Source of the DNA: Candidatus Daviesbacteria bacterium | GTDB taxonomy: Bacteria; Patescibacteriota; Microgenomatia; Daviesbacterales; UBA10151 | Length of the DNA stretch: 64,000 nucleotides | Assembly (NCBI GenBank): GCA_016184225.1 | Contig: JACPDA010000004.1 | Coordinates: forward strand, 6,800 to 70,799 | Reading direction: 5' to 3' | Part shown: positions 1 through 64,000 of the stretch, one piece after another | Layout: the number at the start of each line of letters is the position of its first letter | Numbering within the stretch: position 1 is the stretch's first letter | Made by a program: the position numbers and the translations under genes | The notes under the pieces: generated by a model | Database searches by the model: none | The model's input: the letters and a program-made list of their open reading frames with translations, nothing else | Told to the model about the DNA's origin: nothing

Positions 1-272
1 CTGATGTAGATGGTATCTATACCAGTGATCCAAAAACAGATCAGACAGCCAAATTGATTCCGGAAATCAGTAACAAGAATTTTAATAAAGTTATAAAAGG
101 CCTAACTCCTACAAAAAGACACGATGTCACAGGAGAAATGCAAGGTAAGATTATTTCGCTTCAGCGTGGTCTAAAGGATGTACCTGTAGCGATTGTGAAT
201 GGGCTAAAAGCAAAGACCTTGCAGCAGGTGTTGATGCAAGCTTCAACCGGAACAAAGCTTCTTCTAAACTAA
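1..272 (+). CDS. isopentenyl phosphate kinase-like (amino-acid kinase family), C-terminal part; 5' end lies outside the window
   Basis: The translation ends ...DVTGEMQGKIISL...GTKLLLN; a DVTGG-type motif and a GT-x-I/L C-terminus are typical of the IPK/FomA kinase family. Context next to idi supports an isoprenoid role. Confidence 0.55.
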   Translation, partial: DVDGIYTSDPKTDQTAKLIPEISNKNFNKVIKGLTPTKRHDVTGEMQGKIISLQRGLKDVPVAIVNGLKAKTLQQVLMQASTGTKLLLN

Positions 273-834
273 TACCACTCTCGATCATATCAAACAGTTT
301 ATCTGGTATATAATCCTGTAAATCACCATACCTGTATACCTGCGGCGTATAACCAGCAGGATTTATTTTGTACGACAGATGGGCTTGAATCACTTTTCTT
401 GTGCCTGGCCTAATACCCAAATCTCCTACAGGAGCATTCAACACATCCTCAAATCTAGTCCACCCCAAGTCTGCAACTTCTTGCGACTCTGAACCGATTA
501 TTACATCTACATCCGGGGAAACTTCTAGCACTGATGCATGAAGAATCACTCCAGATCTTAATTCACATAAACAAAGTCTCGTAACTGCTCTAGGATCATA
601 CCTGAAGTTTTTAATCTGGATTTCCTCTCTTGTCAGTCTCTCAAAAGTCTGTGCATACTCTTCTCCGGGTTTAACCGTCTCCATGGGCAGAGTTAACATT
701 CCAGCTACTTTATGTGTAGATCTTTTACTCGTCAACTCTCTTAGCGTCAAAAATCCCCGACCAGGATCCTCAGGAACAACAATTAATGCACCCACACCTG
801 CGACTCTTCCCTCTAGCCCTTCTGTTCTGATCAT
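151..834 (-). CDS. hypothetical protein with a weak dUTPase/dCTP-deaminase-like segment (LRSGVILHASVLEV...DVDVIIG); the C-terminus overlaps the convergent kinase gene
   Basis: Long ORF whose start overlaps the idi stop (ATGA-type overlap). I recognise no firm motif, so the real start and the C-terminal extent are uncertain. Confidence 0.35.
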   Translation of the reverse strand: MIRTEGLEGRVAGVGALIVVPEDPGRGFLTLRELTSKRSTHKVAGMLTLPMETVKPGEEYAQTFERLTREEIQIKNFRYDPRAVTRLCLCELRSGVILHASVLEVSPDVDVIIGSESQEVADLGWTRFEDVLNAPVGDLGIRPGTRKVIQAHLSYKINPAGYTPQVYRYGDLQDYIPDKLFDMIESGISLEEALFRLKLASTPAARSLLLAHSQSLQVHPLDHAEAK

Positions 835-1370
835 GCTTTAAAGAACCTTTCTTTTTTTAACAGTTCAACTGATTTGATTGCCCAAGGAGAATAATTTTTA
901 GGATGAGCTTCAATATCTTTCAAAAATTCCTGCATATCCACCCATTTGTAGCCATAACCTACCGCCAGGTTTAACTTAAACTGGCCGTTATACTCCCCGA
1001 TCAAAAGATAGCAATGCTCGTTCTCGCAAAGCCCATCGTATTTAGCAAAGTAATTAAATGCTCCCAGATTTTTTAATGTAATATTATCTATATCATACTC
1101 TACTTTAAGGCATCGTTGTGTTGCTTCTTCTAAAGTTTCATCAGTATTATTTCCCCTGTGCAGCGGATGAGTAGCTCCTGTCACATCCCAAATATTATCA
1201 AAAACCTGGTGTTTCCTTTTTTGCAGTAAAACTTGTCCTTTGTAGTTGTAAAGCAGCACAGCAATGGCCAGATGCCGCCTACCTTTTCCGGTATGACCTA
1301 CTTTTTTGGGAATATACTTACCACTAAATACACCTGCCCCATTGCAGGCTAAAATTAACTGATCGTCCAT
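831..1370 (-). CDS. idi: isopentenyl-diphosphate delta-isomerase type 1 (Nudix-fold IDI)
   Basis: HLAIAVLLYN...LLQKRKHQVFDNIWDVTGATHP and a Cys/Glu-containing core resemble type-1 IPP isomerase. The size of about 180 aa also fits. Confidence 0.6.
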   Translation of the reverse strand: MDDQLILACNGAGVFSGKYIPKKVGHTGKGRRHLAIAVLLYNYKGQVLLQKRKHQVFDNIWDVTGATHPLHRGNNTDETLEEATQRCLKVEYDIDNITLKNLGAFNYFAKYDGLCENEHCYLLIGEYNGQFKLNLAVGYGYKWVDMQEFLKDIEAHPKNYSPWAIKSVELLKKERFFKA

Positions 1371-1423
1371 ATCTACCTGTATATAATTAGTCGGGAGAAA
1401 CCCTAAAACCCCACGAAGTTTTT

Positions 1424-1673
1424 AAGAAATAACCTTAAGCTCTCTTCCAACTTTAGCAAAAGCCGCAATACCAAGATCCAAATCTTTTTTATCGTGGGCT
1501 GCAGAAGGTATCACACGAACTCTATCTTTTCCTTTGGCAACCATGGGGAAAACAATCGGTGTGGCAAAAACATCCAGCTCAAAAAGTTTAGCGCTAAACT
1601 CCCTGGCTAAATTCTCATCACCTAACACCACCGGAGTAATTGGAGTCTGAGAATGACCAGTATCAAATCCCAA
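1424..1673 (-). pseudogene. truncated duplicate of the kbl 3' end (about 250 bp, roughly 90 percent identical to 5384-5633)
   Basis: The ORF 1422..1673 translates to [14 protein letters not shown]...[14 protein letters not shown], nearly identical to the last 83 aa of the Kbl-like protein at 5382..6581. The nucleotide alignment is visible by eye. No upstream part of the gene is present here. Confidence 0.8.
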
Positions 1674-1782
1674 TTTCTGAAACTAAGGATGTCGGAAAAG
1701 TGAAAGTAAAGCTTAAAGCATTAGACTTCGTCAAGGACATCATTGTAAATATTCCCGGAGAAGGTGCTAGGCTCTCACAAAA

Positions 1783-2067
1783 TCACCTTTTTGAAGTTTC
1801 CGAGTGAAGACAAGTAGAAGCTGGTTCCTTGCATTTAGAACAGGTTTTCTCGCTCTCACCTGTTCTTGCAGGACCACTAAAATAAATTGTGCCTACGGGT
1901 AATTTTTCTTTTTTGAGTAATTCTTTAATACTTTCAACGACCAACACTCTTCCAGAAGTCTGCGGCCTGCAAGGAGCGCAAGAACCGGCAAAAGGACAAC
2001 CTTCACACCCGCTTCTTGCCCGCATAGCCTTAACAGAACCTCTTTTCAGTATTTCAACTGCCGCCAT
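1783..2067 (-). CDS. small Cys-rich Fe-S-cluster-domain protein (RnfB N-terminal-like; motif CEGCPFAGSCAPC followed by SGRVLVVESIKELL)
   Basis: A C-x2-C-x5-C-x2-C motif, followed by a segment resembling the GGEAVMLKIAELL region of RnfB N-termini. It is transcribed divergently from pflB. Confidence 0.45.
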   Translation of the reverse strand: MAAVEILKRGSVKAMRARSGCEGCPFAGSCAPCRPQTSGRVLVVESIKELLKKEKLPVGTIYFSGPARTGESEKTCSKCKEPASTCLHSETSKR

Positions 2068-2135
2068 AAACTGATATTATAACTCATCTCCAAAAATAGT
2101 GCCCCTATTTGAGCTAAAGATGATATACTCAGCAA

Positions 2136-4361
2136 ATGAACAAAGTTTTCCAAAAGGGTGAATGGGAAAAGGTAATCGATGTCAGAGATTTTTTATACCA
2201 CAACTTAATCCCCTACAGCGGAGGCGCAGAATTCTTAAAAGGCCCCTCAGAAAAAACCAAAAAGCTTTGGGATATTTGTAAAAATCTGCTTAAAAAAGAA
2301 GCTGCAGCAGGCGGAGTTTTAGATATTGACACCAAAACAATTGCAACTGCTGTCAGCCACAAACCAGGCTATATTAAAAAAGATCTTGAGCTTATTGTTG
2401 GTTTACAGACAAATGAGCCATTAAAAAGAGCTATAAAGCCCTACGGAGGCATCCAGGTGGTTGAGCAAGCCTGTGAGGACTACGGCAAAAAACTTGACCC
2501 AAAGGTAAAAAAGCTTTTTACTACATACCTAAAAAGCCACAATCAGGCTATATTTGATGCTTACACAGAAGAAATCAGAAAATACCGCTCAAGCGGCGTA
2601 ATTACAGGCTTGCCCGATAACTACGCCAGGGGCAGAATTATCGGTGACTACCGCCGGGTAACTTTATACGGCATAGACCGTTTAATTGAAGAAAAGAAAA
2701 AAGACCATGCCGGAAAAACAGGTTCCATGACAGATACGGAAATCAGGGAGCGCGAAGAAATTGGCGAAGAAATTCATGCCCTGGATTTAATTAAGGAGAT
2801 GGCTGCCTCATATGGCTTTGATTTAAGCAAACCGGCTCAAAATGCCAAGGAAGCAATCCAGTGGACTTATTTTGCCTACCTGGCAGCCTTAAAGGAGCAA
2901 GACGGCGCAGCTATCAGTCTAGGCTCTGTCAGCGGGTTTTTTGATATTTATATTGAAAAAGATATTGCCGAAGGAAACTTAACGCAGGAACAGGCCCAAG
3001 AGCTTATTGACCAGTTTATTATTAAACTGCGCCTGGTCAGACAGCTACGTATGAAAGAATATGACCAAATCTATGCCGGCGACCCAACCTGGTTGACTGA
3101 AAGCTTAGCCGGGATGTTTTTGGACGGCCGCCATAAGGTTACCAAAACCTCTTACAGGTTTCTGCAGTCGCTGTATAACCTTGGCGCCGCTCCCGAACCA
3201 AACATCACAGTGCTTTGGTCTGAAAAACTGTCGCAGAAGTTTAAGGAATTTTGCGCCAAGGTCTCTATAGATACATCTTCAATCCAATATGAAAATGACG
3301 ACTTAATGAGGGAAATTGCCAATTTTGATGATTACGGCATTTCCTGCTGCGTATCCCAACAAAAAATGGGATCGCAAATGCAGTATTTTGGCGCCCGGTC
3401 CAACCTCCCTAAAGTTTTGCTTTTGGCTCTAAACCAGGGCAAAGATGAAAATGCAGCTGTAGTTTTGGTACCGGGGATCAGTCCCCAACCAGAAAGAGCT
3501 TTGGATTTTAACAAGGTCATGGCAGAGTACAAAAAAACTCTTAGCTATGTAGTAAAAGTGTATGTAAATGCCATGAATATTATTCACTACATGCATGACA
3601 AGTATTATTTCGAACGGGTACAAATGGCTTTGCTGGACACTGACTTAGACAGATTAATGGCCTTTGGTATTGCCGGCTTATCAGTTGTGGCAGATTCCCT
3701 GTCTGCCATTAAATACGCCAAAGTAACACCTATCCGGGATGAAGATGGAATCACGAAAGACTTTGTTATAGAGGGGGATTTTCCAAAATACGGCAATGAC
3801 GATGACAGAGTTGATAACATTGCAAAAGAATTGGTTGACAGTTTCAATGAAGAACTAAAAAAACACCAAATCTACCGGGGCGCCAAGCCAACTTTGTCTG
3901 TACTGACAATTACCTCAAACGTGATGTACGGCAAAAAAACCGGCGCCACTCCTGATGGCAGAGCCAGCGGCGAACCTTTTGCCCCTGGTGCTAACCCCAT
4001 GCATGGCCGCGACAGCCGGGGCGCCATTGCCTCCTTAAATTCCGTAGCCAAAATTGATTATAAAAGTGCCAGGGATGGTGTTTCCAATACCTTTTCCATT
4101 GTTCCCCGGGCATTAGGCGCTACTAAAGAGGAACAAACCGATAACCTAGTGGCTTTAATTGATGGTTATTTTCATAAAAAGGCTCAACATCTAAATGTTA
4201 ATGTCCTAAACCGGGAAACCTTGCTTCGGGCTATGGCCCATCCTGAAGAATACCCCCAACTCACCATCAGAGTCTCAGGATATGCTGTTAATTTTGTTAA
4301 ACTCTCCCGCGAACACCAACAGGAAGTTCTGGCCAGAACCTTCTTTGAGTCAATGAAGTGA
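2136..4361 (+). CDS. pflB: pyruvate formate-lyase (formate C-acetyltransferase), glycyl-radical enzyme
   Basis: Collinear with E. coli PflB along the whole length. The glycyl radical motif RVSGYAVNF lies near the C-terminus and the active-site CCVS-type cysteines (ISCCVSQ) are present. Confidence 0.95.
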
Positions 4362-4365
4362 CGTT

Positions 4366-4445
4366 TTACGTCATCCTGAACTTGATTCAGGATCCATACA
4401 ATTATTTATATAGCTCCCCCGATTAAATCGGGGGATGACAAAGAA
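4366..4445 (+). promoter_or_regulatory. two stable stem-loops in the pflB-pflA intercistronic spacer
   Basis: gtcatcctgaacttgattcaggatcc and tcccccgattaaatcgggggat are both perfect hairpins. No T-tract follows them, so this is more likely an mRNA processing or stability element than a terminator. Confidence 0.4.
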
Positions 4446-4450
4446 AAATT

Positions 4451-5176
4451 ATGCTGCAAGTTCACTCCATTGAAACATTCGGCACCCACGAGGGACCGGG
4501 CATCAGGCTGGTTATCTTCATGCAGGGGTGCAATTTCCGCTGCCTGTATTGTCATAACCCCGATACCCGTTCTTTAAAAGGCGGCACAAAAATGAGTTCC
4601 GAAGAAATCATTGAGCTTTTAAAAAAGCAAAAGCCTTATTTTAAAGATACAGGGGGTCTGACTGTTTCCGGCGGAGAATCCCTGCTGCAAAGGAAAGCTT
4701 TACTTGATCTTTTTACCAAAGCCAAAAAGCTAGGTTTCAATACTACCCTGGACACCAATGGTTCTATTCTTGATGATGATACCAAAAAACTTCTAGAAGT
4801 AACTGATTTGGTATTACTGGATGTTAAACACATCGACCCGGTCTGGCATCAGACAGTTACCAGCGCTTCTAATGAACCAACGCTTAGGTTTGCCAAATAT
4901 CTGAAAGAAATCAATAAGTCAATGTGGCTACGCTATGTTTTAGTCCCCGGCTACACTAACCAAAAAGAATTCTTAGAAAAATGGGGTGCCCATTTTAAGG
5001 ATTATAAAAACATTGACAGGGTAGAAATTCTACCCTTCCATACCTATGGATTTTACAAATACAAAGAACTAGGCATTGAAAACCCGCTGTCAGATTGTCC
5101 TGTTCCTACTGAAAAAGAAATTCAGGAAGCTCTGACTATTTTCGAGAAATACTTCAAATCAGTATATGTCAGATAA
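4451..5176 (+). CDS. pflA: pyruvate formate-lyase activating enzyme (radical SAM)
   Basis: CNFRCLYCHNPDT radical-SAM cluster motif. The 241-aa size and the position immediately after pflB match. Confidence 0.93.
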   Translation: MLQVHSIETFGTHEGPGIRLVIFMQGCNFRCLYCHNPDTRSLKGGTKMSSEEIIELLKKQKPYFKDTGGLTVSGGESLLQRKALLDLFTKAKKLGFNTTLDTNGSILDDDTKKLLEVTDLVLLDVKHIDPVWHQTVTSASNEPTLRFAKYLKEINKSMWLRYVLVPGYTNQKEFLEKWGAHFKDYKNIDRVEILPFHTYGFYKYKELGIENPLSDCPVPTEKEIQEALTIFEKYFKSVYVR

Positions 5177-5381
5177 ACCCCACGGCCCTAACCCGTATGA
5201 TACAATATAGTCATGGAAAATATGGATAATGGCCCAGTTGCCATAATTAAAAAGATTGCTAATCCATTCCGTAGGAATGGTGAAAGATCGAAAATCCCTT
5301 CCACCCCCGATCTTTCAGACCATCAGCCGACTCTACAAGAGCCGGGGATTTTAGGTGACTTTCTCAAAAGCGAATATCCAC

Positions 5382-6581
5382 CTAAGAAATAACCTTAAGC
5401 TCTCTTCCAACTTTAGCAAAAGCTGCAATGCCAAGATCCAAATCTTTTTTATCATGGGCTGCAGAGGGTATCACACGAACTCTATCTTTTCCCTTGGGAA
5501 CCATGGGGAAAACAATCGGTGTGGCAAAAACATCCAATTCAAAAAGCTTGGCGCTAAACTGCCTGGCTAAATTCTCATCAGGTAGCATCACCGGAGTAAT
5601 TGGTGTCTGGGAGTGGCCGGTATCAAATCCTAACTTTTTAAACTCTTCCCGTAGGTAATTAGTATTATCCCACAGCTTCTTAACCAGCTCATCTGATTCT
5701 TCCAGAATTTTAACTCCTTCCAAAACTGCGGCTGTATCCGCAATTGTTAAAGCATTTGAAAATAAAAATTGCCTGGCTTTTTGCTTGTAAAAATTAATCA
5801 AGGTGGCTTTCCCGGTGATAAAGCCACCCATCACAGAAAAAGCTTTGGACAGTGTCCCCATTTCAATATCCACCTGCCCATGAAGATTAAAATGATCAAC
5901 AATACCCCGGCCGCCTTTACCCAATACCCCTTCCCCATGTGCATCATCAACCATAGTTAAAACCCCATACTTTTTAGCCAGTTCCACAATTTGCGGCAGC
6001 GGCGCTAAATCTCCATCCATAGAAAAAACACCATCTGTCACAATTAAAATTACAGGCTCCTCTCCATTCTCTTTTGGGGTCTTTTGCAACTCCACCGCCT
6101 CTTTAAGCCGCTCTTCCAGCTCACCCATATCCAAATGTTTGTAGATAAACTTATTTTTAACCTGGGACAGCCGGATCGCATCAATAATAGAAGCATGGTT
6201 TAGCTCATCGGAGATCACAATATCTTCTTTGCCAATAATGGTAGCAATGGCCGCGCAATTGGCCATGTAGCCGCCGGTTAAGACAATAGCCGCCTCAGCT
6301 CCCTTAAACCGGGCTAGAGCTTCTTCCAGTTGAACATGCAAGGTATGAGTACCTGCCAGAGTCCGGTAACCTGTGCCGATACCGTATTTATCCACTGCCT
6401 CTTTGACAGCTTCTTTTAGTCTATCATCTACAGCCAACCCTAAATAATGGCTGGAGCAAAAATTCAGTTTTTTCTTCCCATTAATGGTAAGGTACGCCCC
6501 TTCCCCTGATTCAATCACATAAGGAATTTTGCCACTTTTCACTGCTTCTGCAAGATTGCGATAGAAGTCCGTAGTATTCAT
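5382..6581 (-). CDS. kbl: 2-amino-3-ketobutyrate CoA ligase (glycine C-acetyltransferase), PLP-dependent family
   Basis: The fold-type I aminotransferase class II signature (AONS/Kbl family) is present. It sits in an operon with a threonine dehydrogenase. Confidence 0.85.
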
Positions 6582-7600
6582 GGCTCCAGAATTATTTTAC
6601 CGCATTGCCTGCTTTTCATCACCGCCATGGCTTTATCAAAATCTTTTAAGCGAAATTTATGGGTAATGATTTTAGATAAATCAACTTTACCTGATTTCAA
6701 AAGGTCTGTGGTCTGGTGCCAAGTTTTCCAAAGCTGCCTGCCAAACACCGAACGGATAATCAGCTCTTTATTTATTAAGTATTTGCCCCAATCGATAGAA
6801 ATATTCTCCTTAGGTATACCAAAGGCTATAATCGTACCGGCGATCCTGACTGCATCAAAAGCTACCTCTATCCCTAACCTATTACCGCTCATCTCCAAAA
6901 CGGTGTCAAAACTGTTATGTTCTTTAATATCCAACACATCCACTACCCTATCAAACCAGCCGGTTTTCATGGCTAATTTCCGTCTGTAAGGCTCATCATT
7001 TACCCCCACCACTTCTTTGGCGCCGGTGGCCCGGGCCACTCCTCCCGCACAAAGTCCGGTTGGCCCCAGCCCCATAATTAAGACTTTTTTACCTTTGACT
7101 TTGGCTTTACCCACTGCATTGACAGCATTACCCAAAGGTTCCTGAACACTCATCGCCTCAATCGAGATGGCAGGATCATTCTTCCAGGTAGTTCGCAAAG
7201 GAATGGTGGCATACTCGGCATAAGCCCCATCCCGACCGATGCCAAAAAGCTGGATATTTTCGCAGACATGGTAATTTTTAATCTTGCATTGGAAACAGTT
7301 TAGGCAGAAGATGTGAGTTTCAGAAGAAACCAAATCCCCGACTTTTATATCGGTTTTTTGTTTTGTATTAACTTTTAAAACTTTTCCTACCATCTCGTGA
7401 CCGATGATTGTTGGTGGTTTAATATGAGCGGCTGCCCAGGGAATCCAGTCATAAATGCCGATGTCCGTGCCGCAAATTGAAGCGTAAATTACTTTGACCA
7501 AAACCTCATCTTTACCTGGTTTTGGAATGGGGACTTTTTTTATTACAACACCGGGAGCAGCACTAACTTTAACAACCGCCAGCATTAAATTTTTCTGCAT
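6578..7600 (-). CDS. tdh: L-threonine 3-dehydrogenase (zinc-dependent MDR family)
   Basis: Zn-ADH motifs are present (CGTD...GHE, structural-zinc Cys cluster). It overlaps the kbl start, the classic tdh-kbl pair. Confidence 0.85.
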
Positions 7601-7732
7601 AAATAATCTTGGGCTATAAGATTACCATGATAGCATTGAAAAGCTCGTTACACAAGAGGATAGGCTGTTATTCCTGCAGCTGCCCAGGGGGTATATCTTT
7701 TGGGAAAACCGCTAAAATAATTTGGCTATCAC

Positions 7733-8500
7733 TCATACACGGCCTTCCAGAACAGAAATGACCAGATATACCACTACTACTCCCAAAAGGAGCATTATAG
7801 TTTCCCAAAAGGCCACTTTCTGATTATCCCGGTTATGTATTTCCGGGATCAGATTTGCTAAAGCAATATAGATAAAAAAGCCGGAGGTAAGAGCCAAAAT
7901 AATAGGCAAGAATTTCTCAATACTGCCTTGATACAAATAAATCAAGATAGCTCCTGCTAAAGCTGAAAGAGCGCTAAAAAGATTGATCAAAAGCACCTTT
8001 TTTCTTTCTAAGCCCTTGTTAAGCATCAGCCCAAAGTCCCCTATCTCTTGTGGGATCTCATGAGCTGCCACTGCCAAAGAAGTCACAATCCCTAAAGGAA
8101 TGCTGATTAAAAAAGTAGCAGCAATGGCCATGCCATCGGTAAAATTATGCAGCGTATCTCCGATCACCACCAAAGGGATGATTGATTTTTTTTCTTCTTT
8201 AAGGACACTGGTGTGATCGTGATGATGGTGGATAAACCGCTCAAGTAAGAAAAAGATCAGGATGCCTAAAAGAATCCAAAGCGGCAAATTTATATCCAGT
8301 CCTCCTTCTTCCATATATCCCGTAGCCTCCGGCAGCAGATCAAAAAAGGCAGCAGAAAGCAGCGCTCCGGCTGCAAATGAAGATAAATAATGGGAAATAG
8401 AAAGAGCAAACTTTTGTTTAACTAGCAGCAGTATTCCGCCAATTAAAGACACCACACTGCCTATTAAAGTAAAGATGATGATGTATGCTAAAATCCCCAT
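7733..8500 (-). CDS. zupT: ZIP family zinc/iron transporter
   Basis: Multiple TM segments, an HHHHDH loop, and the HNFTDGMAIA and HEIPQEIGDF metal-binding helices typical of ZupT/ZIP. Confidence 0.8.
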   Translation of the reverse strand: MGILAYIIIFTLIGSVVSLIGGILLLVKQKFALSISHYLSSFAAGALLSAAFFDLLPEATGYMEEGGLDINLPLWILLGILIFFLLERFIHHHHDHTSVLKEEKKSIIPLVVIGDTLHNFTDGMAIAATFLISIPLGIVTSLAVAAHEIPQEIGDFGLMLNKGLERKKVLLINLFSALSALAGAILIYLYQGSIEKFLPIILALTSGFFIYIALANLIPEIHNRDNQKVAFWETIMLLLGVVVVYLVISVLEGRV

Positions 8501-8502
8501 TT

Positions 8503-9249
8503 TTAAAGCAGCGGATCTATGACGGCCTGGAAGGCAGAATATGGTTGGGCGCCGACTATAATCGTACCGGTAATAGTGCCTGAGGGATCTGATTTTCCCA
8601 CAAAGAAACTCGGTGTGCCGGAAACTCCGGCCGCACTGCCATCAGCCACATCTTTTTTAATCTCTTCCGCATACTTTTCCGAATCAGCACAAGATTTCAA
8701 ATTTGCCTTGTTTAACCCCAAATCAGCAGCGAATTGGTAGACCTCGTCTTTTGTTAACCCGTTGCCGTTAGATTTGGTTTTGGTAAATATGCTGTTGTGG
8801 AATTTAAAGTAAGCGCTATCTCCCCCTTGTTCCTTAGCACAGTTGGCAGCCCCAGCTTCAAAGGTGGCCATGGGATCATGGAAAGGCAGAGGATAATCGC
8901 GAAAAACCATCTTCACTTTACCCGTATCTATGTAATCTTTTTTTAAAGAAGGGTAGACTTGGTCGAAGTGTCTTTTACAAAAAGGGCATTCATAATCAGA
9001 AAATTCTATCAAGGTTACTTTGGCATCTTTACTGCCCAAAACCGGATCATCATCTAAAGACACTTTGACTGAAGTTGGTTGCTGGGGAGCTTGTGGGACT
9101 TGCGGAGAAGCTACCGGGGCAGTGATTTTCGTACCGGCTGTCTTAGGGGCAATTTTAATAATTCCCCCGTGAATTAAGATAGCGATTGAAATAAGTACTG
9201 ATCCTAACAGAATAGACATCGGGATCGTTAAAAAGGAGTTGCGTTCCAT
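8503..9249 (-). CDS. membrane-anchored DsbA-like thiol:disulfide oxidoreductase
   Basis: N-terminal TM helix, Pro/Gln-rich linker, a CPFC active site and a DsbA-like fold region. Confidence 0.75.
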   Translation of the reverse strand: MERNSFLTIPMSILLGSVLISIAILIHGGIIKIAPKTAGTKITAPVASPQVPQAPQQPTSVKVSLDDDPVLGSKDAKVTLIEFSDYECPFCKRHFDQVYPSLKKDYIDTGKVKMVFRDYPLPFHDPMATFEAGAANCAKEQGGDSAYFKFHNSIFTKTKSNGNGLTKDEVYQFAADLGLNKANLKSCADSEKYAEEIKKDVADGSAAGVSGTPSFFVGKSDPSGTITGTIIVGAQPYSAFQAVIDPLL

Positions 9250-9284
9250 TGTCCTTTAGTCTAAAGAGAAAAATGATCACTGTC

Positions 9285-9450
9285 AAGAATGGAAACTTTT
9301 AGAAGCAGCGAAATCACAAGTAAACAAAAAATGTTGAGGATTTTGTGCTAACTGCCCCCATGCCATCAGATTAATGGTATCCACAAAATACTCACAAGCG
9401 AGCAAGTCTCTACTGTGCGAGCGATTTTTTGTACTGTGACGAGCTGCTTA
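9285..9450. repeat. intergenic repeat module of about 150 bp, copy 1 (related to 35915-36062; partial copy at 10812-10850)
   Basis: Shared blocks aaaaaatgttgaggattttgtgc ... ccacaaaat.ctcacaag.gagcaagt ... gtgcgagcgattttttg ... gacgagctgc. The module contains a conserved 12-bp stem (gaggattttgtg / cacaaaat.ctc). Confidence 0.6.
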
Positions 9451-9451
9451 C

Positions 9452-10027
9452 CTAATTATACTGATTTTGGGCTTTTTCTAAACCCTTTTCCAAAAGCAAA
9501 TTAAGCGCTTTGATTGCTTGTTTCATTATATGCTTAACCTGATGCTTTTCTGATTGCACAAAAGGCTCCAACACAAACTTTTCCACCACTCCTGTGGCCG
9601 GGCCAATTCCCAATCTCACTCTTATAAATTGGTCTGTCCCTAAGGCTGCAATAATAGATTCCACTCCATGATGCCCGGCTGCTGCCCCACCCATCCTGAT
9701 TTTAATTTTACCTAAAGGAAGGTCTAAATCGTCATGGACCACAATAAGGTCAGTAGTTGGTAGCTTGTAGTAAGTAGTCAGGAGTTTAATAGCCATACCA
9801 GAATTATTCATATAAGTTTGGGGTTTAGCCAGAATAAGTGACAAGTGATTAGTGCTAAGTGATAAGTCAAGGCGCAGAATTTCAGATTTAAACTTTTCTT
9901 TGTACTCCCACTTTGCACTTTGCACTTTGCACTTTGCACTTAACTCCTCCACCACCATAAAGCCTAAATTATGCCTGACACCAGCATATTTTTCTCCCGG
10001 GTTTCCCAGTCCCACTATTAGTTTCAC
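9452..10027 (-). CDS. pth: peptidyl-tRNA hydrolase carrying an in-frame repeat-derived insertion (KCKVQSAKW...)
   Basis: MKLIVGLGNPG...RHN start and an HDDLDL motif. The extra segment, relative to canonical Pth, is encoded by the TTTGCAC/TAAGTGC tandem repeats at 9844-9940. Confidence 0.9.
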   Translation of the reverse strand: MKLIVGLGNPGEKYAGVRHNLGFMVVEELSAKCKVQSAKWEYKEKFKSEILRLDLSLSTNHLSLILAKPQTYMNNSGMAIKLLTTYYKLPTTDLIVVHDDLDLPLGKIKIRMGGAAAGHHGVESIIAALGTDQFIRVRLGIGPATGVVEKFVLEPFVQSEKHQVKHIMKQAIKALNLLLEKGLEKAQNQYN

Positions 10028-10806
10028 TTCTTAAGTGCCTCCAGGATTTGCTCATGTATCAAACCATTTGAAGCTACAATATTTAATCTCTCCTTAGTCC
10101 AATCCGGCTCATTACCTGCAAAATCACTCACTTTCCCACCGGCTTCTCTGACAATTACCGCTCCTGCCGCAAAATCCCATTGCCATCCTTGAGCCACATA
10201 CCCGTCTAAAGCCCCTGTGCCAACTAGCGCCAAGATTCCTGCCGCCGGTCCGAACGAATAAGGATATCCCGCCTTCAAGGCCAATAGGTTAACATAACTT
10301 TCTATTTTTTGTTTCCGTCTAGCCTTATGGCCAAAATCCAGATCAATAACTGCCCCGTCAAGGTTTTTCTCCCGACTGACTCGAATAGTTTTGCCATTAA
10401 GATATGCCCCCAGACCTTCCTGGGCAAAATATAAATCCTGCGAGTAAACATCATTGATAACGCCTAGAATAGGCTTATTACTCTTTAACAGGCCGATTGA
10501 TACCGCAAAGAATGGGAGGCCATGCGCATAAGAGATAGTGCCATCCAAAGGATCAACAACCCAAGTATATTCGGATCCTTTATTTATTTTATTTTTTTCT
10601 TCTGCAATAATGTTATGTGTCGGAAAGTTTTTGGATAAGATCTCAACAATTTTTTCTTCTGATTCAAGATCTGCATATGTAGCAAAATCGCTTTTATCTT
10701 CATTTTTTAAGCTTAAGCTTAAACTCCTGCCGGAATATTTTTGTATTATTTTTCCAGCCTCTATAGCTGCCTGTTTGGCTACTTTTAAAAAATTATCTTC
10801 ACTCAT
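10024..10806 (-). CDS. inositol monophosphatase family protein (SuhB/ImpA-like)
   Basis: WVVDPLDGT metal-binding motif and the overall IMPase pattern. Confidence 0.8.
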   Translation of the reverse strand: MSEDNFLKVAKQAAIEAGKIIQKYSGRSLSLSLKNEDKSDFATYADLESEEKIVEILSKNFPTHNIIAEEKNKINKGSEYTWVVDPLDGTISYAHGLPFFAVSIGLLKSNKPILGVINDVYSQDLYFAQEGLGAYLNGKTIRVSREKNLDGAVIDLDFGHKARRKQKIESYVNLLALKAGYPYSFGPAAGILALVGTGALDGYVAQGWQWDFAAGAVIVREAGGKVSDFAGNEPDWTKERLNIVASNGLIHEQILEALKK

Positions 10807-10829
10807 AGATGTGGTCGCGCAAGCGGTTT

Positions 10830-11465
10830 TTACTGCCGTGACGAGCTAGCTTCTAATAAGTATATCACCTCTTTATCTGTCACAGGCTCAAATTGATGAT
10901 AAAACTGACCCACAGCCTGGAAATATTCAGGCGCCTCCAGTACTACACTCTGATCAACTTGCCCTTCCACCTTTCTTAGGGCATCTTGACTTGCAACAGG
11001 TACAGCCAATACTATCCTTGCTCCGTGTCTTTTTAGATATTTGATGGCTGAAAGAACTGTAGCTCCGGTGGCTATTCCATCATCTATCAAGATGGCCGTT
11101 TTGCCATTTACATCCAAGAGGGATCTACCGTTTCGATATAAATCTTCCCTTCTTTTAAGTTCTTTCCACTGATCGAGAACCTCTAGTTTCAGATCGTCAA
11201 TCTTAAGTCCTAAATCACTTAAAAGCCTATCTTCCCAGACCACTTCCCCGTCAGGATCAACTGCACCTAAAGCTAACTCCTCCTGACCAGGAGCACCAAT
11301 TTTGCGGGTGACTACAATATCCAAGGGCAAATTTAAATCTTTGGCAATTTCAGCAGCCACCACCACCCCGCCTCTGGGAATACCTAAAACAAGATCAGCT
11401 TTGATATCTTTCAATCTATTTGCCAGCAACTGCCCGGCAGATTGTCGATCCTTAAAGATCTTCAT
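10830..11465 (-). CDS. type I phosphoribosyltransferase-domain protein
   Basis: PRPP-binding loop ILIDDGIATGATV and N-terminal GIPRGG motif. Confidence 0.7.
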   Translation of the reverse strand: MKIFKDRQSAGQLLANRLKDIKADLVLGIPRGGVVVAAEIAKDLNLPLDIVVTRKIGAPGQEELALGAVDPDGEVVWEDRLLSDLGLKIDDLKLEVLDQWKELKRREDLYRNGRSLLDVNGKTAILIDDGIATGATVLSAIKYLKRHGARIVLAVPVASQDALRKVEGQVDQSVVLEAPEYFQAVGQFYHQFEPVTDKEVIYLLEASSSRQ

Positions 11466-11548
11466 AAATAGCTTTCAGTCATCAGCTATCAGCTTTCAGA
11501 CTTAAAATTGCAATAGTCTGACGACTGAAGACTGAAAGCTGACGACTA
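11466..11548. repeat. imperfect inverted repeat built from tcagct/ttcag units (related copy in frame inside the GT4 gene at 35241-35320)
   Basis: tcagtcatcagctatcagctttcagact...agtctgacgactgaagactgaaagctgacgac forms a long hairpin between two minus-strand genes. Confidence 0.6.
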
Positions 11549-11552
11549 TTTC

Positions 11553-12896
11553 CTAATCAAACAACCCCAACTGGGGAGCCTCCTCTGCTTCTTTGGCAAT
11601 CTCCTTCCCATGATCCCAAATCTTCACTATTCCATACACCCCATCATATCCCGGATCAATCACCAAATCTCCTTTTCTCACCTTTTCCACCCCTTCTGCC
11701 ACTTTATGTCCTGAAACTTTAGCAATTTCATCTGTTTTTATCTTGGTCAAAATTTTCATCTCATTCCCTAAGAAAGTTGTTAACTTTTTATACTCGTTTA
11801 GAACCTTTTGGGTTGTTGGGGCAGTTTCAAAAGCCTCAGCAATTATTTGTAAAAGCGGCACTAACATTCTATATCCAGCCCTTTCTGGAAACGCTCTACT
11901 TTTTATTAACCCTTGGACATTTTCAATTTTCAATTCTACATTCGATCGCGAAGCCATCGCTTCTACTCTTTCCATTACTCCCACGGTTAATCCCCTGCCA
12001 CAAACCGGGCACTTCTCCCCTTTTAGCTTAGTATCCTCCGGCGAATACTTCACATTACAACTGCGGTGTCCTGTGTAATGATATTTCCCCTCCTCCGGAT
12101 AAAATTCAATAGTACCTACTATTCCGTCATTGCGAGGAAGTTTACCCTGAGCTTGTCGAAGGGTGGCAATCTTGTTTGAAATAGCTTTCCATAAACCTTC
12201 GTATCTGTCTTCCAGATTACCCCCAAAAACCGTTGCCTCCCTGCCTAAATTAGGCAAAGAATGGGCATCAGAACAAGATATAATTGAGCGGTTGTCTAAC
12301 TCTTTAATCCGCCAGTTCATGGCCGGATCGCTGGACAACCCGGTTTCTATGGCATGAATATACTCTGTTAAATCTTCGAAGCAATCTTGCAAGGAGTTAT
12401 ACCCGGACTGCGAACCAAAAATGCCAAACCAGGGAGTCCAGGCATGGGCCGGCATAAAAATGACGTTTTGATCTATTTCCAAACACATCCTGAGCAATTC
12501 TTTAGAGGGAATTCCCACAATCGGCCGGCCGTCGGAGGAAAGGTTGGCTTTTTTTACCAGTAGGGCTTTTTGCAACTTCTCCACTGATTCAAACGAAGGC
12601 AGCATAATTACATTATGAATCCGGCGGACTGCGCCTTGGTGGGAATAAATCGAGGCCACTTCCACTGTTAAAACAAACTTAACTGCCGGATCTTTTTCAA
12701 AGCTTAAAAATCCCGAACCGTCATCTGTTAGCTGGCTTTTAAGCTCGGCAAACCAAAGGGGATGCAGACAGTCTCCTGTCCCCAAAACATCAATCCCTTT
12801 CAGCTTCCCCCATTCCACCAAATTAGGAACATTTAATGCTGGAGAACAGGCCCGGGAGTACCTGGAGTGAATATGCAAATCAGCTACATAGCCCAT
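11553..12896 (-). CDS. PHP-domain protein with a CPVCG zinc ribbon; EndoQ-like / TIGR00375-type
   Basis: N-terminal DLHIHS PHP metal-binding motif, a later CPVCGRG zinc finger, and about 447 aa. This matches my memory of the EndoQ family, but I have not verified it. Confidence 0.5.
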   Translation of the reverse strand: MGYVADLHIHSRYSRACSPALNVPNLVEWGKLKGIDVLGTGDCLHPLWFAELKSQLTDDGSGFLSFEKDPAVKFVLTVEVASIYSHQGAVRRIHNVIMLPSFESVEKLQKALLVKKANLSSDGRPIVGIPSKELLRMCLEIDQNVIFMPAHAWTPWFGIFGSQSGYNSLQDCFEDLTEYIHAIETGLSSDPAMNWRIKELDNRSIISCSDAHSLPNLGREATVFGGNLEDRYEGLWKAISNKIATLRQAQGKLPRNDGIVGTIEFYPEEGKYHYTGHRSCNVKYSPEDTKLKGEKCPVCGRGLTVGVMERVEAMASRSNVELKIENVQGLIKSRAFPERAGYRMLVPLLQIIAEAFETAPTTQKVLNEYKKLTTFLGNEMKILTKIKTDEIAKVSGHKVAEGVEKVRKGDLVIDPGYDGVYGIVKIWDHGKEIAKEAEEAPQLGLFD

Positions 12897-12932
12897 GCCC
12901 GCATTCTACCATATTAAATAACCAAGTACCTC

Positions 12933-13283
12933 TTGACTTATAGATTATACACCTGCTATAAATGGTTCATGATTGAGCGGGTCGGAGGTGTAATCAAAAA
13001 AGCAATAGAGCCACTTGTTAGGGTTGAAACCCAAACCTATGAAACTGCTGTTGCAAATCGCCTTGGCAGAATCGAACAGACAGAGACAAGGCGAGAATCT
13101 CTTATAGAAGAAAGTGTAAAAGGACAACCGAGAACAAGTGCTTATACCGAAGTTAGCGACGCCGCACTAGATTGGCTACACGCAACAAGCAGTGGTCTTG
13201 TGGCCGAAAGAAAAGCCATCTTATTAGGTCGCTTCGTCCTCAATTTACCATCTTACACATACTCGTGGCGTAACGCTAATTAA
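12933..13283 (+). CDS. hypothetical ORF in a 400-bp spacer; coding status doubtful
   Basis: Only the ORF track supports it; I recognise no motif. The region could equally be noncoding regulatory DNA or RNA. Confidence 0.2.
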   Translation: MTYRLYTCYKWFMIERVGGVIKKAIEPLVRVETQTYETAVANRLGRIEQTETRRESLIEESVKGQPRTSAYTEVSDAALDWLHATSSGLVAERKAILLGRFVLNLPSYTYSWRNAN

Positions 13284-13297
13284 ACTATTAATACTAT

Positions 13298-13819
13298 CTA
13301 TTCTTTCTTCTTTGCCATCCTTCTCTTAAAAAGATTCTCTCTAAACCCGCCTTCATTAACAAATTTTTCTTCTAACCATCTTAACTTTTGATCTAATAAA
13401 CGGTTGGTTTGGTTAATTAGGCAAATCATCGCATTTGCTGCGCTTTCTGCATTTTCAATATAATCTTTATAATTTTTATAATTATTATAATCGTTATATA
13501 CAAAGCCCCTGACTCTCCTGGCTTCCATAGAATCTTTCTCCCAAAATCCTAACCCATGCTGGCGCAAAAAATCCTGATAATCATTTAGGAGCTCTTCCAA
13601 GCTACCCCTTGCCACTCCTAAAAGTTTAATCCTTCCTTCTAGGCTCTTCTGTAAATACCCCTCAGCAATATTCTGTTTTCCGGATCTGGCAGCCTGCTCC
13701 ATCTGGTCTTTGGTTCTGGATTTGTAGTCAATATATTTTTGAACAAACTCAACAGTAAAATCATAAATAATTTCAGTTTGTTTAAAGAAAGGTAAATCTT
13801 TGTAGCCGCCGCTTGCCAT
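13298..13819 (-). CDS. four-helix-bundle protein (23S rRNA intervening-sequence protein family, PF05635-like)
   Basis: The QMEQAARSGKQNIAEGY segment matches the RRAA..NIAEG signature of this family. The gene contains an in-frame copy of a 33-bp AT-rich repeat that also occurs just upstream. Confidence 0.7.
   Translation of the reverse strand: MASGGYKDLPFFKQTEIIYDFTVEFVQKYIDYKSRTKDQMEQAARSGKQNIAEGYLQKSLEGRIKLLGVARGSLEELLNDYQDFLRQHGLGFWEKDSMEARRVRGFVYNDYNNYKNYKDYIENAESAANAMICLINQTNRLLDQKLRWLEEKFVNEGGFRENLFKRRMAKKKE
13464..13500. repeat. 33-bp repeat ttataatttttataaYtattataaYcgttatat, copy inside the CDS (encodes YNDYNNYKNYKDY)
   Basis: A second, near-identical copy lies at 13836-13871, in the gap between the ligase stop and this gene's start. 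Confidence 0.7.
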
Positions 13820-13870
13820 TTTGTTTTTATATAAATTTTATAATTTTTATAACTATTATAACCGTTATAT

Positions 13871-15619
13871 CTATTTCTTAAATTGAAGCTTATACATCTC
13901 AACCAACTCTTTAACAGTTGTAGCGTCTTCAGCGTGTTTATCAGAACCACGGAACTTGACCAACCTGGGAAATCTGAGGGCGTAACCGGGCTCTGAGCCC
14001 TTTTTTCCGGCAGTATGAACCGGGCTTCTTGTGATCTCATCTGCCAACACCTCAATCACTATCTTTGGTTCCACCCAAACACTCGGTGTAATGAGCGAGC
14101 TCACTCTGGCTGGTTTACTTTGCACTTTGAACTTTGCACTTTTCACTTTTATCTCCCTCCATTCTTCATCAGTTAAACCGGTGCCGATTTTAGAAACCGT
14201 CACGAATTCGTCTTTTCCCTTATCGTAAACACCCACCAACAAAGAACCAGCTCCGAACCCTGCCCGTTTCCCCCGGCCGAAGATATAGCCTAAAATTACG
14301 CAATCAATTGTGTCTTTGAGCTCTCCTGCCGAGTGTCTTTTTAGCTTGACCCAATTGAAATTTCTGGCTCCTGCCTCATATTTTGAATCAGGCCTTTTAC
14401 AAACAAGCCCTTCCAATCCCTTGGTAATTGCATCATCAAATAATTCAATAATCCGTTTTACTGACTTGGTAAACTCCCCGGGCTGCGCAAGTAAAACCGT
14501 ATCAGGGGTGATGACTTTTTTCAATTTTTCCATCCGGGCTCGGAGGGATAAGTCAATTAAGGATTTCCCATTTAAATACATAATGTCAAACACAAAAGCT
14601 TTTAAAGGTAAGCTTTTTGCCATCTCCTCAATGTTATATTTACGCCGTCTTTTAGTGGTTTCCTGGAAAGGCAAAAATTCCTCTGACTCCGGGTTAAAAG
14701 CTACTGCTTCCGAGTCCAAAATAATGCTGTCTGCTTTAACTTGTTTCAAAATCCCCTGGATAATCTCGGGAAACATGGGTGTAGTTTCCTCTAAATTCCG
14801 GGAAAACAGCCTGACTTTTTGACCTTGTTTGTGTATTTCAATCCTGAAACCATCATATTTATACTGAACATGTGCTTCGCCGCCAAATTTTTCTAAAATG
14901 GTATTGGCATCAGGCAAACGTTCTGCCAGCTGCGACCTGATGGGTCGACCCACTGTCACATCCAAGCTCCGCACTCCCTGAATTCCCTGACTCCATAATG
15001 TTTCCGCAATCACTCCTAAATCAGAAGTTTTATTGTAAGCTTCTTCCAGCTCTTTGCGCCTTTTCCGGTCCCCCAGCTTAGCCAGGGCAAAGCCGTCTAA
15101 CACCGTCGGATCCCCTATTCCCAACCTGGAAACACCCAGAGGAATCCTGACCAGATGTTTTGCCGAAACCGGATCCATCTGCTTTAGCAGACCGGAAAGA
15201 AGTTCCAATTTTTTCTCAACTGTCCCCTTCCCGGCAGTCCCGGCAATCTCTGTCAAAGTCTTAAATACATCTGTAATTGTCATTCTGGCTTGTCCAGAAT
15301 CGATTCTGGATGCGCTTTGCTTACCAGAATGACGTTGTGCCACAACCCCTAAGTCTCCTACCTGTCCATATTCTCTCAACACCTCTTCCCGCTCTACTCC
15401 ATAAGCTCTGGCAATAGATTGAGCCACCAACTTCTCGCTCATACCGATCTCAATCGGTTCATAAAAAGGCGCCACCCGGCCCTGGATTAAATAAACCACT
15501 TTGGCAATTTCCGCAGGTTTAACTTTGGAAAAAAGCTCTGCCAAAATATCAATTAAAGAGAGTCTGGAAGAAGTCTGTTCCAATTTTTCAAAATACTCTG
15601 TAAGTTTAGAAAATTTCAT
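13871..15619 (-). CDS. lig: ATP-dependent DNA ligase (LigI/LigB family)
   Basis: KYDGFRIEIHK (KxDG adenylation motif) and the downstream ligase motifs. The true start is probably MKFSKLTEYF near 15619. The 71-codon 5' extension in the ORF track runs through a MITE-like repeat and is likely not translated. Confidence 0.85.
   Translation of the reverse strand: MKFSKLTEYFEKLEQTSSRLSLIDILAELFSKVKPAEIAKVVYLIQGRVAPFYEPIEIGMSEKLVAQSIARAYGVEREEVLREYGQVGDLGVVAQRHSGKQSASRIDSGQARMTITDVFKTLTEIAGTAGKGTVEKKLELLSGLLKQMDPVSAKHLVRIPLGVSRLGIGDPTVLDGFALAKLGDRKRRKELEEAYNKTSDLGVIAETLWSQGIQGVRSLDVTVGRPIRSQLAERLPDANTILEKFGGEAHVQYKYDGFRIEIHKQGQKVRLFSRNLEETTPMFPEIIQGILKQVKADSIILDSEAVAFNPESEEFLPFQETTKRRRKYNIEEMAKSLPLKAFVFDIMYLNGKSLIDLSLRARMEKLKKVITPDTVLLAQPGEFTKSVKRIIELFDDAITKGLEGLVCKRPDSKYEAGARNFNWVKLKRHSAGELKDTIDCVILGYIFGRGKRAGFGAGSLLVGVYDKGKDEFVTVSKIGTGLTDEEWREIKVKSAKFKVQSKPARVSSLITPSVWVEPKIVIEVLADEITRSPVHTAGKKGSEPGYALRFPRLVKFRGSDKHAEDATTVKELVEMYKLQFKK
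15278..15333. repeat. MITE-like hairpin element (ends TGTCATTCTGG...CCAGAATGAC), in frame inside the ligase gene
   Basis: Terminal inverted repeats with an internal gattctgga block. It encodes RHSGKQSASRIDSGQARMT within the ligase. Confidence 0.75.
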
Positions 15620-15627
15620 TTTGTTTC

Positions 15628-15725
15628 TGTCATTGCGAGGATCCCGTACCGATTCTGGTGCGGGAGACGTAACAATCTTGATTGAGTTAAGATTCTGACG
15701 CTTACTTCGTTCGCTCAGAATGACA
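15628..15725. repeat. MITE-like element, long variant (TGTCATTGCGAGG...CTCAGAATGACA)
   Basis: Same terminal motif family. It lies at the ligase 5' end and upstream of the GGDEF gene. Confidence 0.7.
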
Positions 15726-15772
15726 ATAGTAGGATTGTAATAGATTCCAAAGCTATTGTAAAATACGCATCT

Positions 15773-16618
15773 ATGGTTTATTCTGAAGGTTATATGCTTG
15801 AAACACACGGTGCATCCAAAGAGACTACGCAACAGGAGGATCCTCGGGTAACAGAACTAGCAGCTGAATTACACAGCAGATTGATAGCTGTTTTGCCAAA
15901 TCTGCCCGATGATAACAAAACCTCAGCTGATCTACTCAATTTAGCACACCAATTGGCAAAGGAACAAGTAGCTTTAAAGGAGGAAAATACAAGACTACAA
16001 CAACTGATTGATAGAGATCCTTACAATGATGAAATATATTCTGCTATTGGATGGAATAGGGTTATGAAAGATAAATTGGCGAAGTTAAGAAGAGATAAAC
16101 AAGGCGCAGTACTGATAGCATTCGATCTCGACCATTTTGGGGACTACAATGATATACAGAAGAGCCATATTGAAGGTGATATGGCTCTGGGATTAGCTGG
16201 GCAACTTGCCAAAAGCGTATTAAGGCCAACAGATTTGATAGCTAGACTACATGGAGATGAATTTGAAGTATTGGTAGATACGGATCTCGAAACCGCAATT
16301 CTTATAGCTGAAAGAATGAGGAAAGCTATATCCGGAATGTCTGTTTTACTAAAAACATCCATACCGCTTAGTGCAAGTTTTGGAATCGTAAGATTAGATA
16401 GAAGCATTATAGAAACGCAATATAGATCAGACGAAGAGCGTTCGAATGCCTTGGATCAAGCATATAAATTAGCAGACCATGTTCAATATGTAGGGGCAAA
16501 GGAGGTAGGTAGAAACAGTATTGGCGTTATGTTAGATAGTGGTAAAATTCAAACAGCAATCGTAAATGTAATAGGAGTCGCCGATCCACACCCGACAATT
16601 AGTTACAGGGAGCCTTAA
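15773..16618 (+). CDS. GGDEF-domain protein (diguanylate cyclase-like) with an N-terminal coiled-coil region; the motif is the variant RLHGDEF
   Basis: AFDLDHFGDYND...RLHGDEFEVLV fits the GGDEF domain architecture. The first Gly of the motif is replaced by His. The start codon is uncertain, as the first part overlaps the repeat. Confidence 0.7.
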   Translation: MVYSEGYMLETHGASKETTQQEDPRVTELAAELHSRLIAVLPNLPDDNKTSADLLNLAHQLAKEQVALKEENTRLQQLIDRDPYNDEIYSAIGWNRVMKDKLAKLRRDKQGAVLIAFDLDHFGDYNDIQKSHIEGDMALGLAGQLAKSVLRPTDLIARLHGDEFEVLVDTDLETAILIAERMRKAISGMSVLLKTSIPLSASFGIVRLDRSIIETQYRSDEERSNALDQAYKLADHVQYVGAKEVGRNSIGVMLDSGKIQTAIVNVIGVADPHPTISYREP

Positions 16619-16624
16619 AAGCTA

Positions 16625-17701
16625 CTATTTTAATACATAAACCGCTTTTTTGGTGCCGCCGGATTTTTTCACCAGGCCTTTTTGGCGGAGGAATTTAAGT
16701 TCCCGTAAAACCGTATCATCAGAATGATCCGGAAAAATCTTACGGAACTCTTTATTGGATAATCCCTTGTGCCGGTGAATATATTCCATAATCAACATTT
16801 GCCGCTCGTTTAACTGGAGCTGCTGTCCCAGCTTATCTTTGATCCTGGCATCAACTGAAATTCTTTGCACTTTTTCTTTAACGCGATTTAGTTCAATTGC
16901 CACTCCCTCGACGAAATACTCCAGCCACGGTGTTAGATCACGCTCATGAGTATCCAGAACGAGCTGGTTTGATACAGCTTGCAAGGTTAAGTAATACTTC
17001 ATGGGATCCTCATCAAAATATTCTTCAAAAGAGAAAAACTTTCTGATGTCATAGCCATCCAGGAATAAAATTAAAGTGGCCACGGCCCTGGCTACCCTAC
17101 CATTACCGTCTACAAAAGGGTGGATTCTCGCCAGTTCATAGTGGATAATCCCGGCTTTGATAATCGGATGAAGCTCTTTTCCTTCATCAGAGTTAATCCA
17201 AGTTACAAGATCTTCCACCAAATACGGTACTTCCACTGCCGGTGGAGGGGTATAGGAAACCTGTCCGGTTTTGGTATTTTTGATCACCACCTGCCTAATC
17301 CGAAATTGCCCCGAGGTTTCGGGGGACAAAATCTTCTCCGTAGTCAACTTGTGCATCTCCAGAATGGTTTCCAAGGTAAAACTGTAACTGCCGGAGGAGC
17401 CAATTTGGACAAAAATACCTTCAATAAACTTTAAGACATTACGGTAATTGATAATCTCCTGGACATCCCGATCCCGGGCAATTACTTCCTGGCCTTCCAG
17501 AACATCTCTTACCTCTTCCGGAGACAAAGGATTACCTTCCAAATGAGTGCCATGGTGAATTGTCCGCTCAATCGCTTCTTTGCGAAACTTTGCTTCCCAA
17601 GCCGGCACCAAAGGAGCATTCATAATCACTTCTCTGGCCGCTTCCACAATCCCAATATCTTTGAGGATCTTGTTTGTAATTGAGTGTTTCGGAATGAACA
17701 T
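16625..17701 (-). CDS. Fic family protein (AMPylase-type) with a C-terminal winged-helix domain
   Basis: Canonical Fic motif HPFVDGNGRVAR. Confidence 0.85.
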   Translation of the reverse strand: MFIPKHSITNKILKDIGIVEAAREVIMNAPLVPAWEAKFRKEAIERTIHHGTHLEGNPLSPEEVRDVLEGQEVIARDRDVQEIINYRNVLKFIEGIFVQIGSSGSYSFTLETILEMHKLTTEKILSPETSGQFRIRQVVIKNTKTGQVSYTPPPAVEVPYLVEDLVTWINSDEGKELHPIIKAGIIHYELARIHPFVDGNGRVARAVATLILFLDGYDIRKFFSFEEYFDEDPMKYYLTLQAVSNQLVLDTHERDLTPWLEYFVEGVAIELNRVKEKVQRISVDARIKDKLGQQLQLNERQMLIMEYIHRHKGLSNKEFRKIFPDHSDDTVLRELKFLRQKGLVKKSGGTKKAVYVLK

Positions 17702-17761
17702 TTTCGCTAGGGTTTAGGGGTTAGCGACTAGGGTATAGTAGAAAAAAATTTTGCTTTTTGA

Positions 17762-17817
17762 CTATACCCTATACCCTATACCCTATACCCTATACCCTAT
17801 ACCCTATACCCTATCTT
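17762..17817. repeat. tandem heptamer array (CCTATAC) x8
   Basis: Perfect 8-copy array in the spacer between fic and the PaaX-like gene. Confidence 0.9.
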
Positions 17818-17879
17818 CCCACATTTCCCGCAAAAAATCTAATTTGAATCTTGATGTACCAATTGCTTGTACGATCGCA

Positions 17880-18383
17880 TCACGAAATGGTATGACTAGT
17901 CAAACGATTGACTTCCATTACTATCACCCACTTTTCTATCCCCAGATCCTTAATATATGATTCCAGTTTATCAAAAACATTTCTTCTGCTAATCCAGACG
18001 GATTTTTGCAGATGTTTAAAACCCCATTTTTTTAAATTCCTTCTAAAAAGATTTCTGATAATCCGCTTCTCCTCCGGTATATCAAAAATTACTATCCTCC
18101 ATTTCCCATCCCAATTTTTCTCTTCAAACGGATCACTAATTAAATCCCTTCCTGCTTCTGTTAATTTTATAATGACATCATTTTTAAGCTTGACTTGCTC
18201 AATTAAACCACCTTCTCGGAGTCTTCTTAATGCTTGGGATAGTGCAGATTTTTTAAGTTCAGGAATGTCGTAGTGATAGCGGTAATGGTGATAAGTAAAA
18301 TCCTCAAATCTGACATAGCCATCGACTGCTTTTTCCAAAATATGCAAAATCGCATTAGCCAAACTTTTTTTGTAAACCCCCAT
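17880..18383 (-). CDS. PaaX-like regulator (N-terminal wHTH, C-terminal Cas2-fold PaaX_C-like domain)
   Basis: WDGKWRIVIFDIPEEKR...LKKWGFKHLQKSVWIS resembles the PaaX C-terminal domain. The gene is flanked by GTACGATCGCA palindromic motifs. Confidence 0.5.
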   Translation of the reverse strand: MGVYKKSLANAILHILEKAVDGYVRFEDFTYHHYRYHYDIPELKKSALSQALRRLREGGLIEQVKLKNDVIIKLTEAGRDLISDPFEEKNWDGKWRIVIFDIPEEKRIIRNLFRRNLKKWGFKHLQKSVWISRRNVFDKLESYIKDLGIEKWVIVMEVNRLTSHTIS

Positions 18384-18480
18384 ATCAATTTATTGTACGA
18401 TCGCACACTAAATTGTCAATATGCAATTGATTTCGTGGCTGGAATTTTCAGTTGTAATACATGATGGTATACTGGATTGA

Positions 18481-19341
18481 ATGAAACAAAAAGGTTTACC
18501 CGTCCGCCAGACGGGCTTAGTTCCAGTTGTAATTGTTATTTTGATAACTCTGACTTTAGGCGTATACTTATTATATAGCAAACAAACTAAACTTTCCAAC
18601 GCACTCTTACCTACTCCAACTTCCAGTTTTGAATCATCTACTGCTGCCGAAACTGATGATAAGAAAGAATTTTCAAAACGACAAATTAATCTAAATGCAA
18701 AGTTTTTCGCCGATATTGATTATCCGAGCACAATAACAAGTATTCCTGAAACAGATCTGGTTGGTTTAAGCTGTACAAGTTACTATGTATTCACCAGATA
18801 TTCGGGTTCAAAGAAATACTATGAAGTGTTACATTATGATAAAATTGGAAAAGAAAATTTTTCTATTGATCAAAATAAAAACCACTCTACAATATACTCT
18901 TCGCTTCTTCAAGTATTGAATAGGGAATCTTTAACTCAGATTACAATATGTGATACTGAAGATAATAGAACATTTGTAGAATACGGCATTCCATCCAAAA
19001 ATACCTCCTCAAATGTATTCCCTATCAAAACAGCCTATGCCGGCGGCGGCGGAAGTGATGTCTACTTCGGGGAATTTAACTTTGCTAACAAGTCATTCAA
19101 ACAGATTGTCTATATTCCTTATGAAAAATCCGCCTATTGGGGATGCACACAACCTTTACAGATGACAAAATCAAATATTTTCTACTTACTGTGTGCCGGG
19201 GGCGAAGGAGGAGGATTTATAGGTAATTATCGTGCCTCTATTTACGCTATCAATGTTTCCAGCAACACCTACAAGCGGATCATATTATGTACATACGTTG
19301 AAGGCTCAAAACCAGACGAAGCTATACCTTCTTGCCAATAG
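18481..19341 (+). CDS. hypothetical membrane-anchored/secreted protein with Gly-rich segments
   Basis: N-terminal TM helix; GGGGSDVYFGE and GGEGGGF segments. I recognise no domain. Confidence 0.45.
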   Translation: MKQKGLPVRQTGLVPVVIVILITLTLGVYLLYSKQTKLSNALLPTPTSSFESSTAAETDDKKEFSKRQINLNAKFFADIDYPSTITSIPETDLVGLSCTSYYVFTRYSGSKKYYEVLHYDKIGKENFSIDQNKNHSTIYSSLLQVLNRESLTQITICDTEDNRTFVEYGIPSKNTSSNVFPIKTAYAGGGGSDVYFGEFNFANKSFKQIVYIPYEKSAYWGCTQPLQMTKSNIFYLLCAGGEGGGFIGNYRASIYAINVSSNTYKRIILCTYVEGSKPDEAIPSCQ

Positions 19342-19364
19342 CATTTATGTAGAATATTAACTAG

Positions 19365-22300
19365 TTATTGGGAAACATATTCATCCCAACTCTTGATTTT
19401 TAAATCCTCCATTTTCTTATTAGTTAATGCTGAAATTAAAAGTTCTGCTGCCTGTAAATTAGTTATCAGGGGTATTCCTAAATCAACACAAGTCCTCCTG
19501 ATAATAAACCCATCGGTTTCACCTTTTTTCGAACGGGGTTTGGAAATGTTTATCACTAAATCAATACCGTCTTGTTTTAACAGGTCCAAAACTGACGGGT
19601 GCTTTCTTTCCGAAATTTTAGAGACTCTGGTACTTTGAATATCATTCTTACTTAAAAACTCATGGGTCTGCGGTGTCGCATATATCTTAAAACCTAAGTA
19701 GAATAAATCCCTTGCAGACGAGAGCAAATCCAGTTTATTTTCTTCTCCGCCAATAGTTAATAAAACTGATTTTTGGGGCATCTTAAAACCGGTGGCCAGT
19801 ATGGCTTTAAGATAAGCTTCCTGCAGGTCATCACCAAAACAGGCCACCTCCCCAGTTGAAGACATCTCCACCCGAAGCCTTGGATCAGCTCCCTTAATCC
19901 GGCTAAAGGAAAACTGAGGAGCTTTTACCCCGACATAATCTAAGTCTAAGGTATTAAAGTCTCCCGATATCTTCTCCCCCAGCATCACCTGAGTTGACAT
20001 TTCCACAAAGTTATAGCCGGTTACTTTAGAAACAAACGGGAAAGAGCGGGAAGCGCGCAGGTTTAATTCAATCACCAAAACCTGATTATCTTTGGCTAAA
20101 AACTGGATATTAAAAGGACCGTTTATATTCAATGCCTGGAGAATCTTTCTGGTAGCATCCTTAACTTTTCTCACAGTTTCCAAATACAACCGCTGCGGCG
20201 GCAAAACTATGGTGGCATCCCCGGAGTGCACCCCGGCATTTTCCACATGCTCGGAGATGGCGTAAATTAGAAGCTGGCCATCCTGTCCCACCCCATCCAC
20301 CTCAATCTCTTTGGCTCCTTCCACAAATTTAGAGACAACCACCGGATGCTCTGCCGATATATCGGCTGCGCTTTTTAGCGCTCTTTTCAAATCAGTGCCG
20401 GAATATGCCACGTTCATGGCAGAACCTGATAAAACATACGAGGGCCTGATCAAAACTGGATAGCCTATTTTTCTGGCAAACTTAAGTGCCTCATCAGCAG
20501 TTTTCAAGCTCTGCCAATCCGGCTGCAGAATTCCCAGTTGATCCAGCAGTTTAGAAAACTTATCCCTATCCTCTGCCCGGTCAATGCTTTCCGGGGAAGT
20601 CCCCAGTATTTTATAACCGGCCCGGAAACAGTCCATTGCCAAATTATTGGGAACTTGCCCGCCAAAACCTAAGACAAGTGCTGAGTGCTTAGTGTTTAGT
20701 GTTGAGTTTTTCCAACTTTGCACTTTGAACTTTGCACTTTGCACTTCTATTTCATAGATATCACTCACCCGCTCAAAGGTCAGTTGCTCAAAGTACAACT
20801 TATCTGCCGAGTCGAAGTCAGTAGAAACAGTTTCCGGATTACAATTTATGATAATTGTTTCCAAGCCCCTACTTCTAAGTGTTTGCGCAGCTGTCACCGA
20901 GCACCAGTCAAACTCCACTGAGGAACCAATCCGATAAGGCCCGGAACCCAAGACGATTGCCTTTTGCTTCTTTTTGTCATCCTGGCTTGTCCAGGATCCT
21001 TGCTTTTTTGATTCTGGACGCACTTCGTTTGCCAGAATGACATTCTCTTTCTCCGTTTCATCTCCATGATATGTCAAATATAAATAATTCGTCTTGGCCG
21101 GATATTCTGCTGCCAGGGTATCAATATGTTTGACCTTCGGCACTATGCCATTCTTTTTCCTAAACTCCCTTACTTCTTCCTCCGTTTTTTTAAGCCCTTT
21201 AGCCAATATCTTATCTGAAAACCCCAACTTCTTAGCTTCTCTAACAATTTCTGACTGCAACCTGTTGCCTGTAACCTGTAACCTACCTTCAAACTTCACT
21301 ATTTCCTGAATCTGATACAAAAACCAAGGATCAATGCCGGTTGCCTTATAGACAGCCTCTACAGATTCGCCCTTGCCGAATCTTTTGGCAATCACAAATA
21401 GCCGCTCTGTTGTAGGTAAAAGTTTCGTGTCGTCAATACTGTTTTGCAGTAACCCATCTTGACCTGTTTCCAGCATCCTGATGGCTTTTTGCAGCACTTC
21501 CGGAAAACTTCGTCCGACAGCCATCACCTCTCCCACGCTTTTCATCTCCGAACCAATCGCCTCTTTTGCCCCCACAAATTTTTGCAAATCCCAGCGCGGG
21601 ATCTTAACCACTATATAGTCTAACGCCGGCTCAAAAAATGCCGAAGTTGACAGAGTCACGCTATTTTTTAACTCCGGCAGGTTATAACCTAAGGCAAGTT
21701 TGGCGGCAATGTAGGCCAAGGGGTACCCGGTAGCTTTTGAGGCCAAAGCAGAAGACCGGGACAACCTGGCATTTACTTCAATCACCCGGTAGTCATTATT
21801 TTTAGGATTTAAGGCAAACTGGATATTACATTCACCGACAATCCCTAAATGTTCAATCACCGCAAGAGAGATTCTGCGTAAAAAATGATACTGGTAATTA
21901 TTAAGAGTTTGGGAAGGAGCCACTACAATACTCTCTCCGGTATGGATGCCTAAAGGATCCATATTTTCCATATTACAAACAGTAATTTTGTTGCCTAAAT
22001 TGTCCCGGACTACTTCATACTCAACCTCTTTCCAGTGCTTTAAATACTCTTCTACAGCTATCTGGGGGGCCTGCTTCAAAGCTAAAGTCACCATCTGGAT
22101 AAGCTCTTTTTCATTTTCTATAACTCCGGACCCCAATCCTCCCAAGGAAAAACCGCTTCTTATGAGTAAAGGGTATCCTAACGTTTCTGCAATTTTTAGG
22201 GCCTGATCTAGTGAGCGGGCAAACCCGCCTTTGGGAACCTTAACACCTATCTTGGCCAGCTCCTTAGCAAACAGTTCCCTGTCTTCTGTAATCCGAATAC

Positions 22301-22646
22301 TTTTAACCGGAGACCCTAACACTCTTACTTTCTCACGCTTAAATACCCCTTGATCCTCAAGTGCCAGGCCACAATTTAGGGCTGTTTGTCCTCCAAAGCT
22401 TAAAAAAATTCCATCCGGCTTTTCCTTCTCAATTACTTTTTGGACAAAATATGGAGTCACCGGTAAAAAATAAATCTTTTTGGCCAAACCTTCCGAGGTT
22501 TGAATGGTGGCGATATTAGGATTTATTAAAACCGCCTCAATACCTTCTTCTTTCAAAGCTTTCAACGCTTGTGAGCCGGAATAATCAAACTCTCCAGCTT
22601 CACCGATTTTTAATGCTCCTGAACCCAAAACTAGGACCTTTTTCAT
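19365..22646 (-). CDS. carB: carbamoyl-phosphate synthase large subunit, carrying three in-frame repeat insertions
   Basis: Duplicated ATP-grasp halves and an MGS-like C-terminus. The insertions ESKKQGSWTSQDDKKKQKA (MITE-like), QSAKFKVQSWKNS (heptamer repeats) and LQVTGNRLQ (GTTACAG repeats) sit in linker regions. Confidence 0.93.
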   Translation of the reverse strand: MKKVLVLGSGALKIGEAGEFDYSGSQALKALKEEGIEAVLINPNIATIQTSEGLAKKIYFLPVTPYFVQKVIEKEKPDGIFLSFGGQTALNCGLALEDQGVFKREKVRVLGSPVKSIRITEDRELFAKELAKIGVKVPKGGFARSLDQALKIAETLGYPLLIRSGFSLGGLGSGVIENEKELIQMVTLALKQAPQIAVEEYLKHWKEVEYEVVRDNLGNKITVCNMENMDPLGIHTGESIVVAPSQTLNNYQYHFLRRISLAVIEHLGIVGECNIQFALNPKNNDYRVIEVNARLSRSSALASKATGYPLAYIAAKLALGYNLPELKNSVTLSTSAFFEPALDYIVVKIPRWDLQKFVGAKEAIGSEMKSVGEVMAVGRSFPEVLQKAIRMLETGQDGLLQNSIDDTKLLPTTERLFVIAKRFGKGESVEAVYKATGIDPWFLYQIQEIVKFEGRLQVTGNRLQSEIVREAKKLGFSDKILAKGLKKTEEEVREFRKKNGIVPKVKHIDTLAAEYPAKTNYLYLTYHGDETEKENVILANEVRPESKKQGSWTSQDDKKKQKAIVLGSGPYRIGSSVEFDWCSVTAAQTLRSRGLETIIINCNPETVSTDFDSADKLYFEQLTFERVSDIYEIEVQSAKFKVQSWKNSTLNTKHSALVLGFGGQVPNNLAMDCFRAGYKILGTSPESIDRAEDRDKFSKLLDQLGILQPDWQSLKTADEALKFARKIGYPVLIRPSYVLSGSAMNVAYSGTDLKRALKSAADISAEHPVVVSKFVEGAKEIEVDGVGQDGQLLIYAISEHVENAGVHSGDATIVLPPQRLYLETVRKVKDATRKILQALNINGPFNIQFLAKDNQVLVIELNLRASRSFPFVSKVTGYNFVEMSTQVMLGEKISGDFNTLDLDYVGVKAPQFSFSRIKGADPRLRVEMSSTGEVACFGDDLQEAYLKAILATGFKMPQKSVLLTIGGEENKLDLLSSARDLFYLGFKIYATPQTHEFLSKNDIQSTRVSKISERKHPSVLDLLKQDGIDLVINISKPRSKKGETDGFIIRRTCVDLGIPLITNLQAAELLISALTNKKMEDLKIKSWDEYVSQ
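20975..21042. repeat. MITE-like element (GTCATCCTGG...CCAGAATGACA), in frame in the carB inter-domain linker
   Basis: Same TIR family as 15278, 24801, 33999 and 40945. Confidence 0.75.
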
Positions 22647-22726
22647 GTTTTTTGATTCCTATCAAAAAAGACAAGGTTCTGCGAGCGCGTTGTAAAATAT
22701 TTCATACAACAGTGCGAAGCAGGTCC

Positions 22727-23845
22727 TTATATTAAATCCAAAAATTCATCAAATAAATAACCGCCCTCTGTCGGACCCGGGTTGGCTTCCGGGTGAAATT
22801 GTACTGCTATAAAAGACTTTTTATTGTGCCTAATCCCCTCATTTGTGCCGTCATTTAAATTAACAAACCACTCTAGCCACTCTTTTCCTAAAGATTTCAT
22901 ATCCACCGCGAAACCATGATTTTGACTGGTTATGATAGCTTTCTTGTTATTTTGATCTAGTACAGGCTGATTTTGGCTTCTATGACCGAACTTTAGTTTG
23001 TAAGTTTCTCCTCCAGCTGCCAAAGATAAAATCTGGCTGCCTAAACAAATACCAAAAGTGGGGACACCTGCATCAAGCAACTGCTTAACAGTTTCTATAG
23101 TGGCTTTAGCCTGTTTTGGATCTCCCGGGCCGTTGGAAATTAGAACTCCGTCAAATCCGCCAGCTGGCGGACTAGCTATCGGATTAAAATCCCAGGGCAC
23201 CCTGGTTACCCTGACTCCTCTTTTAACTAAACTCCTGATAATATTTTCCTTGGCTCCGCAATCAATTAAGACTATATTTTTCTTGTTCATCCTGAGCGAA
23301 GTCGAAGGACCATACACCTCCACCTTTTTACAACTAACATAAGGCAAGATATTCTCTTTATTCGGATCATAAATAGAGTCGCTAGTCGCTAGAGTCGAGA
23401 GTCTAGACTGTTGATTCCTAGACTCTAGATTCTTGACTCTAGACTCTACTTCTATTCGACCAAGCATCACTCCATGCTTCCGAAGCTTAGTAGTCAACTC
23501 CCTGGTATCAATCCCCTGCAAAGCAGGTATCCCTTCATCTTTCAGCCACTCCCCCAAAGTTTTCTGGCTTTCAAAATGTGACGGGTGGTCAATATAGTTT
23601 TGCACAATTAACCCCTTAACCTGAATTTTTTTTGATTCCCAAAACTTTTTTCCCGGCACCCCGTAATTTCCCTGCAAGGGATAAGTCAAAACTAGGATTT
23701 GGCCAAAATAAGATGGGTCTGTCAAGGATTCCGGGTATCCCACCATACCGGTATTAAAAACCACCTCGCCTGAGGTAGCTACCTCTTTCCCAAAGCTTTC
23801 TCCTAAAAAAACTGTCCCATCGGACAGAATCAGTCTCCCTTGCAT
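22727..23845 (-). CDS. carA: carbamoyl-phosphate synthase small subunit (glutamine amidotransferase)
   Basis: Class I GATase triad region (GICLGSQ...HPE). It contains an in-frame PPAGG palindrome and the SRLSTLATS repeat module. Confidence 0.9.
   Translation of the reverse strand: MQGRLILSDGTVFLGESFGKEVATSGEVVFNTGMVGYPESLTDPSYFGQILVLTYPLQGNYGVPGKKFWESKKIQVKGLIVQNYIDHPSHFESQKTLGEWLKDEGIPALQGIDTRELTTKLRKHGVMLGRIEVESRVKNLESRNQQSRLSTLATSDSIYDPNKENILPYVSCKKVEVYGPSTSLRMNKKNIVLIDCGAKENIIRSLVKRGVRVTRVPWDFNPIASPPAGGFDGVLISNGPGDPKQAKATIETVKQLLDAGVPTFGICLGSQILSLAAGGETYKLKFGHRSQNQPVLDQNNKKAIITSQNHGFAVDMKSLGKEWLEWFVNLNDGTNEGIRHNKKSFIAVQFHPEANPGPTEGGYLFDEFLDLI
23381..23460. repeat. 80-bp repeat module (gtcgctagtcgctagagtcgagagtctagac...) shared with the fpg gene at 29805-29885
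   Basis: Near-identical blocks encode ...SRLSTLATS... in frame in both CarA and Fpg. Confidence 0.8.
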
Positions 23846-23860
23846 AAATTTACTCTCCTT

Positions 23861-24799
23861 TTATCGAGAATTAATTCTTCCTAAGACTAAAGCCAACAAC
23901 GCTTCTCTAATATATAAACCATTCCTGGCTTGAGCAAAATAAATGGCATTTTTATGACTATCTAGCGCCGGATCAATCTCATTTACTCTAGGCAAAGGAT
24001 GCATCAATTTTATTCCCCGATCCAGGTACTTCTTAAAAGAAGAGTCTAAAATAAATTTATCTTTAATCCTTTCGTATTCCTTTAAATCTTTAAATCTCTC
24101 TTTCTGCACTCTGGTTTGGTAAAGAAAGTTTGCCTCTAAGTTTTCCGGCAAACGTTCATATTCTTCATAAGTCACTTTCCTGCTTTTTAAAATCTTTAAA
24201 AATTCATCAGGCATCGCAAGATTAGGGTGTGAAATAAAAATCTGTTTAACTCTAAAAAGGCTTAAAGCAAGAGAAAGCGCATGAACGGTTCTGCCATATT
24301 TTAAATCCCCCATCAAGGCTACTGTAATCCCATCTAACTTCCCGGCCTCCTTCATCATCGTATAAAGATCAAGCATTGTTTGAGTTGGATGCTGATTAGG
24401 CCCGTCTCCTGCGTTTATAACCGGAATTTGGGCAACTTCTGCTGCCTTTTTTGCTGATAAAGCCTCCGGGTGCCTCATAATTAAAACATCAGCATATGAG
24501 TCCATAATTCTGATAGTATCTGAAAAAGTTTCACCTTTGTGAATGGAGGTGGCCTCCGGATCATTAAAACCAATTATCCCCATGCCTATTTTTTGGGCTG
24601 CAGAACGGAAGGATTGTTCTGTCCGAGTAGAAGGTTCAAAAAAAAGCAAAGCAACAATTTTACCTTGGGCAATAGTGTAATTTGACCTGTCGCTTTTAAC
24701 AAAAGCCGGATCAAATCTTTTAGCAGTTTTTAAGATATATAGCAGCTCTTCTTTGGAAAAATCATTTATGTCTATAATATCTCTGCCTTTAAATTTCAT
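23861..24799 (-). CDS. pyrB: aspartate carbamoyltransferase catalytic subunit
   Basis: STRTR and HPTQ motifs. Confidence 0.9.
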   Translation of the reverse strand: MKFKGRDIIDINDFSKEELLYILKTAKRFDPAFVKSDRSNYTIAQGKIVALLFFEPSTRTEQSFRSAAQKIGMGIIGFNDPEATSIHKGETFSDTIRIMDSYADVLIMRHPEALSAKKAAEVAQIPVINAGDGPNQHPTQTMLDLYTMMKEAGKLDGITVALMGDLKYGRTVHALSLALSLFRVKQIFISHPNLAMPDEFLKILKSRKVTYEEYERLPENLEANFLYQTRVQKERFKDLKEYERIKDKFILDSSFKKYLDRGIKLMHPLPRVNEIDPALDSHKNAIYFAQARNGLYIREALLALVLGRINSR

Positions 24800-24800
24800 A

Positions 24801-24824
24801 TGTCATTCTGGCTTGTCCAGAATC
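24801..24824. repeat. MITE-like half element (TGTCATTCTGGCTTGTCCAGAATC) immediately upstream of pyrB
   Basis: Same terminal motif as the other family members; here it is a short palindromic core only. Confidence 0.7.
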
Positions 24825-24828
24825 TCTC

Positions 24829-24854
24829 CAAAAAAAATCCGCCCATTGGCGGAT
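24829..24854 (-). terminator. likely rho-independent terminator (hairpin tccgcccattggcgga followed by a U-tract on the minus strand)
   Basis: A GC-rich hairpin plus eight T residues in minus-strand sense, downstream of ORF 24956..25216. Confidence 0.55.
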
Positions 24855-24955
24855 CAATAAACTATTAAATCTAATTCAAAAATACATTTCTTATGCATAG
24901 CCTTGAGATAGTTTAATGCTAGATGTTTTTCCTGTCAACCCCTGAAAATCGAAAC

Positions 24956-25216
24956 CTACTTTGCAAGTCTTGTCCTCTTGAATTCTAAATATTCAACAAT
25001 CCGCGGATCATCTATCGGTATTGGACTATTTTTTTGACCAAGTGCCACACATAGACCTCCAAGATATGTTCCAATTCCTTCTGGCGGTATTCCCAGCTGC
25101 GCAACCAAACTTTCTACTAAAGGATATCCCTGGCCTGCGTCTCTCTCAGTCTGACCCATTTCTATTTTTTCTACCATAATATTTTCTCCATTTAAAAAAC
25201 CCTTGTAAATCTCCAA
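24956..25216 (-). CDS. hypothetical small protein between pyrC and pyrB
   Basis: The ORF sits in an operon-like position; I recognise no motif. Confidence 0.35.
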   Translation of the reverse strand: MEIYKGFLNGENIMVEKIEMGQTERDAGQGYPLVESLVAQLGIPPEGIGTYLGGLCVALGQKNSPIPIDDPRIVEYLEFKRTRLAK

Positions 25217-25486
25217 TCATTAGATCAGAAACTTACAAGGGCCTTTTATGGCGGTGCCACCTTGCTTAAATTTTTTTACAAAAATTTATCTCTTTCAGCG
25301 CTCCGTTCCGCCAGCTGGCGGACGACACGCTTATTGTATTTGCACAGTTCAATTTCTGTCATACTCTATCCTTCGACTTCGCTCAGGACTGATGTATGCT
25401 GCTTGTCCGCTGCGGCGGACTTATCGTTGCTTACGCAAACAAACGCATTATGAATACAGTATACCATAAAAACTTAAGTTGTCAAA

Positions 25487-26545
25487 TCACCCTTTCAGAA
25501 TTTGTCCATATGGACCAAAAATGTTTTGGCCATCATAAACCATCTTCCCTCTTAAAACCACTTTTTTAACTCTCCCTGTTACCTTCATTCCAACAAAGGG
25601 GGTCCAACCACATTTGGTAAACAAGTTGTTAGGGTTTAGGGTGTAGGGTATAGTTTCTACTTCTACAAAAGTTTCTGGTTGTTGGAGAATACCAAAAATT
25701 CTTTTGGGATTGGTGCTTGTCAACTCGATCAATCTCTCCAGAGTCAATCGCCCATCATTTACAGCTGTCAGTAGCAGTGGTAGCGTAGTTTCCAACCCCG
25801 GCACACCGTATGGCGGCTTTTCCCCTTCTTTTTCTGCTCTGGTGTGCGGAGCATGATCAGAGGCAATCATATCAATGGTCCCCTCAACCACGGCTTGCCA
25901 TAGGGCATCTTGATCTTCTTTGCTGGAAAGAGGTGGCTTCATCAGTCCATATGCACCCAACCTTTTTGCGTCTTCATTAGTTAAAAACAGATGGTGACAG
26001 GTTACCTCACTGCTTATTTGCAGGCCATTCCTTTTGGCAGCTTTAATTAGTTCAATCTCTTTTCGCAAAGAAACATGACAGACATGCAACTGATTACCAA
26101 ATTTTTTGGCCAAGAAAATGGCTTTTTGCAACGTATCACCTTCTGCATGAACTAAAACAGGCAGGTTTTTTGGCCAGGTGGAAAAAACAGCCTCCAAAGT
26201 TTGATCATCCTCCATCAATAAATCCCCGGTGGTCTGATTCATATAAACTTTCAACCCAAACACCTTACCGGAAATTTCATTGAAATACTGAATGCTTTTA
26301 CTGCTGGCCCCAAAATGAAACCCCACATCAGCATAAATTCTTCCCCTGGCCAGATCTATTTTTTCCTGCAAAGCCTGCGGTGAAATAGTGGGAATAGGAT
26401 TATTCGGCATATCCAAAACTAAAGTATACCCACCGGCAATGGCAGCTTTGGTGCCTGTTTCAAAGTCCTCTTTTTGGGTGGCACCCGGTTCCCGAAGGTG
26501 CACATGAGGATCAATTAACCCGGGGAGTTTAATCTTATTTTGCAT
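25487..26545 (-). CDS. pyrC: dihydroorotase-like cyclic amidohydrolase
   Basis: GLIDPHVHLREPG metal-binding motif and the pyrimidine gene neighbourhood. Confidence 0.8.
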   Translation of the reverse strand: MQNKIKLPGLIDPHVHLREPGATQKEDFETGTKAAIAGGYTLVLDMPNNPIPTISPQALQEKIDLARGRIYADVGFHFGASSKSIQYFNEISGKVFGLKVYMNQTTGDLLMEDDQTLEAVFSTWPKNLPVLVHAEGDTLQKAIFLAKKFGNQLHVCHVSLRKEIELIKAAKRNGLQISSEVTCHHLFLTNEDAKRLGAYGLMKPPLSSKEDQDALWQAVVEGTIDMIASDHAPHTRAEKEGEKPPYGVPGLETTLPLLLTAVNDGRLTLERLIELTSTNPKRIFGILQQPETFVEVETIPYTLNPNNLFTKCGWTPFVGMKVTGRVKKVVLRGKMVYDGQNIFGPYGQILKG

Positions 26546-26594
26546 TTACCATTACATTCTAACAAACAAGTGTTATTTTTGTTAGAATTATTAT

Positions 26595-26852
26595 ATGGCG
26601 AAAAAGGATCAGGTATTCCACAAAGAGCTAATTAGGCAACTTCTTACCCTATCAACATCAGCTTTTGGTCTGGCTGCAGCATTGGCTTGGAATGAAACCA
26701 TCCAGCAAACAGTCAAGGAATTTATTGAACCCTCCCTACCGGGTTCAGGAGTCTTATCAAGATTTATCTACGCTATCTTGGTCACGCTTTTTGCTGTGCT
26801 GATAACCTTCCAACTTTCCCGCCTGGCCCAAAAATGGAGGCTTAAAAGTTAA
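26595..26852 (+). CDS. small two-TM membrane protein, hypothetical
   Basis: Two hydrophobic segments; no known motif. Confidence 0.4.
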   Translation: MAKKDQVFHKELIRQLLTLSTSAFGLAAALAWNETIQQTVKEFIEPSLPGSGVLSRFIYAILVTLFAVLITFQLSRLAQKWRLKS

Positions 26853-27903
26853 TCTGCCCGTCCTCAACCCTTAAGATCCTAGCAGAATCTAAAAATTCCT
26901 GGGGGATATTCTCCAGCTCTACTGTAGCAATAATGGTTTGTTGCTTACCGACCACCTCTACCACATGAGCCCGGTGAGGAACATCCAGCTCGGAAAAAAC
27001 ATCATCCAGCAAAAGCAACGGCCGCTTCCCCAAAATTTTAGCCATATACTCAAGTTGAGCCAGCTTAAAAGCCAAAGTGGCTGTCCGCTGCTCCCCACGG
27101 GAACCGAAATGAGCTATATTCCGCCCTTCCAATAAAATCCCAAAATCATCCCTGTGCGGACCGATTAACGTGGCAGCTGCTGCCACCTCCCTACCGTTTG
27201 TTTCAGCCAACTTCTCAGCATTGATCTCACTGGGCTCATACTCAAATCTAAATTCCCCTAACGGTCCGCCAGCTGGCGGATTATTAATAAATTCAAAAAA
27301 TCTTTTTCTCTTATCAGTTATCAACCCTCCCCGACTTACCAAACCCTCTGTCCAATAATCTAGCTCATCTTTCTTACCATACCCCTCCCTGATCCGCTTT
27401 AACACTCTATTCCTGGCTGTTAAGAATTGTTCATAAGCAGTTAAGGCTTTTTTGTATTCCTGGTCAATCTGGGCTAAACCTAAATCCAGATGCCACCTAC
27501 GCAGGCTGGGTGAACCGGTTACCATATTAATATCAGACGGATAAAAAATAATTGCCGGCAAATTACCAATAAAATCCACTACCCTCCTAGAAATTCCATT
27601 AACCAAAACTTTCTTTCTAAAAAGCACTTCTTTACTGGGTCTGTTTAAAATTATAAGCAACTCTGTTTCTCCCCTGTCCTCCAAAAAGCCTTCTACTTTA
27701 GCAAATTCTTCCCCTTCTTTTATCAGCTCATCTTCTGTCTCCACCCGCAGCGACTTACTGGTAGAAAGAAGGTAAATCGCCTCCAAAAGATTAGATTTGC
27801 CGGCCGCATTATTACCAACCAGAACGGTCGGCCGCTGATCGAAGCTTAACTCGAGAGATGAATAATTCCTGAAATTAGTTAAATTTAACTTTCTTAAAAA
27901 CAT
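26842..27903 (-). CDS. recF: DNA replication and repair protein RecF
   Basis: Walker A GNNAAGKSNLLEAI and SMC-like signature LLLDDVFSELD. It contains an in-frame PPAGG palindrome. Confidence 0.88.
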   Translation of the reverse strand: MFLRKLNLTNFRNYSSLELSFDQRPTVLVGNNAAGKSNLLEAIYLLSTSKSLRVETEDELIKEGEEFAKVEGFLEDRGETELLIILNRPSKEVLFRKKVLVNGISRRVVDFIGNLPAIIFYPSDINMVTGSPSLRRWHLDLGLAQIDQEYKKALTAYEQFLTARNRVLKRIREGYGKKDELDYWTEGLVSRGGLITDKRKRFFEFINNPPAGGPLGEFRFEYEPSEINAEKLAETNGREVAAAATLIGPHRDDFGILLEGRNIAHFGSRGEQRTATLAFKLAQLEYMAKILGKRPLLLLDDVFSELDVPHRAHVVEVVGKQQTIIATVELENIPQEFLDSARILRVEDGQINF

Positions 27904-29313
27904 CTACTTCCCTTCCCAATGCCCCAACCCTAAAAACTCCCTCACCCGATAAGATAATTCATGTTTTCTAAAAAATAAACTAGGATTAAGCCCAAAGAGC
28001 CCCACCATAATTACCAAAAACCCTAGTCCGATAAAAATAGGGGTGGTGCCGAAAATATCAGCCAAAATACCTACCAGAAAAATCGGGATTAAAGAGAGCG
28101 CAGACATGGCCACCCCTAAGACAGAAAAAACTTTCCCCCGGTTGCTTTCCGGGGTATTTTGCTGCAGTACTGTTTGTGAAGGAATCAGGATGGAAACTAT
28201 AGCCATTCCTATTAAAAACGACCCCACTACCAAAACTTTAGAAAGCGGCAACTGGTAAAAAAAGGGCACGGGCCGCGGATGCTTAAAATAATTAACAGCA
28301 GGAGACACAAGCGGGGCAATCCCTACCAAAAAAAGCAATAACCCCACAAAAAGAATAGCTCTGGAAACTAATTTCCTCTTGACTAAACTGCTCCCAAATT
28401 TGCCCAGGATCATTCCTCCAGTGATAATCCCCAACCCCAAGGGGATAATCAACACATAAGTTGCATCCGTTGCTTTAATTTGCAATGACCTTTCCAAGAA
28501 ACCAGGGGCTAAAACTGCCATAATGCCTATGCCCATCTGGACTCCTGCCAGGATCAGGATAGAAGATAGCACCGGCAATTTTCCCTTAATAATCCTCATT
28601 GTTTCTGAAATTTCAAACATGCCGATCTCTTTGATCTCGGAATATTTTCTTTTGGCCAGAGCCCAGATAAGCCTTTTACCTTGTGCATCCGGCGTAGATT
28701 GAATGGAAGGAAACAAAAGTGACAATATAAATGCCCCGGCCAAAATTACTCCACCCAATCCAAATACCACATTAATGCCTAAATGGGTAATCAAAGGCCC
28801 GGCCAAACCAAACCCCACCAAAAAGGCCGAGTACAATGTAGCCGAGAAGAGCGAGTTGGCAGTCAACAGTTGATTCTTTTTCACCACCAAAGGGATGGCA
28901 GAGGCTTCAGCCGGGGAATAAAATTGACCTAAAGCATTAATTAAAAAAGTTATCGCTAAAATTGCCGGAAAGCTTCCCTTAAAAAAAATCAGGCTGAAAA
29001 AGAGGATACTTAAGAAAAAATCAATCACCATAATGATCTTTTTCCGGTCAGTAATGTCAACCAGTACACCAGAAAATAACCCTAAAATTACTGCCGGCAG
29101 GTAAATTGAAAAAAGCAGGGCCGACACAGCAGTGTTGGAATCAGTCAGTTTAAAAACCCAAATAATCAGGGCAAAGTTTAGGGCATTAAAAGATAATTGA
29201 ACTAAAATTTGGTTAACCCACAGGTTTAGAAAACCCTTGTTTTTTAACACCCCGGAAAAGGAGACTTTTTCAGCCATAGGGTAGATTATACGGCTTTCTG
29301 GCAATGAGGGCAA
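27904..29313 (-). CDS. MFS transporter
   Basis: Twelve or more predicted TM helices and MFS-like loops. Confidence 0.7.
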   Translation of the reverse strand: MPSLPESRIIYPMAEKVSFSGVLKNKGFLNLWVNQILVQLSFNALNFALIIWVFKLTDSNTAVSALLFSIYLPAVILGLFSGVLVDITDRKKIIMVIDFFLSILFFSLIFFKGSFPAILAITFLINALGQFYSPAEASAIPLVVKKNQLLTANSLFSATLYSAFLVGFGLAGPLITHLGINVVFGLGGVILAGAFILSLLFPSIQSTPDAQGKRLIWALAKRKYSEIKEIGMFEISETMRIIKGKLPVLSSILILAGVQMGIGIMAVLAPGFLERSLQIKATDATYVLIIPLGLGIITGGMILGKFGSSLVKRKLVSRAILFVGLLLFLVGIAPLVSPAVNYFKHPRPVPFFYQLPLSKVLVVGSFLIGMAIVSILIPSQTVLQQNTPESNRGKVFSVLGVAMSALSLIPIFLVGILADIFGTTPIFIGLGFLVIMVGLFGLNPSLFFRKHELSYRVREFLGLGHWEGK

Positions 29314-30293
29314 AGGTAGGTGCCGCGGCCGCCGAGTGAGATTTTTTTAATCTCTGTCCCGCAAACTTTACAAGGGTGTTTATCGCGCCAGTAGACAAAG
29401 GCATAATCTAAAAAATAACCTTTGTGTCCTTCCGCATCTACAAAATGTGCCCTGGTTGAACCTCCGTGCTTTATTCCTTCCCTTAAAGCCCTGACTACCC
29501 CACGGTGTAGAGCTTGGAATTTCCTATCAGTCAATGTAACCACTTTAGTCCGAGGATCTATTCCAGCCATAAAACAGGCCTCATTAGAGTAGATATTTCC
29601 CACTCCTGATACCACGCTTTGGTCCATAATAGCCACCTTAACTGGCATTTTCTTATGTTTCAATAAATTCTGCTTAAGAACCTGCCATGTAAACCCTTTT
29701 TCTAAGGGCTCCGGTCCAAGATTCTTGATTGAACTGTCCACTGTAACCTGTTGCCTGTCCACTACCTTCACCCATCCAAACTTCCTCTGGTCATTAAAAT
29801 ATAAGTGGCTAGTCGCTAGAGTCGAGAGTCTAGACTTTTCATATTTTTTTCCTAGACTCTTACCACTTGACTCTAGACTCTGAAGTGTAAATATCACCCT
29901 GGTATGAGAGTTTGGCATCTTACCTAACATATCCTCAGTCGGATGTCCGCCAATAAATTTATTGTCACCTGTCGCCTGTTGCCTACCGCCTTCCCATATC
30001 AGTTGGCCTGACATCTTCATATGAAAAAGAAGAGTTATCAGGTTAGAGGTTACAGGTTTCAGTTTTGAAACTTTTTTAACTGTCCCCTGTCCACTGTACC
30101 CTGTACCCTCTGCGAGGTCTATACCGAGCAGCTTCGCTCTTCTCCAAACTTTGAGTACTTTTTGTCCCTGGGCCAAATTAGGGTTTCCAATAAAAGATTT
30201 AGGAGATAAAATCTGGATCTTTTGGATCTTCAGTCCAATAATTTTATTTTGTAGACCCAGTCTAATGACCTCAACTTCGGGAAGTTCTGGCAT
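29286..30293 (-). CDS. mutM: formamidopyrimidine-DNA glycosylase (Fpg/MutM) with repeat-derived in-frame insertions
   Basis: N-terminal MPELPEVE and a C-terminal zinc finger C..C...CPHCQ. The protein is about 335 aa versus about 270 canonical; the extra segments are encoded by GTTACAG repeats and the SRLSTLATS module. Confidence 0.85.
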   Translation of the reverse strand: MPELPEVEVIRLGLQNKIIGLKIQKIQILSPKSFIGNPNLAQGQKVLKVWRRAKLLGIDLAEGTGYSGQGTVKKVSKLKPVTSNLITLLFHMKMSGQLIWEGGRQQATGDNKFIGGHPTEDMLGKMPNSHTRVIFTLQSLESSGKSLGKKYEKSRLSTLATSHLYFNDQRKFGWVKVVDRQQVTVDSSIKNLGPEPLEKGFTWQVLKQNLLKHKKMPVKVAIMDQSVVSGVGNIYSNEACFMAGIDPRTKVVTLTDRKFQALHRGVVRALREGIKHGGSTRAHFVDAEGHKGYFLDYAFVYWRDKHPCKVCGTEIKKISLGGRGTYLCPHCQKAV

Positions 30294-30321
30294 AAGGATA
30301 TTGTACTACAGAAGAATCAGT

Positions 30322-30573
30322 CTACAGTTGTCGGATGAAAGCACCTAGGGCATGTAGGCCTGATGACAATTTTTTTGGTAACCAAGGCTTTGACATGGAT
30401 GATAAAAACTTGTTTCTCTCTCTAATAGTGGGCGCTACTATTATTTCTAACTCTTCCGGACTAAAATCTGGAGCATCTACACTACCTCCCTGTATAAGAG
30501 CTTCCCTTGCTTTGCTTACCTCACTCCATCTTACCGGAGAACCTAATCTGTCCACCTCAACTTGGATAGCCAT
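30322..30573 (-). CDS. hypothetical small protein (doubtful)
   Basis: ORF only. Confidence 0.2.
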   Translation of the reverse strand: MAIQVEVDRLGSPVRWSEVSKAREALIQGGSVDAPDFSPEELEIIVAPTIRERNKFLSSMSKPWLPKKLSSGLHALGAFIRQL

Positions 30574-30603
30574 ATCTTCAGTCTAACCCATCTGAAAAAT
30601 CTG

Positions 30604-30855
30604 TCAAGACCTTTTTCCCAGTTTGAATTTGATCAGTAAAAAAAGAGTAAAACCTAACAGGGAAACATAAATTGGGAAGCCGCTGTGGGCAAAATCCCAC
30701 TGCTTAATAGTAAACAATGTAATGACTGCACCTAAGCCATTAAACAAGTACACCTGATAATTTTCAGTTTCCGGAACCTTATATGACTTAACTATAGTAT
30801 GTAAAATCACCAAAGAAAATAAGAATAGCAGCCACAAATACAAATTTCTCATCAA
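30604..30855 (-). CDS. small membrane protein, hypothetical
   Basis: Two or three hydrophobic helices. Confidence 0.4.
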   Translation of the reverse strand: MMRNLYLWLLFLFSLVILHTIVKSYKVPETENYQVYLFNGLGAVITLFTIKQWDFAHSGFPIYVSLLGFTLFLLIKFKLGKRS

Positions 30856-30866
30856 TCATAAAGGGT

Positions 30867-31718
30867 TTAAATTAATTTAACTAACCTGCCGCTTCTTAAG
30901 GATTTCTTAAACACCAGAGTGAAAAAGATCAGCGAGGCAACCATATAAATTATGTTCAATAAAACCGCTGTCCAGAAGGAACCATAATCAAACTGGCCAA
31001 ACTTTAAAGTATATCTCATACCCTCAAATACATGGGAAATAGGCAAGAAAAAAGCGATCTTTTGAAATATGGGTGGCAAGACAGAGATCGGATAAAAAAC
31101 AGCGGCAAAGGGTTGGACAAAAAACGGCAAAATCCAAGTTAAGGGTCCGATTGAATGGCCATATTTTAAAATTAAGGAAATATTAAAAATGCCGAAAGAG
31201 ATGGCAAAGATAAATAAATTTATCCAAAGCAGGGCCAAACCAAACCCCAGGCTGGTAATTTGAAAATTATAAAAAATCCCGGCCATCAGCCACATAGAAG
31301 TTAAGGCAATCATGATTTTAATAAAACTAATTGTTAAAAGCCCTGTTAAAAATTCTAAAAATGTAATTGGTGAAGCCAAAAGGTTGATAATATTGCGGTC
31401 CCAAATTTCAAACATAAAATTTACCCCGATATCAGTACTGACTTTTTCAAAAATCACCCACAAAATCATCCCCCCAAGCAAAAATGATGCTAGCTGGGAA
31501 GACTGGATATTTTGCACATATTTTGACAAAAATCCCCACAGAATTAAAACCAACACCGGAGAAATAATCACATCAAAAAACCTCTCCAGCTGATGCATGG
31601 TGGTAAAAATATGCCTTAAGACTATCGCAAAGATTCTGTTAAGATTCATATTTACTCCTTGATAGGTGGATGAATACATCCCTAAGGTTTGGCTCATCCC
31701 CTTCCAGCTTAAGCACAC
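30867..31718 (-). CDS. ABC-2 type transporter permease
   Basis: Six TM helices; lies downstream of the ABC ATPase. The real start is probably an internal Met. Confidence 0.7.
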   Translation of the reverse strand: MCLSWKGMSQTLGMYSSTYQGVNMNLNRIFAIVLRHIFTTMHQLERFFDVIISPVLVLILWGFLSKYVQNIQSSQLASFLLGGMILWVIFEKVSTDIGVNFMFEIWDRNIINLLASPITFLEFLTGLLTISFIKIMIALTSMWLMAGIFYNFQITSLGFGLALLWINLFIFAISFGIFNISLILKYGHSIGPLTWILPFFVQPFAAVFYPISVLPPIFQKIAFFLPISHVFEGMRYTLKFGQFDYGSFWTAVLLNIIYMVASLIFFTLVFKKSLRSGRLVKLI

Positions 31719-32424
31719 TCTGAGTCAACTCAAGCGGGGTACCGGAAGCCACAATTTTTCCGTGGTTTAAGAAAATCACATTATTGGCAATCTCTTCTAT
31801 TTCCCACATGTTGTGGGAAGTATAAAGAATGGTAATTTTTTCCTCTTTTTGGATTTGTTTGAGCAAATTAATCCCTTTATCCACCACATCAGGATCCATG
31901 GAAACCATCGGCTCATCTAAAAGCAGTAGTCTTGGTTTATTAAGCAAGGCCTTACACAGGTTAGCCCTAGCCCGTAGCCCTGTTGATAAATCCCGGGTAG
32001 CAGTGTTGCGGAAATCAATCATTTCAAAAAGCTGGAGCAGTTCCGTGATTCTTTTTTTGGCCTCCGGCACTTCATAAAGCTTGGCATAAACCAATAAGTT
32101 CTCCCAAATAGTTAAATTCCAAGGCAAATTAAAATCAGCCGAAGCATAATTTACTTCTTTAAAAATTTCACTCCTGTCTTTGGAAATATCCTTGCCAAAA
32201 ATACGGATATTACCCTCATCCGGAACAATCAAACCTAAAATGCAATAAATAGTGGTAGATTTGCCTGCCCCATTTGGTCCTAAAAATCCCAAAATCTCCC
32301 CTTCTTTCAAAGAAAAAGAAATATTATCAATAGCAGTAAATCCGCCGGCTGGCGGACCAAAGTTTTTCCTTAAATTTTTCACTTCCAAAATCACCCTTTT
32401 ATCCATAATTTTCCCTTCTGTCAT
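31639..32424 (-). CDS. ABC transporter ATP-binding protein
   Basis: Walker A GPNGAGKST, ABC signature and Walker B LLLLDEP. It contains an in-frame PPAGG. Confidence 0.88.
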   Translation of the reverse strand: MTEGKIMDKRVILEVKNLRKNFGPPAGGFTAIDNISFSLKEGEILGFLGPNGAGKSTTIYCILGLIVPDEGNIRIFGKDISKDRSEIFKEVNYASADFNLPWNLTIWENLLVYAKLYEVPEAKKRITELLQLFEMIDFRNTATRDLSTGLRARANLCKALLNKPRLLLLDEPMVSMDPDVVDKGINLLKQIQKEEKITILYTSHNMWEIEEIANNVIFLNHGKIVASGTPLELTQSVLKLEGDEPNLRDVFIHLSRSKYES

Positions 32425-32503
32425 TGCGAGCGATTAGCGTGGCAATCTAATTAAGGATTTACCCACCCAAGATTGCTTCGTCACTACGTTCCTCGCAATG
32501 ACA
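32419..32503. repeat. MITE-like element, long hairpin variant (TGTCATTGCGAG...CTCGCAATGACA)
   Basis: 11-bp terminal inverted repeats enclosing about 60 nt; intergenic. Confidence 0.7.
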
Positions 32504-32592
32504 ATTGTATTGTATTTATTGTAGTTTAGATTGAGGCTAATTACCAGAGATCAAGCAGGTTTTGCGGAACGGGTTACAACCCTGAGCGAGCG

Positions 32593-33579
32593 TTAGCGAG
32601 TCGAACGGGCCTCAGAGACTTTTTGGGCTCTTTCTAAAAAGCTTTTTTGGGCAGCCTGTACATTTTCTTCCTTCCCGACCCAGACGGTTAAGGCCTCATC
32701 CTGCAAAGCCCGGCCATATGAGAAAGACAACTGCCAGGGACCACCAATTTTGGTGATAGCAGCCAAATTCTCAGTGGCCTGATCTGGAGTCTGGCCTCCT
32801 GACAAAAACACAATCCCGGGAACCTCTTTTGGTATTACTTCCAGGAAAGTTTGTACCGTAGCTTCGGCAATTTCTTGACTGCTGGCCTGAATAGAACTTT
32901 CCTTCCCGGAAATAACCATATTAGGCTTTAACACCATCCCTTCTAATACTATTTTGTGGGCTTTTAACCGGTTAAAAACCGCTTTCAAGGTTTTAGCAGT
33001 TACTTCCCAGCATTTTGCCAAATCATGGCTGCCGTCCATCAGCACTTCCGGCTCCACGATCGGCACTATCCCCTGCTCCTGACAAAGTTTGGCATATTCA
33101 GCCAGCCTTTCAGCGTTTTGCTGAATACAATTATCCGTCGGTATTCCCTCTCCGATGGTAATAACAGCCCGCCATTTGGCAAATTTCGCACCTAATTGCT
33201 TGTATTCAGATAACCGCTCTTTTAATCCCTCTAAACCTTCCGTGACTTTCTCACCTGCAGAATTTGGTAAATCTACCAAACCCTGATCCACTTTTATTCC
33301 CGGTAAAATCCCTTTACTTTCCAGGTATTTTGGAACAGACACCCCATTAATAGACTGCCTGATTGTTTCATCATAAAGGATGACACCTGATAAAAACTGT
33401 TCAATTCCTGGAGTAGTAAAAAGCATTTTGCGGTAAGCTAAATTAGTTTCCGGGCTGGACTGCAAACCGATTTTTTCAAATCTTCTTTGAATGGTTTTAG
33501 TAGATTCATCAGCAGCCAGGATCCCTTTTCCCGACGCCATTAGAGCTTGAGCAGTTTGTTTTAGTATAGATATATCCAT
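32593..33579 (-). CDS. fructose-bisphosphate aldolase, class I
   Basis: The GILAADESTKT motif and overall pattern fit class I FBA. Confidence 0.8.
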   Translation of the reverse strand: MDISILKQTAQALMASGKGILAADESTKTIQRRFEKIGLQSSPETNLAYRKMLFTTPGIEQFLSGVILYDETIRQSINGVSVPKYLESKGILPGIKVDQGLVDLPNSAGEKVTEGLEGLKERLSEYKQLGAKFAKWRAVITIGEGIPTDNCIQQNAERLAEYAKLCQEQGIVPIVEPEVLMDGSHDLAKCWEVTAKTLKAVFNRLKAHKIVLEGMVLKPNMVISGKESSIQASSQEIAEATVQTFLEVIPKEVPGIVFLSGGQTPDQATENLAAITKIGGPWQLSFSYGRALQDEALTVWVGKEENVQAAQKSFLERAQKVSEARSTR

Positions 33580-33589
33580 ATCCTCCTCT

Positions 33590-33673
33590 TGTCATTCCGA
33601 GGAGCGAAGCGACGTGGGAATCTTTATTTTTTAATCAAGATTGCCACAGCCACTTCGTGGCTTCGCAATGACA
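33590..33673. repeat. MITE-like element, long hairpin variant (TGTCATTCCGAGGAGCGAAGC...GCTTCGCAATGACA)
   Basis: Same terminal family; intergenic between fba and glpX. Confidence 0.7.
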
Positions 33674-33674
33674 C

Positions 33675-34730
33675 TTAACGGTGTAACCGTTTTTCTATCT
33701 TGGCACCTCTTTTAGATACTGTCAAGGTTGTCACTTCATGTCCGCCGTCTTTTTCTACTACTCCGGATAAATCAAACCATTTATTATCACCGGTTATGGC
33801 AGAAATGGAGACCGAGCAATCCTCCTTTTTACCGGAAACCAACTCATCTATTTTCCAAGCCTTTTTGTATTTTTGGGCAATTTCCGTATCAGGCGACCAA
33901 CCCCTACCTTCCCCTACCGCCCCCAAAGCTTTGGCTGCCACTGCCGCGAGTACCCCCTCTTCAAATCCTCCAATCCCCATCACCAGATGTATTCCTTTTG
34001 TCATTCTGGCACCGACTCTGTCGAGTGTCCTCGATTCCATCGGGACTTGTCCAGAATCTTTTTTAGGATCCATACAAGATAAGATAGACGGCAGAAAGTC
34101 TCCGGCGGGAATCTTAATGAGATTAACCCCGAATTTTTGGCAGGCATTAATCAAATGGCTATTCCTGTCCCGATCCATCATCACCACATTAATCTCAGCA
34201 GGTTTGACTCTAAATATATCCACCACTTCTGCTAAATTTTCCTCTACTCTCTTATCAATGGAAATCTTACCTAGTAGCTCGGGTGGGCCAAATAATTTAT
34301 CCATATAATCTATATCCGGCGGAGTTGGCATCAAGCCTTTGTGGGAACCTACTGCGATCACAGAAACAGCCCCGGGAGAATTTAACTTGGCAGCTTTACT
34401 GCCTTCCACCACATCGTTAACCATGTCCAATTTCAAGTCACTTCCGCCAGCTGGCGAACCAAAAGTTCCCTCCAAAGTTGGCAGCGCTTCCCCGTATTGA
34501 TGGATATGTTTTCTGCCCTCAGAGCCAACTACTTCCAAAACAAACGGGATATCGGTTAAAGCAGCATACATAGCATCCACCCCGGCCTGGTCAATCAATT
34601 TCTCCCGGGCCTTGGATTCTTCTTCTGTCAAAAGATCTTGCGGGCTAAAGCCTTTTTCCTGAATTAGCCTCCAAACTGATAAAGCAGTTAGCTCGGTGGC
34701 ACGAATAATATAATCTCTAACTTTAGGCAT
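33675..34730 (-). CDS. glpX: fructose-1,6-bisphosphatase class II (GlpX-like)
   Basis: Alignable by eye to GlpX (VIAVGSHKG, IPAGDF..ILSCM, MGIGGFEEGVLAAVAAKALGA). It contains an in-frame PPAGG-type palindrome and a MITE-like insertion. Confidence 0.75.
   Translation of the reverse strand: MPKVRDYIIRATELTALSVWRLIQEKGFSPQDLLTEEESKAREKLIDQAGVDAMYAALTDIPFVLEVVGSEGRKHIHQYGEALPTLEGTFGSPAGGSDLKLDMVNDVVEGSKAAKLNSPGAVSVIAVGSHKGLMPTPPDIDYMDKLFGPPELLGKISIDKRVEENLAEVVDIFRVKPAEINVVMMDRDRNSHLINACQKFGVNLIKIPAGDFLPSILSCMDPKKDSGQVPMESRTLDRVGARMTKGIHLVMGIGGFEEGVLAAVAAKALGAVGEGRGWSPDTEIAQKYKKAWKIDELVSGKKEDCSVSISAITGDNKWFDLSGVVEKDGGHEVTTLTVSKRGAKIEKRLHR
33999..34058. repeat. MITE-like element, in frame in glpX
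   Basis: TGTCATTCTGGCACCGACTCTGTCGAGTGTCC...GGACTTGTCCAGAATC encodes ...DPKKDSGQVPMESRTLDRVGARMT... Confidence 0.7.
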
Positions 34731-35892
34731 CTTTTTTAAGATTCTTCTCTATTAATTCCAAAATTTCTTTTTTAAATCGCTCCTTAGAAAACCTTTCGGC
34801 ATTTTTCCTTAAATTTTCAGCTTTGAAATTATCTTCCCTGAACTCCCGCAGTACACCGATCAAACTCTCTACTGTCACCATTCCCGGGCCACCGTATAGT
34901 AATCCTGTTGCCTGGTCCACCACTGTTTCCAAAAACCCGCCGCTTCTCGGAGCTATCACCGGAGTTCCGGCTGCTTGGGCCTCAACTCCGGTAATGCCAA
35001 AATCCTCATCTTCGGAGGCCAAAATCAGAGCTTTAGCGTTTTGCAAGAGTTTGATTCTTTCTTCGTCAGAAACCCAACCAAGAAAGGCATCAGGTTTCAG
35101 GTTACAGGTTACAGCAAGATTCTTTAAATTGTCCAGTTCAGGGCCGGTTCCGGCTACTTTTAGCGGCAACCCTAATTTTCCGCAAGCCTCCACCACTATA
35201 TCCACTCCCTTTCCCCTTACTAATCGACTTAAAACCAGGAAATAGCTATCAGCTTTCAGCTTTCGGCTTTCAGACTGTCTAACGACTGCGGGCCCCCGAA
35301 GGGGAGGACGACTGAAAGCTTTAATATCTACCGGCGGGTATATCACCACACTATCCCTTCTATAAAACTTCTTGATTCTCTCTTGGATATTTTTGGAATT
35401 AGCCACCAATATATCCGGCCGCTGGGAAACTTCAAAATCATAAATCCGTAAGAAATGATTTGCTAATTCTCCTAAAATCCGGGTGACAGGATTCTTCTTA
35501 TAATTAAATGAGGTGGTGTAGCCATATAAAAAACGCGGGGGGGTGTGAATATAGCTTAAATGCAAAGCTTCAGGTTTAGTGATTGCCGCCTTAGCTGAAT
35601 AAGTAGCAGCGGAGGTAATTACCAAATCATAGGCCGAGAAATCAAAGCTTTCAAACATCATCGGGGCAAATAATCTAAAAGGAGACAATAACTTATTGGC
35701 AAAAGGAAATTTCTGAAACCAAGAAGTCCGAATATCCCAACTTTTAAACCTTTTGCCGTTTTCTCCCATTGAACTAAGGTTTACATAAGCAGTATACAAA
35801 GGAGCCTCCGGAAAAATTTCATGCAAAGCTTCCAGCACCCGCTCAGCACCACCATATTCCCTTAAATAATCATGCGCCAAGGCTACTTTCAT
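34723..35892 (-). CDS. glycosyltransferase family 4
   Basis: EX7E-type motif (EDFGITGVEAQAAGTPVIA). It contains in-frame GTTACAG and tcagct repeat blocks. Confidence 0.8.
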   Translation of the reverse strand: MKVALAHDYLREYGGAERVLEALHEIFPEAPLYTAYVNLSSMGENGKRFKSWDIRTSWFQKFPFANKLLSPFRLFAPMMFESFDFSAYDLVITSAATYSAKAAITKPEALHLSYIHTPPRFLYGYTTSFNYKKNPVTRILGELANHFLRIYDFEVSQRPDILVANSKNIQERIKKFYRRDSVVIYPPVDIKAFSRPPLRGPAVVRQSESRKLKADSYFLVLSRLVRGKGVDIVVEACGKLGLPLKVAGTGPELDNLKNLAVTCNLKPDAFLGWVSDEERIKLLQNAKALILASEDEDFGITGVEAQAAGTPVIAPRSGGFLETVVDQATGLLYGGPGMVTVESLIGVLREFREDNFKAENLRKNAERFSKERFKKEILELIEKNLKKDA

Positions 35893-35914
35893 CTTTAAGT
35901 ATTATACCTTCTAA

Positions 35915-36062
35915 AAGGCAACGAAGTCTAAGCCAGTCAAAAAATGTTGAGGATTTTGTGCGAATTGTCTCAATGATAAAAGACCAAAATCCTCCACAAA
36001 ATTCTCACAAGTGAGCAAGTTCCAACCGTGCGAGCGATTTTTTGCGGCCAGACGAGCTGCTT
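35915..36062. repeat. intergenic repeat module of about 150 bp, copy 2 (see 9285-9450)
   Basis: Same conserved blocks and the same 12-bp stem, with one compensatory-looking difference. Confidence 0.6.
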
Positions 36063-36883
36063 TATACACTCTTTGCTGCCTCTATCAACTCCTCAAAGCT
36101 TAATTTAGTGGGTTTGGAATCCGGAGCAGAGGAAGAGCCGCAAATTACCATATGATGGCTTTGGTGCAGAAACCAGGTAGCCCCCGGATCTAAGGCTTTA
36201 ACTTTTTCATAAATTGGCTTTAAATCAATCTCAAAAGAAGGGGTAAAAAATTGGACCGAGTGGTATTTGGGATTATACATCAAAAAAAGATTTCCCCCCT
36301 GCTGCCGGCAAAACTCCCGGTCTACTGTTTCAGAAATAACGGCAAAGCTCTTCCCAAATTTAGTTTGAAATTCTATTCTTTTTTCCCAATCCTTTATACT
36401 TTGCTCTCTTCTTTTTAAGACCTTCAAGATCCTCTCCAGTATTTCCATTCCCAGCTCAACTGACTTGCCGGAAGTTTGTGAAGAATTATCCCGGCTCCTG
36501 ATAAAAGCCTGGACAGAAAACTCATCAAACTGGCTATCCGGGGCTTTGCCGGTATCTACTAATAGGTTCCACTGAGTCAGCTTGTCTAAAGCTTTCCGGG
36601 TAATTTCATCTGCCGGAATATAGTTTTTTTCTTTTAAATACTCATAAACTAAAGTGCCGGCACAAGTATCCAAGCCTTCTTTATGTTCATCAAACCTACC
36701 TCCGCCTGTGCCTACAAAAACTTTATCCTTCGACTCGCTTTGTTCGCTCAGGACTCCCGCTTCGCGGGAGGCTGAAATAAACTCCAACTTGGCATCTTTA
36801 AAATCCGGATGGAACTTTTTAAACAGCCAAATACAGGCAATATCATCTAAGTGCGGGTTGATGTGAGTGACTAAAATTTTCAT
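36062..36883 (-). CDS. UPF0160/MYG1-like metal-dependent hydrolase (tentative)
   Basis: N-terminal THINPHLDDIACIWLF and GTGGGRFDEHKEG resemble the MYG1 family His/Asp motifs. Confidence 0.45.
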   Translation of the reverse strand: MKILVTHINPHLDDIACIWLFKKFHPDFKDAKLEFISASREAGVLSEQSESKDKVFVGTGGGRFDEHKEGLDTCAGTLVYEYLKEKNYIPADEITRKALDKLTQWNLLVDTGKAPDSQFDEFSVQAFIRSRDNSSQTSGKSVELGMEILERILKVLKRREQSIKDWEKRIEFQTKFGKSFAVISETVDREFCRQQGGNLFLMYNPKYHSVQFFTPSFEIDLKPIYEKVKALDPGATWFLHQSHHMVICGSSSAPDSKPTKLSFEELIEAAKSV

Positions 36884-36903
36884 GTTATGATGGAAAGTAT
36901 ACC

Positions 36904-37698
36904 ATGGCTATAGCCAAAAAACTTATTCTTGCCCCTTTATTTCTAATTGTTTTTGCTTTGCTTGTCTCTCAACTGAGCCCTTTTTTAAAATCCTATGATT
37001 TTATTTTTTCACTGTCGATCAACACCTTGATAACACTATTAGTTTTGTCTTTTTATGTCTTGATCTCATGCTTTCTGTTTGTACTATTTGCCACACTGGC
37101 TCAGAACTTCAAAATAATCTTGCCAATAGCTTTTTTATCTGCTTTAATACCTCTGCTTTTTCTGGAATCAGCCTTAGCCTTAGTACTAGCTGTCGCCATA
37201 TTTGTCAGTTTTTTGCTCACTTTTTTATCCCTGGCCAATTCTTTAAAAAGTTATTTGACTTTTAAACCAGAAGCTCTACTCGGTCCTGCTATCAGGAGTC
37301 TGGCTGGCTTCTTGATTGCAGCAGTCTGTCTGGTCTACTTTTTATCTGCCAATAAAATTGTGGCTGAAAAAGGCTTTCAAATTCCCGATTCTTTAATTGA
37401 TACTGCACTGCAGTTGAGCACATCTTCGCTACCTAGCGTCCAACCAGAACAAGCCAGTTTATCCCAAGATCTTATCAAGCAAACTGTCAAAGACCAAATA
37501 CAAACTTTTATTAAGCCCTATATCAACTTCATCCCCGCCGGCCTGGCTCTACTGCTATTTCTAACTCTCCAGTCTCTAACTTCCATCCTCAATCTTCTAA
37601 TCTATCCCCTGCTTTGGATCACTTTCGCTATTTTGGAAAGAACAGGATTTGTGAAGTTTGAGGTCGAACAAAGACCGGTCAAAAAACTTGTTGTTTAG
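36904..37698 (+). CDS. polytopic membrane protein, hypothetical
   Basis: Six or more TM helices. Its last 75 bp are duplicated at 38253-38328. Confidence 0.55.
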   Translation: MAIAKKLILAPLFLIVFALLVSQLSPFLKSYDFIFSLSINTLITLLVLSFYVLISCFLFVLFATLAQNFKIILPIAFLSALIPLLFLESALALVLAVAIFVSFLLTFLSLANSLKSYLTFKPEALLGPAIRSLAGFLIAAVCLVYFLSANKIVAEKGFQIPDSLIDTALQLSTSSLPSVQPEQASLSQDLIKQTVKDQIQTFIKPYINFIPAGLALLLFLTLQSLTSILNLLIYPLLWITFAILERTGFVKFEVEQRPVKKLVV

Positions 37699-37700
37699 AT
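37625..37700. repeat. direct repeat A (3' end of the membrane-protein gene)
   Basis: ttggaaagaacaggattt.t.a.gtttgaggtcgaacaaagaccggt.aa.aaact.gt.gtttagat recurs at 38253-38328. The two copies flank the DUF4258/zinc-finger TA pair. Confidence 0.8.
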
Positions 37701-37703
37701 CAA

Positions 37704-37940
37704 CTATTGCCAGTTGAAGACAGGAACTTCAAGAATCTGTCTGGGTTTTTGATCTTTAGAAGTCTTTTTAACTAAATTATCAAGCCTCTTTGAAACTTCA
37801 GCTGAATAATATCTCTCACCACATTGAGTACATACTTCAACCGGCACATTTTTGACAACATATAACTTATCGCCCCACCTAAAGTCGACATCGATATTTT
37901 TTATTCTGGTAGCTCCTTTACAAAAATAGCATTTATTCAC
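37704..37940 (-). CDS. YgiT/MqsA-type zinc-finger antitoxin-like protein
   Basis: CYFC...CTQCGE zinc ribbon (TIGR03831-like), about 78 aa. It overlaps the upstream DUF4258-like gene. Confidence 0.65.
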   Translation of the reverse strand: MNKCYFCKGATRIKNIDVDFRWGDKLYVVKNVPVEVCTQCGERYYSAEVSKRLDNLVKKTSKDQKPRQILEVPVFNWQ

Positions 37941-38241
37941 GATTTTTTAACTCCTTTGCTCTTGTTTTCCAATTGACCCAAGCTGGCAGTTTTGGTCTGT
38001 AAACTGTCACAACCAGCAATCTCTCCCCTCTAAATCCACAAACAACATGCAATGTTTTACTTACTACTAAACAGCTTGAACCTCTTGGATCTTTTGGATA
38101 CTTTTCTATTATACTACCTTTTAAAATAGTTTTCTCTATTTCCTCAATAATAATTTGTTCATCCTGGCGCTCAGAATGAGCATGAGCTGAAAGATCATAT
38201 TCCTGTGATCTAATTTTCCGCCTGATGAGTTTAATATCCAT
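37933..38241 (-). CDS. DUF4258-like toxin component (tentative)
   Basis: About 100 aa, with its stop overlapping the zinc-finger partner's start. The pairing of these two families is a known TA architecture. Confidence 0.55.
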   Translation of the reverse strand: MDIKLIRRKIRSQEYDLSAHAHSERQDEQIIIEEIEKTILKGSIIEKYPKDPRGSSCLVVSKTLHVVCGFRGERLLVVTVYRPKLPAWVNWKTRAKELKNRE

Positions 38242-38252
38242 CTACATCTAGT

Positions 38253-38328
38253 TTAGCATTATTGGAAAGAACAGGATTTATTAGGTTTGAGGTCGAACAA
38301 AGACCGGTTAAGAAACTGGTGGTTTAGA
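38253..38328. repeat. direct repeat B (duplicate of the 37625-37700 segment)
   Basis: See repeat A. Confidence 0.8.
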
Positions 38329-39078
38329 TTCAACAGCTAAACCAACTAAACTCTGTAGGTCGATTCTACGAGAAAACGATCCTGCAGTAAACTCATAATA
38401 TTGTTTGAAAAAAAATGCTACATGCTCACCTCTGACTAAAAAAGATAAAGGATACCATCCTTGTTCGTCCAGGTTCAATTGAACAAATGCAGCTTTTGTT
38501 TCGGGAGAAGAATCAGACTCAACCATAATCATTTCATAACGAGGCCTTTCTCGACAGGTATAGGCACGAACAAGACTTGATCCTTTAGCTTCAACTATCC
38601 TCCTTACTGCATCCATCGTCTTAGGTGATGTTTGATCTGGTTCTACAAACAAACTTATCCCGAAATCTTCCTTTTTCTTGCCTTCTATGATTTTCAAAAC
38701 CGGCTTTGTGGCCATAATCTGAACCATTGTGTCGCCCACAACTAAAACACTCTGTTGCGCTTGTTCCAGTAATTCGCCAATCTTCTGTGGGTGTCGAGGA
38801 GGGGCACAAAACTCCATATCCGGATTTAAACCTAGTTGAAGAAGCCCAACGCTAAGTGCCTTCAGTGTTATCTTGCTTCTATGCGCCTCCTCGCGTAGTA
38901 GTTTATGTATAGAAGATGGAACACCAATCGTCATTACTACGGGTATATCCCACCCTCCTGTTTGTGTTTCTGTCATTGGCCGTAAATATATCACAAAGGA
39001 AGTTAAATGTGAAGCGGCTTCATTTCTCCCCAGTTGGCTAAGTATCAAATTGGTACTACCCAAAAAGCAACACCACAA
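38308..39078 (-). CDS. hypothetical protein with an N-terminal ribbon-helix-helix-like segment fused to an unknown 190-aa domain
   Basis: MTIGVPSSIHKLLREEAHRSKITLKALSVGLLQLG looks like an RHH DNA-binding motif. The remainder is unrecognised. Confidence 0.45.
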   Translation of the reverse strand: MWCCFLGSTNLILSQLGRNEAASHLTSFVIYLRPMTETQTGGWDIPVVMTIGVPSSIHKLLREEAHRSKITLKALSVGLLQLGLNPDMEFCAPPRHPQKIGELLEQAQQSVLVVGDTMVQIMATKPVLKIIEGKKKEDFGISLFVEPDQTSPKTMDAVRRIVEAKGSSLVRAYTCRERPRYEMIMVESDSSPETKAAFVQLNLDEQGWYPLSFLVRGEHVAFFFKQYYEFTAGSFSRRIDLQSLVGLAVESKPPVS

Positions 39079-39641
39079 AACTTATTGGGCTTATTATAAC
39101 TCCAGTCAGAGACGCTCGGACCCTTACCAGCAACAAAACGACCGACCGTGGCAAAACGGGTACGTGGGTTATTTGTTGGAGTGCATGTTATTATAGTAGG
39201 AAGCTCACCATCAGACTGATCCTTATAATCTTCACCAAGCAAGCGGATTTTTTCTTGATCAAAATACCAAAACAGCACCCCTGTAGCTTCTGAGGCCTGA
39301 GGCCTCCGAATAGTTACCCCCTCCAAACCCGGTCTCCTTCTTAGTTTTTCTGCTTCCTGTTCAATCAATATATCCTGTTCATCTCTAGTTTTATTAAAAG
39401 AATTAGGAATAAAAAATTTGTTTGAAGCAGGGTAAAAGGCCACCTCAACCAGTCTTGACCTAAAGCCACCCAATATACATCCTGCATTAGCTGTATACTC
39501 GACACGTTTCCCTGCCTCCATCTGGTCTTTTATCGTCTGCCCTTCGGGAAGATGTGTTACAGCCCCAGCATTCCTTAAAATATCCCTCTGCCGATCGTTG
39601 AAGGTTTTTACTAAAGCTAAATCGGATCCTACCTCAATCAT
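39045..39641 (-). CDS. hypothetical protein; upstream partner of the RHH-fusion gene (overlapping by 34 nt)
   Basis: ORF with plausible coding composition and FR...S...EQE spacing reminiscent of small ADP-ribosyltransferase toxins, but this is unproven. Confidence 0.45.
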   Translation of the reverse strand: MIEVGSDLALVKTFNDRQRDILRNAGAVTHLPEGQTIKDQMEAGKRVEYTANAGCILGGFRSRLVEVAFYPASNKFFIPNSFNKTRDEQDILIEQEAEKLRRRPGLEGVTIRRPQASEATGVLFWYFDQEKIRLLGEDYKDQSDGELPTIITCTPTNNPRTRFATVGRFVAGKGPSVSDWSYNKPNKFCGVAFWVVPI

Positions 39642-39675
39642 ATTGCTGGCATTTTATCATCCTATAGGCCATATG

Positions 39676-41889
39676 TCAAGGATTTAATAGTTTCATTTCT
39701 CCCCAGTTCTTACCAACTTTGAGGTCAACTATGACAGGCACTGAAAGTTTGAGAGCATTTTCCATTTTTTCTTTCACCATTTTCCCCACTTCGCGAACGC
39801 TTCGCGGGGTGCATTCAAACAAAAGCTCATCATGAACCTGGAGAATAAGTGAACAGTGCTGAGTGCTAAGTGCTAAGTCCTTTTTCCCACTTTGCACTTT
39901 TCCCTTTGCACTTAACACTTTCCCAATCTCCACCATGGCCTTTTTAATCATATCAGCCGCCGTGCCTTGGACCGGATGGTTGACTGCAGCTCGCTCCCCG
40001 GCTGCCCTGATCATCCGATTCCCCACTTTTAACTCCGGAATATACCTTTTCCTGCCCCAAATGGTCTCCACAAAACCGTTCTCATAGCCAAATGCCAAAG
40101 TATCTTCCGTCCATTTCCTGACTTTGGGAAATTCGGCAAAATACTCATCAATATACTGGCGGGCCAACTCATATGGCACTTCCAGTTGGCGGGAGAGCGC
40201 ATGCGGCCCCTGGCCATAAAGGGTGGCAAAATTCATGGTTTTACCCACCATCCGCTGCTCTCTTGTCACCTTTTCCAAAGAGACATTAAAGATTTTTGAA
40301 GCAGTTAAGGCATGAATATCTACTCCTTCCTTAAAAGCTTTTTTCAAACCCGGGTCATCTGCCAAATGGGCCATAATCCGCAGTTCAATCTGTGAGTAAT
40401 CAGCTGTTAGCAACACCTTACCTTTGGGGGCCACAAATGCTTTCCGAATTTCTCCTCCGGCCTCGCCTTTAATGGGAATATTTTGTAAATTAGGGTCTTT
40501 GGAAGAAAGCCTGCCGGTAGCAGCCCCTTCTACATTAAAAGTGGAATGGATCCTACCGGTGCTATCTACAAATTTAGGCAGGGCATCAATATAGGTGGAA
40601 ACCAGCTTAAATAATTGCCGGTATTCCAGCATCAGTGGCACTGCCGGATGGGTTAGCGCTAACTCACGCAGGGTGGCTTCATCAGTGGAACGGCCGGTTT
40701 TGGTTTTTCTCACCACCGGCAGCTTTAGCTCATCAAACAGCACTTCTGACAACTGCTTTGGGCTGTTCAGATTGAACTGATGTCCTACTTTTGAGTAAAT
40801 CTCCTTTTCAATCTTGGCTAATCTGGCTTTTAGCTGTTTGCCAAACCTGCTTAAAAACTTCAGGTCAATTAATACCCCGGCCTCTGACATTCTTTTAAGA
40901 ACAGGCTCTACCTGATGATCCAAATCTGCTGTTTGCTGGTTTTGTGTCATTCTGGCTTGTCCAGAATCCTCTTCTTTAGATTCTGGAGTCCTCACTGCGT
41001 TCGTCCCCAGAATGACATTTTGGGAACCGGAAACCCTGGCTATCAAACTTTTGAATTCGAGTTCTTCAAACAACTTAACCACTTTTTCTTTATCAAAATC
41101 GTGCACTATACATTCTTTCAAATTAAGCTTAATTGGTGCTTTTAAATCCAAAGTAGCCAGTCTTTTGCTCATCACGGCAGATTCTGCCCCCTCGGAAAGC
41201 AGTGTTTGCATCCTCTCCGGCAAGGTTTTCAGATTTTCAGATTTGTAAATATTTTCAACTGAACCAAACTGGTGAATCAATTTAGTGGCTGTGACATCAC
41301 CAATTCCCGGCACCCCGGGAATATTATCCGAGGCATCCCCGGAGAGCCCTTTATAATCAGTTAATTGTTTTGGGAAAAAGCCATATTTGGCCACAAACTC
41401 CTCCAGTCCATATAATCCTACATCTGCCAGGGTTTTTTTGGGCATAAACACCTTAACTTTCTTATCAATCAGCTGCATGATATCCCGATCCCCGGTCACA
41501 ATAATAGTTTCCAAATCCGTTTCTTTCTCTGTTTGCTTTGCCAAGGTTCCGATTAAATCATCTGCCTCATAACCTGCCAGCTTAAACTCCGGAATATTAA
41601 AAGCTTTAGTTATCTCATGCACCCTTTTGTATTGACCGGATAAACCCTCATCAGTGGCAGTCCGGGTGGCTTTATACTGGGTATAAGCTTGATGCCGGAA
41701 AGTCGGACCCTTTTCATCCCAGGCAATAGCCAAATACCGCGGGTGCAGCTCCGAAATCACCCTTAAAACCATGGAGGAAAAGCCGTATACGGCATTGACC
41801 AACTCACCCGAGGAGGTAGTAAAAGGCGGTGTGGCATGATAGGCTCGGTGCAACAGGGCATTCCCATCCACTAATACTAAACGTTTCAT
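39676..41889 (-). CDS. polA: DNA polymerase I (5'-3' exonuclease plus polymerase domains; short, 737 aa)
   Basis: 5' nuclease motifs at the N-terminus and polymerase motifs A, B and C at the C-terminus. A MITE-like element and a heptamer-repeat block are inserted in frame in the inter-domain region. Confidence 0.9.
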   Translation of the reverse strand: MKRLVLVDGNALLHRAYHATPPFTTSSGELVNAVYGFSSMVLRVISELHPRYLAIAWDEKGPTFRHQAYTQYKATRTATDEGLSGQYKRVHEITKAFNIPEFKLAGYEADDLIGTLAKQTEKETDLETIIVTGDRDIMQLIDKKVKVFMPKKTLADVGLYGLEEFVAKYGFFPKQLTDYKGLSGDASDNIPGVPGIGDVTATKLIHQFGSVENIYKSENLKTLPERMQTLLSEGAESAVMSKRLATLDLKAPIKLNLKECIVHDFDKEKVVKLFEELEFKSLIARVSGSQNVILGTNAVRTPESKEEDSGQARMTQNQQTADLDHQVEPVLKRMSEAGVLIDLKFLSRFGKQLKARLAKIEKEIYSKVGHQFNLNSPKQLSEVLFDELKLPVVRKTKTGRSTDEATLRELALTHPAVPLMLEYRQLFKLVSTYIDALPKFVDSTGRIHSTFNVEGAATGRLSSKDPNLQNIPIKGEAGGEIRKAFVAPKGKVLLTADYSQIELRIMAHLADDPGLKKAFKEGVDIHALTASKIFNVSLEKVTREQRMVGKTMNFATLYGQGPHALSRQLEVPYELARQYIDEYFAEFPKVRKWTEDTLAFGYENGFVETIWGRKRYIPELKVGNRMIRAAGERAAVNHPVQGTAADMIKKAMVEIGKVLSAKGKVQSGKKDLALSTQHCSLILQVHDELLFECTPRSVREVGKMVKEKMENALKLSVPVIVDLKVGKNWGEMKLLNP
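40945..41017. repeat. MITE-like element, in frame in the polA linker
   Basis: TGTCATTCTGGCTTGTCCAGAATC...CCCCAGAATGACA encodes ...TPESKEEDSGQARMTQNQQ... Confidence 0.75.
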
Positions 41890-41966
41890 GCGTAGATTGT
41901 AGCATTATCCAATCTTTGTGTCACTTGAAGTCTTGACACCCATTATCAAACTGTTATAATTATAAT

Positions 41967-42221
41967 ATGAATACTATACTTCAGGTCCCTATTAGTAAAC
42001 AGTTGCGTGACCAGGCTGCATCTTCCGCCCACAAAATGGGTTTTTCTTCCCTGCAGGAAACAGTCAGGGTTTTTCTGAGGCAGTTGGCAGAAGAAGAAAT
42101 CAAGGTTCGCTTCGAAGAAACAGTCAAACTCTCTCCTAAGGCAATCAAGCGTTATAACAAGATGATTGATGAAATAGAACAAGGCAAGGTTAAAATGAAG
42201 TCGTTTTCTGATGTTAAATGA
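41967..42221 (+). CDS. small RHH/antitoxin-like protein without an obvious partner
   Basis: The VPISKQLRDQAASSAHKMGFSSLQETVRVFLRQ pattern resembles RelB/DinJ-type antitoxins. Confidence 0.35.
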   Translation: MNTILQVPISKQLRDQAASSAHKMGFSSLQETVRVFLRQLAEEEIKVRFEETVKLSPKAIKRYNKMIDEIEQGKVKMKSFSDVK

Positions 42222-42373
42222 AGTTATCTTTTTTGATATCGGATCCCACAATCAAGTATATTAAACAGTCAGATAATTACATATAATTACATACATTTAG
42301 ACGATCGTATCAATGTGCGTTCAAACCAATTTGGTGTGCGATCGCATCATGAATTGGTACGATGGATTGTAGC

Positions 42374-43372
42374 TTACTTAAACAAACCCCTGGCAAACTC
42401 TAAATACTCCGGATGACCATTTGCTGCCATAAAGTACCACCACTCTACTCCCCAAAGATAGGCTTTATCAAAGCCGGTTTTTTGAGCAAAAGTTGTGTAA
42501 TTTTTTAAGTCTTGAGTTGTAAAAACCTTGGCTTGCTCCTTAGCTGATATAAAATTACCATCTGCCAACCAAGGTTCAGCCTGAAGTTCCGCAATAACAG
42601 TCTTCTGGTTGTTTTTGGCGAAAAAGTACCGCACTAAATTTGACTTAATACCATAAAAGAACGGCGGGACAGGATAAGTCACATACCCCAACCACTTGTC
42701 ATAAACCTGCCTATAGACAGTGGTACCAAATATATCTGACATTTGCATGGAAGTAACCCATAAACCCAATTCTCCTGAATCTGTCATAATAACAGGCTTA
42801 TTACTAATACTCCTGACCAATTCAACCTCTCTCTTGAGAAATTGCTTATCAAGAAGATTGCAGTCCTCGCCAAAGCCTTTTAACAATGGTTCATTCTCCA
42901 CCTGCCAAGCCCAAACCGCCCCCTCATCCTTGTACCTTTCTATCACCTTCTCTACCAACTTCAATGCTGTTTTTTGTCTCTGCTCGACCGGCAAACCCTT
43001 GGCCCAAGCCGGGATATGGCATTCCGGCCAGCGGGGCTGCCTGACCCCTACCACTAAAATTACCTTGGCGCTCCTCTTGCCTGCTTCAGCGAGCAGATAA
43101 TCCGTCTGTGTAAAATCATATTGCCCCCTTTCAGATTCCACGATATCCCAATAACTGAGAAGTCTTAAGTTTCTAACTTGCAAATTATCCAGTATTTGGG
43201 TATAAACTTCCTGCCAGTCTAGTTTCAAATACCTGGCATATTTGGGAGAAAAAGTCACTCCATATTTAACCGGATAAGTAGCGCTCTGGGGGAAAATCAG
43301 ACTGACAAAAACCACCAGAACTGCCGCTATACCAAATAAGATGATGACAGTTTTTCTGGACAGTTTCTTCAT
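42374..43372 (-). CDS. membrane-anchored TIM-barrel glycoside hydrolase-like protein (GH5-like NEP motif)
   Basis: N-terminal TM helix and a WQVENEPL catalytic-acid motif. Confidence 0.55.
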   Translation of the reverse strand: MKKLSRKTVIILFGIAAVLVVFVSLIFPQSATYPVKYGVTFSPKYARYLKLDWQEVYTQILDNLQVRNLRLLSYWDIVESERGQYDFTQTDYLLAEAGKRSAKVILVVGVRQPRWPECHIPAWAKGLPVEQRQKTALKLVEKVIERYKDEGAVWAWQVENEPLLKGFGEDCNLLDKQFLKREVELVRSISNKPVIMTDSGELGLWVTSMQMSDIFGTTVYRQVYDKWLGYVTYPVPPFFYGIKSNLVRYFFAKNNQKTVIAELQAEPWLADGNFISAKEQAKVFTTQDLKNYTTFAQKTGFDKAYLWGVEWWYFMAANGHPEYLEFARGLFK

Positions 43373-43375
43373 ATT

Positions 43376-44149
43376 TTAAGGGCGTTTCCTGGGCTGGTCT
43401 GCTGCCGTAAAATGACCAAATTCATACTTAAGTGGGATATCCTTATAGCCTTTTCGCACGATACGGAAAAACGACCAGATACTTTTTAGAGTAAGCTTAA
43501 TTCGACCTTCTTTCTCAAACCGTCTGGGTGAGGTATGAATTTTAGGGTCGCTGATTATTGAAAATTTACCTCCTGCTTTGACCAGACGATAAACTATCTC
43601 AAAATCCTCCCCCACGGTAATATTCTCATCAAAACCCCCTATCCTCTCAAAGGTTTGTCTTTTGATGTACATGTTGATACCGGTGGCCAGTGGCCAAATC
43701 GGCTTAAGGATTTTAAAAAGTAAATCCATGGCAGTAAAAAATACTTTATCCTTCCAGTAATTGGTGGTCGGATTATTGGTTACTACTGCCAAGTCCGGAT
43801 TTGTCTTTTTGATTTGTTCAAAGTACCGTTTTAAGACATTTGCTCCCCGCAGCTCTGTATCCGCATCCAAAAATAGTAGGTGCCGGGCGCTGGTGTGTTG
43901 GGCACCGAAGTTTCGCTGGCGGGAAACAGTAAATTTCGGGATTTGAAAAAGCTTAAGTTGGGGCAGCAGACTTTGTCTTAACTTAACTTGCTCTACTGTT
44001 TGATCCTGTGAGTAAACATCAACTACTACTATTTCCTTGGGCCAAACAGCTTGTTTGATAATCGAATCCAACAAATACCCCACAAAATGCTCTTCATTTA
44101 AAGTCGGGATCACAATCGCTAAATCAATTCTCTCTTGGTGCTTATGCAT
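43376..44149 (-). CDS. glycosyltransferase family 2
   Basis: IVIPTLNEE and a DAD (DxD) motif. Confidence 0.8.
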   Translation of the reverse strand: MHKHQERIDLAIVIPTLNEEHFVGYLLDSIIKQAVWPKEIVVVDVYSQDQTVEQVKLRQSLLPQLKLFQIPKFTVSRQRNFGAQHTSARHLLFLDADTELRGANVLKRYFEQIKKTNPDLAVVTNNPTTNYWKDKVFFTAMDLLFKILKPIWPLATGINMYIKRQTFERIGGFDENITVGEDFEIVYRLVKAGGKFSIISDPKIHTSPRRFEKEGRIKLTLKSIWSFFRIVRKGYKDIPLKYEFGHFTAADQPRKRP

Positions 44150-44180
44150 AAATCCATTTTATCAGATATAATCACTTAAT

Positions 44181-45344
44181 ATGAAAATTGCATACTTCAC
44201 AGATACCTTCCTACCCCAGCTAAATGGGGTGGCAACAGCTTTGGCAAACCAAGCCTCTGAACTAGGAGCAAGAGGTCATAGCATTTTAATTTTTACTCCT
44301 AAAGTAGACCATATCAAGAGAAAAAAATTTAAAGCTGAAAATGTCCAACTAGTGTACTTACCTGCAGTTTCCGCCCTACTTTACCCTGAATTCAAACTAG
44401 GAATATTTGGCCTACCTAAAGTTATTAAGCATCTAGTCAGGTTTAAACCAGATATTATCCATCTTCATTCCCCTTTAACAGTAGGGGCAGATGCAATCAT
44501 GGCAGCAAAAATTTTCAATAAACCTTTGGTAGGGACCATTCACGTATATATTCCTGAGTCGGCATATCTTAGATGGTTAAAATATGGGCTAGCAGTAAAG
44601 ATTGTAGATAGCGTGGTAGAACGTTATATGAACTTTATGTTCGCCCAATGCGACCTTGTATTGGCTCCTTCAAAGATGTTAATTGAAGAATTGGGTAAAA
44701 ACGGCTTTAAAAAACCAATTTCCTATTTACCAAACGGTGTTAGTTTAACAAAACTTGAGCCTTTATCAGATAAAACCACCAATGCTTTAAAGAAAAAATA
44801 CGGCCTTAAAGAAAAAGTGGTGCTGCATTTTGGCAGATTGTCACACGAAAAGAATGTTGACATACTGATTAAGTCTTTTTATCTCCTTGCTAAAAAACAT
44901 TCAAATGTCAGCTTACTGATTATCGGTGACGGGCCAGCCAAAAAAAAGCTCATCCAATTGACCAAAAAATTAAGGATAGAAAAAGCCGTGGTCTTCACCG
45001 GATTCATGGAACATCAGACCCTTATTTCTTCCGGCATCTTAAGTTTAGGTGATATTTTTGCAACAGCCAGCACTATGGAAAATAATCCAATGGTCGTACT
45101 CGAGGCCATGATGTTTGGCTTACCTATTGTTGGGGTAAAACAGGCAGGCCTGATAGAGCTAATCTCCTCTAACGGTTTCCTGGTTAAACCCGGAGATATC
45201 AAAGAAATGGCGGAAAAGATGGAAAAGATATTATTCGATGAAAAATTATCTAGCCGGATGAAAGAAAAATCGCTACAGCTTATAAAACCATATTCCGTTG
45301 ATAAAGCTGTTGATAAACTTTTAGGATTATATCGCACCCTCTAA
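44181..45344 (+). CDS. glycosyltransferase family 4
   Basis: GT4 C-terminal motif ENNPMVVLEAMMFGLPIV. Confidence 0.85.
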   Translation: MKIAYFTDTFLPQLNGVATALANQASELGARGHSILIFTPKVDHIKRKKFKAENVQLVYLPAVSALLYPEFKLGIFGLPKVIKHLVRFKPDIIHLHSPLTVGADAIMAAKIFNKPLVGTIHVYIPESAYLRWLKYGLAVKIVDSVVERYMNFMFAQCDLVLAPSKMLIEELGKNGFKKPISYLPNGVSLTKLEPLSDKTTNALKKKYGLKEKVVLHFGRLSHEKNVDILIKSFYLLAKKHSNVSLLIIGDGPAKKKLIQLTKKLRIEKAVVFTGFMEHQTLISSGILSLGDIFATASTMENNPMVVLEAMMFGLPIVGVKQAGLIELISSNGFLVKPGDIKEMAEKMEKILFDEKLSSRMKEKSLQLIKPYSVDKAVDKLLGLYRTL

Positions 45345-45971
45345 GCATGTCTTGGCCCGATCGGCCAGTACTTTCCTTTCCACCTCATTTAAAGCCGAAG
45401 AGCTGGCCTCCTTGGACAAAAAACTACACCCGGAGAGTTTCGAATTAATAACCTGTTCTGATAAGGCCGGTTGAGGCTCTGGGAGTAAACTAAATCTATC
45501 AATCAGCTCCTGTTCCCATTCTGACAACCTATAAATAGCAGCCCTGAGGGACCTTTTTGCTTTTGGATCTGACGCTTCCTCAAATGCTCCTAACAAATCA
45601 TTCATCTGCAGTACTACTGCCCGGCTGACTCGCCCTGCCATATCCTTATTATTTAAGTCTAAAATACCCCTTAACTGTCCTAAGGAAGACCAATATTTTT
45701 CCAGCGTGGGTTGTATCAGATATTCCTCCGGGGTTTTAACCAGGCTGTTAACTTCCCTAATTCTCCGATTGGCGAATTCTAACTTATATAAGGCCTTAAC
45801 ATGTGTGCTTCCGGCAAATTTGATCTCCAAAATTTCCCGGATTGATTTCAAAAAATACAAAGGTGAAGCCGCGTTAATCCGAGCCAGACCAATATCAGGA
45901 GATTGGGCATAAGCCGGAGCAATGTAAAATGTCAAAAGCCACAGAATTAACCCAATTGTAAATTTCTTCAC
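45327..45971 (-). CDS. secreted hypothetical protein (signal peptide)
   Basis: N-terminal signal sequence MKKFTIGLILWLLTFYIAPAYA. Confidence 0.5.
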   Translation of the reverse strand: MKKFTIGLILWLLTFYIAPAYAQSPDIGLARINAASPLYFLKSIREILEIKFAGSTHVKALYKLEFANRRIREVNSLVKTPEEYLIQPTLEKYWSSLGQLRGILDLNNKDMAGRVSRAVVLQMNDLLGAFEEASDPKAKRSLRAAIYRLSEWEQELIDRFSLLPEPQPALSEQVINSKLSGCSFLSKEASSSALNEVERKVLADRAKTCLEGAI

Positions 45972-45975
45972 TTCC

Positions 45976-47100
45976 CTATTTTACCACTTCAGCTTGCCGG
46001 GTAAAATATTGCTCTCTGACTGATGAAGGAAAAGCTTCCTCGTACGCTTCATCAAAAACCGCGACAAAATTTAAAGGAATCACCGAACTTTTTCTGGTTC
46101 TATGAATTAAATTTATAAATGCCTCTTTAACAGTCACATGATCATCGTTTGCTTGACTGTAACTAGTAAGTTCTGTCAAACTGTCCAGATCCACAATCCG
46201 GCCGTCCAGGGTAATGTTATGGGAGTTGAGGTAACGATGATACCAACCATTTTTATGCATCAAGCCAACACTCTGCCCTAAAACCTTACCAAACCATTTC
46301 AGATAATCCTCTTCCGAAAGAGTCTCCAAGGCTAACTCCTGGCCGACAATTCGTCTGGCATCATCAAGAGGAACCTGAAGAGGAATCCGGCGCTGTTTGA
46401 GATAAGAACCTGTGATATCCGTAATCCTGGCTCTGGTGGCAAAAGCCCGAACTTCCACGGCCGGCTTAAAATCACCATCTATAATCCCCGCTCTTCTGGC
46501 TTCCTTTAAAGATAACTTTTCCCCTTGAGCGATTATTTCTTCAAGGCCGATGACTGCCATCACCCGGCAGGTTCTGATGCCGGCATTTAAGAACTCTTCT
46601 GTTAATTGATAATCTGCCAGTGCGATATCCACATCGAGCAAACCGAGCCTGGTTTTATCATCATCTCCTACCAGACCAGGCTGCCAAACCTTAAGCGCTT
46701 TCCTACCAGGAGGAGTATTAATAAATCCCATCCCCTTAAGGTCAATATCCCGGTATAACCGGCCCTGTCGGTCTTTAAAAATTACCCTGCCCAAAATAGC
46801 CGAGCGGCCATGCTTTGGCCAGGCCTCCAGAATTCTGCTGCCTTTGGGAAGTTCGGGAAGAACCCATTGTGGGGGATTCCGAAGAGCAGTGTCGGCAAAT
46901 AAACCTAAGGGGCAAGGTTGGCCTTTTTCCAATTTGAATGGCATTTCAATTTCCGAATTGACTGTCAAAACTGTATTTTTAACCTGGGAAAAAAGTATCA
47001 GATGTTCCTGCCATCTTTTGCGGGTTAACTCATGCAGTGTTTTGGCCTCACCAGTGGGGAAATTGGGTTTTACTTCCATCGCAGACTCGCCATCAGACAT
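45976..47100 (-). CDS. protein-kinase-like fold protein with an atypical catalytic loop (HRYLNSHN...DLD)
   Basis: The catalytic-loop-like and DFG-like segments resemble APH/Kdo-kinase/ePK families, but the catalytic Asp is replaced by Tyr. Confidence 0.4.
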   Translation of the reverse strand: MSDGESAMEVKPNFPTGEAKTLHELTRKRWQEHLILFSQVKNTVLTVNSEIEMPFKLEKGQPCPLGLFADTALRNPPQWVLPELPKGSRILEAWPKHGRSAILGRVIFKDRQGRLYRDIDLKGMGFINTPPGRKALKVWQPGLVGDDDKTRLGLLDVDIALADYQLTEEFLNAGIRTCRVMAVIGLEEIIAQGEKLSLKEARRAGIIDGDFKPAVEVRAFATRARITDITGSYLKQRRIPLQVPLDDARRIVGQELALETLSEEDYLKWFGKVLGQSVGLMHKNGWYHRYLNSHNITLDGRIVDLDSLTELTSYSQANDDHVTVKEAFINLIHRTRKSSVIPLNFVAVFDEAYEEAFPSSVREQYFTRQAEVVK

Positions 47101-47159
47101 ACTTTAAATTCTACCATAGCTAGCCCGAAGTTTTCTTCTTCCCGACTATTTTCTCAAGC

Positions 47160-47546
47160 TCATCCGGTTCTAAATTCCTTAGCCAACTTTAAGTCAAAAG
47201 TTCTAAACGATTTTACATTCTGCTCCCTTGCAAAAGTAAGATTATAACAATCTTCTAAGCTTAAGTTCGCTTCGGCAAATAAATGGACGCTACTAACTAA
47301 CAATTGATGTTTATCAAATTCAATATTCAATTTTAGCAATTTGTCCAAAATTTCTACCAATGTTTGTTTATCTTTTCCATAAGTTGAGCGCAACACCCAA
47401 AAGACTTCGAAAAACACCACTGTTGAGCTTATAAGTTCTTCCTCTCCTTTTCCAGCCAGCAGGAAAAGATTTTTTGCTTCTTGGTATTGACTCCCAATAT
47501 CCTTTAGGAGAAATCGCAAAAAATAGTTGGTGTCAACGAAAATCAT
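47160..47546 (-). CDS. vapC: PIN-domain toxin VapC
   Basis: MIFVDTNYFLRFL start and conserved acidic residues of the PIN fold. Confidence 0.8.
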   Translation of the reverse strand: MIFVDTNYFLRFLLKDIGSQYQEAKNLFLLAGKGEEELISSTVVFFEVFWVLRSTYGKDKQTLVEILDKLLKLNIEFDKHQLLVSSVHLFAEANLSLEDCYNLTFAREQNVKSFRTFDLKLAKEFRTG

Positions 47547-47803
47547 TTCAGTCGGTATTTTTCTTTAAAATATTCATCTTTGGCTTGCTCCACAATCCGG
47601 TCAATGCTTGCGCCTTTCCACCTTTTTGGCATAGGCACAGACCCTGCCAACTCCTCCACTAATCTCTCGGCGGGAGTGAGTACTAATCTGCCATTTTCTT
47701 CGGAAACAATGACCTTTTGGCCTATTCTTAAACCCGCTTTGCGAAAAAGCTCAGCTGGCAAAGTAAGTTGTTTCTTGCTGGTAATAGTGGCTAACTGATT
47801 CAT
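47543..47803 (-). CDS. vapB: AbrB/MazE-type antitoxin VapB
   Basis: SpoVT/AbrB-like looped-hinge-helix N-terminus. It overlaps the vapC start. Confidence 0.7.
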   Translation of the reverse strand: MNQLATITSKKQLTLPAELFRKAGLRIGQKVIVSEENGRLVLTPAERLVEELAGSVPMPKRWKGASIDRIVEQAKDEYFKEKYRLK

Positions 47804-47856
47804 ACAAGGATATTATACCATATGCAAGGAAGATTTGCAAAAACAAGGAAGAGTTT

Positions 47857-49701
47857 CTAATTTTTCTTCTTCCCCACAATTTTTTCAAACTCATCTGATT
47901 CCAGAGTTTCTTTTTCGAGAAGCTCTTTAGCCACAGCATCCAGCTTGACTTTATGCTTTCTTAATAAATCCTGGGCGTTTTTATAGCAGGAATCCATTAT
48001 TTTCTTCATTTCCGCATCCACCGCATCGTGCATCTTGGGTGAAAGTTCAGATCCTTCATCCATCCCCCGCCAAATTCCAAACATCGACCTGGGATTAACA
48101 CTGATCGGTCCCAAGCTTGACATACCATATTGAGTCACCATGGCCCTGGCAATACTCATGGCCACCTCAATATCAGATGCTGCCCCAGTGGAAATATCTT
48201 TGAAAATTAAATCCTCTGATGCCTGGCCGCCTAAAGCTGCTGTGATTTGGTCAACTAAACGCGACCTGCTCTCGTTTGACCGGTCTTCTGTAGGTGGAAA
48301 CAAGGTGTGGCCGCCGGACATACCTCTGGAAACAATGGAAATACGATGTACCGGATCAACATTTTTTAAGAAATGCCCGACTATTGCATGGCCTGCCTCA
48401 TGATATGCGGCCAATTTACGATCTTGTTCAGACTGCATCCTTTTCCTTTGCGGCCCTAACTTCTCTTTAGTGGCTGCCTCTTCCAGATCTTTACTATCTA
48501 TAGCCTTCTTCCCTTCGCGAGCGGCGAGGATAGCCGCTTCGTTTAACATATTGGCCAAATCCGCTCCGGAGAATCCAACAGTCCGCCGGGCCAGTTTTTC
48601 TGTTGAAACATCTTTGGTGAAGGGCTTGCCTTTCATATGCAATTCAATAATGGCTTTTCGCTCTGTCAAATCAGGCAGGCTTAAAACCACTCTTCTATCA
48701 AAACGGCCGGGCCTGATTAAGGCAGCATCCAATAAATCAGGTCTGTTGGTCGCTGCCAGAATTATTACCCGTTCATTAGGGGTAAAACCATCCATCTCCA
48801 CCAAAATTTGATTTAAGGTTTGTTCACGCTCGTCATGTCCGCCGGAAATACCCATGCCGCGCTGCCGACCGATTGATTCAATCTCGTCTACGAAAATAAT
48901 GGCCGGAGCAGCTTTCTTGGCTTGAGCAAACATATCCCTGACTCTGGCTGCACCCACTCCCACTAACATTTCCATAAATTCCGACCCAGCAATGGAAAAA
49001 AACGGCACTCCGGCTTCCCCGGCCACTGCTCTTGAAATTAAAGTTTTCCCTGTTCCGGCAGGCCCTACCAATAACACTCCTTTAGGAATTCTTGCCCCTA
49101 ATGCCTTAAATTTATCCGGGGTTTTAAGAAATTCCACTATTTCGGACAGCTCGCGCTTAGCTTCCTCTGCGCCTGCTACATCAGTAAATTTAATCTGCGG
49201 AGAATCTTTGGTAAAAAGCCGGGCTCGGGATTGAGCAAAAGAGAAAATTCCCTGGCCTGCCTCCCGGGCATTGCGGAAAAGAAAGATCATAAGACCGACC
49301 AAAATTAAAATAGGTAAAACTGCAGATAATATTCCTATCCAAGCTTGCTGCAATGACAAATCCTTAACTTCAATAGTCACGGATTTGGGGTCAACCCCGG
49401 AAGATTCCAGAATCTTATAGATAGACTCACCGGCTTCTTTATGAGAGGTGAGTTTCTGATCAGAATCTTTTACCTCGGCGGTTATTTTATCTCCTTCAAG
49501 GGAGATTTTTTCAATTTTTCCGTCTTTGGTATCAGTGATAATTTGCGAGATCGGCACCTCACTGCCAGAAGTAGTAGGCCCGCCGGAGACTTGATAGAAG
49601 AAAATCAACGCAGCCAAAGCAATTAAAATATAGATGACCAAACCCCTGACAACAGCCCAAACTTTCTTATTTACATTAATCTTCCTTTTACCATTTGCCA
49701 T
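47857..49701 (-). CDS. ftsH: ATP-dependent zinc metalloprotease FtsH
   Basis: Walker A GPAGTGKT, second region of homology, and the HEAGHA zinc motif. Confidence 0.93.
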
Positions 49702-49741
49702 ACCGGCAATTCTAGCACACTTAGCCTGAAATTGCTAGGTT

Positions 49742-50734
49742 TTAAAAGTAATCCAATTTCATTGCCTTTTTCACTTCTGCCAATGTCTTCTGGGCTTCAA
49801 TTCTTACTTTCTCTGTCCCCTCTTTTAAGATCCGCTCCACCAAACCTGGCTCTTTTTCTAACTTATCTCGCCTTTGGCGGATCGGATCCAGGAAATTATT
49901 CAAAACCTGGGCCAGGTACTTTTTCACCTCAATATCTCCCACTTGGCCTTTTGTATATTCTTCTTTTAGACTTTGCACTTTACCCTTATCGCTTTGCACT
50001 GAAAATGCATCTAGGTAAGTAAATACCGGATTTCCTTCTACTGTTCCAGGATCTGTAGAATGAATCCTTTTAGGGTCTGTATACATACTCATTACTTTTT
50101 TCTCTACTTCTCCGGGAGAATCTGTCAAAAAGATGGCGTTCCCTAAAGATTTGCCCATTTTAGCCTGGCCATCTGTACCTGGCAAAGTCGGCACCTCTCC
50201 TATCAAAGGCTCAGGAATAGGAAAAACTTCGCCGTAAAGGTTATTAAACTTAAGGGCAATATCCCTGGCAAATTCCACATGAGATTTTTGATCCTTCCCT
50301 ACCGGCACCAGATTTGCCCTAGGGGCCAAAATATCTGCTGCCATGAGGATTGGATAATAAAACAACCCCACTGTATCCTGTTCTCTGGCATCAAGTTTTT
50401 CTTTTAAAGCCGGCTGCCTGGCGATCAGCGGACGGGAAGTCAAAACACTTAAATAATAGGCAAGCTCGGTTATCTCCGGAACTTTGGATTGCAGGAAAAA
50501 AAAGACCTTTTTAGGATCCAACCCCACAGATAAATAACCCAACATTAACCCTTTGATATTTTTTTCCAACTCGGCAGTTTTATCAAAATGGGTGGTTAAA
50601 GCATGTAGATCTGCGATGAAAACATGTGTCTCATACTCATCCTGCAACTTCACTCTATTTTTAAGCGAGCCAATATAATTTCCCAAATGGAAACTGTCAT
50701 AAGTCGGCCTATCCCCTGTTAATATTCTTTTCAT
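49742..50734 (-). CDS. trpS: tryptophanyl-tRNA synthetase
   Basis: HIGH-like FHLGNYIG and KMGKS (KMGKSLGN) motifs. It contains an in-frame heptamer repeat block. Confidence 0.9.
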   Translation of the reverse strand: MKRILTGDRPTYDSFHLGNYIGSLKNRVKLQDEYETHVFIADLHALTTHFDKTAELEKNIKGLMLGYLSVGLDPKKVFFFLQSKVPEITELAYYLSVLTSRPLIARQPALKEKLDAREQDTVGLFYYPILMAADILAPRANLVPVGKDQKSHVEFARDIALKFNNLYGEVFPIPEPLIGEVPTLPGTDGQAKMGKSLGNAIFLTDSPGEVEKKVMSMYTDPKRIHSTDPGTVEGNPVFTYLDAFSVQSDKGKVQSLKEEYTKGQVGDIEVKKYLAQVLNNFLDPIRQRRDKLEKEPGLVERILKEGTEKVRIEAQKTLAEVKKAMKLDYF

Positions 50735-50756
50735 AATTTATTATTATACCCCATCA

Positions 50757-51479
50757 ACCTTCCCATGATAATGTCTTTCCAGCAAAGCTCTGGCTAGAAT
50801 CTCCAGGCAGTCAAATACCGGAATGTCAAATCTCTTGGGAAAGATCAGAGGCAATTCTGTGCAACCCAAAATAATACCCTGAGCGCCTTTTTTCTTCAAA
50901 GACTGAGCCATCTCAACCAGCTTAAGTTTATCTTGTTTTCCAGTCTCCCCAGAGATTACCCTCCTAATTATTTCCTCTAAAATCTGCTGATTCTTTATTG
51001 ACGGTTTAATAATAAACCCACCTTTCTGGCCAAACTGACCTTTCCGGCCTGAAAGCCTTTTGGAATAGGCCTGACTTAAAAGTGGTGGGCGAAGCTAAGA
51101 GTCCCACTTTATTAATTCTTTTGCTTCTTAATTGCTTAATTATTTCATCAATCATGGAAACAAATGTTGCTTTGGAGACTGATTTGAACTCATCAAGCAA
51201 AATATGGGCAGTATTGCAAGCTAGGGCAAACAAGGAAACACTCATATCTTCCATCTTTTTGATCCGCTCACAGAGCCTCTTTGCAACTATTTTGCTATTT
51301 TTCTTATTGGAAATAAAATCAGGGTGAGGGGTTGAAACAAGTATAATTTCCGGAAAATCCTGGCAATCTTTGGCACCAAATTCCTTGACAGATAAAACCA
51401 CCAAAAGTTTGACCAGATGCACTGAAGCTTGTGGTCCCATTCCGCCTAATATCCCGATAATTGGTTTTTGTTTTTTCAT
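50757..51479 (-). pseudogene. Asp/Glu racemase gene interrupted by a frameshift near 51010-51060
   Basis: The N-terminal 157-aa ORF (51006..51479) has an Asp/Glu racemase N-terminus. A different frame downstream encodes ...GIILGCTELPLIF..., the conserved C-terminal active-site region. An 18-bp tandem duplication (ggccggaaaggtcagttt / ggccagaaaggtgggttt) lies at the junction. Confidence 0.55.
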
Positions 51480-51516
51480 ATTTTTTATAACCCTGAGCGT
51501 AGTCGAAGGGCTCCAC

Positions 51517-51540
51517 TAAAAAACCGCCTTGATGGCGGTT
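51517..51540 (-). terminator. likely rho-independent terminator (hairpin ccgccttgatggcgg plus a U-tract on the minus strand)
   Basis: GC-rich hairpin followed by six T residues in minus sense, downstream of gene 51640..52398. Confidence 0.55.
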
Positions 51541-51639
51541 TATCCTAAAAAAGACACTAAAACGCCAACAAGGTTAGTTGTTTGCGTTATACCAATTAGA
51601 AACTGTTTTAGTTAATATTTTCATACCTTGACTAGTCTA

Positions 51640-52398
51640 CTATAAGGTATCGCTTTTGTCAATAACGGGCAACTCATTTATAAGACCTTCTGCTAACCTC
51701 GCTACATCGACTACCTGTTTTTCTCCAACTTGGCTGACAAAATATACACAACCTGCAACTTTGTTCAATAAACGAATCGGAAAAGATTTGTGGGGATTAT
51801 TATTAAGTTGGACTATATATTTCCCTTCCTGTGAATCTAATACTCTAATATTTGTAATACAATTAACCACCCCTGGCCTTATTTTAAGTATGCCTAAATG
51901 TCTTCTAACTAACTCCGTCAAAGGATGAATTAATCCAGTTTCAGTTCGAGGTAATACAGGTGATTGCAGCTCCACATCAACTTTTTTTATTCCATTAGCT
52001 ATGGCAATGCCGGCCATATAACTTCCATAATCCAATACTAAACCTACACCCAGTTGGTCTGGTAAAATTCTGGGGTGAGCTTGGACAGGAACTATGCATC
52101 TGCCTCCTTGAAAATTCGCAGCAGCCCTCTGGACTGCCTCTTCATCTAGATCTAGGTTCTGTCTCGTAGTTAATAAATTACCAACTGGGACTCTTTGTAC
52201 TAGTGTTCCTTGAGGAATCTCCAACTGCCCTACTAATCCCAACTGTCGAAATTGTCCATAGGGTATGACCAAGCCATCTGTATTTGCCTGAATCGATCTT
52301 CTGTTTCCTGATAAACTCGGTAAGTATTTTTCTACCATATTGTTACTCCCATAAAAAAACCGCTCCTTAGAGGGCGGTCTGAATAAGATTGCTCCCAT
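51640..52398 (-). CDS. hypothetical protein with a weak S49/ClpP-like peptidase signature (DYGSYMAGIAIA)
   Basis: I recognise no clear family; the start codon is uncertain. Confidence 0.4.
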   Translation of the reverse strand: MGAILFRPPSKERFFYGSNNMVEKYLPSLSGNRRSIQANTDGLVIPYGQFRQLGLVGQLEIPQGTLVQRVPVGNLLTTRQNLDLDEEAVQRAAANFQGGRCIVPVQAHPRILPDQLGVGLVLDYGSYMAGIAIANGIKKVDVELQSPVLPRTETGLIHPLTELVRRHLGILKIRPGVVNCITNIRVLDSQEGKYIVQLNNNPHKSFPIRLLNKVAGCVYFVSQVGEKQVVDVARLAEGLINELPVIDKSDTL

Positions 52399-52567
52399 TT
52401 CTTGGGATTATCTTCACTCAAACCACTCTCTTTTAAGAAAGTAGCATCTTTGCCAATTAATATTTTGCTTGAGTGTATACATATACTTTTAAAAAATAGA
52501 AATCCTCAAAAGGATGTTCTATCTACATAGAACCATATCTTAAATATTCTTGTCAATACCTATTCTA

Positions 52568-52993
52568 CTATAGGGTGAGAAGAAAAGCAAATCTACTTGG
52601 TGTAACAATTTTAATTCTCTTATAGTGTTTAAGTTCCAGCAAATCTAGGTCCCCTGTAACAATATAATCACAATCACCCTCAATCGCTGCTTCCAGTACC
52701 CTGTTATCATCCTTATCTCTTGCAGCATCCAAGGCCATACGGGGCTTAACTATCACAAATGTTTTTTGTATTTCTTGTTCTAGAAGCAACATATCTGCTA
52801 AAGATAAGGGGAATTTTTTGGTGATAACATCTACTAATTCCGCCTGCAGAACCGGAGAAATAACAACTTGGATTTTCTTCTCTAAAGCTAGTCTCAGTAC
52901 TTTTTGGGGGATTCCCCCATATACTAATGCCGAAGTTAGTATATTAGTATCCAAAACAACTCTAACGGGATTTCCTACCGTGCCTATATTCAT
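52568..52993 (-). CDS. PIN-family toxin (TIGR00305-like)
   Basis: VVLDTNILTSAL start and conserved acidic residues. Confidence 0.75.
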   Translation of the reverse strand: MNIGTVGNPVRVVLDTNILTSALVYGGIPQKVLRLALEKKIQVVISPVLQAELVDVITKKFPLSLADMLLLEQEIQKTFVIVKPRMALDAARDKDDNRVLEAAIEGDCDYIVTGDLDLLELKHYKRIKIVTPSRFAFLLTL

Positions 52994-53213
52994 ACACTAT
53001 CCGATTAACATCCTCTTCGCTTTTTATACCCGCCTTTTTTCCCGCCTTTTTACCCGCTGCAAAGATTTTTTCCCAATTTTCCATGTCTTGTAAATATATT
53101 CTTAGCGATTCACGGATAAGTTCGCTACGGTTGCGGTACTCTTTTTTGGCCTGCTTATCTACTTTTTTGACTAATTCTTTTGGTAAAGCAATGTTAAATG
53201 TCTGTGTTTGCAT
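52962..53213 (-). CDS. CopG/RHH antitoxin
   Basis: N-terminal ribbon-helix-helix pattern (FNIALPKELVKKVDKQAKKEYRNRSELIRESL). It overlaps the toxin start. Confidence 0.7.
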   Translation of the reverse strand: MQTQTFNIALPKELVKKVDKQAKKEYRNRSELIRESLRIYLQDMENWEKIFAAGKKAGKKAGIKSEEDVNRIVYEYRHGRKSR

Positions 53214-53295
53214 ATACAGTTATTGTATGCATCTTGTATCGAATTGTCAATACTTCAGCTTTGTTCAGTATTGACCCTGAGCGTAGTCGAACGGG

Positions 53296-54675
53296 TCAAG
53301 ACTCAAGTTTATCCCTAAACTGGTCATAACTGATTTGGGTAGCTTTATAATCCTGGATCTCAAAAGATTCTTCTTTGAAAGTGATCTTTTTATTTTCTTT
53401 TAAGTCTTTCCTTAAAACTACTCCTGGACCAATAAGTGAGTTGCTCCCTACTCTGACACCGGGCATAGTGGAAGCATTCACCCCTATCCGCACCCCTTTT
53501 CCGGCAATCAAACCTAGCTTGTTTCTGCCTGTTTCAAGATGTTCCTCCCCCACAGTAACATCTTTATTGTCTAATCGCAGATTGGCCAACACAGCTCCCG
53601 AACCCATACCAAAATCCCCTTCTAATACAGAATCCCCGATATAATTGGTGTGGAACCAGGAATCTGGGCCAATATAGCTTCTGGTAATATCGGAATTAAA
53701 ACCGGTCACACAGCCGTCCTCCAGGTTTGATTCACGGACCATGGAATTGTTTCCCACGATGCAGTTTTTTCCGATGTAACAAGGGCCTTTAATCACCGCT
53801 CCTTCAAACACCTTTGCCCCATCTTCAATAACCACCTTGCCTTCAATAGTGGCCTTTTCCGACACTTTTGCCCCCGGGGAAATTTTCTGTTCAATTTTTG
53901 AGTCTTCGAGAAAATAGTCCACGTCTATCTTGGATAAAAAGTAAGCTGTAACATCCAAAATATGCCAGGGGTATTTTAAAGGAATCCAGGTTCCTTCGTA
54001 TTTTGAAAACCTAACATCCAATCCGTCTTTTATCATTTGATCTAAAGCCACTTCATAAACATCATCCCTTCGACTTCGCTCAGGGTCAGAGACTTTTTCT
54101 AGGTACTCAACTAGCTTTTTACCATCTTTAAAATAATCCACTACCAGTTTGACCAGATCAGAAGGCTCCCTACCTTCTCCTGGTTTCTCTACTATCCCCT
54201 GTACCCTGTCACCTGTAACCTTTAGATATCCTCCAGGAAAGTACTTATCCATTTTCAGTCCTGCCAGAACTACATCTGCCTGAATTCCCAAAACTCCCTG
54301 GAAAACTTTAGGGTTCAAGACATCTTCAGCATTAACTATTAACACTTCTCCCTCTATCAAATCTTTGGCAGAAAGCAGAGCATCTGCCATTCCTTTGGGC
54401 TCATTTTGAACTGCTATTTGAAAATTCAAACCCAAATCCTGGGCAACTTTTGCAACTGCTTCTTTGCTTTGGGGATTTGTTACGATGATAAAGCTACCCA
54501 GTTCACCTGGAAGGTGGGCTTTGTTCCGTAGGATGTTTTCTCCTTCCAGGTGGAGCTTGATTTTCTGCAAGTTATGATACAACAGGGGTTTGCCTAAAAA
54601 GGGAATCAGGCATTTATCAGTTTGGATCGGCCACATCCTTTTGCCCTCTCCCCCAGCCAAAACAATAATCTTCAT
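53296..54675 (-). CDS. sugar-phosphate nucleotidyltransferase with a C-terminal left-handed beta-helix (GlmU/GCD1-like)
   Basis: MKIIVLAGGEGKRM NTP-transferase motif and multiple hexapeptide repeats. It contains an in-frame GTTACAG block and an ERSRRDD repeat. Confidence 0.8.
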   Translation of the reverse strand: MKIIVLAGGEGKRMWPIQTDKCLIPFLGKPLLYHNLQKIKLHLEGENILRNKAHLPGELGSFIIVTNPQSKEAVAKVAQDLGLNFQIAVQNEPKGMADALLSAKDLIEGEVLIVNAEDVLNPKVFQGVLGIQADVVLAGLKMDKYFPGGYLKVTGDRVQGIVEKPGEGREPSDLVKLVVDYFKDGKKLVEYLEKVSDPERSRRDDVYEVALDQMIKDGLDVRFSKYEGTWIPLKYPWHILDVTAYFLSKIDVDYFLEDSKIEQKISPGAKVSEKATIEGKVVIEDGAKVFEGAVIKGPCYIGKNCIVGNNSMVRESNLEDGCVTGFNSDITRSYIGPDSWFHTNYIGDSVLEGDFGMGSGAVLANLRLDNKDVTVGEEHLETGRNKLGLIAGKGVRIGVNASTMPGVRVGSNSLIGPGVVLRKDLKENKKITFKEESFEIQDYKATQISYDQFRDKLES

Positions 54676-54703
54676 AATATTTATTCTACTCCTAACTGAT
54701 TAG

Positions 54704-54776
54704 TAGCAGGGATGAGAGTTGAACTCATGATCTCTTCGTTATGAGTGAAGCGCTTTAACCACTAAGCTACCCTGCC
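54704..54776 (-). tRNA. tRNA-Met (anticodon CAU); the CCA end is not encoded
   Basis: Manual fold: 7-bp acceptor stem with a G1-U72 wobble; D stem GCTT/AAGC; anticodon loop CTCATAA; T arm ATGAG-TTCAACT-CTCAT; discriminator A. Confidence 0.8.
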
Positions 54777-54811
54777 ATCAGTCCCTAAATTGTACCAAAG
54801 AACCGAAGTTT

Positions 54812-57067
54812 TTGCCTAAAAGTAGTATAATATTACGTTTGATGAAACAGATCCTTGTTACCATATTAATAATCGTCGCAGTTATTGCGCTAATCGTTAT
54901 CGCCTTTACTATCAACCAGGTCGGTCAAGAGGAACAAAGAATGAAGACCGATCTTCAATATCGTTCAACGCTTTTAGCCGAGAGCCTGAAAGAAACAGTT
55001 GAACCAAATTTTATTAATAAATCAGAAAATTACCTTCAAAATGTGGTAGAGAAGTTCACCGATAAAGAAAGGTTCGCGGGACTGGGAATTTATGATAATA
55101 AAACCAAAGTTATCGCCGTCTCATCTACCATTCCCGAGGCAACTTCTGCTGCGCAAGAGGTAGTTGCCAATGCTATGGATGCAGATAAAGCAAATGGGGA
55201 TTTTGCTAAATTTGGCAGTAGAAAGGTCTATCTTTTGGCAGTGCCTTTGCATGACGACAAGAGTGTGGTAGGCGCTTTGATGGTGGCACAAAACGCCGGA
55301 TATATTGATGATCGCCTAAACGAAATCTGGAAAAATAATCTGATAAGACTGCTTATCCAGGCATCTCTATTATCCTTTGCTACGATTCTCCTGATACGTT
55401 GGATTATTTATGAACCTATTCGAGGATTGGTTGAAACATTAAGATTGGCAAGAATGGGAAACGAGGGACAAAGCACCAAAGGCTTGACAAATTCTTTATT
55501 TTTCCGGCCTTTAGTTAAAGAAATTTCCAATATAAAAAGAAGCCTGATGGATGCCAGAATTTCTGCCAGTGAAGAAGCCAGGCTGAGACTGGAGAAACTA
55601 GATTCCCCATGGACAGCGGAAAGGTTAAAGGAATTCATCAAGGAAACCTTAAAAGGCAGGACTATTTTTATGGTATCCAACAGAGAGCCCTATATCCATA
55701 TTAAAAACAGAGGGAAAATTGAGTTTTATTTCCCGGCCAGTGGTCTGGCAACGGCAATTGAACCGGTGATGCGCTCTTGTGGAGGAGTCTGGATTGCCCA
55801 CGGCAGCGGTGATGCGGATCGGTTGGTGGTTGATAATAGTAATAAAATAAACGTGCCGCCGGATGAACCAAAATATACCCTCCGCCGTATCTGGTTAACC
55901 GAGGAGGAGGAAACAGGCTATTACTATGGATTTTCCAATGAAGGCTTGTGGCCTATTTGTCATATAGCTCATAACAGACCGACCTTCAGGAAAGAAGACT
56001 GGGAGAAATATGTCAGCGTCAATCAAAAGTTTGCCGATACTGTCCTTTCGGAAATAAAGAATCACGATAGGCCGATCGTTTTAATTCAAGATTTTCAGTT
56101 GGCTTTAGTCCCGAGAATGGTCAAAGCAGAGCACCCCGGGGCGGTAATTGGACTCTTTTGGCATATCCCCTGGCCCAATCCGGAGTCTTTCAGTATTTGT
56201 CCCTGGAAAAAAGAAATTTTGGAGGGGATGCTGGGCGCAGATTTAATCGGTTTCCAGACTCAACTTTACTGCAATAATTTTATAGAAACAGTCGGAAGAG
56301 AACTGGAGTCTTTGATAGACTTTGAACGGTTTGCAATCACCAAAGGTAGCCACACCTCTTATATAAAACCATTCCCAATCAGTATTGCTTTCCCCAATGG
56401 CTTCGATGAAACAGAAAACCAGGACGGAAAAGAGAAATTGTTGAAAAGTTTAGGGATCAAGACAAAATATATTGGGTTGGGAATTGACCGGCTCGATTAT
56501 ACAAAAGGGATACTGGAACGTCTCAAAGCCATAGAGATTTTCCTCAATAAATATCCCTCTTACCGCGAAAACTTCACATTTATCCAGATTGCTGCCCCGA
56601 GCCGGACCAAAATTCAAAAATATCGGGATTTTGCTATTGAAGTAGAAGAAGAAACAAACAGGATTAACTCCTTGTTGAAAACAAAAAGCTGGAAGCCAAT
56701 TGTGCTTTTGGGGAAACATCACAGCCATGAAGAAATTCAAAGGTTTTACAGATTAGCAGATTTTTGTCTGGTAACATCCTTACATGATGGAATGAACCTG
56801 GTAGCAAAAGAGTATGTTGCGTCAAGATCTGATGAAAAAGGGGTTTTAATCTTAAGCCAATATACCGGCGCCTCAAGAGAACTTAAAGATGCCCTGATTG
56901 TCAACCCATACAATGGAGAACAAACGGCAAATGCCATAAAAGAAGCACTCCAGATGACAACAAAGAAGCAAACAAAAAGGATGCATGATATGAGAGAAAT
57001 AATTAAAAATTATAATGTTTACCGCTGGTCGGCAGAACTTTTAAAAACTATAGCGGATTTAGGGTGA
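54812..57067 (+). CDS. otsA: trehalose-6-phosphate synthase (GT20) fused to an N-terminal membrane/sensor-like region of about 280 aa
   Basis: The GT20 core (ICHIAHNRPTF, IWLTEEEETGYYYGFSNEGLWP) is preceded by TM helices and a linker. Confidence 0.85.
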   Translation: MPKSSIILRLMKQILVTILIIVAVIALIVIAFTINQVGQEEQRMKTDLQYRSTLLAESLKETVEPNFINKSENYLQNVVEKFTDKERFAGLGIYDNKTKVIAVSSTIPEATSAAQEVVANAMDADKANGDFAKFGSRKVYLLAVPLHDDKSVVGALMVAQNAGYIDDRLNEIWKNNLIRLLIQASLLSFATILLIRWIIYEPIRGLVETLRLARMGNEGQSTKGLTNSLFFRPLVKEISNIKRSLMDARISASEEARLRLEKLDSPWTAERLKEFIKETLKGRTIFMVSNREPYIHIKNRGKIEFYFPASGLATAIEPVMRSCGGVWIAHGSGDADRLVVDNSNKINVPPDEPKYTLRRIWLTEEEETGYYYGFSNEGLWPICHIAHNRPTFRKEDWEKYVSVNQKFADTVLSEIKNHDRPIVLIQDFQLALVPRMVKAEHPGAVIGLFWHIPWPNPESFSICPWKKEILEGMLGADLIGFQTQLYCNNFIETVGRELESLIDFERFAITKGSHTSYIKPFPISIAFPNGFDETENQDGKEKLLKSLGIKTKYIGLGIDRLDYTKGILERLKAIEIFLNKYPSYRENFTFIQIAAPSRTKIQKYRDFAIEVEEETNRINSLLKTKSWKPIVLLGKHHSHEEIQRFYRLADFCLVTSLHDGMNLVAKEYVASRSDEKGVLILSQYTGASRELKDALIVNPYNGEQTANAIKEALQMTTKKQTKRMHDMREIIKNYNVYRWSAELLKTIADLG

Positions 57068-57070
57068 AAT

Positions 57071-57859
57071 ATGAATTTATGGAAAAATTTAGACAAAATA
57101 ACTGCCCAATTAAAAAACAGCCCTGCAAAAGTTTTAATGCTGGATTTTGATGGCACTTTAACTCCGATTGTTAAATCTCCAAAAGAAGCTAAGCTGTCTT
57201 ATGAAATGAAAAATTTATTAATAAAGCTTAGTAAAAAAGAGGGGCTTTATTTGGCAATTATCAGTGGTAGAAAACTGGCAGACTTAAAAAAGAAGGTTAA
57301 CCTGCAAAACATAATTTATGGCGGCAGTCACGGGCTAGAAGGAGAAATCTTTGGTCAAAAGCAATCCTTCCCCATCCCGAATAAAACATTAGTAATTTTA
57401 AGAAATATCCGGGAACAACTTAATAAACTAGCCGGACAAATAACAGGAGTATTTATTGAGGATAAAGGGTCGGTTTTAAGTTTTCATTACAGATTGGTAG
57501 ATAAACAACAAATACCAGAACTCAGATTGTTATTTAAGGAAATATTGCAGCCTTATGTTGAGGATGGATCCATCTCTTCAGTTGCAGGTAAGATGGTGTT
57601 TACCATCCACCCTAAAGTCAATTGGAATAAAGGTAGCTTTGCGAAGATGGTAGTTGAGAAAATACCCACAAATTCAAAAACAGTACCGACTGCTGTTTTT
57701 ATCGGCGACGACACAACCGATGAAGATGTTTTCCAAGTACTTAAAAAAAGTATTACTATAAAAGTGGGCGCAAGTAACCAATCAAGCGCCAAGTATCGTT
57801 TGAAAGACACGAAAGACGTTTTTAGTTTTCTTGAGTGGATGAATACAACTTTGGTATAG
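57071..57859 (+). CDS. otsB: trehalose-6-phosphate phosphatase (HAD family)
   Basis: HAD motif I LMLDFDGTLTP and motif III GDDTTDED. Confidence 0.85.
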   Translation: MNLWKNLDKITAQLKNSPAKVLMLDFDGTLTPIVKSPKEAKLSYEMKNLLIKLSKKEGLYLAIISGRKLADLKKKVNLQNIIYGGSHGLEGEIFGQKQSFPIPNKTLVILRNIREQLNKLAGQITGVFIEDKGSVLSFHYRLVDKQQIPELRLLFKEILQPYVEDGSISSVAGKMVFTIHPKVNWNKGSFAKMVVEKIPTNSKTVPTAVFIGDDTTDEDVFQVLKKSITIKVGASNQSSAKYRLKDTKDVFSFLEWMNTTLV

Positions 57860-57871
57860 TATTCCTAAGTT

Positions 57872-59068
57872 ATGACTGACATAAAACAGAAATGTCTTCG
57901 GATCCTTTTGAATAACCGGCGAAAAATTAAGGATTTCCAATATACGGTCCCTTCTCATGATTCTTATCCTTATCAATGGCTTTGGGATTCATGTTTCCAC
58001 GCCATAACTTTGACTCATTTTAATATCGCTGATGCCAAAAAAGAAATTCTCTCCCTTCTCTCTAAACAATTTGATAATGGTTTGATACCCCATATGATCT
58101 ATTGGGATAAAACCAGACCGACAAATTTTCCGATAATTAAGTGGGGTAAGGAAGATACCAGCAGCATCACCCAGCCGCCAATGATAGCTTACGCAGTCTG
58201 GACAATTTATCAAAAAGATCAGAATAAATCTTTTGTAAAAAAAGTATATCCAAGCCTTTACCATTTCTATAGATACTTACTGACTGAGCGCGATCCTCAT
58301 GAAAACCATCTAGTTGGTATTATGAACCCTGATGAGTCAGGTGAAGATAACTCCCCCAGGTTCGATCTGCCTTTGGATCTACCGCCGGTGCAGAATCTAA
58401 AAGAGAATACCAAAAAAAGACTCAAATTAGTTGCTCAAAATGTAGAGTGTAAATTTGACGCGCCTTTTTGCATGAGAAATTTCTTCTGGGTGAAAGATGT
58501 GCCGTTTAATGCGATTATGGTGACAAATTTAAGGCTTTTGGCAAAGCTTGCTGAAAAACTGGGCAGCGATGAAGATGCTGCTTATTTTACAAAAGAGGCA
58601 GATGCTATATCTTTTGCCATGAGGCGGTTAATGCTGGGTGGCGGCATCTTTTACTCGACTTATGGTGAGGCCTATGAAAAAATCAAAGTCAAAACCTGGG
58701 CCATATTTACCCCACTCTTTGCTAAAATTTTAAGCCAGAAAGAAGCAGAAAAGTTAGTATCAAACCATTTACTCAATAAAAACGAATTTTGGACAAAGTT
58801 CCCGGTTCCCGCCACTTCTTTGGATGAACCCTCTTTTGATCCCTCCGGCTTTTGGAGAGGACCTACCTGGATAGGGGTGAACTGGTTTATCTACAAAGGC
58901 TTACTAAATTACGGCTTTTCCGATATTGCCAAGCAGATCAAAAAATCTTCTCTTGAACTCTTGCAAAAATCCGGTTTCCGGGAATACTTTGATCCTTTTA
59001 CAGGAGAAGGTCGGGGCGCTCATAATTTTACTTGGGGCTGTTTGGTTGTAGATCTTGACGCCCCCTGA
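57872..59068 (+). CDS. six-hairpin glycosidase family protein (GH63/GH37-like; possible trehalase)
   Basis: YPYQWLWDSCFHA motif. It lies immediately after otsAB. Confidence 0.55.
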   Translation: MTDIKQKCLRILLNNRRKIKDFQYTVPSHDSYPYQWLWDSCFHAITLTHFNIADAKKEILSLLSKQFDNGLIPHMIYWDKTRPTNFPIIKWGKEDTSSITQPPMIAYAVWTIYQKDQNKSFVKKVYPSLYHFYRYLLTERDPHENHLVGIMNPDESGEDNSPRFDLPLDLPPVQNLKENTKKRLKLVAQNVECKFDAPFCMRNFFWVKDVPFNAIMVTNLRLLAKLAEKLGSDEDAAYFTKEADAISFAMRRLMLGGGIFYSTYGEAYEKIKVKTWAIFTPLFAKILSQKEAEKLVSNHLLNKNEFWTKFPVPATSLDEPSFDPSGFWRGPTWIGVNWFIYKGLLNYGFSDIAKQIKKSSLELLQKSGFREYFDPFTGEGRGAHNFTWGCLVVDLDAP

Positions 59069-59094
59069 CAAACGGTTTACTCTTAAGCTAAGTT

Positions 59095-60471
59095 ATGCTT
59101 TCTACTGATAAATTTTTAGAAAAAGTGGCTGGTGCTCCGGCAGAGGTCTTGGATAAAACCATTGATACCTCAAAAAAAATTACTAAAGTGTTTATTTCCC
59201 GAAAACAACTAGGCCAAGCTAGAGACTATTGGAAATCTTTAGGTCCGGGGCTGACCACCGGGGCGGCTGATGATGACCCCTCCGGCATTACCACTTATTC
59301 TCAAGCCGGAGCAGCTTATGGCTTTAATTTTTTATGGCTGGCCGGCTTTACTTTTCCTTTAATGTCAGTGGTGCAGGAAATGTGTGCCCGCATTGGCCTG
59401 GTGACCGGCCGAGGCCTGGCAGCCAATATCAGGCAATACTATCCTAAATGGGTTTTATACATTGCCACATTGCTTTTATTTTCTGCCAATACATTAAACA
59501 TCGGCGCAGATTTAGGCGCCATGGCCAAAGCTACCCAACTGCTCTTTCCGGATGTCCGGTTTACAACATTAATCTTAGGCTTTACCATGATTACTTTAGC
59601 TCTCCAAATATTCACCACTTATGAAAAGTATGCCAAATACTTAAAGTGGCTAGCCTTAGTACTTTTGTCATATGTTTTCTCCGCCCTAACTATTGACATA
59701 AACTGGAACGAGGTAATACAAAAAGCAGTTATACCGACTATTGTTTTTTCCAAAGACCAAATCTTTTTAATTACGGCAGTACTGGGTACCACCATCTCTC
59801 CTTACTTATTCTTCTGGCAAACCTCACAAGAGGTGGAGGAACAAATCCTAGAAGGCAAAACCACCTTAAAACTTCGCCGGGAAGAAACTACTCCAGGGGA
59901 AGTTAAAAATATGAGAATGGATGTTTGGTCAGGAATGTTTTTATCGAACTTGGTAATGTTTTTTATCATAGCTGCTGCTGCAGCTACACTTTTTGCTCAT
60001 GGCATTACCAATATCACCACAGCTGCCGAGGCTGCAGAGGCGCTGCGGCCAATTGCCGGAGAACGGGCGTACCTGCTTTTTGCATTAGGCATTATCGGAA
60101 CAGGTATGCTGGCAGTGCCTATTTTGGCAGGATCGGCTTCCTATGCCCTCTCCGAAAGTTTTGGCTGGAAATTTGGGCTGTATAGAAGACTCCGGGAAGC
60201 AAATGCTTTTTATGGAATCATCATCATTTCCACAGGCATAGGACTGGTTATTAACCTCCTAGGGTTTGATTCTATTAAAGTATTAATTTATTCTGCTGTT
60301 TTTAACGGTTTAATAGCTCCGGTGGTATTGGTGCTGATAGTTCTAATGAGCACAAATGCTAAAATTATGGGCAGATGGGTTAACGGTAAAATCACCACCT
60401 TTTTTGGGTGGTTCATTGTAGCTTTAATGACCCTGGCAGGATTGGCCACCATCATCTCTTTGGTTATGTAA
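59095..60471 (+). CDS. mntH: NRAMP family divalent metal transporter
   Basis: GPGLTTGAADDDPSGITTYSQAGA (DPGN-type motif) and 11 TM helices. Confidence 0.85.
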   Translation: MLSTDKFLEKVAGAPAEVLDKTIDTSKKITKVFISRKQLGQARDYWKSLGPGLTTGAADDDPSGITTYSQAGAAYGFNFLWLAGFTFPLMSVVQEMCARIGLVTGRGLAANIRQYYPKWVLYIATLLLFSANTLNIGADLGAMAKATQLLFPDVRFTTLILGFTMITLALQIFTTYEKYAKYLKWLALVLLSYVFSALTIDINWNEVIQKAVIPTIVFSKDQIFLITAVLGTTISPYLFFWQTSQEVEEQILEGKTTLKLRREETTPGEVKNMRMDVWSGMFLSNLVMFFIIAAAAATLFAHGITNITTAAEAAEALRPIAGERAYLLFALGIIGTGMLAVPILAGSASYALSESFGWKFGLYRRLREANAFYGIIIISTGIGLVINLLGFDSIKVLIYSAVFNGLIAPVVLVLIVLMSTNAKIMGRWVNGKITTFFGWFIVALMTLAGLATIISLVM

Positions 60472-60476
60472 CTTAA

Positions 60477-60752
60477 CTACCTTTTCCTGTAAACCTCATC
60501 ATGAGTGCCTATTTTGTAGAAAAAATATTCCTCATCAGTTTCTATGTAAATTATCCTAAAGCTTTTAGTTATGGACATACTCCAGGAATTTTTAATCTCT
60601 CTTGTTATTTTATGAAGTCTTAAGGATTTAAGTTTAGGATTTTGCTGAAACAACTCTAATTGCTTTAGTATTCTTTTATAAAGTTGATTATCCTTCTTTT
60701 GGATTTCATTTAGCTTTCTAAGAACATCTGTACTGAATTTTAGAGATTTCAC
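60477..60752 (-). CDS. RelE/ParE-family toxin-like protein
   Basis: Size, basic C-terminus and operon overlap with an upstream small partner. Confidence 0.55.
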   Translation of the reverse strand: MKSLKFSTDVLRKLNEIQKKDNQLYKRILKQLELFQQNPKLKSLRLHKITREIKNSWSMSITKSFRIIYIETDEEYFFYKIGTHDEVYRKR

Positions 60753-61012
60753 AAATTCTTTAGATATTTATCTAATTCCTCTATATTATTGAATGTGACT
60801 GCTTTGTCTTTATTCTTTAAGGCTCTTTTGTATGCTTTAATAGTAGCGTCAGAGGCTTCAAATTCCGGATATTCCATGTTTTCCACATCTCTAACAATCA
60901 GATGTCTGACATAAGTAGCAAGGGGCAGGCCAAATCTCTGGGCTCTGCTTTCCAGGAAATCTTTTAGAGCTAACGGTAAGTTTATTTTTATCTGAGATTG
61001 TTGAGTAATCAT
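60749..61012 (-). CDS. antitoxin-like partner (RHH/ParD-type)
   Basis: N-terminal NLPLALKDFLESRAQRFGLPLATYVRHLI. It overlaps the toxin start. Confidence 0.5.
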   Translation of the reverse strand: MITQQSQIKINLPLALKDFLESRAQRFGLPLATYVRHLIVRDVENMEYPEFEASDATIKAYKRALKNKDKAVTFNNIEELDKYLKNL

Positions 61013-61245
61013 AAAATGATGATATCACCAATTTCAGGACTTTTCAAGGACTAAAATAAGTGGTATTATTCAGGAATGAAAACGCAGTGCCCATCATGTA
61101 GACAATATAAAGAATCCACCAAACCCAGATTCGCAGGGAAAGAATATATGAGAAATCCGGAATCTAATACTCCACAGCTTACCACTAAAACATTTATCCT
61201 CTGTGATGATTGTGCAAAAAAGCTTGGATTGGGTCTAAAATAATT

Positions 61246-61577
61246 TGGTTGCGGGGGGGAGAGTTGAACTCCCTGCCTCAAGATTATGCTCTCCTGAAAG
61301 AGTAGACTATACCATCATCCCTTTAAACGGATGTCCAGCGTATAATTTCAGTTTAGATTCCAGAATATCTGGTACCTGAAATATAAGCAAAGCTTGATAG
61401 CTTCGCTATTAAGTCGTTACAGGGTACATTTATGTAAACTAAACGTACTTCCCACGGTATTACCATTTAATTGATCTTTTTCTAAAGGTTTCACCGTTAT
61501 GAGCTGGATTCTCTCCGATAATTACTCATCGGAGGGCCCAAATTGAGCCTTGTGTGCAGCCGTTACACTTCCCCGCA
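61246..61577 (-). ncRNA. ssrA: tmRNA (ssrA) candidate: an RNA of about 330 nt with a tRNA-like 5' acceptor and a 3' T-arm plus ACCA
   Basis: In minus-strand sense the 3' end is GGGAG-UUCAACU-CUCCC + CCCCGCA + A + CCA, which is a T-arm, an acceptor 3' strand and an encoded CCA. The complementary UGCGGGG lies exactly 332 nt upstream. A CUCAA/UUGAG helix sits in the H2a position. The region is a 590-bp ORF-poor spacer. I could not identify a tag ORF with confidence. Confidence 0.4.
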
Positions 61578-61604
61578 GGCATATTATAGCATAGAATATG
61601 TTGT

Positions 61605-61847
61605 ATGTGGTTTCTCTATATTCTCCTTTGTAAAGATGGAAGTCTTTATACTGGAATATCAAACAACGTAGAAAAAAGATTTTCCGAGCACAAAAATGGC
61701 AAAGGAGGAAGATACACCAGGTCACATAAACCTATTAGGTTAGTTTACCAAGAACAATTGCGAAACCATACAGAAGCTTTAAGAAGAGAATGTGAAATTA
61801 AAAGTTGGACCAGGGCAAAGAAGATTAAAGTTCTAGAGTTTGACTAG
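61605..61847 (+). CDS. GIY-YIG nuclease superfamily protein (UPF0213-like)
   Basis: FLYILLCKDGSLYTGISNNVEKRFSEH contains the GIY...YIG pattern, with conserved Arg and Glu downstream. Confidence 0.8.
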   Translation: MWFLYILLCKDGSLYTGISNNVEKRFSEHKNGKGGRYTRSHKPIRLVYQEQLRNHTEALRRECEIKSWTRAKKIKVLEFD

Positions 61848-61874
61848 TAAATAGAACGTGTTAAAATAACAGCC

Positions 61875-62210
61875 ATGTCTAAAGAGAAAGATGCAACGAA
61901 TAATGAACCAACGCTGGAGCAGCTTAAGTCAGCGTCCCCTGCAGATCTAATACGATCCTTAGCCATAAGACTCTTACAGCCTGAAGAGCAGCCTGGAGAG
62001 CAAATAAGAGTAATTGACCCACTAGCCAAACACGGCGATATCTCTCTTGTAGTGGAACTCGGAAAAAGAGTAGATTACTTCACTCCTCAAGATGTAGAAG
62101 CGGCTTCCGCAATACTTGCTACCATTAATTGGGAAAGCCTACCTCCCCAGGGATATCTCCCTGAAGCAGCTAGATGGTTAAACAAAGAGATTGCACTCAT
62201 CCTCACTTAA
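61875..62210 (+). CDS. hypothetical protein
   Basis: ORF only. Confidence 0.35.
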   Translation: MSKEKDATNNEPTLEQLKSASPADLIRSLAIRLLQPEEQPGEQIRVIDPLAKHGDISLVVELGKRVDYFTPQDVEAASAILATINWESLPPQGYLPEAARWLNKEIALILT

Positions 62211-62556
62211 AAAAGACCTTCCACCAACCTAGCCAGTTTGGATATCTGATTTGGGCCGGGGAGCTGGCTCCCAGAACCAGCTTTAACTTTTCCTCCGGAA
62301 TAATAACCACTGTCTCCCCTGGCTTGGCAAATCCCAACCTATTTCTGATTTCTTCTTCCAAAAACTCCGGTGATTGAATCCGGGCCAGCTTCTCCTTTAA
62401 AGACCTATTGCGAACTTCCAATTGATATACCACATCTGCGGATTGAGACAGCCTCTCTCCGGATTTAATTGCCTCAAAAATTTGCCTAATCAAATTATAG
62501 GCGATTATTAAAATCACCAAGACAATAAACCCTAAAGCGATTTTTTTAAGCATTTT
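62203..62556 (-). CDS. septum-formation-initiator-like (FtsB/FtsL/DivIC) protein
   Basis: A single TM helix followed by a coiled coil. The start is probably MLKKIALGF. Confidence 0.5.
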   Translation of the reverse strand, partial: KMLKKIALGFIVLVILIIAYNLIRQIFEAIKSGERLSQSADVVYQLEVRNRSLKEKLARIQSPEFLEEEIRNRLGFAKPGETVVIIPEEKLKLVLGASSPAQIRYPNWLGWWKVFFK

Positions 62557-62562
62557 ACCCCC

Positions 62563-63462
62563 TTGACAAATATGACCTATAACATTAAGATACACACTAT
62601 GATTACTTTACGCGATGCACACCAGCAATTTATAGGTCACCTAAAAAACAAATCCAGAGCTTCTGCTACTATCTTAGCCTATGGCAAAGACATTGAGCAA
62701 CTGGTTAATTTTCTGCGAGACCAGGGTAAAACTGACCCTATTACAGTGGAAACTGTTGATCTTTCTGCCTTCATGCAAAAACTGGCAGATGAACATTATA
62801 CCCCGAAATCAATATCGCGAAAAACCAACTCCACCAAAACCTTTTTTAAATTCTTAAAAACTTCCAATTTGATCACTAATGATTCAGCTACCGGCTTGGA
62901 CCATCCTAAATTCGAAAATAAACCACCCAGGATTTTAACCAAACTGGAATACAGAAGCTTGCGGGATGCCTCCAGAGGAGATCTCCGAATGTCTGCTGTC
63001 ATAGAAATACTCCTTCAAACCGGAATTAGGATTGGTGAATTGGCCAAGCTTCGTGTAGAAGATATCAACCTGGAAAATCTCACCCTGCATGTTCCCCTAT
63101 TTGAAGATACTAGGGAAAGAATAATCCCTTTAAATAAACCTGCAGCTGAAGCCGTTAAAAATTACCTTCCCCATCGGGCTAAAACAGCTAACCATGCCTT
63201 GTTTGTGACCAAAACCGGCCGCCCACTCCTCATTAGGAATATCAGAACTGCTATTGATAGATACTTTAGGGTAGCAGGGATTAAAGATGCCAAGTTGAAT
63301 GATTTAAGGCATACTTGGGTGGCTTTTCAGCTGCAAGCCGGAGTACCTATGACTATGGTGTCCAAGTTAGCCGGTCACAAAAGGCTTTCCACCACTGAAA
63401 AATACCTGCAATTTATCACCGGCCAAAACGGTGAAACTAAAGTCAAATTAGAAGAGCTGTAA
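62563..63462 (+). CDS. tyrosine site-specific recombinase (XerC/XerD-like)
   Basis: Core-binding N-domain and catalytic R...HxxR...Y residues (LRHTWVAFQL..., GHKRLSTTEKYL). Confidence 0.8.
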   Translation: MTNMTYNIKIHTMITLRDAHQQFIGHLKNKSRASATILAYGKDIEQLVNFLRDQGKTDPITVETVDLSAFMQKLADEHYTPKSISRKTNSTKTFFKFLKTSNLITNDSATGLDHPKFENKPPRILTKLEYRSLRDASRGDLRMSAVIEILLQTGIRIGELAKLRVEDINLENLTLHVPLFEDTRERIIPLNKPAAEAVKNYLPHRAKTANHALFVTKTGRPLLIRNIRTAIDRYFRVAGIKDAKLNDLRHTWVAFQLQAGVPMTMVSKLAGHKRLSTTEKYLQFITGQNGETKVKLEEL

Positions 63463-63463
63463 T

Positions 63464-63820
63464 ATGCCAGAAAAAGCAAGAGTTTTTGCCGCAGAAGATG
63501 ACCCAGATTACCTTGATACTATGAAGATAGAGCTAGGGATAAAAGGTCACACTTTGGCTCTAACGGCCACCACATTAGAAGAGGCTCTTAAAGCTATCGA
63601 AACTTTTCCCACAGCGGGAATACAAATTGCTGCACTTGATGGTAATCTCAAAAGGGGTGTTAAGTCTGGATCTGATGGTCGTCAAATGGTAGCTGCAATA
63701 AGAAACATTTCTCCCAGTGTAAAAATAATCGGAATGTCTGGAGAATCGATGGAGGGTGTTGATATCGACTTGGGGAAAGACAGGATTTACGAACTTGGAA
63801 AAGTAGTTACAGAATTATAA
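63464..63820 (+). CDS. receiver-domain-like protein (CheY-like, atypical)
   Basis: Acidic pocket residues AEDD near the N-terminus and a candidate phospho-acceptor Asp in IAALDGNL. Confidence 0.4.
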   Translation: MPEKARVFAAEDDPDYLDTMKIELGIKGHTLALTATTLEEALKAIETFPTAGIQIAALDGNLKRGVKSGSDGRQMVAAIRNISPSVKIIGMSGESMEGVDIDLGKDRIYELGKVVTEL

Positions 63821-63936
63821 TGATGGTGGGCGGACCAGGTTTTTGGTAGGCCCGGAAGGAAAATACACCCAATTTCTCGCATTTGCTCGAAATTGCCGAA
63901 CCCTCGTGAATTGTGTAAACACGCCCAATCAAAATT

Positions 63937-64000
63937 TGGTGGAACTGCCTGGATTCGAACCAGGAACCAAATGTGTATAAGACATTTGCTCTACCGTTGA
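63937..64000 (-). tRNA. tRNA with anticodon UAU (Ile-type); 5' part lies outside the window; CCA encoded
   Basis: Minus sense reads ...AATGT-CTTATAC-ACATT, then TGGTT, then CCTGG-TTCGAAT-CCAGG, then CAGTTCC-A-CCA. The anticodon loop carries T33-TAT-A37. Confidence 0.6.

Follow-up and report, generated by a model that had tools for sequence, protein, structure and literature searches.

The analysed window, a 64-kb stretch of DNA from Candidatus Daviesbacteria (CPR), contains 10 repeat elements made up of 17 hairpin units, about one unit being expected by chance. The elements are organised as seven inverted doublets and three single units. Five of them lie in frame within genes on the minus strand, which encode a PHP/MJ0043_C-like protein (447 aa, 11553-12896; Pfam PF27218 recorded on its orthologues), an ATP-dependent DNA ligase (582 aa, 13871-15619; 100% identical to protein P0121), CarB (1093 aa, 19365-22646), a GlpX-type fructose-1,6-bisphosphatase (351 aa, 33675-34730) and PolA (737 aa, 39676-41889), the last four hosts being identified by Pfam. 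When the window was searched for TGTCATTCTGG with at most one mismatch, nine occurrences were obtained against 1.1 expected, and none of 100 shuffles reached nine. A structure-aware scan, based on GTCAT[TC] followed by a perfectly paired stem of 5 bp or more from the AT and closing with xAT-C, returned 15 units, compared with 0.98 in shuffles (maximum 3); the total of 17 consists of these 15 plus two degenerate units.

The PHP/MJ0043_C-like gene carries a single GCGAG-type unit (12125-12171, plus strand), absent from the first list of copies; its loop encloses another small hairpin (CCCTGAGCTTGTCGAAGGG), and the unit adds ..IATLRQAQGKLPRND.. to the protein. The ligase gene is host to doublet A (15278-15334, minus strand; fold z -6.05), a CTGG-type element with abutting units that adds RHSGKQSASRIDSGQARMT; its strand is given as that of the long-loop unit, that is, the orientation of the missing ssnA gene discussed below. 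In an AF2 model of the ligase this insert forms a low-confidence loop between two helices (pLDDT <50 at aa 102-110). Doublet C (20975-21042, minus strand; CTGG/CCTGG type) adds VILANEVRPESKKQGSWTSQDD to CarB, between the oligomerisation domain and the second pre-ATP-grasp domain, while single unit G (33999-34058, plus strand), with a CTGG stem and a 41-nt structured loop, adds DSGQVPMESRTLDRVGARMT to GlpX. Doublet H (40945-41017, minus strand; CTGG type) adds VILGTNAVRTPESKEEDSGQARMT to PolA, in the short stretch that links the 5'-3' exonuclease domain to the polymerase domain. The encoded PolA consists of these two domains and has no 3'-5' exonuclease. The earlier note had placed the copy where a 3'-5' exonuclease domain would be, an idea that must be abandoned, as the insert-free polA orthologues of the lineage, of only 696 aa, are likewise devoid of that domain. 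It had also counted four in-frame genic copies adding 20-25 residues in inter-domain linkers. The reading frame does stay open through all intragenic copies, and the polA and carB inserts do fall between Pfam domains, but the copies number five and the inserts amount to about 14-24 residues; judging from the open frames, these are probably translated as extra residues of the host proteins.

The other elements are intergenic. The pflB-pflA spacer harbours a doublet of the ATCC-stem subfamily (4369-4440), which reads CGTCATCCTGAA-CTTG-ATTCAGGATC, 19 nt, CTCCCCCG-ATTAAAT-CGGGGGATGACA and folds as DNA at -16.2 kcal/mol (z -4.9). Degenerate half-sites had been reported here; the repeat is indeed present, but as an inverted doublet of which one unit is degenerate. 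Doublet B (15628-15725) separates the ligase gene from the divergent ORF 15773-16618 (GGDEF domain on its orthologues) and is a hybrid, with an ATTG..CAAT stem plus a nested hairpin in its left unit and an ATTCTGA/TCAGAAT stem in its right unit. Single unit D (24801-24824, plus strand; TGTCATTCTGG-CTTGT-CCAGAATC) lies 1 nt upstream of where translation of ORF 23861-24799 starts; the orthologues of this ORF carry OTCase-type Pfam domains. Doublet E (32419-32503; GCGAG type; fold z -5.8) is located between an aldolase and an ABC-ATPase gene, and its terminal ATGACA provides an in-frame upstream ATG for ORF 31639-32424. Doublet F (33590-33673; fold z -6.0), between glpX and the aldolase gene, combines an ATTCC/GGAAT stem in the left half with an ATTGC/GCAAT stem in the right half. 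Each of the eight positions listed in the earlier note thus proved to hold an element, and the surviving copies are, as it proposed, either intergenic or translatable. Around doublet E and the pfl doublet only vague direct-repeat similarities are visible.

All elements belong to one family of miniature hairpin elements with common inverted ends, as had been recognised from the start. The unit has the anatomy YGTC-ATTC..stem-loop-stem..GAAT-C. YGTC precedes the stem in 17/17 window units; among the 619 units collected over all loci, the base at position -1 is a T in 77% of cases and a C in 17%. Stems include ATTCTGG/CCAGAAT, ATTGC/GCAAT, ATTCC/GGAAT and ATCCTGAA/TTCAGGAT, and loops measure 5-41 nt, with nested hairpins in some. 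The C right after the palindrome was required by the scan, which 15 of the 17 units passed; the left unit of doublet B, missed by the scan on stem length alone, also ends in ...CAATC. The one exception is in the pfl doublet, whose degenerate left unit ends in GGGGGAGC. Doublets are 57-98 nt in size, their two units being separated by 0-23 nt, and show DNA folding z-scores of -3.1 to -6.1. The conserved feature is the hairpin of each half, given that the halves of F and of B have unlike stems, each self-complementary. A weak pyrimidine-rich 5' flank is present at the units, with possible microhomology to the element ends, and no insertion-site rule could be defined.

Comparison with relatives, which the earlier note had advised, revealed insert polymorphism, including in the carB, ligase and polA orthologues, and seven elements have empty sites in syntenic DNA of close relatives. 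Elements G, F and E are missing from L001 and L209, where the glpX orthologues show an 18-residue gap at the position of G and where glpX and the aldolase gene abut or overlap at the site of F. Unit D is missing from L003 and L004; the pfl doublet from L002 and L004, in which pflB and pflA abut; and the 14-residue insert of the 12125-12171 unit from the L002, L003 and L004 orthologues. At the carB site, L004 is without element and L002 carries another subfamily (VIPANAGIQ..LDPRLCGDD). In total, the syntenic DNA of L003 and L004 contains no unit and that of L002 contains nine, at other sites. At the carB, ligase and polA sites, orthologues either lack an insert or carry one, which may be the same or belong to another subfamily. 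The latter two sites were followed over 120 orthologues each: the ligase site is polymorphic, with at least 25 state changes by Fitch parsimony, and the polA linker, which is empty or occupied by the same insert or by inserts of other subfamilies, shows at least 19. Sequence comparison thus marks the ligase and polA sites as insertion hot spots carrying many subfamilies, which could reflect selection for permissive loops instead of targeting.

The sites are loops or linkers of variable length among orthologues, as would be expected if the segments were ancient, fast-evolving linkers that resemble each other by composition only. However, the 24-nt TGTCATTCTGGCTTGTCCAGAATC is identical in four unrelated genes and spacers, one peptide is encoded in differing frames in different host genes, and the empty sites are clean. 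The empty sites, together with identical DNA in unrelated contexts, refute this reading, which we regard as having practically no chance of being correct; the view of these segments as insertions is upheld by the relatives, whose orthologues have different subfamilies or nothing at the site.

The unit turned out to match the SRM/NTS hairpin repeats, a motif described in 2025 along with its partner SsnA, a small ssDNA nuclease (Chenal et al. 2025, Nat Commun 16:2388, PMC11893778). A reading of the elements as an undescribed kind is not supported; they consist of an NTS/dRS3-type Ssn-related motif with SsnA as partner. SsnA recognises the hairpin in ssDNA only and cleaves a few nt to its 5' side. 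Critical bases are the 3 nt that precede the palindrome and the C that follows it, the latter being key to binding, and the loop is free; the published NTS begins with CGTCATTCCC (PMC11893778). The likeness extends to Y-GTC, the palindrome ATTC...GAAT, the following C and the free loop of a motif first known as Neisseria dRS3, to a single-domain GIY-YIG partner of about 90 aa flanked by inverted units (NTS-ssnA-NTS), and to a wide spread over phyla, copies numbering in the hundreds in certain genomes. The window differs in that its stems belong to other subfamilies (CTGG, GCGAG, CCGAG and ATCC), in that its copies are mostly gene-less inverted doublets, and in that empty sites here show recent insertion, with five copies in frame inside conserved genes.

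The association with the nuclease was recovered from both directions. Among 120 loci fetched by the repeat alone, six have a GIY-YIG gene of about 90 aa exactly between two inverted units, and four proteins of 92-125 aa from repeat-selected loci matched Pfam PF01541 (E-values between 1e-11 and 1e-17), in keeping with the single GIY-YIG domain and the length of about 90-95 aa that characterise the SsnA nuclease family (CDD cd10448); a model dedicated to this protein is lacking from NCBIfam. Conversely, when loci were fetched by the GIY-YIG protein alone, inverted hairpins were found on both sides in 47/73, compared with 1/226 control placements, and the flanks in L160 match the published NTS consensus exactly. 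The window itself contains no ssnA gene. A SsnA homologue from Daviesbacteria, P0302 (91 aa, PF01541), is recorded on a 769,731-bp contig, and the contig of P0121, the protein identical to the window ligase, is also 769,731 bp; from the equal-sized contig records and the organism name, this ssnA homologue very probably resides in the same genome as the window. Loci L205-L208 encode a protein identical to P0302 and display the unit-ssnA-inverted unit architecture in the CTGG subfamily. In L205 the gene is bracketed by a CTGG unit with a long loop and, at its opposite end, a unit with a CTTGT loop, as in doublets A, C and H. Since the P0302 gene is flanked elsewhere by the same two unit types, the window doublets look like copies that lost the gene. 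The P0302-type ssnA has CTGG flanks, and the analysis turned up no cognate nuclease for the other subfamilies present, namely GCGAG, CCGAG and ATCC.

These data also bear on the term MITE-like used for the repeats in the earlier note. It is apt insofar as they appear to be gene-less derivatives of a gene-carrying element, but there is no clear target-site duplication, and the partner is a nuclease and not a recognised transposase. A classical MITE, i.e. a deletion derivative of a DDE-transposase IS mobilised in trans through TGT...ACA terminal inverted repeats, would account for the 11-12 nt terminal inverted repeats with TG..CA ends, the small size and the many copies. It is nevertheless very improbable: comparison of filled and empty sites gave no consistent direct repeat or target-site duplication, the conserved hairpin lies inside each half in place of end-to-end pairing (the halves of F and B being unlike), and single units are found alone. 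Moreover, the sole recurrent gene between the ends encodes the 90-aa GIY-YIG nuclease. Doublets and gene-carrying element do have their ends in common, as would a MITE and its autonomous parent, but that nuclease has no known transposition activity.

The organisation would fit a REP/REPIN-type system (Nunvar 2010; Bertels and Rainey 2011, PMC3116915), in which RAYT, a domesticated Y1 HUH transposase, propagates inverted palindromic doublets. Features in common with REP/REPIN-RAYT and IS200/IS605 are hairpins recognised as ssDNA, units that occur singly or as inverted doublets, a lack of duplications and a single resident enzyme gene with units on either side. The flanked gene here, though, encodes a GIY-YIG nuclease (PF01541) and not a Y1_Tnp or Y1 HUH transposase, the unit agrees with the recognition motif published for SsnA, and when the ORFs of the 120 repeat-selected loci were clustered, none of the recurrent families could be linked to a transposase, Pfam having been applied to the GIY-YIG cluster only. 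We therefore give this alternative very little credence. A further difference from REP/RAYT and IS200/IS605 is that a GIY-YIG nuclease forms no covalent intermediate, and would thus be unable on its own to rejoin DNA.

The repeats could instead serve the host, either as sites where SsnA cleavage controls ssDNA uptake or recombination, a role proposed in Neisseria, or as terminators or mRNA stabilisers, with copies arising by recombination or repair and not by transposition. In Neisseria, SsnA/NTS modulates transformation (PMC11893778). Orthologous copies are also more conserved than their flanks (doublet H, common to the window and L001, is identical at 71/73 nt versus 84% for polA, and doublet A at 54/57 to its counterpart in L050), and the D, E, F and pfl copies are exactly at gene boundaries. 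Such a role leaves unexplained, however, how identical units came to occupy new sites that are not homologous, some of them in the interior of five conserved genes, and their lack in the syntenic regions of close relatives. We consider it unlikely as the origin of the copies, although a host role acquired later may be compatible with SRM insertion.

We favour SRM insertion, and think it likely that the window repeats are Ssn-related motifs recently inserted in this Daviesbacteria lineage, through whose tiny genome they have spread, as gene-less derivatives of an ssnA element. The oriented hairpin Y-GTC | ATTC-stem-loop-stem-GAAT | C in ssDNA would be the binding and cleavage signal of SsnA, and the gene-carrying form would be [unit]-ssnA-[inverted unit]; the 57-98 nt doublets would correspond to its two ends minus ssnA and the single units to lone ends. 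Copies would have entered their present sites recently in this lineage, presumably mobilised by SsnA via an ssDNA stage at replication forks, during DNA uptake or in repair, by analogy with IS200/IS605 and REP/RAYT. GIY-YIG enzymes cut DNA and do not join it, and the joining step would for this reason fall to host functions. Of the copies that reached genes, only those would persist whose net length is divisible by three, which contain no stop and which fall in a loop or linker. A broader proposal, namely that the SsnA element is a genuine, currently active class of prokaryotic mobile DNA whose only gene encodes a 90-aa GIY-YIG ssDNA nuclease, and whose gene-less doublets behave like MITEs and, in the small CPR genomes, repeatedly insert into surface loops of conserved proteins and displace one another there, is put forward tentatively, our confidence in it being somewhat less than even. 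If true, SsnA doublets would be a significant source of lineage-specific insertions in conserved CPR proteins, and might share their mechanism with the Rickettsia phenomenon considered next.

Neither the unit family with its SsnA partner, described in 2025, nor in-frame palindromic insertion, known from the Rickettsia palindromic elements (RPEs; Ogata et al. 2000; reviewed in PMC10969869), is novel; apparently undescribed are the occurrence in a CPR host, the evidence from empty sites, insertion of this family in frame and the insertion hot spots. A limited literature search found no description of the SRM family in CPR/Patescibacteria or inserted in frame. In PMC11893778, a word search found neither 'Patescibacteria' nor 'MITE', and two uses of 'coding' are unrelated to insertions in genes; IS-likeness of SRM is raised there as a hypothesis only. 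Like the window copies, RPEs are in-frame palindromic repeats at fold-compatible positions of unrelated metabolic and housekeeping genes in a small genome, but they are longer, at about 100-150 bp. Six insert peptides gave no match at E<=10 to the models of NCBIfam, including whatever RPE models that library may contain, in a comparison at the peptide level. Given that Rickettsia is among the genomes with more than 300 SRM (Chenal et al., PMC11893778), some RPEs may be related to SRM, which we mention as a lead. With regard to Neisseria, the NIMEs of Parkhill et al. 2000 are reportedly repeat units bounded by dRS3 inverted repeats; they resemble the window elements as short segments between two inverted dRS3-type hairpins, but form intergenic arrays, whereas the window elements are isolated doublets, also within genes. 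The CTGG unit is present in many phyla, with loop lengths peaking at 5-6 nt.

The hairpin repeat is a real feature of the window and lies well above chance expectation. Nine copies of TGTCATTCTGG were found at up to one mismatch, against 1.1 expected, and none of 100 shuffles reached nine. At the eight sites listed in the earlier note, all of which hold an element when read directly, the unit consists of Y-GTC, a hairpin whose stem starts with ATT or ATC and, on the far side of the loop, ends in AAT or GAT, and a C (e.g. TGTC-ATTCTGG-CTTGT-CCAGAAT-C). A structure scan requiring GTCAT[TC], a mismatch-free stem of 5 bp or more that starts at the AT, and a closing xAT-C identified 15 units, whereas block shuffles gave a mean of 0.98 and a maximum of 3. 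Including two degenerate units, the window carries 17 units grouped into ten elements, that is, seven doublets (a unit, 0 to 23 nt, and an inverted unit) and three single units. The inverted doublets are located in the pflB-pflA spacer (pfl doublet, 4369-4440), the ligase gene (A, 15278-15334), the spacer between the ligase gene and ORF 15773-16618 (B, 15628-15725), carB (C, 20975-21042), the aldolase/ABC-ATPase spacer (E, 32419-32503), the glpX/aldolase spacer (F, 33590-33673) and polA (H, 40945-41017). The single units are found in a PHP/MJ0043_C-like gene (12125 unit, 12125-12171), upstream of ORF 23861-24799 (D, 24801-24824) and in glpX (G, 33999-34058). The unit at 12125-12171 had been overlooked in the earlier list, and the supposed half-sites in the pflB-pflA spacer are actually a full doublet.

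When folded as single-stranded DNA, the doublets gave z-scores of -3.1 to -6.1 relative to shuffles. In F and B the two halves have unlike stems (ATTCC/GGAAT versus ATTGC/GCAAT) yet each half is self-complementary, so that the conserved feature is the hairpin of each half and not end-to-end pairing of the doublet alone. The case for the hairpin was built on the shuffles, these unlike halves and published mutagenesis; a covariation count on a pseudo-alignment of the units was dropped, since the unit finder demands pairing and the count would be circular. An Rfam search of the window at gathering thresholds returned tRNAs only. GTCAT... is found on the + strand in every solo unit and in every half with a short loop (CTTGT). 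This strand of the window is C-rich (GC skew is negative over most of its length) and nearly all genes are on the - strand; unit orientation may reflect a replication-related strand bias, the cases being few.

Comparison with syntenic relatives that are ~75-84% identical at the nucleotide level, namely L001 (GCA_964489875.1), L002 and L209 (both GCA_030648525.1), L003 and L210 (both on a 1.02-Mb JGI contig) and L004 (GCA_900217965.1), revealed both filled and empty sites. Elements E, F and G are missing in L001 and L209, where G corresponds to an 18-codon gap and, at the site of F, glpX directly adjoins or overlaps the aldolase gene. D is missing in L003 and L004, the pfl doublet in L002 and L004, and the 12125 unit in L002, L003 and L004. 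The carB site of C is empty in L004 and is occupied in L002 by another subfamily (VIPANAGIQ...LDPRLCGDD). H is common to the window and L001 (71/73 nt, the whole polA being 84% identical), and A is identical at 54 of 57 nt to a copy in another locus, L050, the flanks of which are far more diverged. The structure scan detected no units in ~22 kb of L003 and none in L004, and nine in L002, mostly at sites other than those of the window. The earlier note had set insertion against ancient linker sequences, and it is the presence of orthologues without the insert, or with other subfamilies at the same site, that decides for insertion. The elements are recent insertions, with expansion in some lineages. 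Between filled and empty sites there was no consistent target-site duplication, and the 5′ flank of the units is merely G-poor and pyrimidine-rich.

Five of the copies lie in frame in core genes, the hosts identified by Pfam being the ATP-dependent DNA ligase gene, carB, glpX and polA. The predicted added residues are RHSGKQSASRIDSGQARMT in the ligase, VILANEVRPESKKQGSWTSQDD in carB, DSGQVPMESRTLDRVGARMT in glpX, VILGTNAVRTPESKEEDSGQARMT in polA and IATLRQAQGKLPRND in the PHP/MJ0043_C-like gene, with SRIDSGQARMTITDVF as an example of a predicted insert junction peptide. The left end of the same repeat DNA is read in different frames, giving RHSG for the ligase and VILG for polA, and the insert peptides had no match in an NCBIfam search. 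The polA and carB inserts fall between Pfam domains, while that of the ligase falls between two helices of the N-terminal domain; in an AlphaFold model (50 sequences) ligase residues 102-110 had a pLDDT below 50, versus ~84 in neighbouring blocks. The polA copy had been described as sitting where a 3′-5′ exonuclease domain would be. However, that domain is missing from polA in 120/120 orthologues (the shortest being 696 aa), and the copy is therefore, functionally, an insert in a short linker. Two Daviesbacteria-like polA orthologues of 1153-1164 aa (P0023 and P0047) carry intein and LAGLIDADG Pfam domains, so that polA in this group hosts inteins too. In the spacer between the aldolase and ABC-ATPase genes, the terminal ATGACA of E (32419-32424) places an ATG in frame with ORF 31639-32424, six codons ahead of the start used in its orthologues (N-terminus MTEGKI + MDKRVILEVKN), and the insert also supplies a GAAGGGA stretch just ahead of the original ATG.

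In two alignments, one of 120 polA and one of 120 ligase orthologues, the insertion sites were empty, carried the same insert, or carried inserts of other subfamilies (VIPANAGIQ..RLRGDD, VIAS.AKQS..PRND, VILNASEGSQDLKSRDSS..QND, HCEES..LLAMT). On neighbour-joining trees built with the insertion site masked, Fitch parsimony required at least 25 changes of state for the ligase and at least 19 for polA. The same few loops take many independent insertions and can be regarded as permissive sites. Beside a selective filter, an attraction of new copies by hairpins already in place may play a part, a possibility at which the nested copies in G, in the 12125 unit and in a further locus (L118) might hint.

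A species scan for TGTCATTCTGG-N3-30-CCAGAATC in one genome per species (596 Gb) returned at least 120 stretches. The matches listed include many Patescibacteria lineages, Nitrospirota, Thermodesulfovibrionia, Chloroflexota, Alpha-, Beta- and Gammaproteobacteria, Bacteroidota, Ignavibacteriales, Peptococcaceae, Myxococcota and others. Chance alone would give ~120 matches over the whole 596 Gb, with loop lengths evenly spread; among the matches listed, loops of 5-6 nt made up 86/135 and the loop CTTGT occurred 41 times. In most matches listed an inverted partner unit follows, often with an unlike stem such as GGATTCCCGACAAGCGGGAATGACA. One Ignavibacteriales MAG (L048, 3081-5500) contains a dense array of ~15 hairpin units over ~2.4 kb with no ORF of at least 80 aa.

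The density of the repeats made the pairing of ends 350-4000 nt apart too noisy a way to find long elements. All-against-all clustering of ORFs of at least 100 aa from the repeat-selected loci, in turn, pointed to a recurrent small stand-alone GIY-YIG nuclease (Pfam PF01541, E-values 1e-11 to 1e-17). Its gene was present in 9 of the 120 listed loci, and in six of these it is bracketed precisely by a pair of inverted units, as in L074 (GTCATTCTGGCTTGGCCAGAATC-7 nt-ATG...TAG-ATTCTGGCCAAGCCAGAATGACA). Conversely, 80 metagenome loci were fetched by the protein alone, using a query alignment of three sequences. Among the 73 with full flanks, a forward hairpin unit was found upstream in 57, an inverted unit downstream in 56 and both in 47, against 3, 8 and 1, respectively, of 226 control placements of the same geometry elsewhere in the same loci. 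The stems flanking the nuclease genes vary by locus (CTGG, CCGG, CCCGC, GCGAG, CTGAG and others), which means that near relatives of the window stems (CTGG, GCGAG, CTGA) exist as gene-carrying elements elsewhere. NCBIfam has no model for the nuclease, and a PDB sequence search gave no match.

These features identify the window elements as members of the NTS/SRM-SsnA family. The Neisseria Transformation Sequence (NTS), CGTCATTCCCGCGMAVGCGGGAATCYRG, contains the old dRS3 repeat ATTCCC-N8-GGGAAT and has been generalised to Ssn-related motifs (SRM); in many phyla these lie on either side of ssnA, which encodes a single-domain GIY-YIG protein of 94 aa (CDD cd10448; Chenal et al. 2025, PMC11893778). 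SsnA recognises the hairpin exclusively in single-stranded DNA, and the cut falls a few nt upstream of it. Binding depends above all on the C that directly follows the palindrome and cutting on the three nucleotides ahead of the palindrome, while the loop tolerates change or extension (PMC11893778). The critical parts of the NTS (GTC and C) are the invariant parts of the window units, and its free loop is likewise their free part (5-41 nt long, in some cases with a nested hairpin). Moreover, the flanks of the nuclease gene in L160 correspond base for base to the published NTS consensus. Whether NTS-ssnA-NTS is or was mobile, and its role outside Neisseria, were left open (PMC11893778); a word search of that article found neither 'Patescibacteria' nor 'MITE', and two uses of 'coding', neither on insertions in genes. 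A 2024 review of prokaryotic MITEs covers in-frame insertions of Rickettsia RPEs, Coxiella QMITE1 and Anabaena MITEs, with CPR unmentioned (PMC10969869). The earlier note did not know the repeat as a phenomenon described for this lineage; the element is not of a new kind, since the family is known, and Rickettsia offers a precedent for in-frame palindromic insertions. The note's description of an inserted, miniature, hairpin-ended repeat surviving only where it is translatable or intergenic was borne out. A full-text literature search for the repeat sequence (GTCATTGCGAG, GGGAATGACA) returned unrelated primer matches only, and nothing of relevance came up on MITEs in CPR bacteria, on GIY-YIG proteins linked to MITEs or on the UPF0213/COG2827/YhbQ group. 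In a limited literature search, we found no description of NTS/SRM presence and expansion in CPR bacteria, of gene-less doublets matching a probable resident ssnA element or of five in-frame core-gene copies, and no account of direct comparative evidence for insertion or of different subfamilies recurrently occupying the same protein loops.

By best protein hits the window belongs to Candidatus Daviesbacteria, of the Microgenomates group within Patescibacteria/CPR. A profile search with the nuclease identified a 91-aa 'GIY-YIG nuclease family protein [Candidatus Daviesbacteria bacterium]' (P0302), the longest contig of which is 769,731 bp; a protein 100% identical to the window ligase (P0121) is also on a 769,731-bp contig. 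The P0302 gene is therefore probably the resident gene-carrying copy of the window's genome. L205, a Daviesbacteria locus encoding an identical protein, has the left end CGTCATTCTGG-TAAGTGAGTGAAACGAATGCAC-CCAGAATC, 23 nt, ssnA and, 4 nt past the stop codon, the right end GATTCTGG-ACAAG-CCAGAATGACA. On the gene strand doublet A reads CGTCATTCTGG-TAAGCAAAGCGCAT-CCAGAATC directly followed by GATTCTGG-ACAAG-CCAGAATGACA, that is, both L205 ends in the same order with 0 nt between them, and C and H are organised likewise, their units being 10-11 nt apart. These sequences are most simply explained if the doublets arose from the resident ssnA element by internal deletion. In the Daviesbacteria contigs L205-L208 the element lies between a 132-aa ORF and a bPH_2 gene; in L080 (labelled Curtissbacteria) and in L119, L126, L127 and L131 (metagenome or differently binned contigs) a full element lies just upstream of an ORF starting MLDIKFIR.. 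(presumed serS). Since the neighbours differ, the gene-carrying copy occupies different loci in different lineages. The GIY-YIG ORF of the window itself (61605-61847, +, 80 aa) was considered as a partner and rejected, as it has no flanking units and is only 38% identical to the nuclease of L055. Its motifs (..GGRYTRSHKP..) also look like those of the YhbQ/UPF0213 type.

Beyond the unit anatomy, abundance above chance, recent insertion, lineage-specific expansion and ssnA link documented here, the units would move by way of a single-stranded form that arises at replication forks or in the course of DNA uptake or repair; SsnA would do the cutting, and the ends would be joined by host functions. 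Selection would then purge intragenic insertions that are out of frame, stop-bearing or fold-disrupting, and the remaining intragenic copies would sit in a few permissive loops. The locus provides clean comparative evidence on mobility and on the SsnA system outside Neisseria: filled and empty sites occur among ~80% identical genomes, the same syntenic DNA contains from zero to many units, and gene-less doublets match the ends of a probable resident gene-carrying copy. It also places the NTS/SRM family in a CPR bacterium with a genome below 1 Mb, where the predicted amino-acid sequences of DNA polymerase I, DNA ligase, carbamoyl-phosphate synthase and FBPase are altered by it. Where peptides like ..DSGQARMT.., ..VIPANAGIQ.. 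or ..PRND.. turn up in CPR proteins, their origin from the repeat should be recognised.

The window harbours further repeats. Tandem heptamers (ACTTTGC, AGTGCTA, CTATACC, CTGTAAC, AGTCGCT/AGACTCT) occur at 9831-9954, 14117-14161, 17708-17813, 20664-20759, 21262-21299, 23377-23447, 29734-29874 and 39842-39926, in spacers and in frame within carB, carA, polA and the ligase gene, where they encode, for example, SAKFKVQS. In a scattered subset of ligase orthologues KVKSAKFKVQS stands in place of HKRADKIKVDH with the length unchanged, which looks like overwriting, not insertion. A second small repeat, CCCTGAGCG-N-GTCGAAGGG, is found at 23289-23312, 51490-51513, 53274-53297 and ~32555-32590, a further copy being nested in 12125-12171. 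This repeat is similar to the GTCACCCTGAG..GAAGGGTCTC variant flanking GIY-YIG genes in L181 and L182, the window copies being without GTC, and may be a degenerate or separate SRM subfamily. A 38-nt palindrome, ACCAATT..GT(A/G)CGATCGCA..AATTGGT, has three intergenic copies (17858-17895, 18384-18421 and 42325-42362) and may represent an operator-like site. Behind genes, at 23150, 24835, 25301, 32335 and 34437, the GC hairpin TCCGCCAGCTGGCGGA (and CCGCCAATGGGCGG then T8) recurs and has the look of a common terminator; unit D lies tightly between one hairpin of this type and the next start codon. Finally, a direct repeat of 262 nt with 91% identity is present at 1423-1684 and 5383-5644, 3960 nt apart.

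Follow-up and report, generated by a model that had tools for sequence, protein, structure and literature searches.

Fungal mitochondrial genomes carry GC-rich palindromes, such as the yeast GC clusters, the Neurospora PstI palindromes and the Allomyces double-hairpin elements. These are short GC-rich hairpins of AT-rich compact genomes, lying close to tRNA genes, within loops of rRNA and now and then in frame in protein genes, with presence/absence polymorphism, nested insertions and an unknown mobility mechanism, and in this they resemble the 16-bp palindrome described here, which we designate F1. They differ from it in being organellar and usually 18-50 bp or more in length, with sequences peculiar to each lineage; neither a bacterial counterpart as small as F1 nor a description of F1 itself was found in the literature searched. 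HIP1 (GCGATCGC) of cyanobacteria is, like F1, an over-represented palindromic word that lies in genes with a frame bias, but it is 8 bp long with a frequency of roughly one per kb, and substitutions produce it with no change in length, whereas F1 is much rarer and adds 2-4 codons. The REP/REPIN sequences (RAYT, Y1 HUH) are also short palindromes, perfect or imperfect, that are highly repeated, form hairpins and have often been co-opted as terminators; they are 20-40 nt long, strictly extragenic, species-specific and RAYT-associated.

The Rickettsia palindromic elements (RPEs) measure ~100-150 bp and encode 30-50 residues (Ogata et al. 2000, 2002, via PMC10969869). As that source describes them, they resemble F1 in being palindromic repeats inserted in frame in unrelated housekeeping genes, and also in RNA genes and spacers, and in being tolerated at protein surfaces, in several families, in reduced genomes and with no known transposase. 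In the same account they are confined to Rickettsia, whereas the exact F1 word extends over many CPR classes as well as Bacteroidota and other phyla, and F1 encodes only 5 residues and has no conserved flanks; moreover, it takes the place of target bases and has a link to a GIY-YIG/tRNA cassette. Judged by its host and its spread over phyla, F1 does not belong to RPE-1 to RPE-10 as presented there.

We analysed a 64-kb stretch of DNA (the window) from Candidatus Daviesbacteria, a groundwater CPR bacterium with a tiny genome. Comparison with relatives leads us to regard F1 as probably an ultra-short palindromic insertion element that is kept only where it is harmless.

Results

The repeated unit is a 16-bp palindrome

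A motif scan of the window found CCGCCAGCTGGCGG exactly at 23157, 25308 and 27266, with one-mismatch copies at 32342 (CCGCCGGCTGGCGG) and 34444 (CCGCCAGCTGGCGA). The initial annotation had reported a recurrent 14-bp palindrome; the recurrence was confirmed, but because a T and an A flank all five copies, the complete palindromic unit measures 16 bp, TCCGCCAGCTGGCGGA. The copies are:

23156..23171, in carA (ORF 22727-23845, minus strand): exact F1, read PPAGG, residues 226-230
25307..25322, in a T-box-like leader RNA on the minus strand: exact F1, capping the conserved stem GCGUGUCG/CGGAGCGC
27265..27280, in recF (ORF 26842-27903, minus strand): exact F1, read PPAGG, residues 209-213
32341..32356, in an ABC-transporter ATPase gene (ORF 31639-32424, minus strand): variant TCCGCCGGCTGGCGGA, read PPAGG, residues 24-28
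34443..34458, in a glpX-type FBPase gene (ORF 33675-34730, minus strand): variant TCCGCCAGCTGGCGAA, read SPAGG, residues 92-96

The proposed gene assignments held for carA (PF00988 and GATase), recF (product MBI2196042.1, named RecF by NCBI), the ABC ATPase and the glpX-type FBPase. The palindrome is also, as had been claimed, far above chance: dinucleotide-preserving shuffles gave exact matches in 0/100 cases and a mean of 0.07 at up to 2 mismatches, and a mononucleotide model predicts 2.7e-6 exact 16-mers in the window, against 3 exact and 2 one-mismatch copies seen. An assembly artefact is excluded, since the F1 sequence is identical in independent Logan assemblies from five sequencing runs. 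Besides the 16-bp unit, the initial annotation had missed the insertions and replacements relative to orthologues, a second mini-element, and the link to tRNA fragments and to a GIY-YIG nuclease cassette.

All copies lie within 11.3 kb of the window (P ~0.004), the remaining 53 kb having none, and ~9 kb of extra flanking sequence contained zero. This clustering of 5/5 window copies in 11 kb is left unaccounted for by the insertion-element reading and is counted against it.

Copies are replacements that are absent from most relatives and decay

Orthologues with 60-87% identity mostly have no F1 at the window sites, and are then 2-4 codons shorter with ancestral residues; of these sites, 0/5 hold F1 in the closest relative with DNA sequence, whose RecF is 86% identical. 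At carA residue 226, orthologues without F1 are 2 codons shorter, and one (L029) has a decayed copy read as PRAGG. Alignment of carA with human CPS1 places a 4-residue gap in the F1 loop, the window protein being 4 residues longer. At recF residue 209, ~40 orthologues are shorter by 2 codons and read xLEK or xLQT; in a sister clade the site holds TCCGGCxxxxGCCGGA, translated as NPA(V/T/A)AG. F1 is absent at residue 24 of the ABC ATPase in L006, L013, L050, L049 and L019, together with 4 codons, and L011 and L294 have there a member of the TCCGGC...GCCGGA family, read PAGAG. At the glpX site PPAGG is present in L006, decayed in L029, L047 and L010, and absent in eight other orthologues and in L294, giving the series PPAGG, PPNGG, PAPGG and PAGAK. 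Decay at such shared sites, including the carA PRAGG, speaks against the DNA word being under purifying selection. Relatives have F1 elsewhere, at recF residue 77, carA residue ~196 and in a class I aldolase, and F1 carriers are not monophyletic in the RecF tree. In ORFs the net change in length is a multiple of 3; where no frame applies, changes of +13, +13, +13, +8 and +6 are seen.

Judged from these comparisons, copies arise at the DNA level by a 16-mer replacing a few target bases, without target-site duplication, and the inserted copies later decay by point mutation.

A different role, put forward in the initial annotation, is that of a protein-binding palindrome. F1 would then be the site of a dimeric DNA-binding protein (parS-like, nucleoid-organising or regulatory) with which it co-evolves. 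Consistent with this, F1 is a perfect palindrome of the size of parS, its window copies are clustered, and, while the window has F1 throughout, the sister genome L294 has TCCGGC...GCCGGA at two of the same sites, recF209 and ABC24, through a symmetric swap at positions 5 and 12 (C-G to G-C). The parS consensus is TGTTNCACGTGAAACA, however, which F1 does not resemble beyond length and symmetry, and no ParB, origin or par genes or other partner were found in the window. The GC-skew flip there coincides with the flip in gene strand, not with dnaA. As the positions are not conserved, the copies decay, and tRNA fragments, protein tails and terminators of different phyla share the word, we consider a binding site very unlikely. 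The parallel 5/12 swap, which would also fit a palindrome-binding factor co-evolving with its site, is an observation that we count against the insertion-element reading.

The suggestion of a DNA-uptake sequence, or of a HIP1-type word over-represented through restriction, methylation or repair, fared worse still and appears highly improbable. F1 is over-represented and frame-biased as HIP1 is, it has a CAGCTG core, and CPR bacteria are believed to import DNA. Yet its density of ~1 per 13-45 kb (the 64-kb window has 5 copies, relatives ~1 per 45 kb), with most of the window empty, is far below the ~1 per kb of uptake sequences. Its copies are length-changing insertions rather than substitutions, missing at the sites of close relatives and decaying, and uptake tags, being lineage-specific, would not be expected to be identical between unrelated phyla. 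Nor does F1 behave as a restriction or methylation site: it is over-represented, not avoided, and a scan of the annotated window ORFs found no gene for a methyltransferase, a restriction enzyme or a ComP-like protein.

Coding copies keep one reading frame

In 4/4 coding copies of the window the palindrome is read as T followed by CCG CCA GCT GGC GGA, giving PPAGG three times and SPAGG once. The constancy of frame noted initially extended to all coding copies at 7 sites in relatives. Among low-GC genomes of other species, 34/94 F1 copies lie in long ORFs, 28 of these 34 in the PPAGG frame (p = 6e-9); high-GC genomes have the word mostly in an ordinary RQLAE frame. The codons are identical at each coding copy, and the chance that a PPAGG peptide would use exactly these is ~0.001 per copy. 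Taken with the copies in non-coding RNA and spacers, the shared codons indicate an effect at the DNA level and not at that of the peptide. The recF site is a coil between helix 178-207 and strand 218-223 in the AlphaFold model.

Together, the copies lie in tolerated places, namely protein surface loops, RNA stem-loop tips, dead tRNA-gene fragments and intergenic positions (some resembling terminator stems), and those in protein loops are almost only in the frame giving the flexible P-P-A-G-G.

The non-coding copy caps a stem of a T-box-like leader

The copy at 25307 had been assigned to a spacer. It is indeed non-coding, but instead of lying in neutral spacer it is within a promoter-driven leader RNA:

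25198..25507, minus strand: T-box-like leader, with one F1 copy and one copy of a second element, F4
24838..24853 (24855-24836), minus strand: intrinsic terminator hairpin TCCGCC-AATG-GGCGGA followed by T8, kept in relatives

The leader has a strong promoter (25485-25458), a T-box motif (AAGGTGGCACCGCC) and a terminator (25242-25199), and scores 23 bits as a T-box, under the Rfam threshold. The predicted free energy of its stem goes from -7.2 to -19.4 kcal/mol with the F1 insert. Relatives have GTAA or GAAAAAT as the loop at this place, and two (L023 and L015) bear other mini-hairpins.

These structures bear on whether F1 copies are selected RNA hairpins, acting in transcript stability, in ribosome or RNA polymerase pausing or in termination, and spreading through benefit to the cells. 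The F1 stem-loop is stable (-11 kcal/mol), the same stem with a different loop forms the true terminator at 24838 and in relatives, and the F1 of the nuclease cassette described below resembles a terminator together with its D-stem. In Bacteroidota, F1 is usually at the tip of terminator-like hairpins between genes, a T-run adjoins 10 of 98 distinct copies elsewhere (~10%), and variation falls mostly in the 4-nt loop, with the 5/12 swap being compensatory. On the other hand, 0/5 window copies have a T-run 3' of them and so none is an intrinsic terminator, the coding copies are absent at orthologous positions of close relatives, and stem and loop both decay. A benefit at the RNA level would also leave unexplained why one exact 16-mer occurs in many phyla and in dead tRNA fragments. 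We therefore regard selected hairpins as an unlikely explanation of F1.

F1 has sister mini-elements

F1 probably belongs to a group of insertion elements that are all ultra-short GC-rich hairpins, the others seen being F2 (TCCGGC-N4-GCCGGA), F4 (TCCTGAGCGAAGTCGAAGGA) and F7 (CCTGCCTGCCGGCAGGCAGG). F4, an imperfect palindrome that behaves like F1, occurs in the window as follows:

23290..23309, plus strand: exact F4 inside carA, read PSTSLR, 120 nt from F1
25369..25388, minus strand: exact F4 in the T-box-like leader, 47 nt from F1
51491..51510, plus strand: F4 variant with 3 mismatches, intergenic
54066..54085, minus strand: F4 variant with 2 mismatches, inside a GlmU-like ORF (53296-54675)

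Among carA orthologues, the carA-site F4 is present in the window and L020 only. The leader F4 is missing at that place in L010, and L015 has F4 in the loop that holds F1 in the window. Several hairpin families thus occupy the same sites in different lineages, which could reflect turnover, target preference or mere tolerance, and in one relative (L287) an F1 copy is nested in the loop of another F1.

One exact word recurs across phyla

The exact 16-mer is over-represented in low-GC genomes of several bacterial phyla; among the first 120 species-genome matches listed, ~41 were CPR and ~33 Bacteroidota. In an unbiased 797-kb sample, the F1 stem was by far the commonest GC-rich hairpin, and AGCT was the only one of the 16 possible palindromic 4-nt centres seen on it.

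This bears on the idea that no existing element is copied and that intrastrand template switching instead builds each palindrome afresh where it stands, seeded for example by the Gly-Gly codons GGC GGA. GGC GGA or GGT GGT is already present at the recF77, aldolase and carA196 targets, L294 has the right-half-like ACT GGC GGG at carA226, and stems starting in TCC and ending in GGA dominate the hairpin census. Such a process predicts site-specific palindromes, yet the same 16 bases with the AGCT centre recur; no seed is present at sites such as recF209, carA226 and the leader loop, and the imperfect palindrome F4 shows the same behaviour. De novo formation accordingly seems distinctly unlikely.

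Around the copies, no conserved flanks were found, and flanking direct repeats of at least 4 nt adjoin 0/98 distinct copies, with 2-3 nt repeats within the null range. F1 therefore lacks the target-site duplication of a MITE. An IS bounded by TCCGCCAG...CTGGCGGA was not seen in 1.36 Mb of loci, and the whole F1 unit is itself a palindrome. F1 differs further from REPs in being often intragenic (4/5 window copies), and no Y1 transposase (PF01797) was found among the 58 window ORFs scanned against Pfam.

F1 lies in tRNA fragments beside a GIY-YIG nuclease gene

In truncated duplicate tRNA fragments, F1 substitutes for loop bases. A cassette found in CPR combines a tRNA-Asn 5' fragment, in which F1 has taken the place of the D-loop, with an ORF for an 83-aa GIY-YIG protein lying 25-35 nt downstream. 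This arrangement was present in 4/4 members of the GIY-YIG family looked up and in L146 and L128, that is, in 6/6 CPR lineages examined. Its F1 is exact in 5/6 lineages, though the nuclease proteins are just 60-70% identical, and this strict conservation, which counts against the insertion-element reading, indicates that the cassette copy at least is functional and not junk.

The cassette is comparable to the free-standing GIY-YIG homing genes, such as Seg and Mob of T4-like phages: a small ORF lies by or in a conserved gene, here tRNA-Asn, with part of the target duplicated and the remnant disrupted, as cassettes of other CPR genomes display. It differs in that no DNA-binding domain is recognisable in the 83-aa protein, in that homing of the cassette is putative, and in that one and the same 16-bp palindrome makes up the disruption every time; this palindrome also stands alone elsewhere in the genomes. 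The window has one ORF of this superfamily:

61590..61844, plus strand: small GIY-YIG nuclease ORF (PF01541), the only nuclease of the superfamily in the window

This ORF belongs to another subfamily than the tRNA-Asn cassette nuclease and has no adjoining F1; no F1-associated nuclease gene was found in the window or beside its five copies.

Discussion

F1 looks like selfish or repair-scar DNA of ultra-small size. Since its copies have neither target-site duplications nor conserved flanks, fill-in repair fits better than classical transposition. Copying by break and fill may proceed as follows: a nuclease would cut and a few bases would be lost, and both 3' ends would then copy a resident palindrome; the palindrome being self-complementary, the two new tails could anneal together and the break would be sealed. 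The best candidates for the master copy and its cognate nuclease would be the F1 of the tRNA-Asn fragment and the 83-aa GIY-YIG gene downstream of it.

We put forward more tentatively, as a possibility that may well prove wrong, that F1 and its sister hairpins are mobile DNA, smaller than any seen so far. As self-complementary fillers of 16-20 bp, they would close chromosomal breaks cut by a small GIY-YIG (or other structure-specific) nuclease, with the cassette copy as template, in a new, transposase-free propagation that continuously remodels protein loops and RNA stem tips across CPR and Bacteroidota.

The 83-aa GIY-YIG protein and the 16-bp palindrome form a candidate enzyme-site pair that could explain the movement of F1 and might serve as a compact DNA tool. 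Experiments are possible because one F1 host, Mucilaginibacter flavidus RT5R15, is a cultured isolate. F1 copies are usable as strain-level markers, and alignment, phylogenomics and annotation of these genomes are affected because the same peptide occurs in unrelated proteins. The CPR comprise a large share of bacterial diversity and have almost no genetics. If a 16-bp element does propagate and is translated as a five-residue loop, it would bring the known size limit of selfish or mobile DNA down almost tenfold from that of RPEs and MITEs, and would mean that in-frame indels arise repeatedly in the highly compact genomes of these bacteria.

A 16-bp GC-rich palindrome recurs in four genes and one leader

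The 14-mer CCGCCAGCTGGCGG was found exactly at positions 23157, 25308 and 27266 of the 64-kb window and with one mismatch at 32342 and 34444, compared to no exact match in 100 dinucleotide-preserving shuffles, which bears out the recurrence above chance described in the initial annotation. The 14-bp unit proposed there captured the core and not the full repeat: a T precedes and an A follows each of the five copies, and the repeated unit is therefore the 16-bp perfect palindrome TCCGCCAGCTGGCGGA (F1), of which 2.7e-6 copies are expected in the window under a composition model. The shuffles and the composition model together ruled out an origin by chance or composition. F1 is conspicuous because it has 12 G/C of 16 in a window of 41% G+C. 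All five lie within 11.3 kb of the 64-kb window (P about 0.004), and no copy was seen in about 9 kb of sequence beyond the window. An assembly artefact was also ruled out, since the recF and spacer copies are base-for-base identical in independent assemblies of five sequencing runs; decayed related copies in assemblies from other studies and the presence of the word in an isolate genome likewise argue against it.

The genes around the copies are all on the minus strand. Pfam confirmed carA, a RecF-type ATPase, an ABC ATPase and a glpX-type FBPase as coding hosts, and in all four the element is read T CCG CCA GCT GGC GGA, which yields PPAGG in three of them and SPAGG in the other. Given the codon usage of this genome, the probability that a PPAGG peptide uses exactly these codons is about 0.001, indicating that the repeat is a DNA feature and not a peptide feature. 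None of the five copies is terminator-like. In an AlphaFold model of the window RecF of moderate quality (61-sequence alignment, mean pLDDT 65, residue-77 site in a low-confidence part), residues 209-213 form the coil between helix 178-207 and strand 218-223. The CarA copy coincides with a 4-residue insertion relative to human CPS1; a further 18-residue insertion relative to the same protein, NLESRNQQSRLSTLATSD, lies at residues ~136-160 of CarA (22727-23845). Other genes of the window encode a 23S-rRNA-intervening-sequence-type four-helix protein (13298-13819; also at 2563-2940 of a further locus, L262), an ATP-dependent DNA ligase (13871-15832), a Cas2-like PaaX_M/HxlR protein (17880-18383), PIN toxins and a XerC-like recombinase (62563-63462).

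F1 sites turn over among close relatives

A RecF protein-guided scan of metagenome contigs gave 79 loci, about 50 of them from relatives at 60-85% RecF identity and several on contigs of 0.8-1.1 Mb. Site states were read from codon alignments of the window and its relatives, and sites are named by gene and residue.

States of the element sites in the window and its relatives.
recF209: NPPAGG in the window; xLEK or xLQT, shorter by 2 codons, in about 40 relatives
ABC24: PPAGG in the window; 4 codons absent in five relatives
glpX92: SPAGG in the window; 2 codons absent in eight relatives; PPAGG, PPNGG, PAPGG or PAGAK in others
carA226: PPAGG in the window; 2 codons absent in ten relatives; PRAGG in one

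Relatives also carry F1 at sites that are empty in the window (recF77, carA residue ~196 and a class I aldolase), each time in the PPAGG frame, and three hot spots with element-derived peptides were seen among 120 Daviesbacteria RecF proteins. In a rough neighbour-joining RecF tree with the motif columns masked, carriers of the recF77 element fell in three separate places, and the window and L006 lay within a clade whose remaining members retain the ancestral xLEK. The closest relative with retrievable DNA, L294 (RecF 86% identical), has F1 at none of the five window sites, so that the window copies are evolutionarily young or have been block-replaced. Its glpX92 site and its leader loop both show the short ancestral form, carA226 shows just a right-half-like ACT GGC GGG, and recF209 and ABC24 hold another hairpin, F2 (TCCGGC-N4-GCCGGA), read PAxAG. 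Different hairpin families reuse the same sites.

Between the window and L294, two sites show a parallel symmetric 5/12 change, as would suit the protein-binding palindrome proposed initially, or a parS-like site; given the positional turnover and the absence of partner genes from the window, we consider such a role very unlikely. An origin-proximal parS was dropped, as dnaA, dnaN and parB are absent from the window, the sites are not conserved, and the reversal of GC skew at about 54.8 kb coincides with a change of gene strand.

The fifth copy caps a stem in a T-box-like leader

The remaining copy lies within the 690-bp spacer between pyrC and pyrB. The spacer location given initially was correct; the spacer is, however, not neutral, as it contains a promoter, a T-box-like leader and terminators.

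Features of the pyrC-pyrB spacer.
25198-25507, minus strand: T-box-like leader with strong promoter, AAGGTGGCACCGCC motif and terminator
25485-25458, minus strand: strong promoter of the leader
25242-25199, minus strand: terminator of the leader
Within the spacer: second terminator, TCCGCC-AATG-GGCGGA-T8, with a stem identical to that of F1
24956-25216: small unannotated ORF of about 73-86 aa after the leader, with no Pfam match

The T-box match is weak, with an Rfam score far below threshold, and the AAGGTGGCACCGCC motif is clear. At the gathering threshold, Rfam returned tRNAs only in the window and nothing relevant in twenty other loci. The conserved leader stem GCGUGUCG/CGGAGCGC has F1 as its cap in the window, whereas the cap is GUAA or GAAAAAU in two relatives, TCCCGATTAAATCGGGA in L023 and the mini-element F4 (TCCTGAGCGAAGTCGAAGGA) in L015; with the F1 cap, the predicted stability of the stem increases from -7.2 to -19.4 kcal/mol. 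In L294, what follows the equivalent leader is instead a 213-aa ORF together with a gene for an Asp/Glu racemase. Short-read assemblies of the window's organism (L002, L003 and L004) repeatedly end inside the leader, at the F4 copy and the GTCCGCCGCAGCGGAC hairpin (window 25376 and 25420), which suggests that mini-repeats, or strain variation at them, fragment assemblies.

F1 is found in low-GC genomes of several phyla

An exact-match scan of one genome per species gave at least 120 F1 matches, with the window's genome not among the matches listed. Composition alone predicts nearly all matches in high-GC genomes, whereas about 70% of those listed are in loci below 48% G+C. By record title, the matches listed include about 41 Patescibacteria/CPR of many classes, about 33 Bacteroidota (some on multi-megabase chromosomes), 4 Cloacimonadota and 2 Elusimicrobiota. 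One Bacteroidota carrier of exact F1 is the cultured Mucilaginibacter flavidus RT5R15. Its locus L139 (3780-4400 and 6900-7300) holds a MITE-like unit of about 150 nt. Inverted ends (CGTCATTGCGAGGAACGA) bound this unit, a CTACG...CGTAG segment lies within it, and F1 occupies one or both of its inner junctions; one of the copies is situated about 190 nt upstream of a GIY-YIG gene. The density of F1, the length change at its sites and its cross-phylum identity do not fit the DNA-uptake or restriction-related role suggested initially, nor a HIP1-like word, and we regard these as highly improbable.

Among the matches listed, the word in high-GC genomes is mostly read RQLAE/D in ordinary long ORFs (20/35), and the PPAGG reading accounts for 28 of 34 long-ORF copies in low-GC genomes (p = 6e-9), so that the constant frame first noticed in the window extends well beyond it. 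Viral contigs gave 55 matches, which look like chance because they are mostly high-GC and in the RQLAE frame; no specific phage association was found. Across 98-101 distinct low-GC copies there was no conserved flank sequence, usually no extended palindrome and no target-site duplication of at least 4 nt, and a T-run followed about 10%. No F1 half-sites bracketing a larger element were found, and F1 pairs bracketing mobile cargo were not general. Selection for an RNA hairpin would explain the terminator-like copies; it is nevertheless unlikely, as coding copies without T-runs, absence in close relatives and decay all speak against it.

In an unbiased 797-kb sample, TCCGCC...GGCGGA was by far the commonest GC-rich hairpin with a 6-bp stem (30 compared to 10 for the next), and AGCT was the only palindromic centre on this stem. 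De novo palindrome formation from Gly-Gly seeds would leave one exact word with one centre unaccounted for, and appears quite unlikely.

F1 is associated with tRNA fragments and a GIY-YIG gene

Several genomes carry F1 within a truncated partial copy of a tRNA gene, which duplicates its 5' part and is located just upstream of the intact gene.

F1 in tRNA gene fragments.
tRNA-Asn fragment, D-loop: L146, L128
tRNA-Cys fragment, D-arm, in tandem arrays: two Bacteroidales, L089 and L190
tRNA-Lys fragment, anticodon stem: L141
tRNA-Arg fragment, T-loop break: L106

With the ancestral sequence taken from the intact tRNA copy or from relatives, F1 was seen to replace 3, 3, 3, 8 or 10 nt in the tRNA fragments, the leader loop and a nested copy in L287. 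The net changes in length outside ORFs are +13, +13, +13, +8 and +6, in contrast to strict multiples of three in ORFs. The tRNA-Cys arrays (L089 3230-3330 and L190 4240-4520, from Bacteroidales/Rikenella MAGs) consist of tandem 45-56-nt units upstream of tRNA-Cys. A unit is made up of the tRNA's first 10 nt, then an F1-type hairpin where the D-arm would be, then tRNA positions ~21-30 and lastly a short spacer; the arrays contain no ORF.

A GIY-YIG ORF of 83-88 aa follows the fragment in L146 and L128, and a remnant of such an ORF is found in L141. A database search gave 276 homologues across CPR, and all four members with DNA fetched (30 loci, L264-L293) share one cassette architecture: a tRNA-Asn fragment (positions 1 to about 30, with F1 in place of the D-loop), a spacer of 25-35 nt, the GIY-YIG ORF and an intact tRNA-Asn that overlaps the stop end of the ORF. 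The fragment co-varies with the lineage's own tRNA. F1 is exact in five of six cassette lineages, whose GIY-YIG proteins are just 60-70% identical; in the sixth, L287, F1 is nested in the loop of another F1, where it replaces AGC. On these comparisons, F1 looks conserved by selection in the cassette and nowhere else. Some cassette loci have a second GIY-YIG ORF, a serine recombinase or a type I methylase adjoining. The GIY-YIG gene of the window (61590-61844) belongs to another subfamily and has no F1 beside it.

F1 is one of a set of mini-hairpins

The window has four F4 occurrences, against an expectation of none.

F4 occurrences in the window.
23290-23309: exact, in carA, read PSTSLR, 120 nt from an F1 copy
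25369-25388: exact, in the leader, 47 nt from an F1 copy
51491-51510 and 54066-54085: variants

In the RecF of relatives, F4 is read LSEVEG at the third hot spot, adjoined by longer inserts with VIARSxATKQS peptides; judged from the peptides, these resemble translations of GTCATTGCGAG...GAAGCAATC-type repeats. Another perfect palindrome, F7 (CCTGCCTGCCGGCAGGCAGG), occurs 13 times in the same loci as F1 matches, in frame (LPAGRQ), in a tRNA fragment or beside F1; its loci include L100, L102, L103, L117, L122, L179, L182 and L029 (at 1129). The window also holds TCC...GGA hairpins in polA (41305-41320, TCCCGGCACCCCGGGA, read PGVPG in DNA polymerase I), in a hypothetical ORF (36755-36769, TCCCGCTTCGCGGGA) and between pflB and pflA (4418-4432, CCCGATTAAATCGGG), the last being the hairpin that caps the L023 leader loop.

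Origin and classification of F1

F1 is a DNA-level insertion or replacement at many independent sites. Its copies decay, and selection restricts them to loops and to a single reading frame. F1 is one of a set of mini-hairpins, occurs in several phyla and shows a tight association with fragments of tRNA genes and with a small nuclease gene. We consider it probable that F1 is an ultra-short selfish or scar element; that a nuclease-driven filler mechanism generates it is a tentative possibility. The lack of target duplications and of a transposase gene in the window, the loss of a few target bases each time and the repeated use of hairpin-holding sites favour break-and-fill over classical transposition. 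In such a process, a break would be made, a few target bases would be lost and the palindrome would be filled in. A palindrome would lend itself to this, since the tails copied onto the two broken ends would be mutually complementary. For the cutting enzyme, the obvious candidate is the GIY-YIG protein, and for the template, the F1 copy of its cassette.

In size and behaviour, F1 is closest to mitochondrial GC clusters, PstI palindromes and double-hairpin elements. Among described bacterial elements, the nearest analogue is the Rickettsia palindromic element (RPE) family, with elements of about 150 bp in ten families and 44 insertions in R. conorii genes (PMC10969869). F1 departs from RPEs in both defining length and host, from MITEs in target duplication and from REPs in not being extragenic. 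Our literature search found neither F1, F7 nor the 12-nt F1 core in a relevant context, and nothing linking GC-rich palindromes with CPR. F1 probably belongs with the in-frame selfish palindromes, an already known kind, within which the lack of a literature match for F1, F7 or the concept in CPR leads us to class it as new, and there is a real chance that the mechanism by which it spreads is new.

Follow-up and report, generated by a model that had tools for sequence, protein, structure and literature searches.

A stretch of DNA shared by the carA and fpg genes of Candidatus Daviesbacteria was confirmed to be a true dispersed repeat, which is present in at least 11 different housekeeping proteins of these bacteria. 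With a probability of about 0.6, it is a copy of a dispersed family of hairpins of the Daviesbacteria that lives in protein-coding genes and is translated together with them (as judged from open frames), and that would be selfish or neutral in the manner of the Rickettsia palindromic elements (RPEs). The element family was apparently not described before in this phylum. Its copy number is low, i.e. two copies in the window (the whole analyzed stretch of DNA, 64 kb in length).

Two hairpin copies in carA and fpg

Both host genes lie on the minus strand. The carA gene (22727..23845, 372 aa) was assigned to CarA by the Pfam domains CPSase_sm_chain and GATase, and fpg/mutM (29286..30293) to Fpg/MutM by Fapy_DNA_glyco, H2TH and zf-FPG; the product of the latter has 335 aa versus 276–290 aa in the shortest orthologues. 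The first copy of the element (23375..23449, minus strand) comprises 75 bp, i.e. the 25 codons V133–S157 of carA, and adds 22 codons compared with empty orthologous sites. The second copy (29805..29882, minus strand) comprises 78 bp, i.e. the 26 codons Q138–H163 of fpg, and adds 21 codons compared with the empty site. The initial annotation had described a module of about 80 bp, common to these two genes and in frame in two unrelated enzymes. This is borne out with a shift of a few bases: both ORFs read the element in the same frame (..VESRVKNLESRNQQSRLSTLATSDS.. in CarA and ..QSLESSGKSLGKKYEKSRLSTLATSH.. in Fpg), with the peptide SRLSTLATS in both.

Alignment of the two copies, which had been proposed as a check, revealed three shared blocks on the plus strand: (i) an identical 29-mer GCTAGTCGCTAGAGTCGAGAGTCTAGACT (23381–23409 and 29808–29836), (ii) a 10-mer CCTAGACTCT (23417–23426 and 29851–29860) and (iii) a 16-mer CTTGACTCTAGACTCT (23432–23447 and 29866–29881). 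Between them the copies have a variable loop, and because this middle stretch differs in both sequence and length, the identity of 77% over 71 nt given by the repeat finder (family D10) holds only for an ungapped comparison; the MAFFT alignment gave 80% column identity. The 21-mer GCTAGAGTCGAGAGTCTAGAC (up to 3 mismatches allowed) has exactly two matches in the 64-kb window, namely the two copies, against 0.00 expected from 100 dinucleotide-preserving shuffles. The likeness of carA and fpg is therefore one of alignable sequence and not of low-complexity composition, which had been named as the alternative.

The palindromic subunits noticed in the initial annotation were recovered both as a period-7 array (CTAGACT x 8.4 at 23389–23448, found with TRF) and as the inverted arms AGAGTCGAGAGTCTAG and CTTGACTCTAGACTCT, detected by the repeat finder in both copies. 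Each copy is an imperfect hairpin made from 7-nt tandem units in two halves. The predicted folding energy of the carA copy is -32.0 kcal/mol (z -3.8) for the coding strand and -36.0 kcal/mol (z -4.25) for the other strand, and the corresponding values for the fpg copy are -21.9 (z -2.1) and -24.9 kcal/mol (z -1.9). In the coding sense, the carA copy consists of a 5' heptamer arm (23417..23449, minus strand; GTA GAG TCT AGA GTC AAG AAT CTA GAG TCT AGG, read as VESRVKNLESR), which contains a period-7 array of the window census (23418–23448), a loop (23408..23416, minus strand; AAT CAA CAG, read as NQQ), which is the hypervariable part of the family, and a 3' complement arm (23375..23407, minus strand; TCT AGA CTC TCG ACT CTA GCG ACT AGC GAC TCT, read as SRLSTLATSDS). 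The build as a 7-nt tandem hairpin, the spread over at least 11 host genes, the existence of sister families and conservation at the nucleotide and not the peptide level all go beyond that first reading.

A dispersed family in probably permissive sites of housekeeping genes

The 20-mer GTCGCTAGAGTCGAGAGTCT was found at 16 loci in approximately 13 species-representative genomes and, besides, on four metagenome contigs, while nhmmer recovered 24 full copies in the 237 kb of sequence covered. All copies have the same three-part architecture. Ten host families were confirmed with Pfam (PolA, ThyA, DnaX, UvrA, GyrA, LeuRS, RecG, TsaD, CarA and Fpg), and the eleventh host is a protein of related genomes without family assignment. 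An assembly artefact was ruled out, as the element recurs in independent NCBI, ENA, JGI and Logan assemblies. Scanning of viral contigs with the 20-mer gave no match. A profile search with the doubled peptide matched only short ORFs of cyanobacterial heptamer arrays, and a search of representative databases with the two window peptides returned only two unrelated repetitive proteins; the queries were in both cases short and of low complexity.

In the coding sense, a copy starts with 3–4 heptamers (GAGTCAA or GAGTCTA), which are followed by a short variable loop and a degenerate reverse-complement arm. In an alignment of 22 copies (A5), the loop has 10–17 nt and is unconserved except for its T-richness on the plus strand, and the heptamer arm differs among copies in the number and the variants of its units. 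The complement arm is nearly invariant in this alignment, most copies of which were found with the 20-mer taken from the same arm, and RLSTLAT is nearly invariant in the alignment of peptides. Over the 22 copies, 87.9% of the stem cells are paired, compared with 19–46% when the partner is slid by 1–3 columns. Covariation over this alignment was not significant and compensatory changes did not exceed those in shuffles, as there is hardly any variation in the arms. Pairing is better (with G-T wobbles) on the strand antisense to the host gene. The module had no match in Rfam at a permissive threshold, and was not flagged in a terminator and promoter scan.

The (GAGTCAA)n arm is free of stops in all three frames, and the complement arm is open in one frame only, which reads SRLSTLATS; if the heptamer arm were reverse-complemented without any mismatch, TGA would appear in every frame within three units. 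Stop avoidance was considered as the cause of every departure from complementarity, and fits only the outer part of the complement arm: the TCG position is not due to it, because orthologue P0018 carries TTG there. Nor does it account for the periodic mismatch (read by eye) in a sister family described below, the unit of which suggests that a perfect complement would be stop-free.

Only one or two of the six frames of the element are free of stops. About three quarters of the copies lie within ORFs, and these genic copies all read opposite to the strand of the search pattern and in the same frame. Among the copies examined, those of opposite orientation occur between genes only and never in gene interiors. 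Three of the four intergenic copies (L003:4497-4567, L026:1177-1250 and L011:3738-3812) are oriented against the neighbouring genes, and are placed in spacers or overlap a stop codon.

The carA insert lies between the Pfam domains CPSase_sm_chain (ending at aa 131) and GATase (starting at aa 192), in a segment that is missing from human CPS1 (5dot) in the alignment, and aa 136–157 of CarA are a coil with pLDDT below 50 in the AF2 model. In fpg, the insert belongs to the N-terminal domain and is placed just ahead of S162, where the alignment with MutM restarts. Comparison with homologues placed the polA insert in a loop of Taq Pol I, and that of ThyA falls in a small-domain region which varies among lineages. 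From such gaps and loops in solved homologues we infer that the insertion sites are structurally permissive loops and linkers. Further repeat-derived inserts are present in frame in carA, i.e. GPSTSLRMN (23289–23312) and SPPAGG (23150–23172), the carA inserts being covered by repeat families D12 and D15, and several more heptamer-derived inserts were found in fpg.

Sister hairpins of other heptamers accompany the element in the window. The one in polA (39842..39926, minus strand; families D2 and D9), built as (AAGTGCA)n, loop and (CACTTAG)n and reading VLSAKGKVQSGKKDLALSTQHCS, has a folding energy of -32.4 kcal/mol (z -3.5; z -5.9 for the other strand) and occupies the exact site of the SRLSTLATS element in PolA of L001 and L006. 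Another (20664..20759, minus strand), reading ..VQSAKFKVQSWKNSTLNTKHSALV.., was identified in carB, and a third, with a longer loop, in the gene for peptidyl-tRNA hydrolase (9831..9954, minus strand). In total, the window contains 13 period-7 arrays, compared with 0–2 for other periods and none in shuffles, and 12 of the 13 are inside genes.

Turnover, nucleotide-level conservation and origin of the element

Orthologues without the module, the comparison suggested in the initial annotation, were found for both genes: CarA P0091 and P0098, which read ..GKIGEGGIYDPN.., and 25 of 29 Fpg orthologues (the closest ones included), which read ..FSFSDGSHLYF... Of 30 carA orthologues, 11 have the copy in an identical position; they are scattered over the whole carA tree, and the loop residues are NQQ, SNTK, NEKENT or NEK. 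This distribution looks like old vertical inheritance. Orthologues P0009 and P0011 carry a pure tandem array at the carA site, which has no complement arm and thus no hairpin. A remnant produced by internal deletion was seen in P0134, and in some orthologues of carA and polA other heptamer families take the same codon position. Among near-identical genomes, no site was observed to be filled in one and empty in another, and there was thus no sign of recent mobility. Filled and empty sites were compared by eye at the carA and fpg junctions, where codon divergence blurs the boundaries, and no direct repeat indicative of target-site duplication was observed.

At conserved residues, third codon positions are 72–100% identical in the arms and 53–61% in the rest of carA. 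As the 20-mer comes from the left arm, identity among the copies found with it is biased, and the comparison was thus made with copies found by protein similarity and with the arm outside the 20-mer search. It gave 15/17 in the arms versus 139/250 in the rest for L022 and L024 (Fisher p=0.006), and 30/39 in the heptamer arm versus 1160/2143 for pairs of polA, uvrA and gyrA (p=0.003). The amino-acid identity of the arms (64–82%) is not above that of the rest (77–86%). Conservation of synonymous sites and not of amino acids points to constraint or homogenisation acting at the DNA or RNA level.

These values could equally mean that the hairpin has a function, i.e. that it is a selected cis-acting DNA or RNA structure in genes and the peptide is its by-product. 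Such a structure could act as a translational or transcriptional pause at domain boundaries, as a binding site for RNase or another protein, or as single-stranded DNA structure in replication or repair. We regard this as possible but rather unlikely. It agrees with synonymous conservation above the gene background without a matching rise in amino-acid identity, with conserved arms around a free loop, with pairing in 88% of the cells and with the occurrence of different families of the same architecture at one site, as well as with the carA copy, which is located exactly between two domains and was kept across the tree in a reduced, deletion-prone genome. However, many orthologues do without it, having the array only (P0009, P0011) or nothing (P0091, P0098), the remnants show that it can decay, compensatory changes do not exceed chance, and the hairpin belongs to no Rfam family and is not terminator-like. 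Furthermore, an mRNA structure is disfavoured by the better pairing of the antisense strand.

It is less probable that the module had a purely local origin, in which heptamers slipped on the spot and the likeness between genes reflects convergence on stop-free hydrophilic units. Heptamer repeats of bacteria are attributed to slippage in the sources consulted (PMC4679880, PMC4692102), the window exceeds the shuffles strongly in period-7 arrays (13 versus none), pure arrays stand at the carA site of P0009 and P0011, and the heptamer arm varies in unit number and variants; but the complement arm, which is non-repetitive and about 30 nt in length, is the same across unrelated genes and species, its 2-nt irregularity included. 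Slippage cannot yield such an arm independently, and an inverted arm cannot come from slippage at all. For the complement arm, local slippage is already contradicted.

A selected peptide module (ESRVKSQES..SRLSTLATS), serving as an interaction or localisation tag chiefly on enzymes of DNA metabolism, seems very unlikely. Seven of the 11 host families work on DNA or on precursors of DNA (PolA, DnaX, GyrA, UvrA, RecG, Fpg and ThyA), a bias that may stem from gene length and from the way in which copies were found, and the near-invariance of RLSTLAT would suit a tag. The arms nevertheless show the opposite of what it predicts, i.e. conserved synonymous sites with an amino-acid identity no higher than elsewhere; the segment is a low-confidence coil in the AF2 model, orthologues lack it or have unrelated peptides at the site, and copies exist between genes too. 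Finally, although a hairpin lies within coding sequence and rRNA genes with insertions are known from the candidate phyla radiation, it is scarcely credible that the segment stays untranslated, through removal of a mini-intron or ribosome bypass (cf. the 'byp' hairpins of yeast mitochondria and T4 gene 60), because stop-free, frame-preserving genic copies in the sole open frame, a complement arm that leaves perfect complementarity exactly where TGA is avoided and the exclusion of wrongly oriented copies from gene interiors would all be needless if it were skipped.

Under the preferred reading of a selfish or neutral family of hairpins, copies would arise by copying at many places and in both orientations, either through a transposase that is specific for single-stranded hairpins and acts in trans, or by way of template switching or gene conversion from one heptamer array to another. 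The 20 ORFs of the window scanned against Pfam included neither a transposase or RAYT nor any other gene for mobilisation. Within genes, translation would act as a filter, and the survivors would be restricted to one stop-free orientation and frame, and to surface loops and interdomain linkers. After insertion, slippage may alter the heptamer arm while the loop drifts freely, and the element may lose internal parts and so decay, or give way to a different heptamer family. The arms would be kept alike in nucleotides by a requirement for pairing and/or by homogenisation between copies, and the peptide would be a tolerated passenger, forming a disordered hydrophilic loop and not a selected product.

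Relation to known repeats and significance

The closest parallel is provided by the RPEs, which are found as in-frame insertions in numerous unrelated genes (PMC10969869); RPE-1 to RPE-10 are elements of approximately 100–150 bp (Ogata et al. 2000, as reviewed in PMC10969869). As far as that review describes them, both are dispersed palindromic families of small genomes, found in frame in unrelated housekeeping genes and encoding a fold-compatible peptide, with some copies between genes and with no transposase or obvious target duplication known. The Daviesbacteria element differs in its length (about 75–85 bp, approximately half of the RPE length given there), in being made of 7-nt units in tandem together with a complement arm that is degenerate, in its host (Patescibacteria/CPR and not Rickettsiales) and in the swapping of families at the same codon position. 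It is an RPE analogue and not a member, set apart by organism, build and length, and a relation in sequence would not be expected.

Among the long simple repeats of bacteria, those of heptamers are described as the commonest (PMC4679880, PMC4692102; Mrazek 2007 as cited there), and the cyanobacterial STRRs and long simple sequence repeats, according to the same sources, are mostly intergenic and under-represented in coding regions. The unit of 7, about 3–8 units per array and several unit families per genome, as reported there, are shared with our arrays, 12 of 13 of which are, in contrast, genic; moreover, a loop, an inverted arm of complementary sequence and a conserved 30-mer are joined to the Daviesbacteria array. 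GAGTCAA arrays also occur in the cyanobacterium Gloeotrichia echinulata, where they are read as SQESRVK repeats in short ORFs. REP/REPIN sequences similarly form short imperfect hairpins of inverted arms, in tens of copies and with arms conserved in nucleotides, and are proposed to move as single-strand hairpins with a transposase acting in trans; they are extragenic by definition and mobilised by RAYT (PMC3116915), whereas the element described here is, on the evidence of its ORFs, mostly intragenic and probably translated, and its arms are heptamer arrays and not REPs of 16–20 nt. Like MITEs (ERIC, BOX and Correia; PMC10969869), it is small and non-autonomous, with inverted ends and in-frame copies in ORFs, but there are no terminal inverted repeats around a distinct core, no target-site duplication was seen by eye at the carA and fpg junctions, and the intragenic location is the rule here and the exception for MITEs. 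The element, with its 75–78 nt, falls short of the size of an intein or of a group I or II intron.

A bolder interpretation, which is tentative and which we consider unlikely, is that Daviesbacteria possess a new system, directed by structure, by which hairpins of heptamers are written, homogenised and swapped at set places within essential genes. The hairpins would then be either a new kind of mobile DNA, which needs no transposase and is directed to sites where a hairpin already stands, or cis-acting structures of single-stranded DNA or RNA in replication, repair or co-translational pausing. If true, such a system would account for the different families of the same architecture at one codon and for the synonymous conservation of the arms across species.

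The genomes of the candidate phyla radiation are regarded as extremely streamlined. In-frame hairpin inserts in these genomes bear on the acquisition of loops by proteins and touch on the question why bacteria have heptamer repeats in excess. They affect the annotation and alignment of the proteins that bear them, as they split Pfam domains in two, make the proteins longer and can give unrelated proteins a false appearance of homology. As a marker of the lineage, the conserved 30-mer is of practical use, and the filled, empty and replaced sites constitute a natural experiment on the tolerance of proteins to insertion.

A hairpin repeat common to carA and fpg

The initial annotation had described a stretch shared by carA and fpg, in frame in two unrelated enzymes, and both copies are indeed present within a few bases of the coordinates it gave. 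On the + strand, they have in common an identical 29-mer, GCTAGTCGCTAGAGTCGAGAGTCTAGACT (23381-23409 = 29808-29836), and two further identical segments, CCTAGACTCT (23417-23426 = 29851-29860) and CTTGACTCTAGACTCT (23432-23447 = 29866-29881), between which the copies are unlike in both sequence and length. A 21-mer of the shared part (with ≤3 mismatches allowed) matched only the carA and fpg sites in the window and nothing in 100 shuffles, and the similarity is therefore one of alignable sequence and not of mere composition. Both copies occupy the same frame within minus-strand ORFs, CarA (22727-23845) and Fpg/MutM (29286-30293), each identified with Pfam and a solved structure, and read ..VESRVKNLESRNQQSRLSTLATSDS.. 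and ..QSLESSGKSLGKKYEKSRLSTLATSH.., respectively.

In the coding sense, the element consists of (i) a 5' arm in which a 7-nt unit, GAGTCAA or GAGTCTA, is present three to four times (TRF period 7), (ii) a loop, of 9-15 nt in these two copies, and (iii) a 3' arm, TCTAGACTCTCGACTCTAGCGACTAGC(G/C)AC, which is a degenerate reverse complement of the 5' arm. The carA copy folds into an imperfect hairpin of -32 kcal/mol (z -3.8; -36 on the other strand) and the fpg copy into a weaker one (-21.9 and, on the other strand, -24.9 kcal/mol; z about -2). Stop codons are absent from (GAGTCAA)n in all three frames, while in its perfect reverse complement three units suffice to bring TGA into every frame. The actual complement arm has exactly one open frame, SRLSTLATS, which explains the fixed frame of the element and part of the invariance of this arm.

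Heptamer arrays are over-represented in many bacteria, and the element is made of such arrays. The window contains 13 stringent period-7 arrays (0 in shuffles; 0-2 for any other period between 4 and 12), 12 of them inside ORFs, and 9 of the 55 ORFs host one. The sole exception is a perfect intergenic (CTATACC) x 7.6 (17762-17814).

Several other repeats were found in the window. A GC-rich palindrome, TCCGCCAGCTGGCGGA, occurs at 23150-23172, 25301-25323, 32335-32357 and 34437-34459; CarA and an ABC ATPase contain its in-frame translation PPAGG, RecF likewise has NPPAGGPLG, and this palindrome seems to belong to a separate class of in-frame palindromic inserts. The repeat CCTGAGCGAAGTCGAAGG (23289-23312, 51490-51513 and 53274-53297) is read as GPSTSLRMN in CarA, and of the 29 other CarA orthologues, just two have the same insert, as PSTSLRVN. 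The palindromic repeat GTCATYCTGGCTTGTCCAGRATC (15261-15301, 20958-20998, 24784-24824 and 40928-40968) encodes ..GSWTSQDDKK.. in carB and is also found near gene starts. A direct repeat of 262 nt (91% identical; 1423-1684 and 5383-5644, 3960 nt apart) overlaps, with its second copy, the 3' end of an aminotransferase ORF (5382-6581). Downstream of pyrC lies a strong terminator-like hairpin (20 pairs, then a T run; 25198-25243), adjoined by a sub-threshold T-box-like match (25234-25507; 23 bits vs a gathering score of 93), which is probably due to chance. GC skew, strongly negative over the first 56 kb or so, is near zero in the rest (1-56000 vs 56000-64000). The ORFs change strand at about 54.7 kb, nearly all of those before this point being on the minus strand and those after it on the plus strand; this switch near 54-56 kb may reflect the position of a replication origin or terminus.

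Distribution, hosts and orientation of the family

A 20-mer of the complement arm had matches at 16 loci, from about 13 species-representative genomes, and in 4 metagenome contigs, and none in viral contigs. The genomes are Daviesbacteria and MAGs labelled 'Gammaproteobacteria'. Loci L002, L003, L005-L007, L009, L010, L012 and L013, all with the element, come from binchicken MAGs titled 'uncultured Gammaproteobacteria bacterium'; the host genes of MAGs so titled are closely similar to those of Daviesbacteria (e.g. uvrA of L012 vs that of locus L008), and the titles are probably wrong. A profile search of 237 kb revealed 24 full copies, including diverged ones without the 20-mer, and the three-part build (arm, loop, arm) is common to all copies found. 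Over 22 copies, 87.9% of stem cells are paired, compared with 19-46% after the partner has been shifted 1-3 columns out of register; covariation does not exceed that of shuffles, because the arms hardly vary. Long GAGTCAA arrays also occur in the heterocystous cyanobacterium Gloeotrichia echinulata, in short predicted ORFs that encode (SQESRVK)n (proteins P0122, P0125 and P0127).

Pfam-confirmed hosts are PolA (two copies), ThyA, DnaX, UvrA (two), GyrA (three), LeuRS, RecG, TsaD, CarA and Fpg, and at locus L014 the element forms the C-terminus of a 418-residue reading frame for a hypothetical protein. Seven of the 11 host families (PolA, DnaX, GyrA, UvrA, RecG, Fpg and ThyA) act on DNA or its precursors, a bias that gene length or ascertainment could account for. 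Each copy has one, sometimes two, stop-free frames out of six, and all copies within long ORFs are read on the strand opposite to the search pattern, in one common frame. All four non-genic copies occupy intergenic spacers. Three of them (L003:4497-4567, L026:1177-1250 and L011:3738-3812) have their pattern on the sense strand of the adjoining genes, opposite to the genic orientation, and two of these three provide or overlap the stop codon of the upstream gene. Thus, both orientations exist and gene interiors retain only the translatable one, as survivorship under translation predicts.

In CarA, the element corresponds to aa 133-157, between two Pfam domains (the first ends at 131, the second starts at 192), and human CPS1, when aligned, has no counterpart of this segment. 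An AlphaFold model of moderate quality (mean pLDDT 69) predicts residues 136-157 as low-confidence coil (pLDDT below 50). The Fpg copy is located in the N-terminal domain, directly ahead of the resumption of the MutM alignment, the PolA copy takes the place of a short Taq polymerase loop before the QVHDEL strand, and the ThyA copy lies within a lineage-variable region of the small domain.

Filled, empty and replaced sites

Comparison with orthologues lacking the shared stretch revealed empty sites for both CarA and Fpg. Of the 30 Daviesbacteria CarA sequences compared, 11 have the element family at one and the same site and two are empty (KIGEGGI and KIGDVESI; 21-24 nt at the DNA level), while the remainder have other inserts. 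These include another hairpin, (AATGGAC)x5 + loop + (AATTGTC)x4 (orthologue P0006), a pure tandem (AGTTCAA)x5 without a hairpin (P0009), (AGATCAA)x4 (P0011) and an AGTTCAA array interrupted by a nested GC-rich palindrome (P0008). Members of the element family turn up in nearly all clades of the carA tree, in a scattered pattern, which suggests its old presence and repeated decay or replacement. A second family, (AAGTGCA)n + loop + (CACTTAG)n, is built in the same way and is hosted in the window by carB, the peptidyl-tRNA hydrolase gene and PolA, in the last exactly at the site of the SRLSTLATS element in PolA of loci L001 and L006. Different families thus occupy one codon position in two genes, carA and polA.

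Of 29 Fpg orthologues, 25, the closest ones among them, have an empty site, which reads FSFSDGSHLYF. The distant orthologue P0159 carries the element with the same right boundary as in the window, P0134 a remnant with the centre deleted, and P0237 a related element at a different site. Four further heptamer-derived segments (DRQQVTVDSS, GGRQQATGDNK, KLKPVTSNL and EGTGYSGQGTV; window 29734-29771, 29963-29984, 30034-30068 and 30079-30111) constitute most of the ~50 extra residues of Fpg. At the DNA level, similarity to the closest orthologue (locus L029; 78% identity overall) is mosaic along the gene: the two are near-identical over ~260 nt at the start, a part with two heptamer inserts, and over ~180 nt at the end (lengths estimated from the alignment), and divergence is concentrated mid-gene, where the element sits. 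This pattern points to recombination between Daviesbacteria lineages.

Conservation and nature of the element

At conserved residues of carA copies found via protein similarity (a comparison of copies found with the 20-mer being biased by the search pattern), third positions are 72-100% identical in the arms and 53-61% in the remaining gene (L022 vs L024: 15/17 vs 139/250, p=0.006). At the amino-acid level the arms are no more conserved (64-82% identity) than the rest (77-86%). The heptamer arm, which is outside the search pattern, gave 30/39 vs 1160/2143 for pooled polA, uvrA and gyrA pairs (p=0.003; the gyrA pairs are non-independent). High synonymous identity without raised amino-acid identity points to constraint or homogenisation acting on nucleotides and not on the peptide. 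A functional role of the DNA or RNA would be consistent with these conserved synonymous sites, yet we consider it unlikely; G-T wobble pairs fall on the antisense strand of host genes, and mRNA structure is therefore not favoured. Local slippage alone cannot be the origin of the element, as the shared non-repetitive arm is beyond its reach. A function of the peptide is contradicted by the substitution pattern, and excision or bypass of the segment by the frame and orientation rule, which counts against its removal before or during translation.

The nearest described systems are Rickettsia palindromic elements, REPINs, MITEs with intragenic copies, and the heptamer repeats of cyanobacteria and Beggiatoa; among these, the Rickettsia elements are analogues as in-frame palindromic repeats in genes. 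Full-text literature searches, of incomplete coverage, brought up no account of elements of this type from Daviesbacteria, Microgenomates or Patescibacteria. No transposase was detected among the 20 window ORFs scanned with Pfam, no target duplication was seen by eye at the element boundaries, blurred as these are by codon divergence, in filled vs empty carA and fpg sites, and no insertion among the copies compared appeared recent. The comparisons establish the family with its architecture and hosts, the rule of frame and orientation, the empty, remnant and replaced sites, and conservation at the nucleotide level; we infer its translation, its selectively neutral or selfish character and the way in which it is copied. 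The best-supported reading is that of a dispersed hairpin-forming repeat carried and translated in genes, tolerated in loops and linkers and filtered by reading frame.
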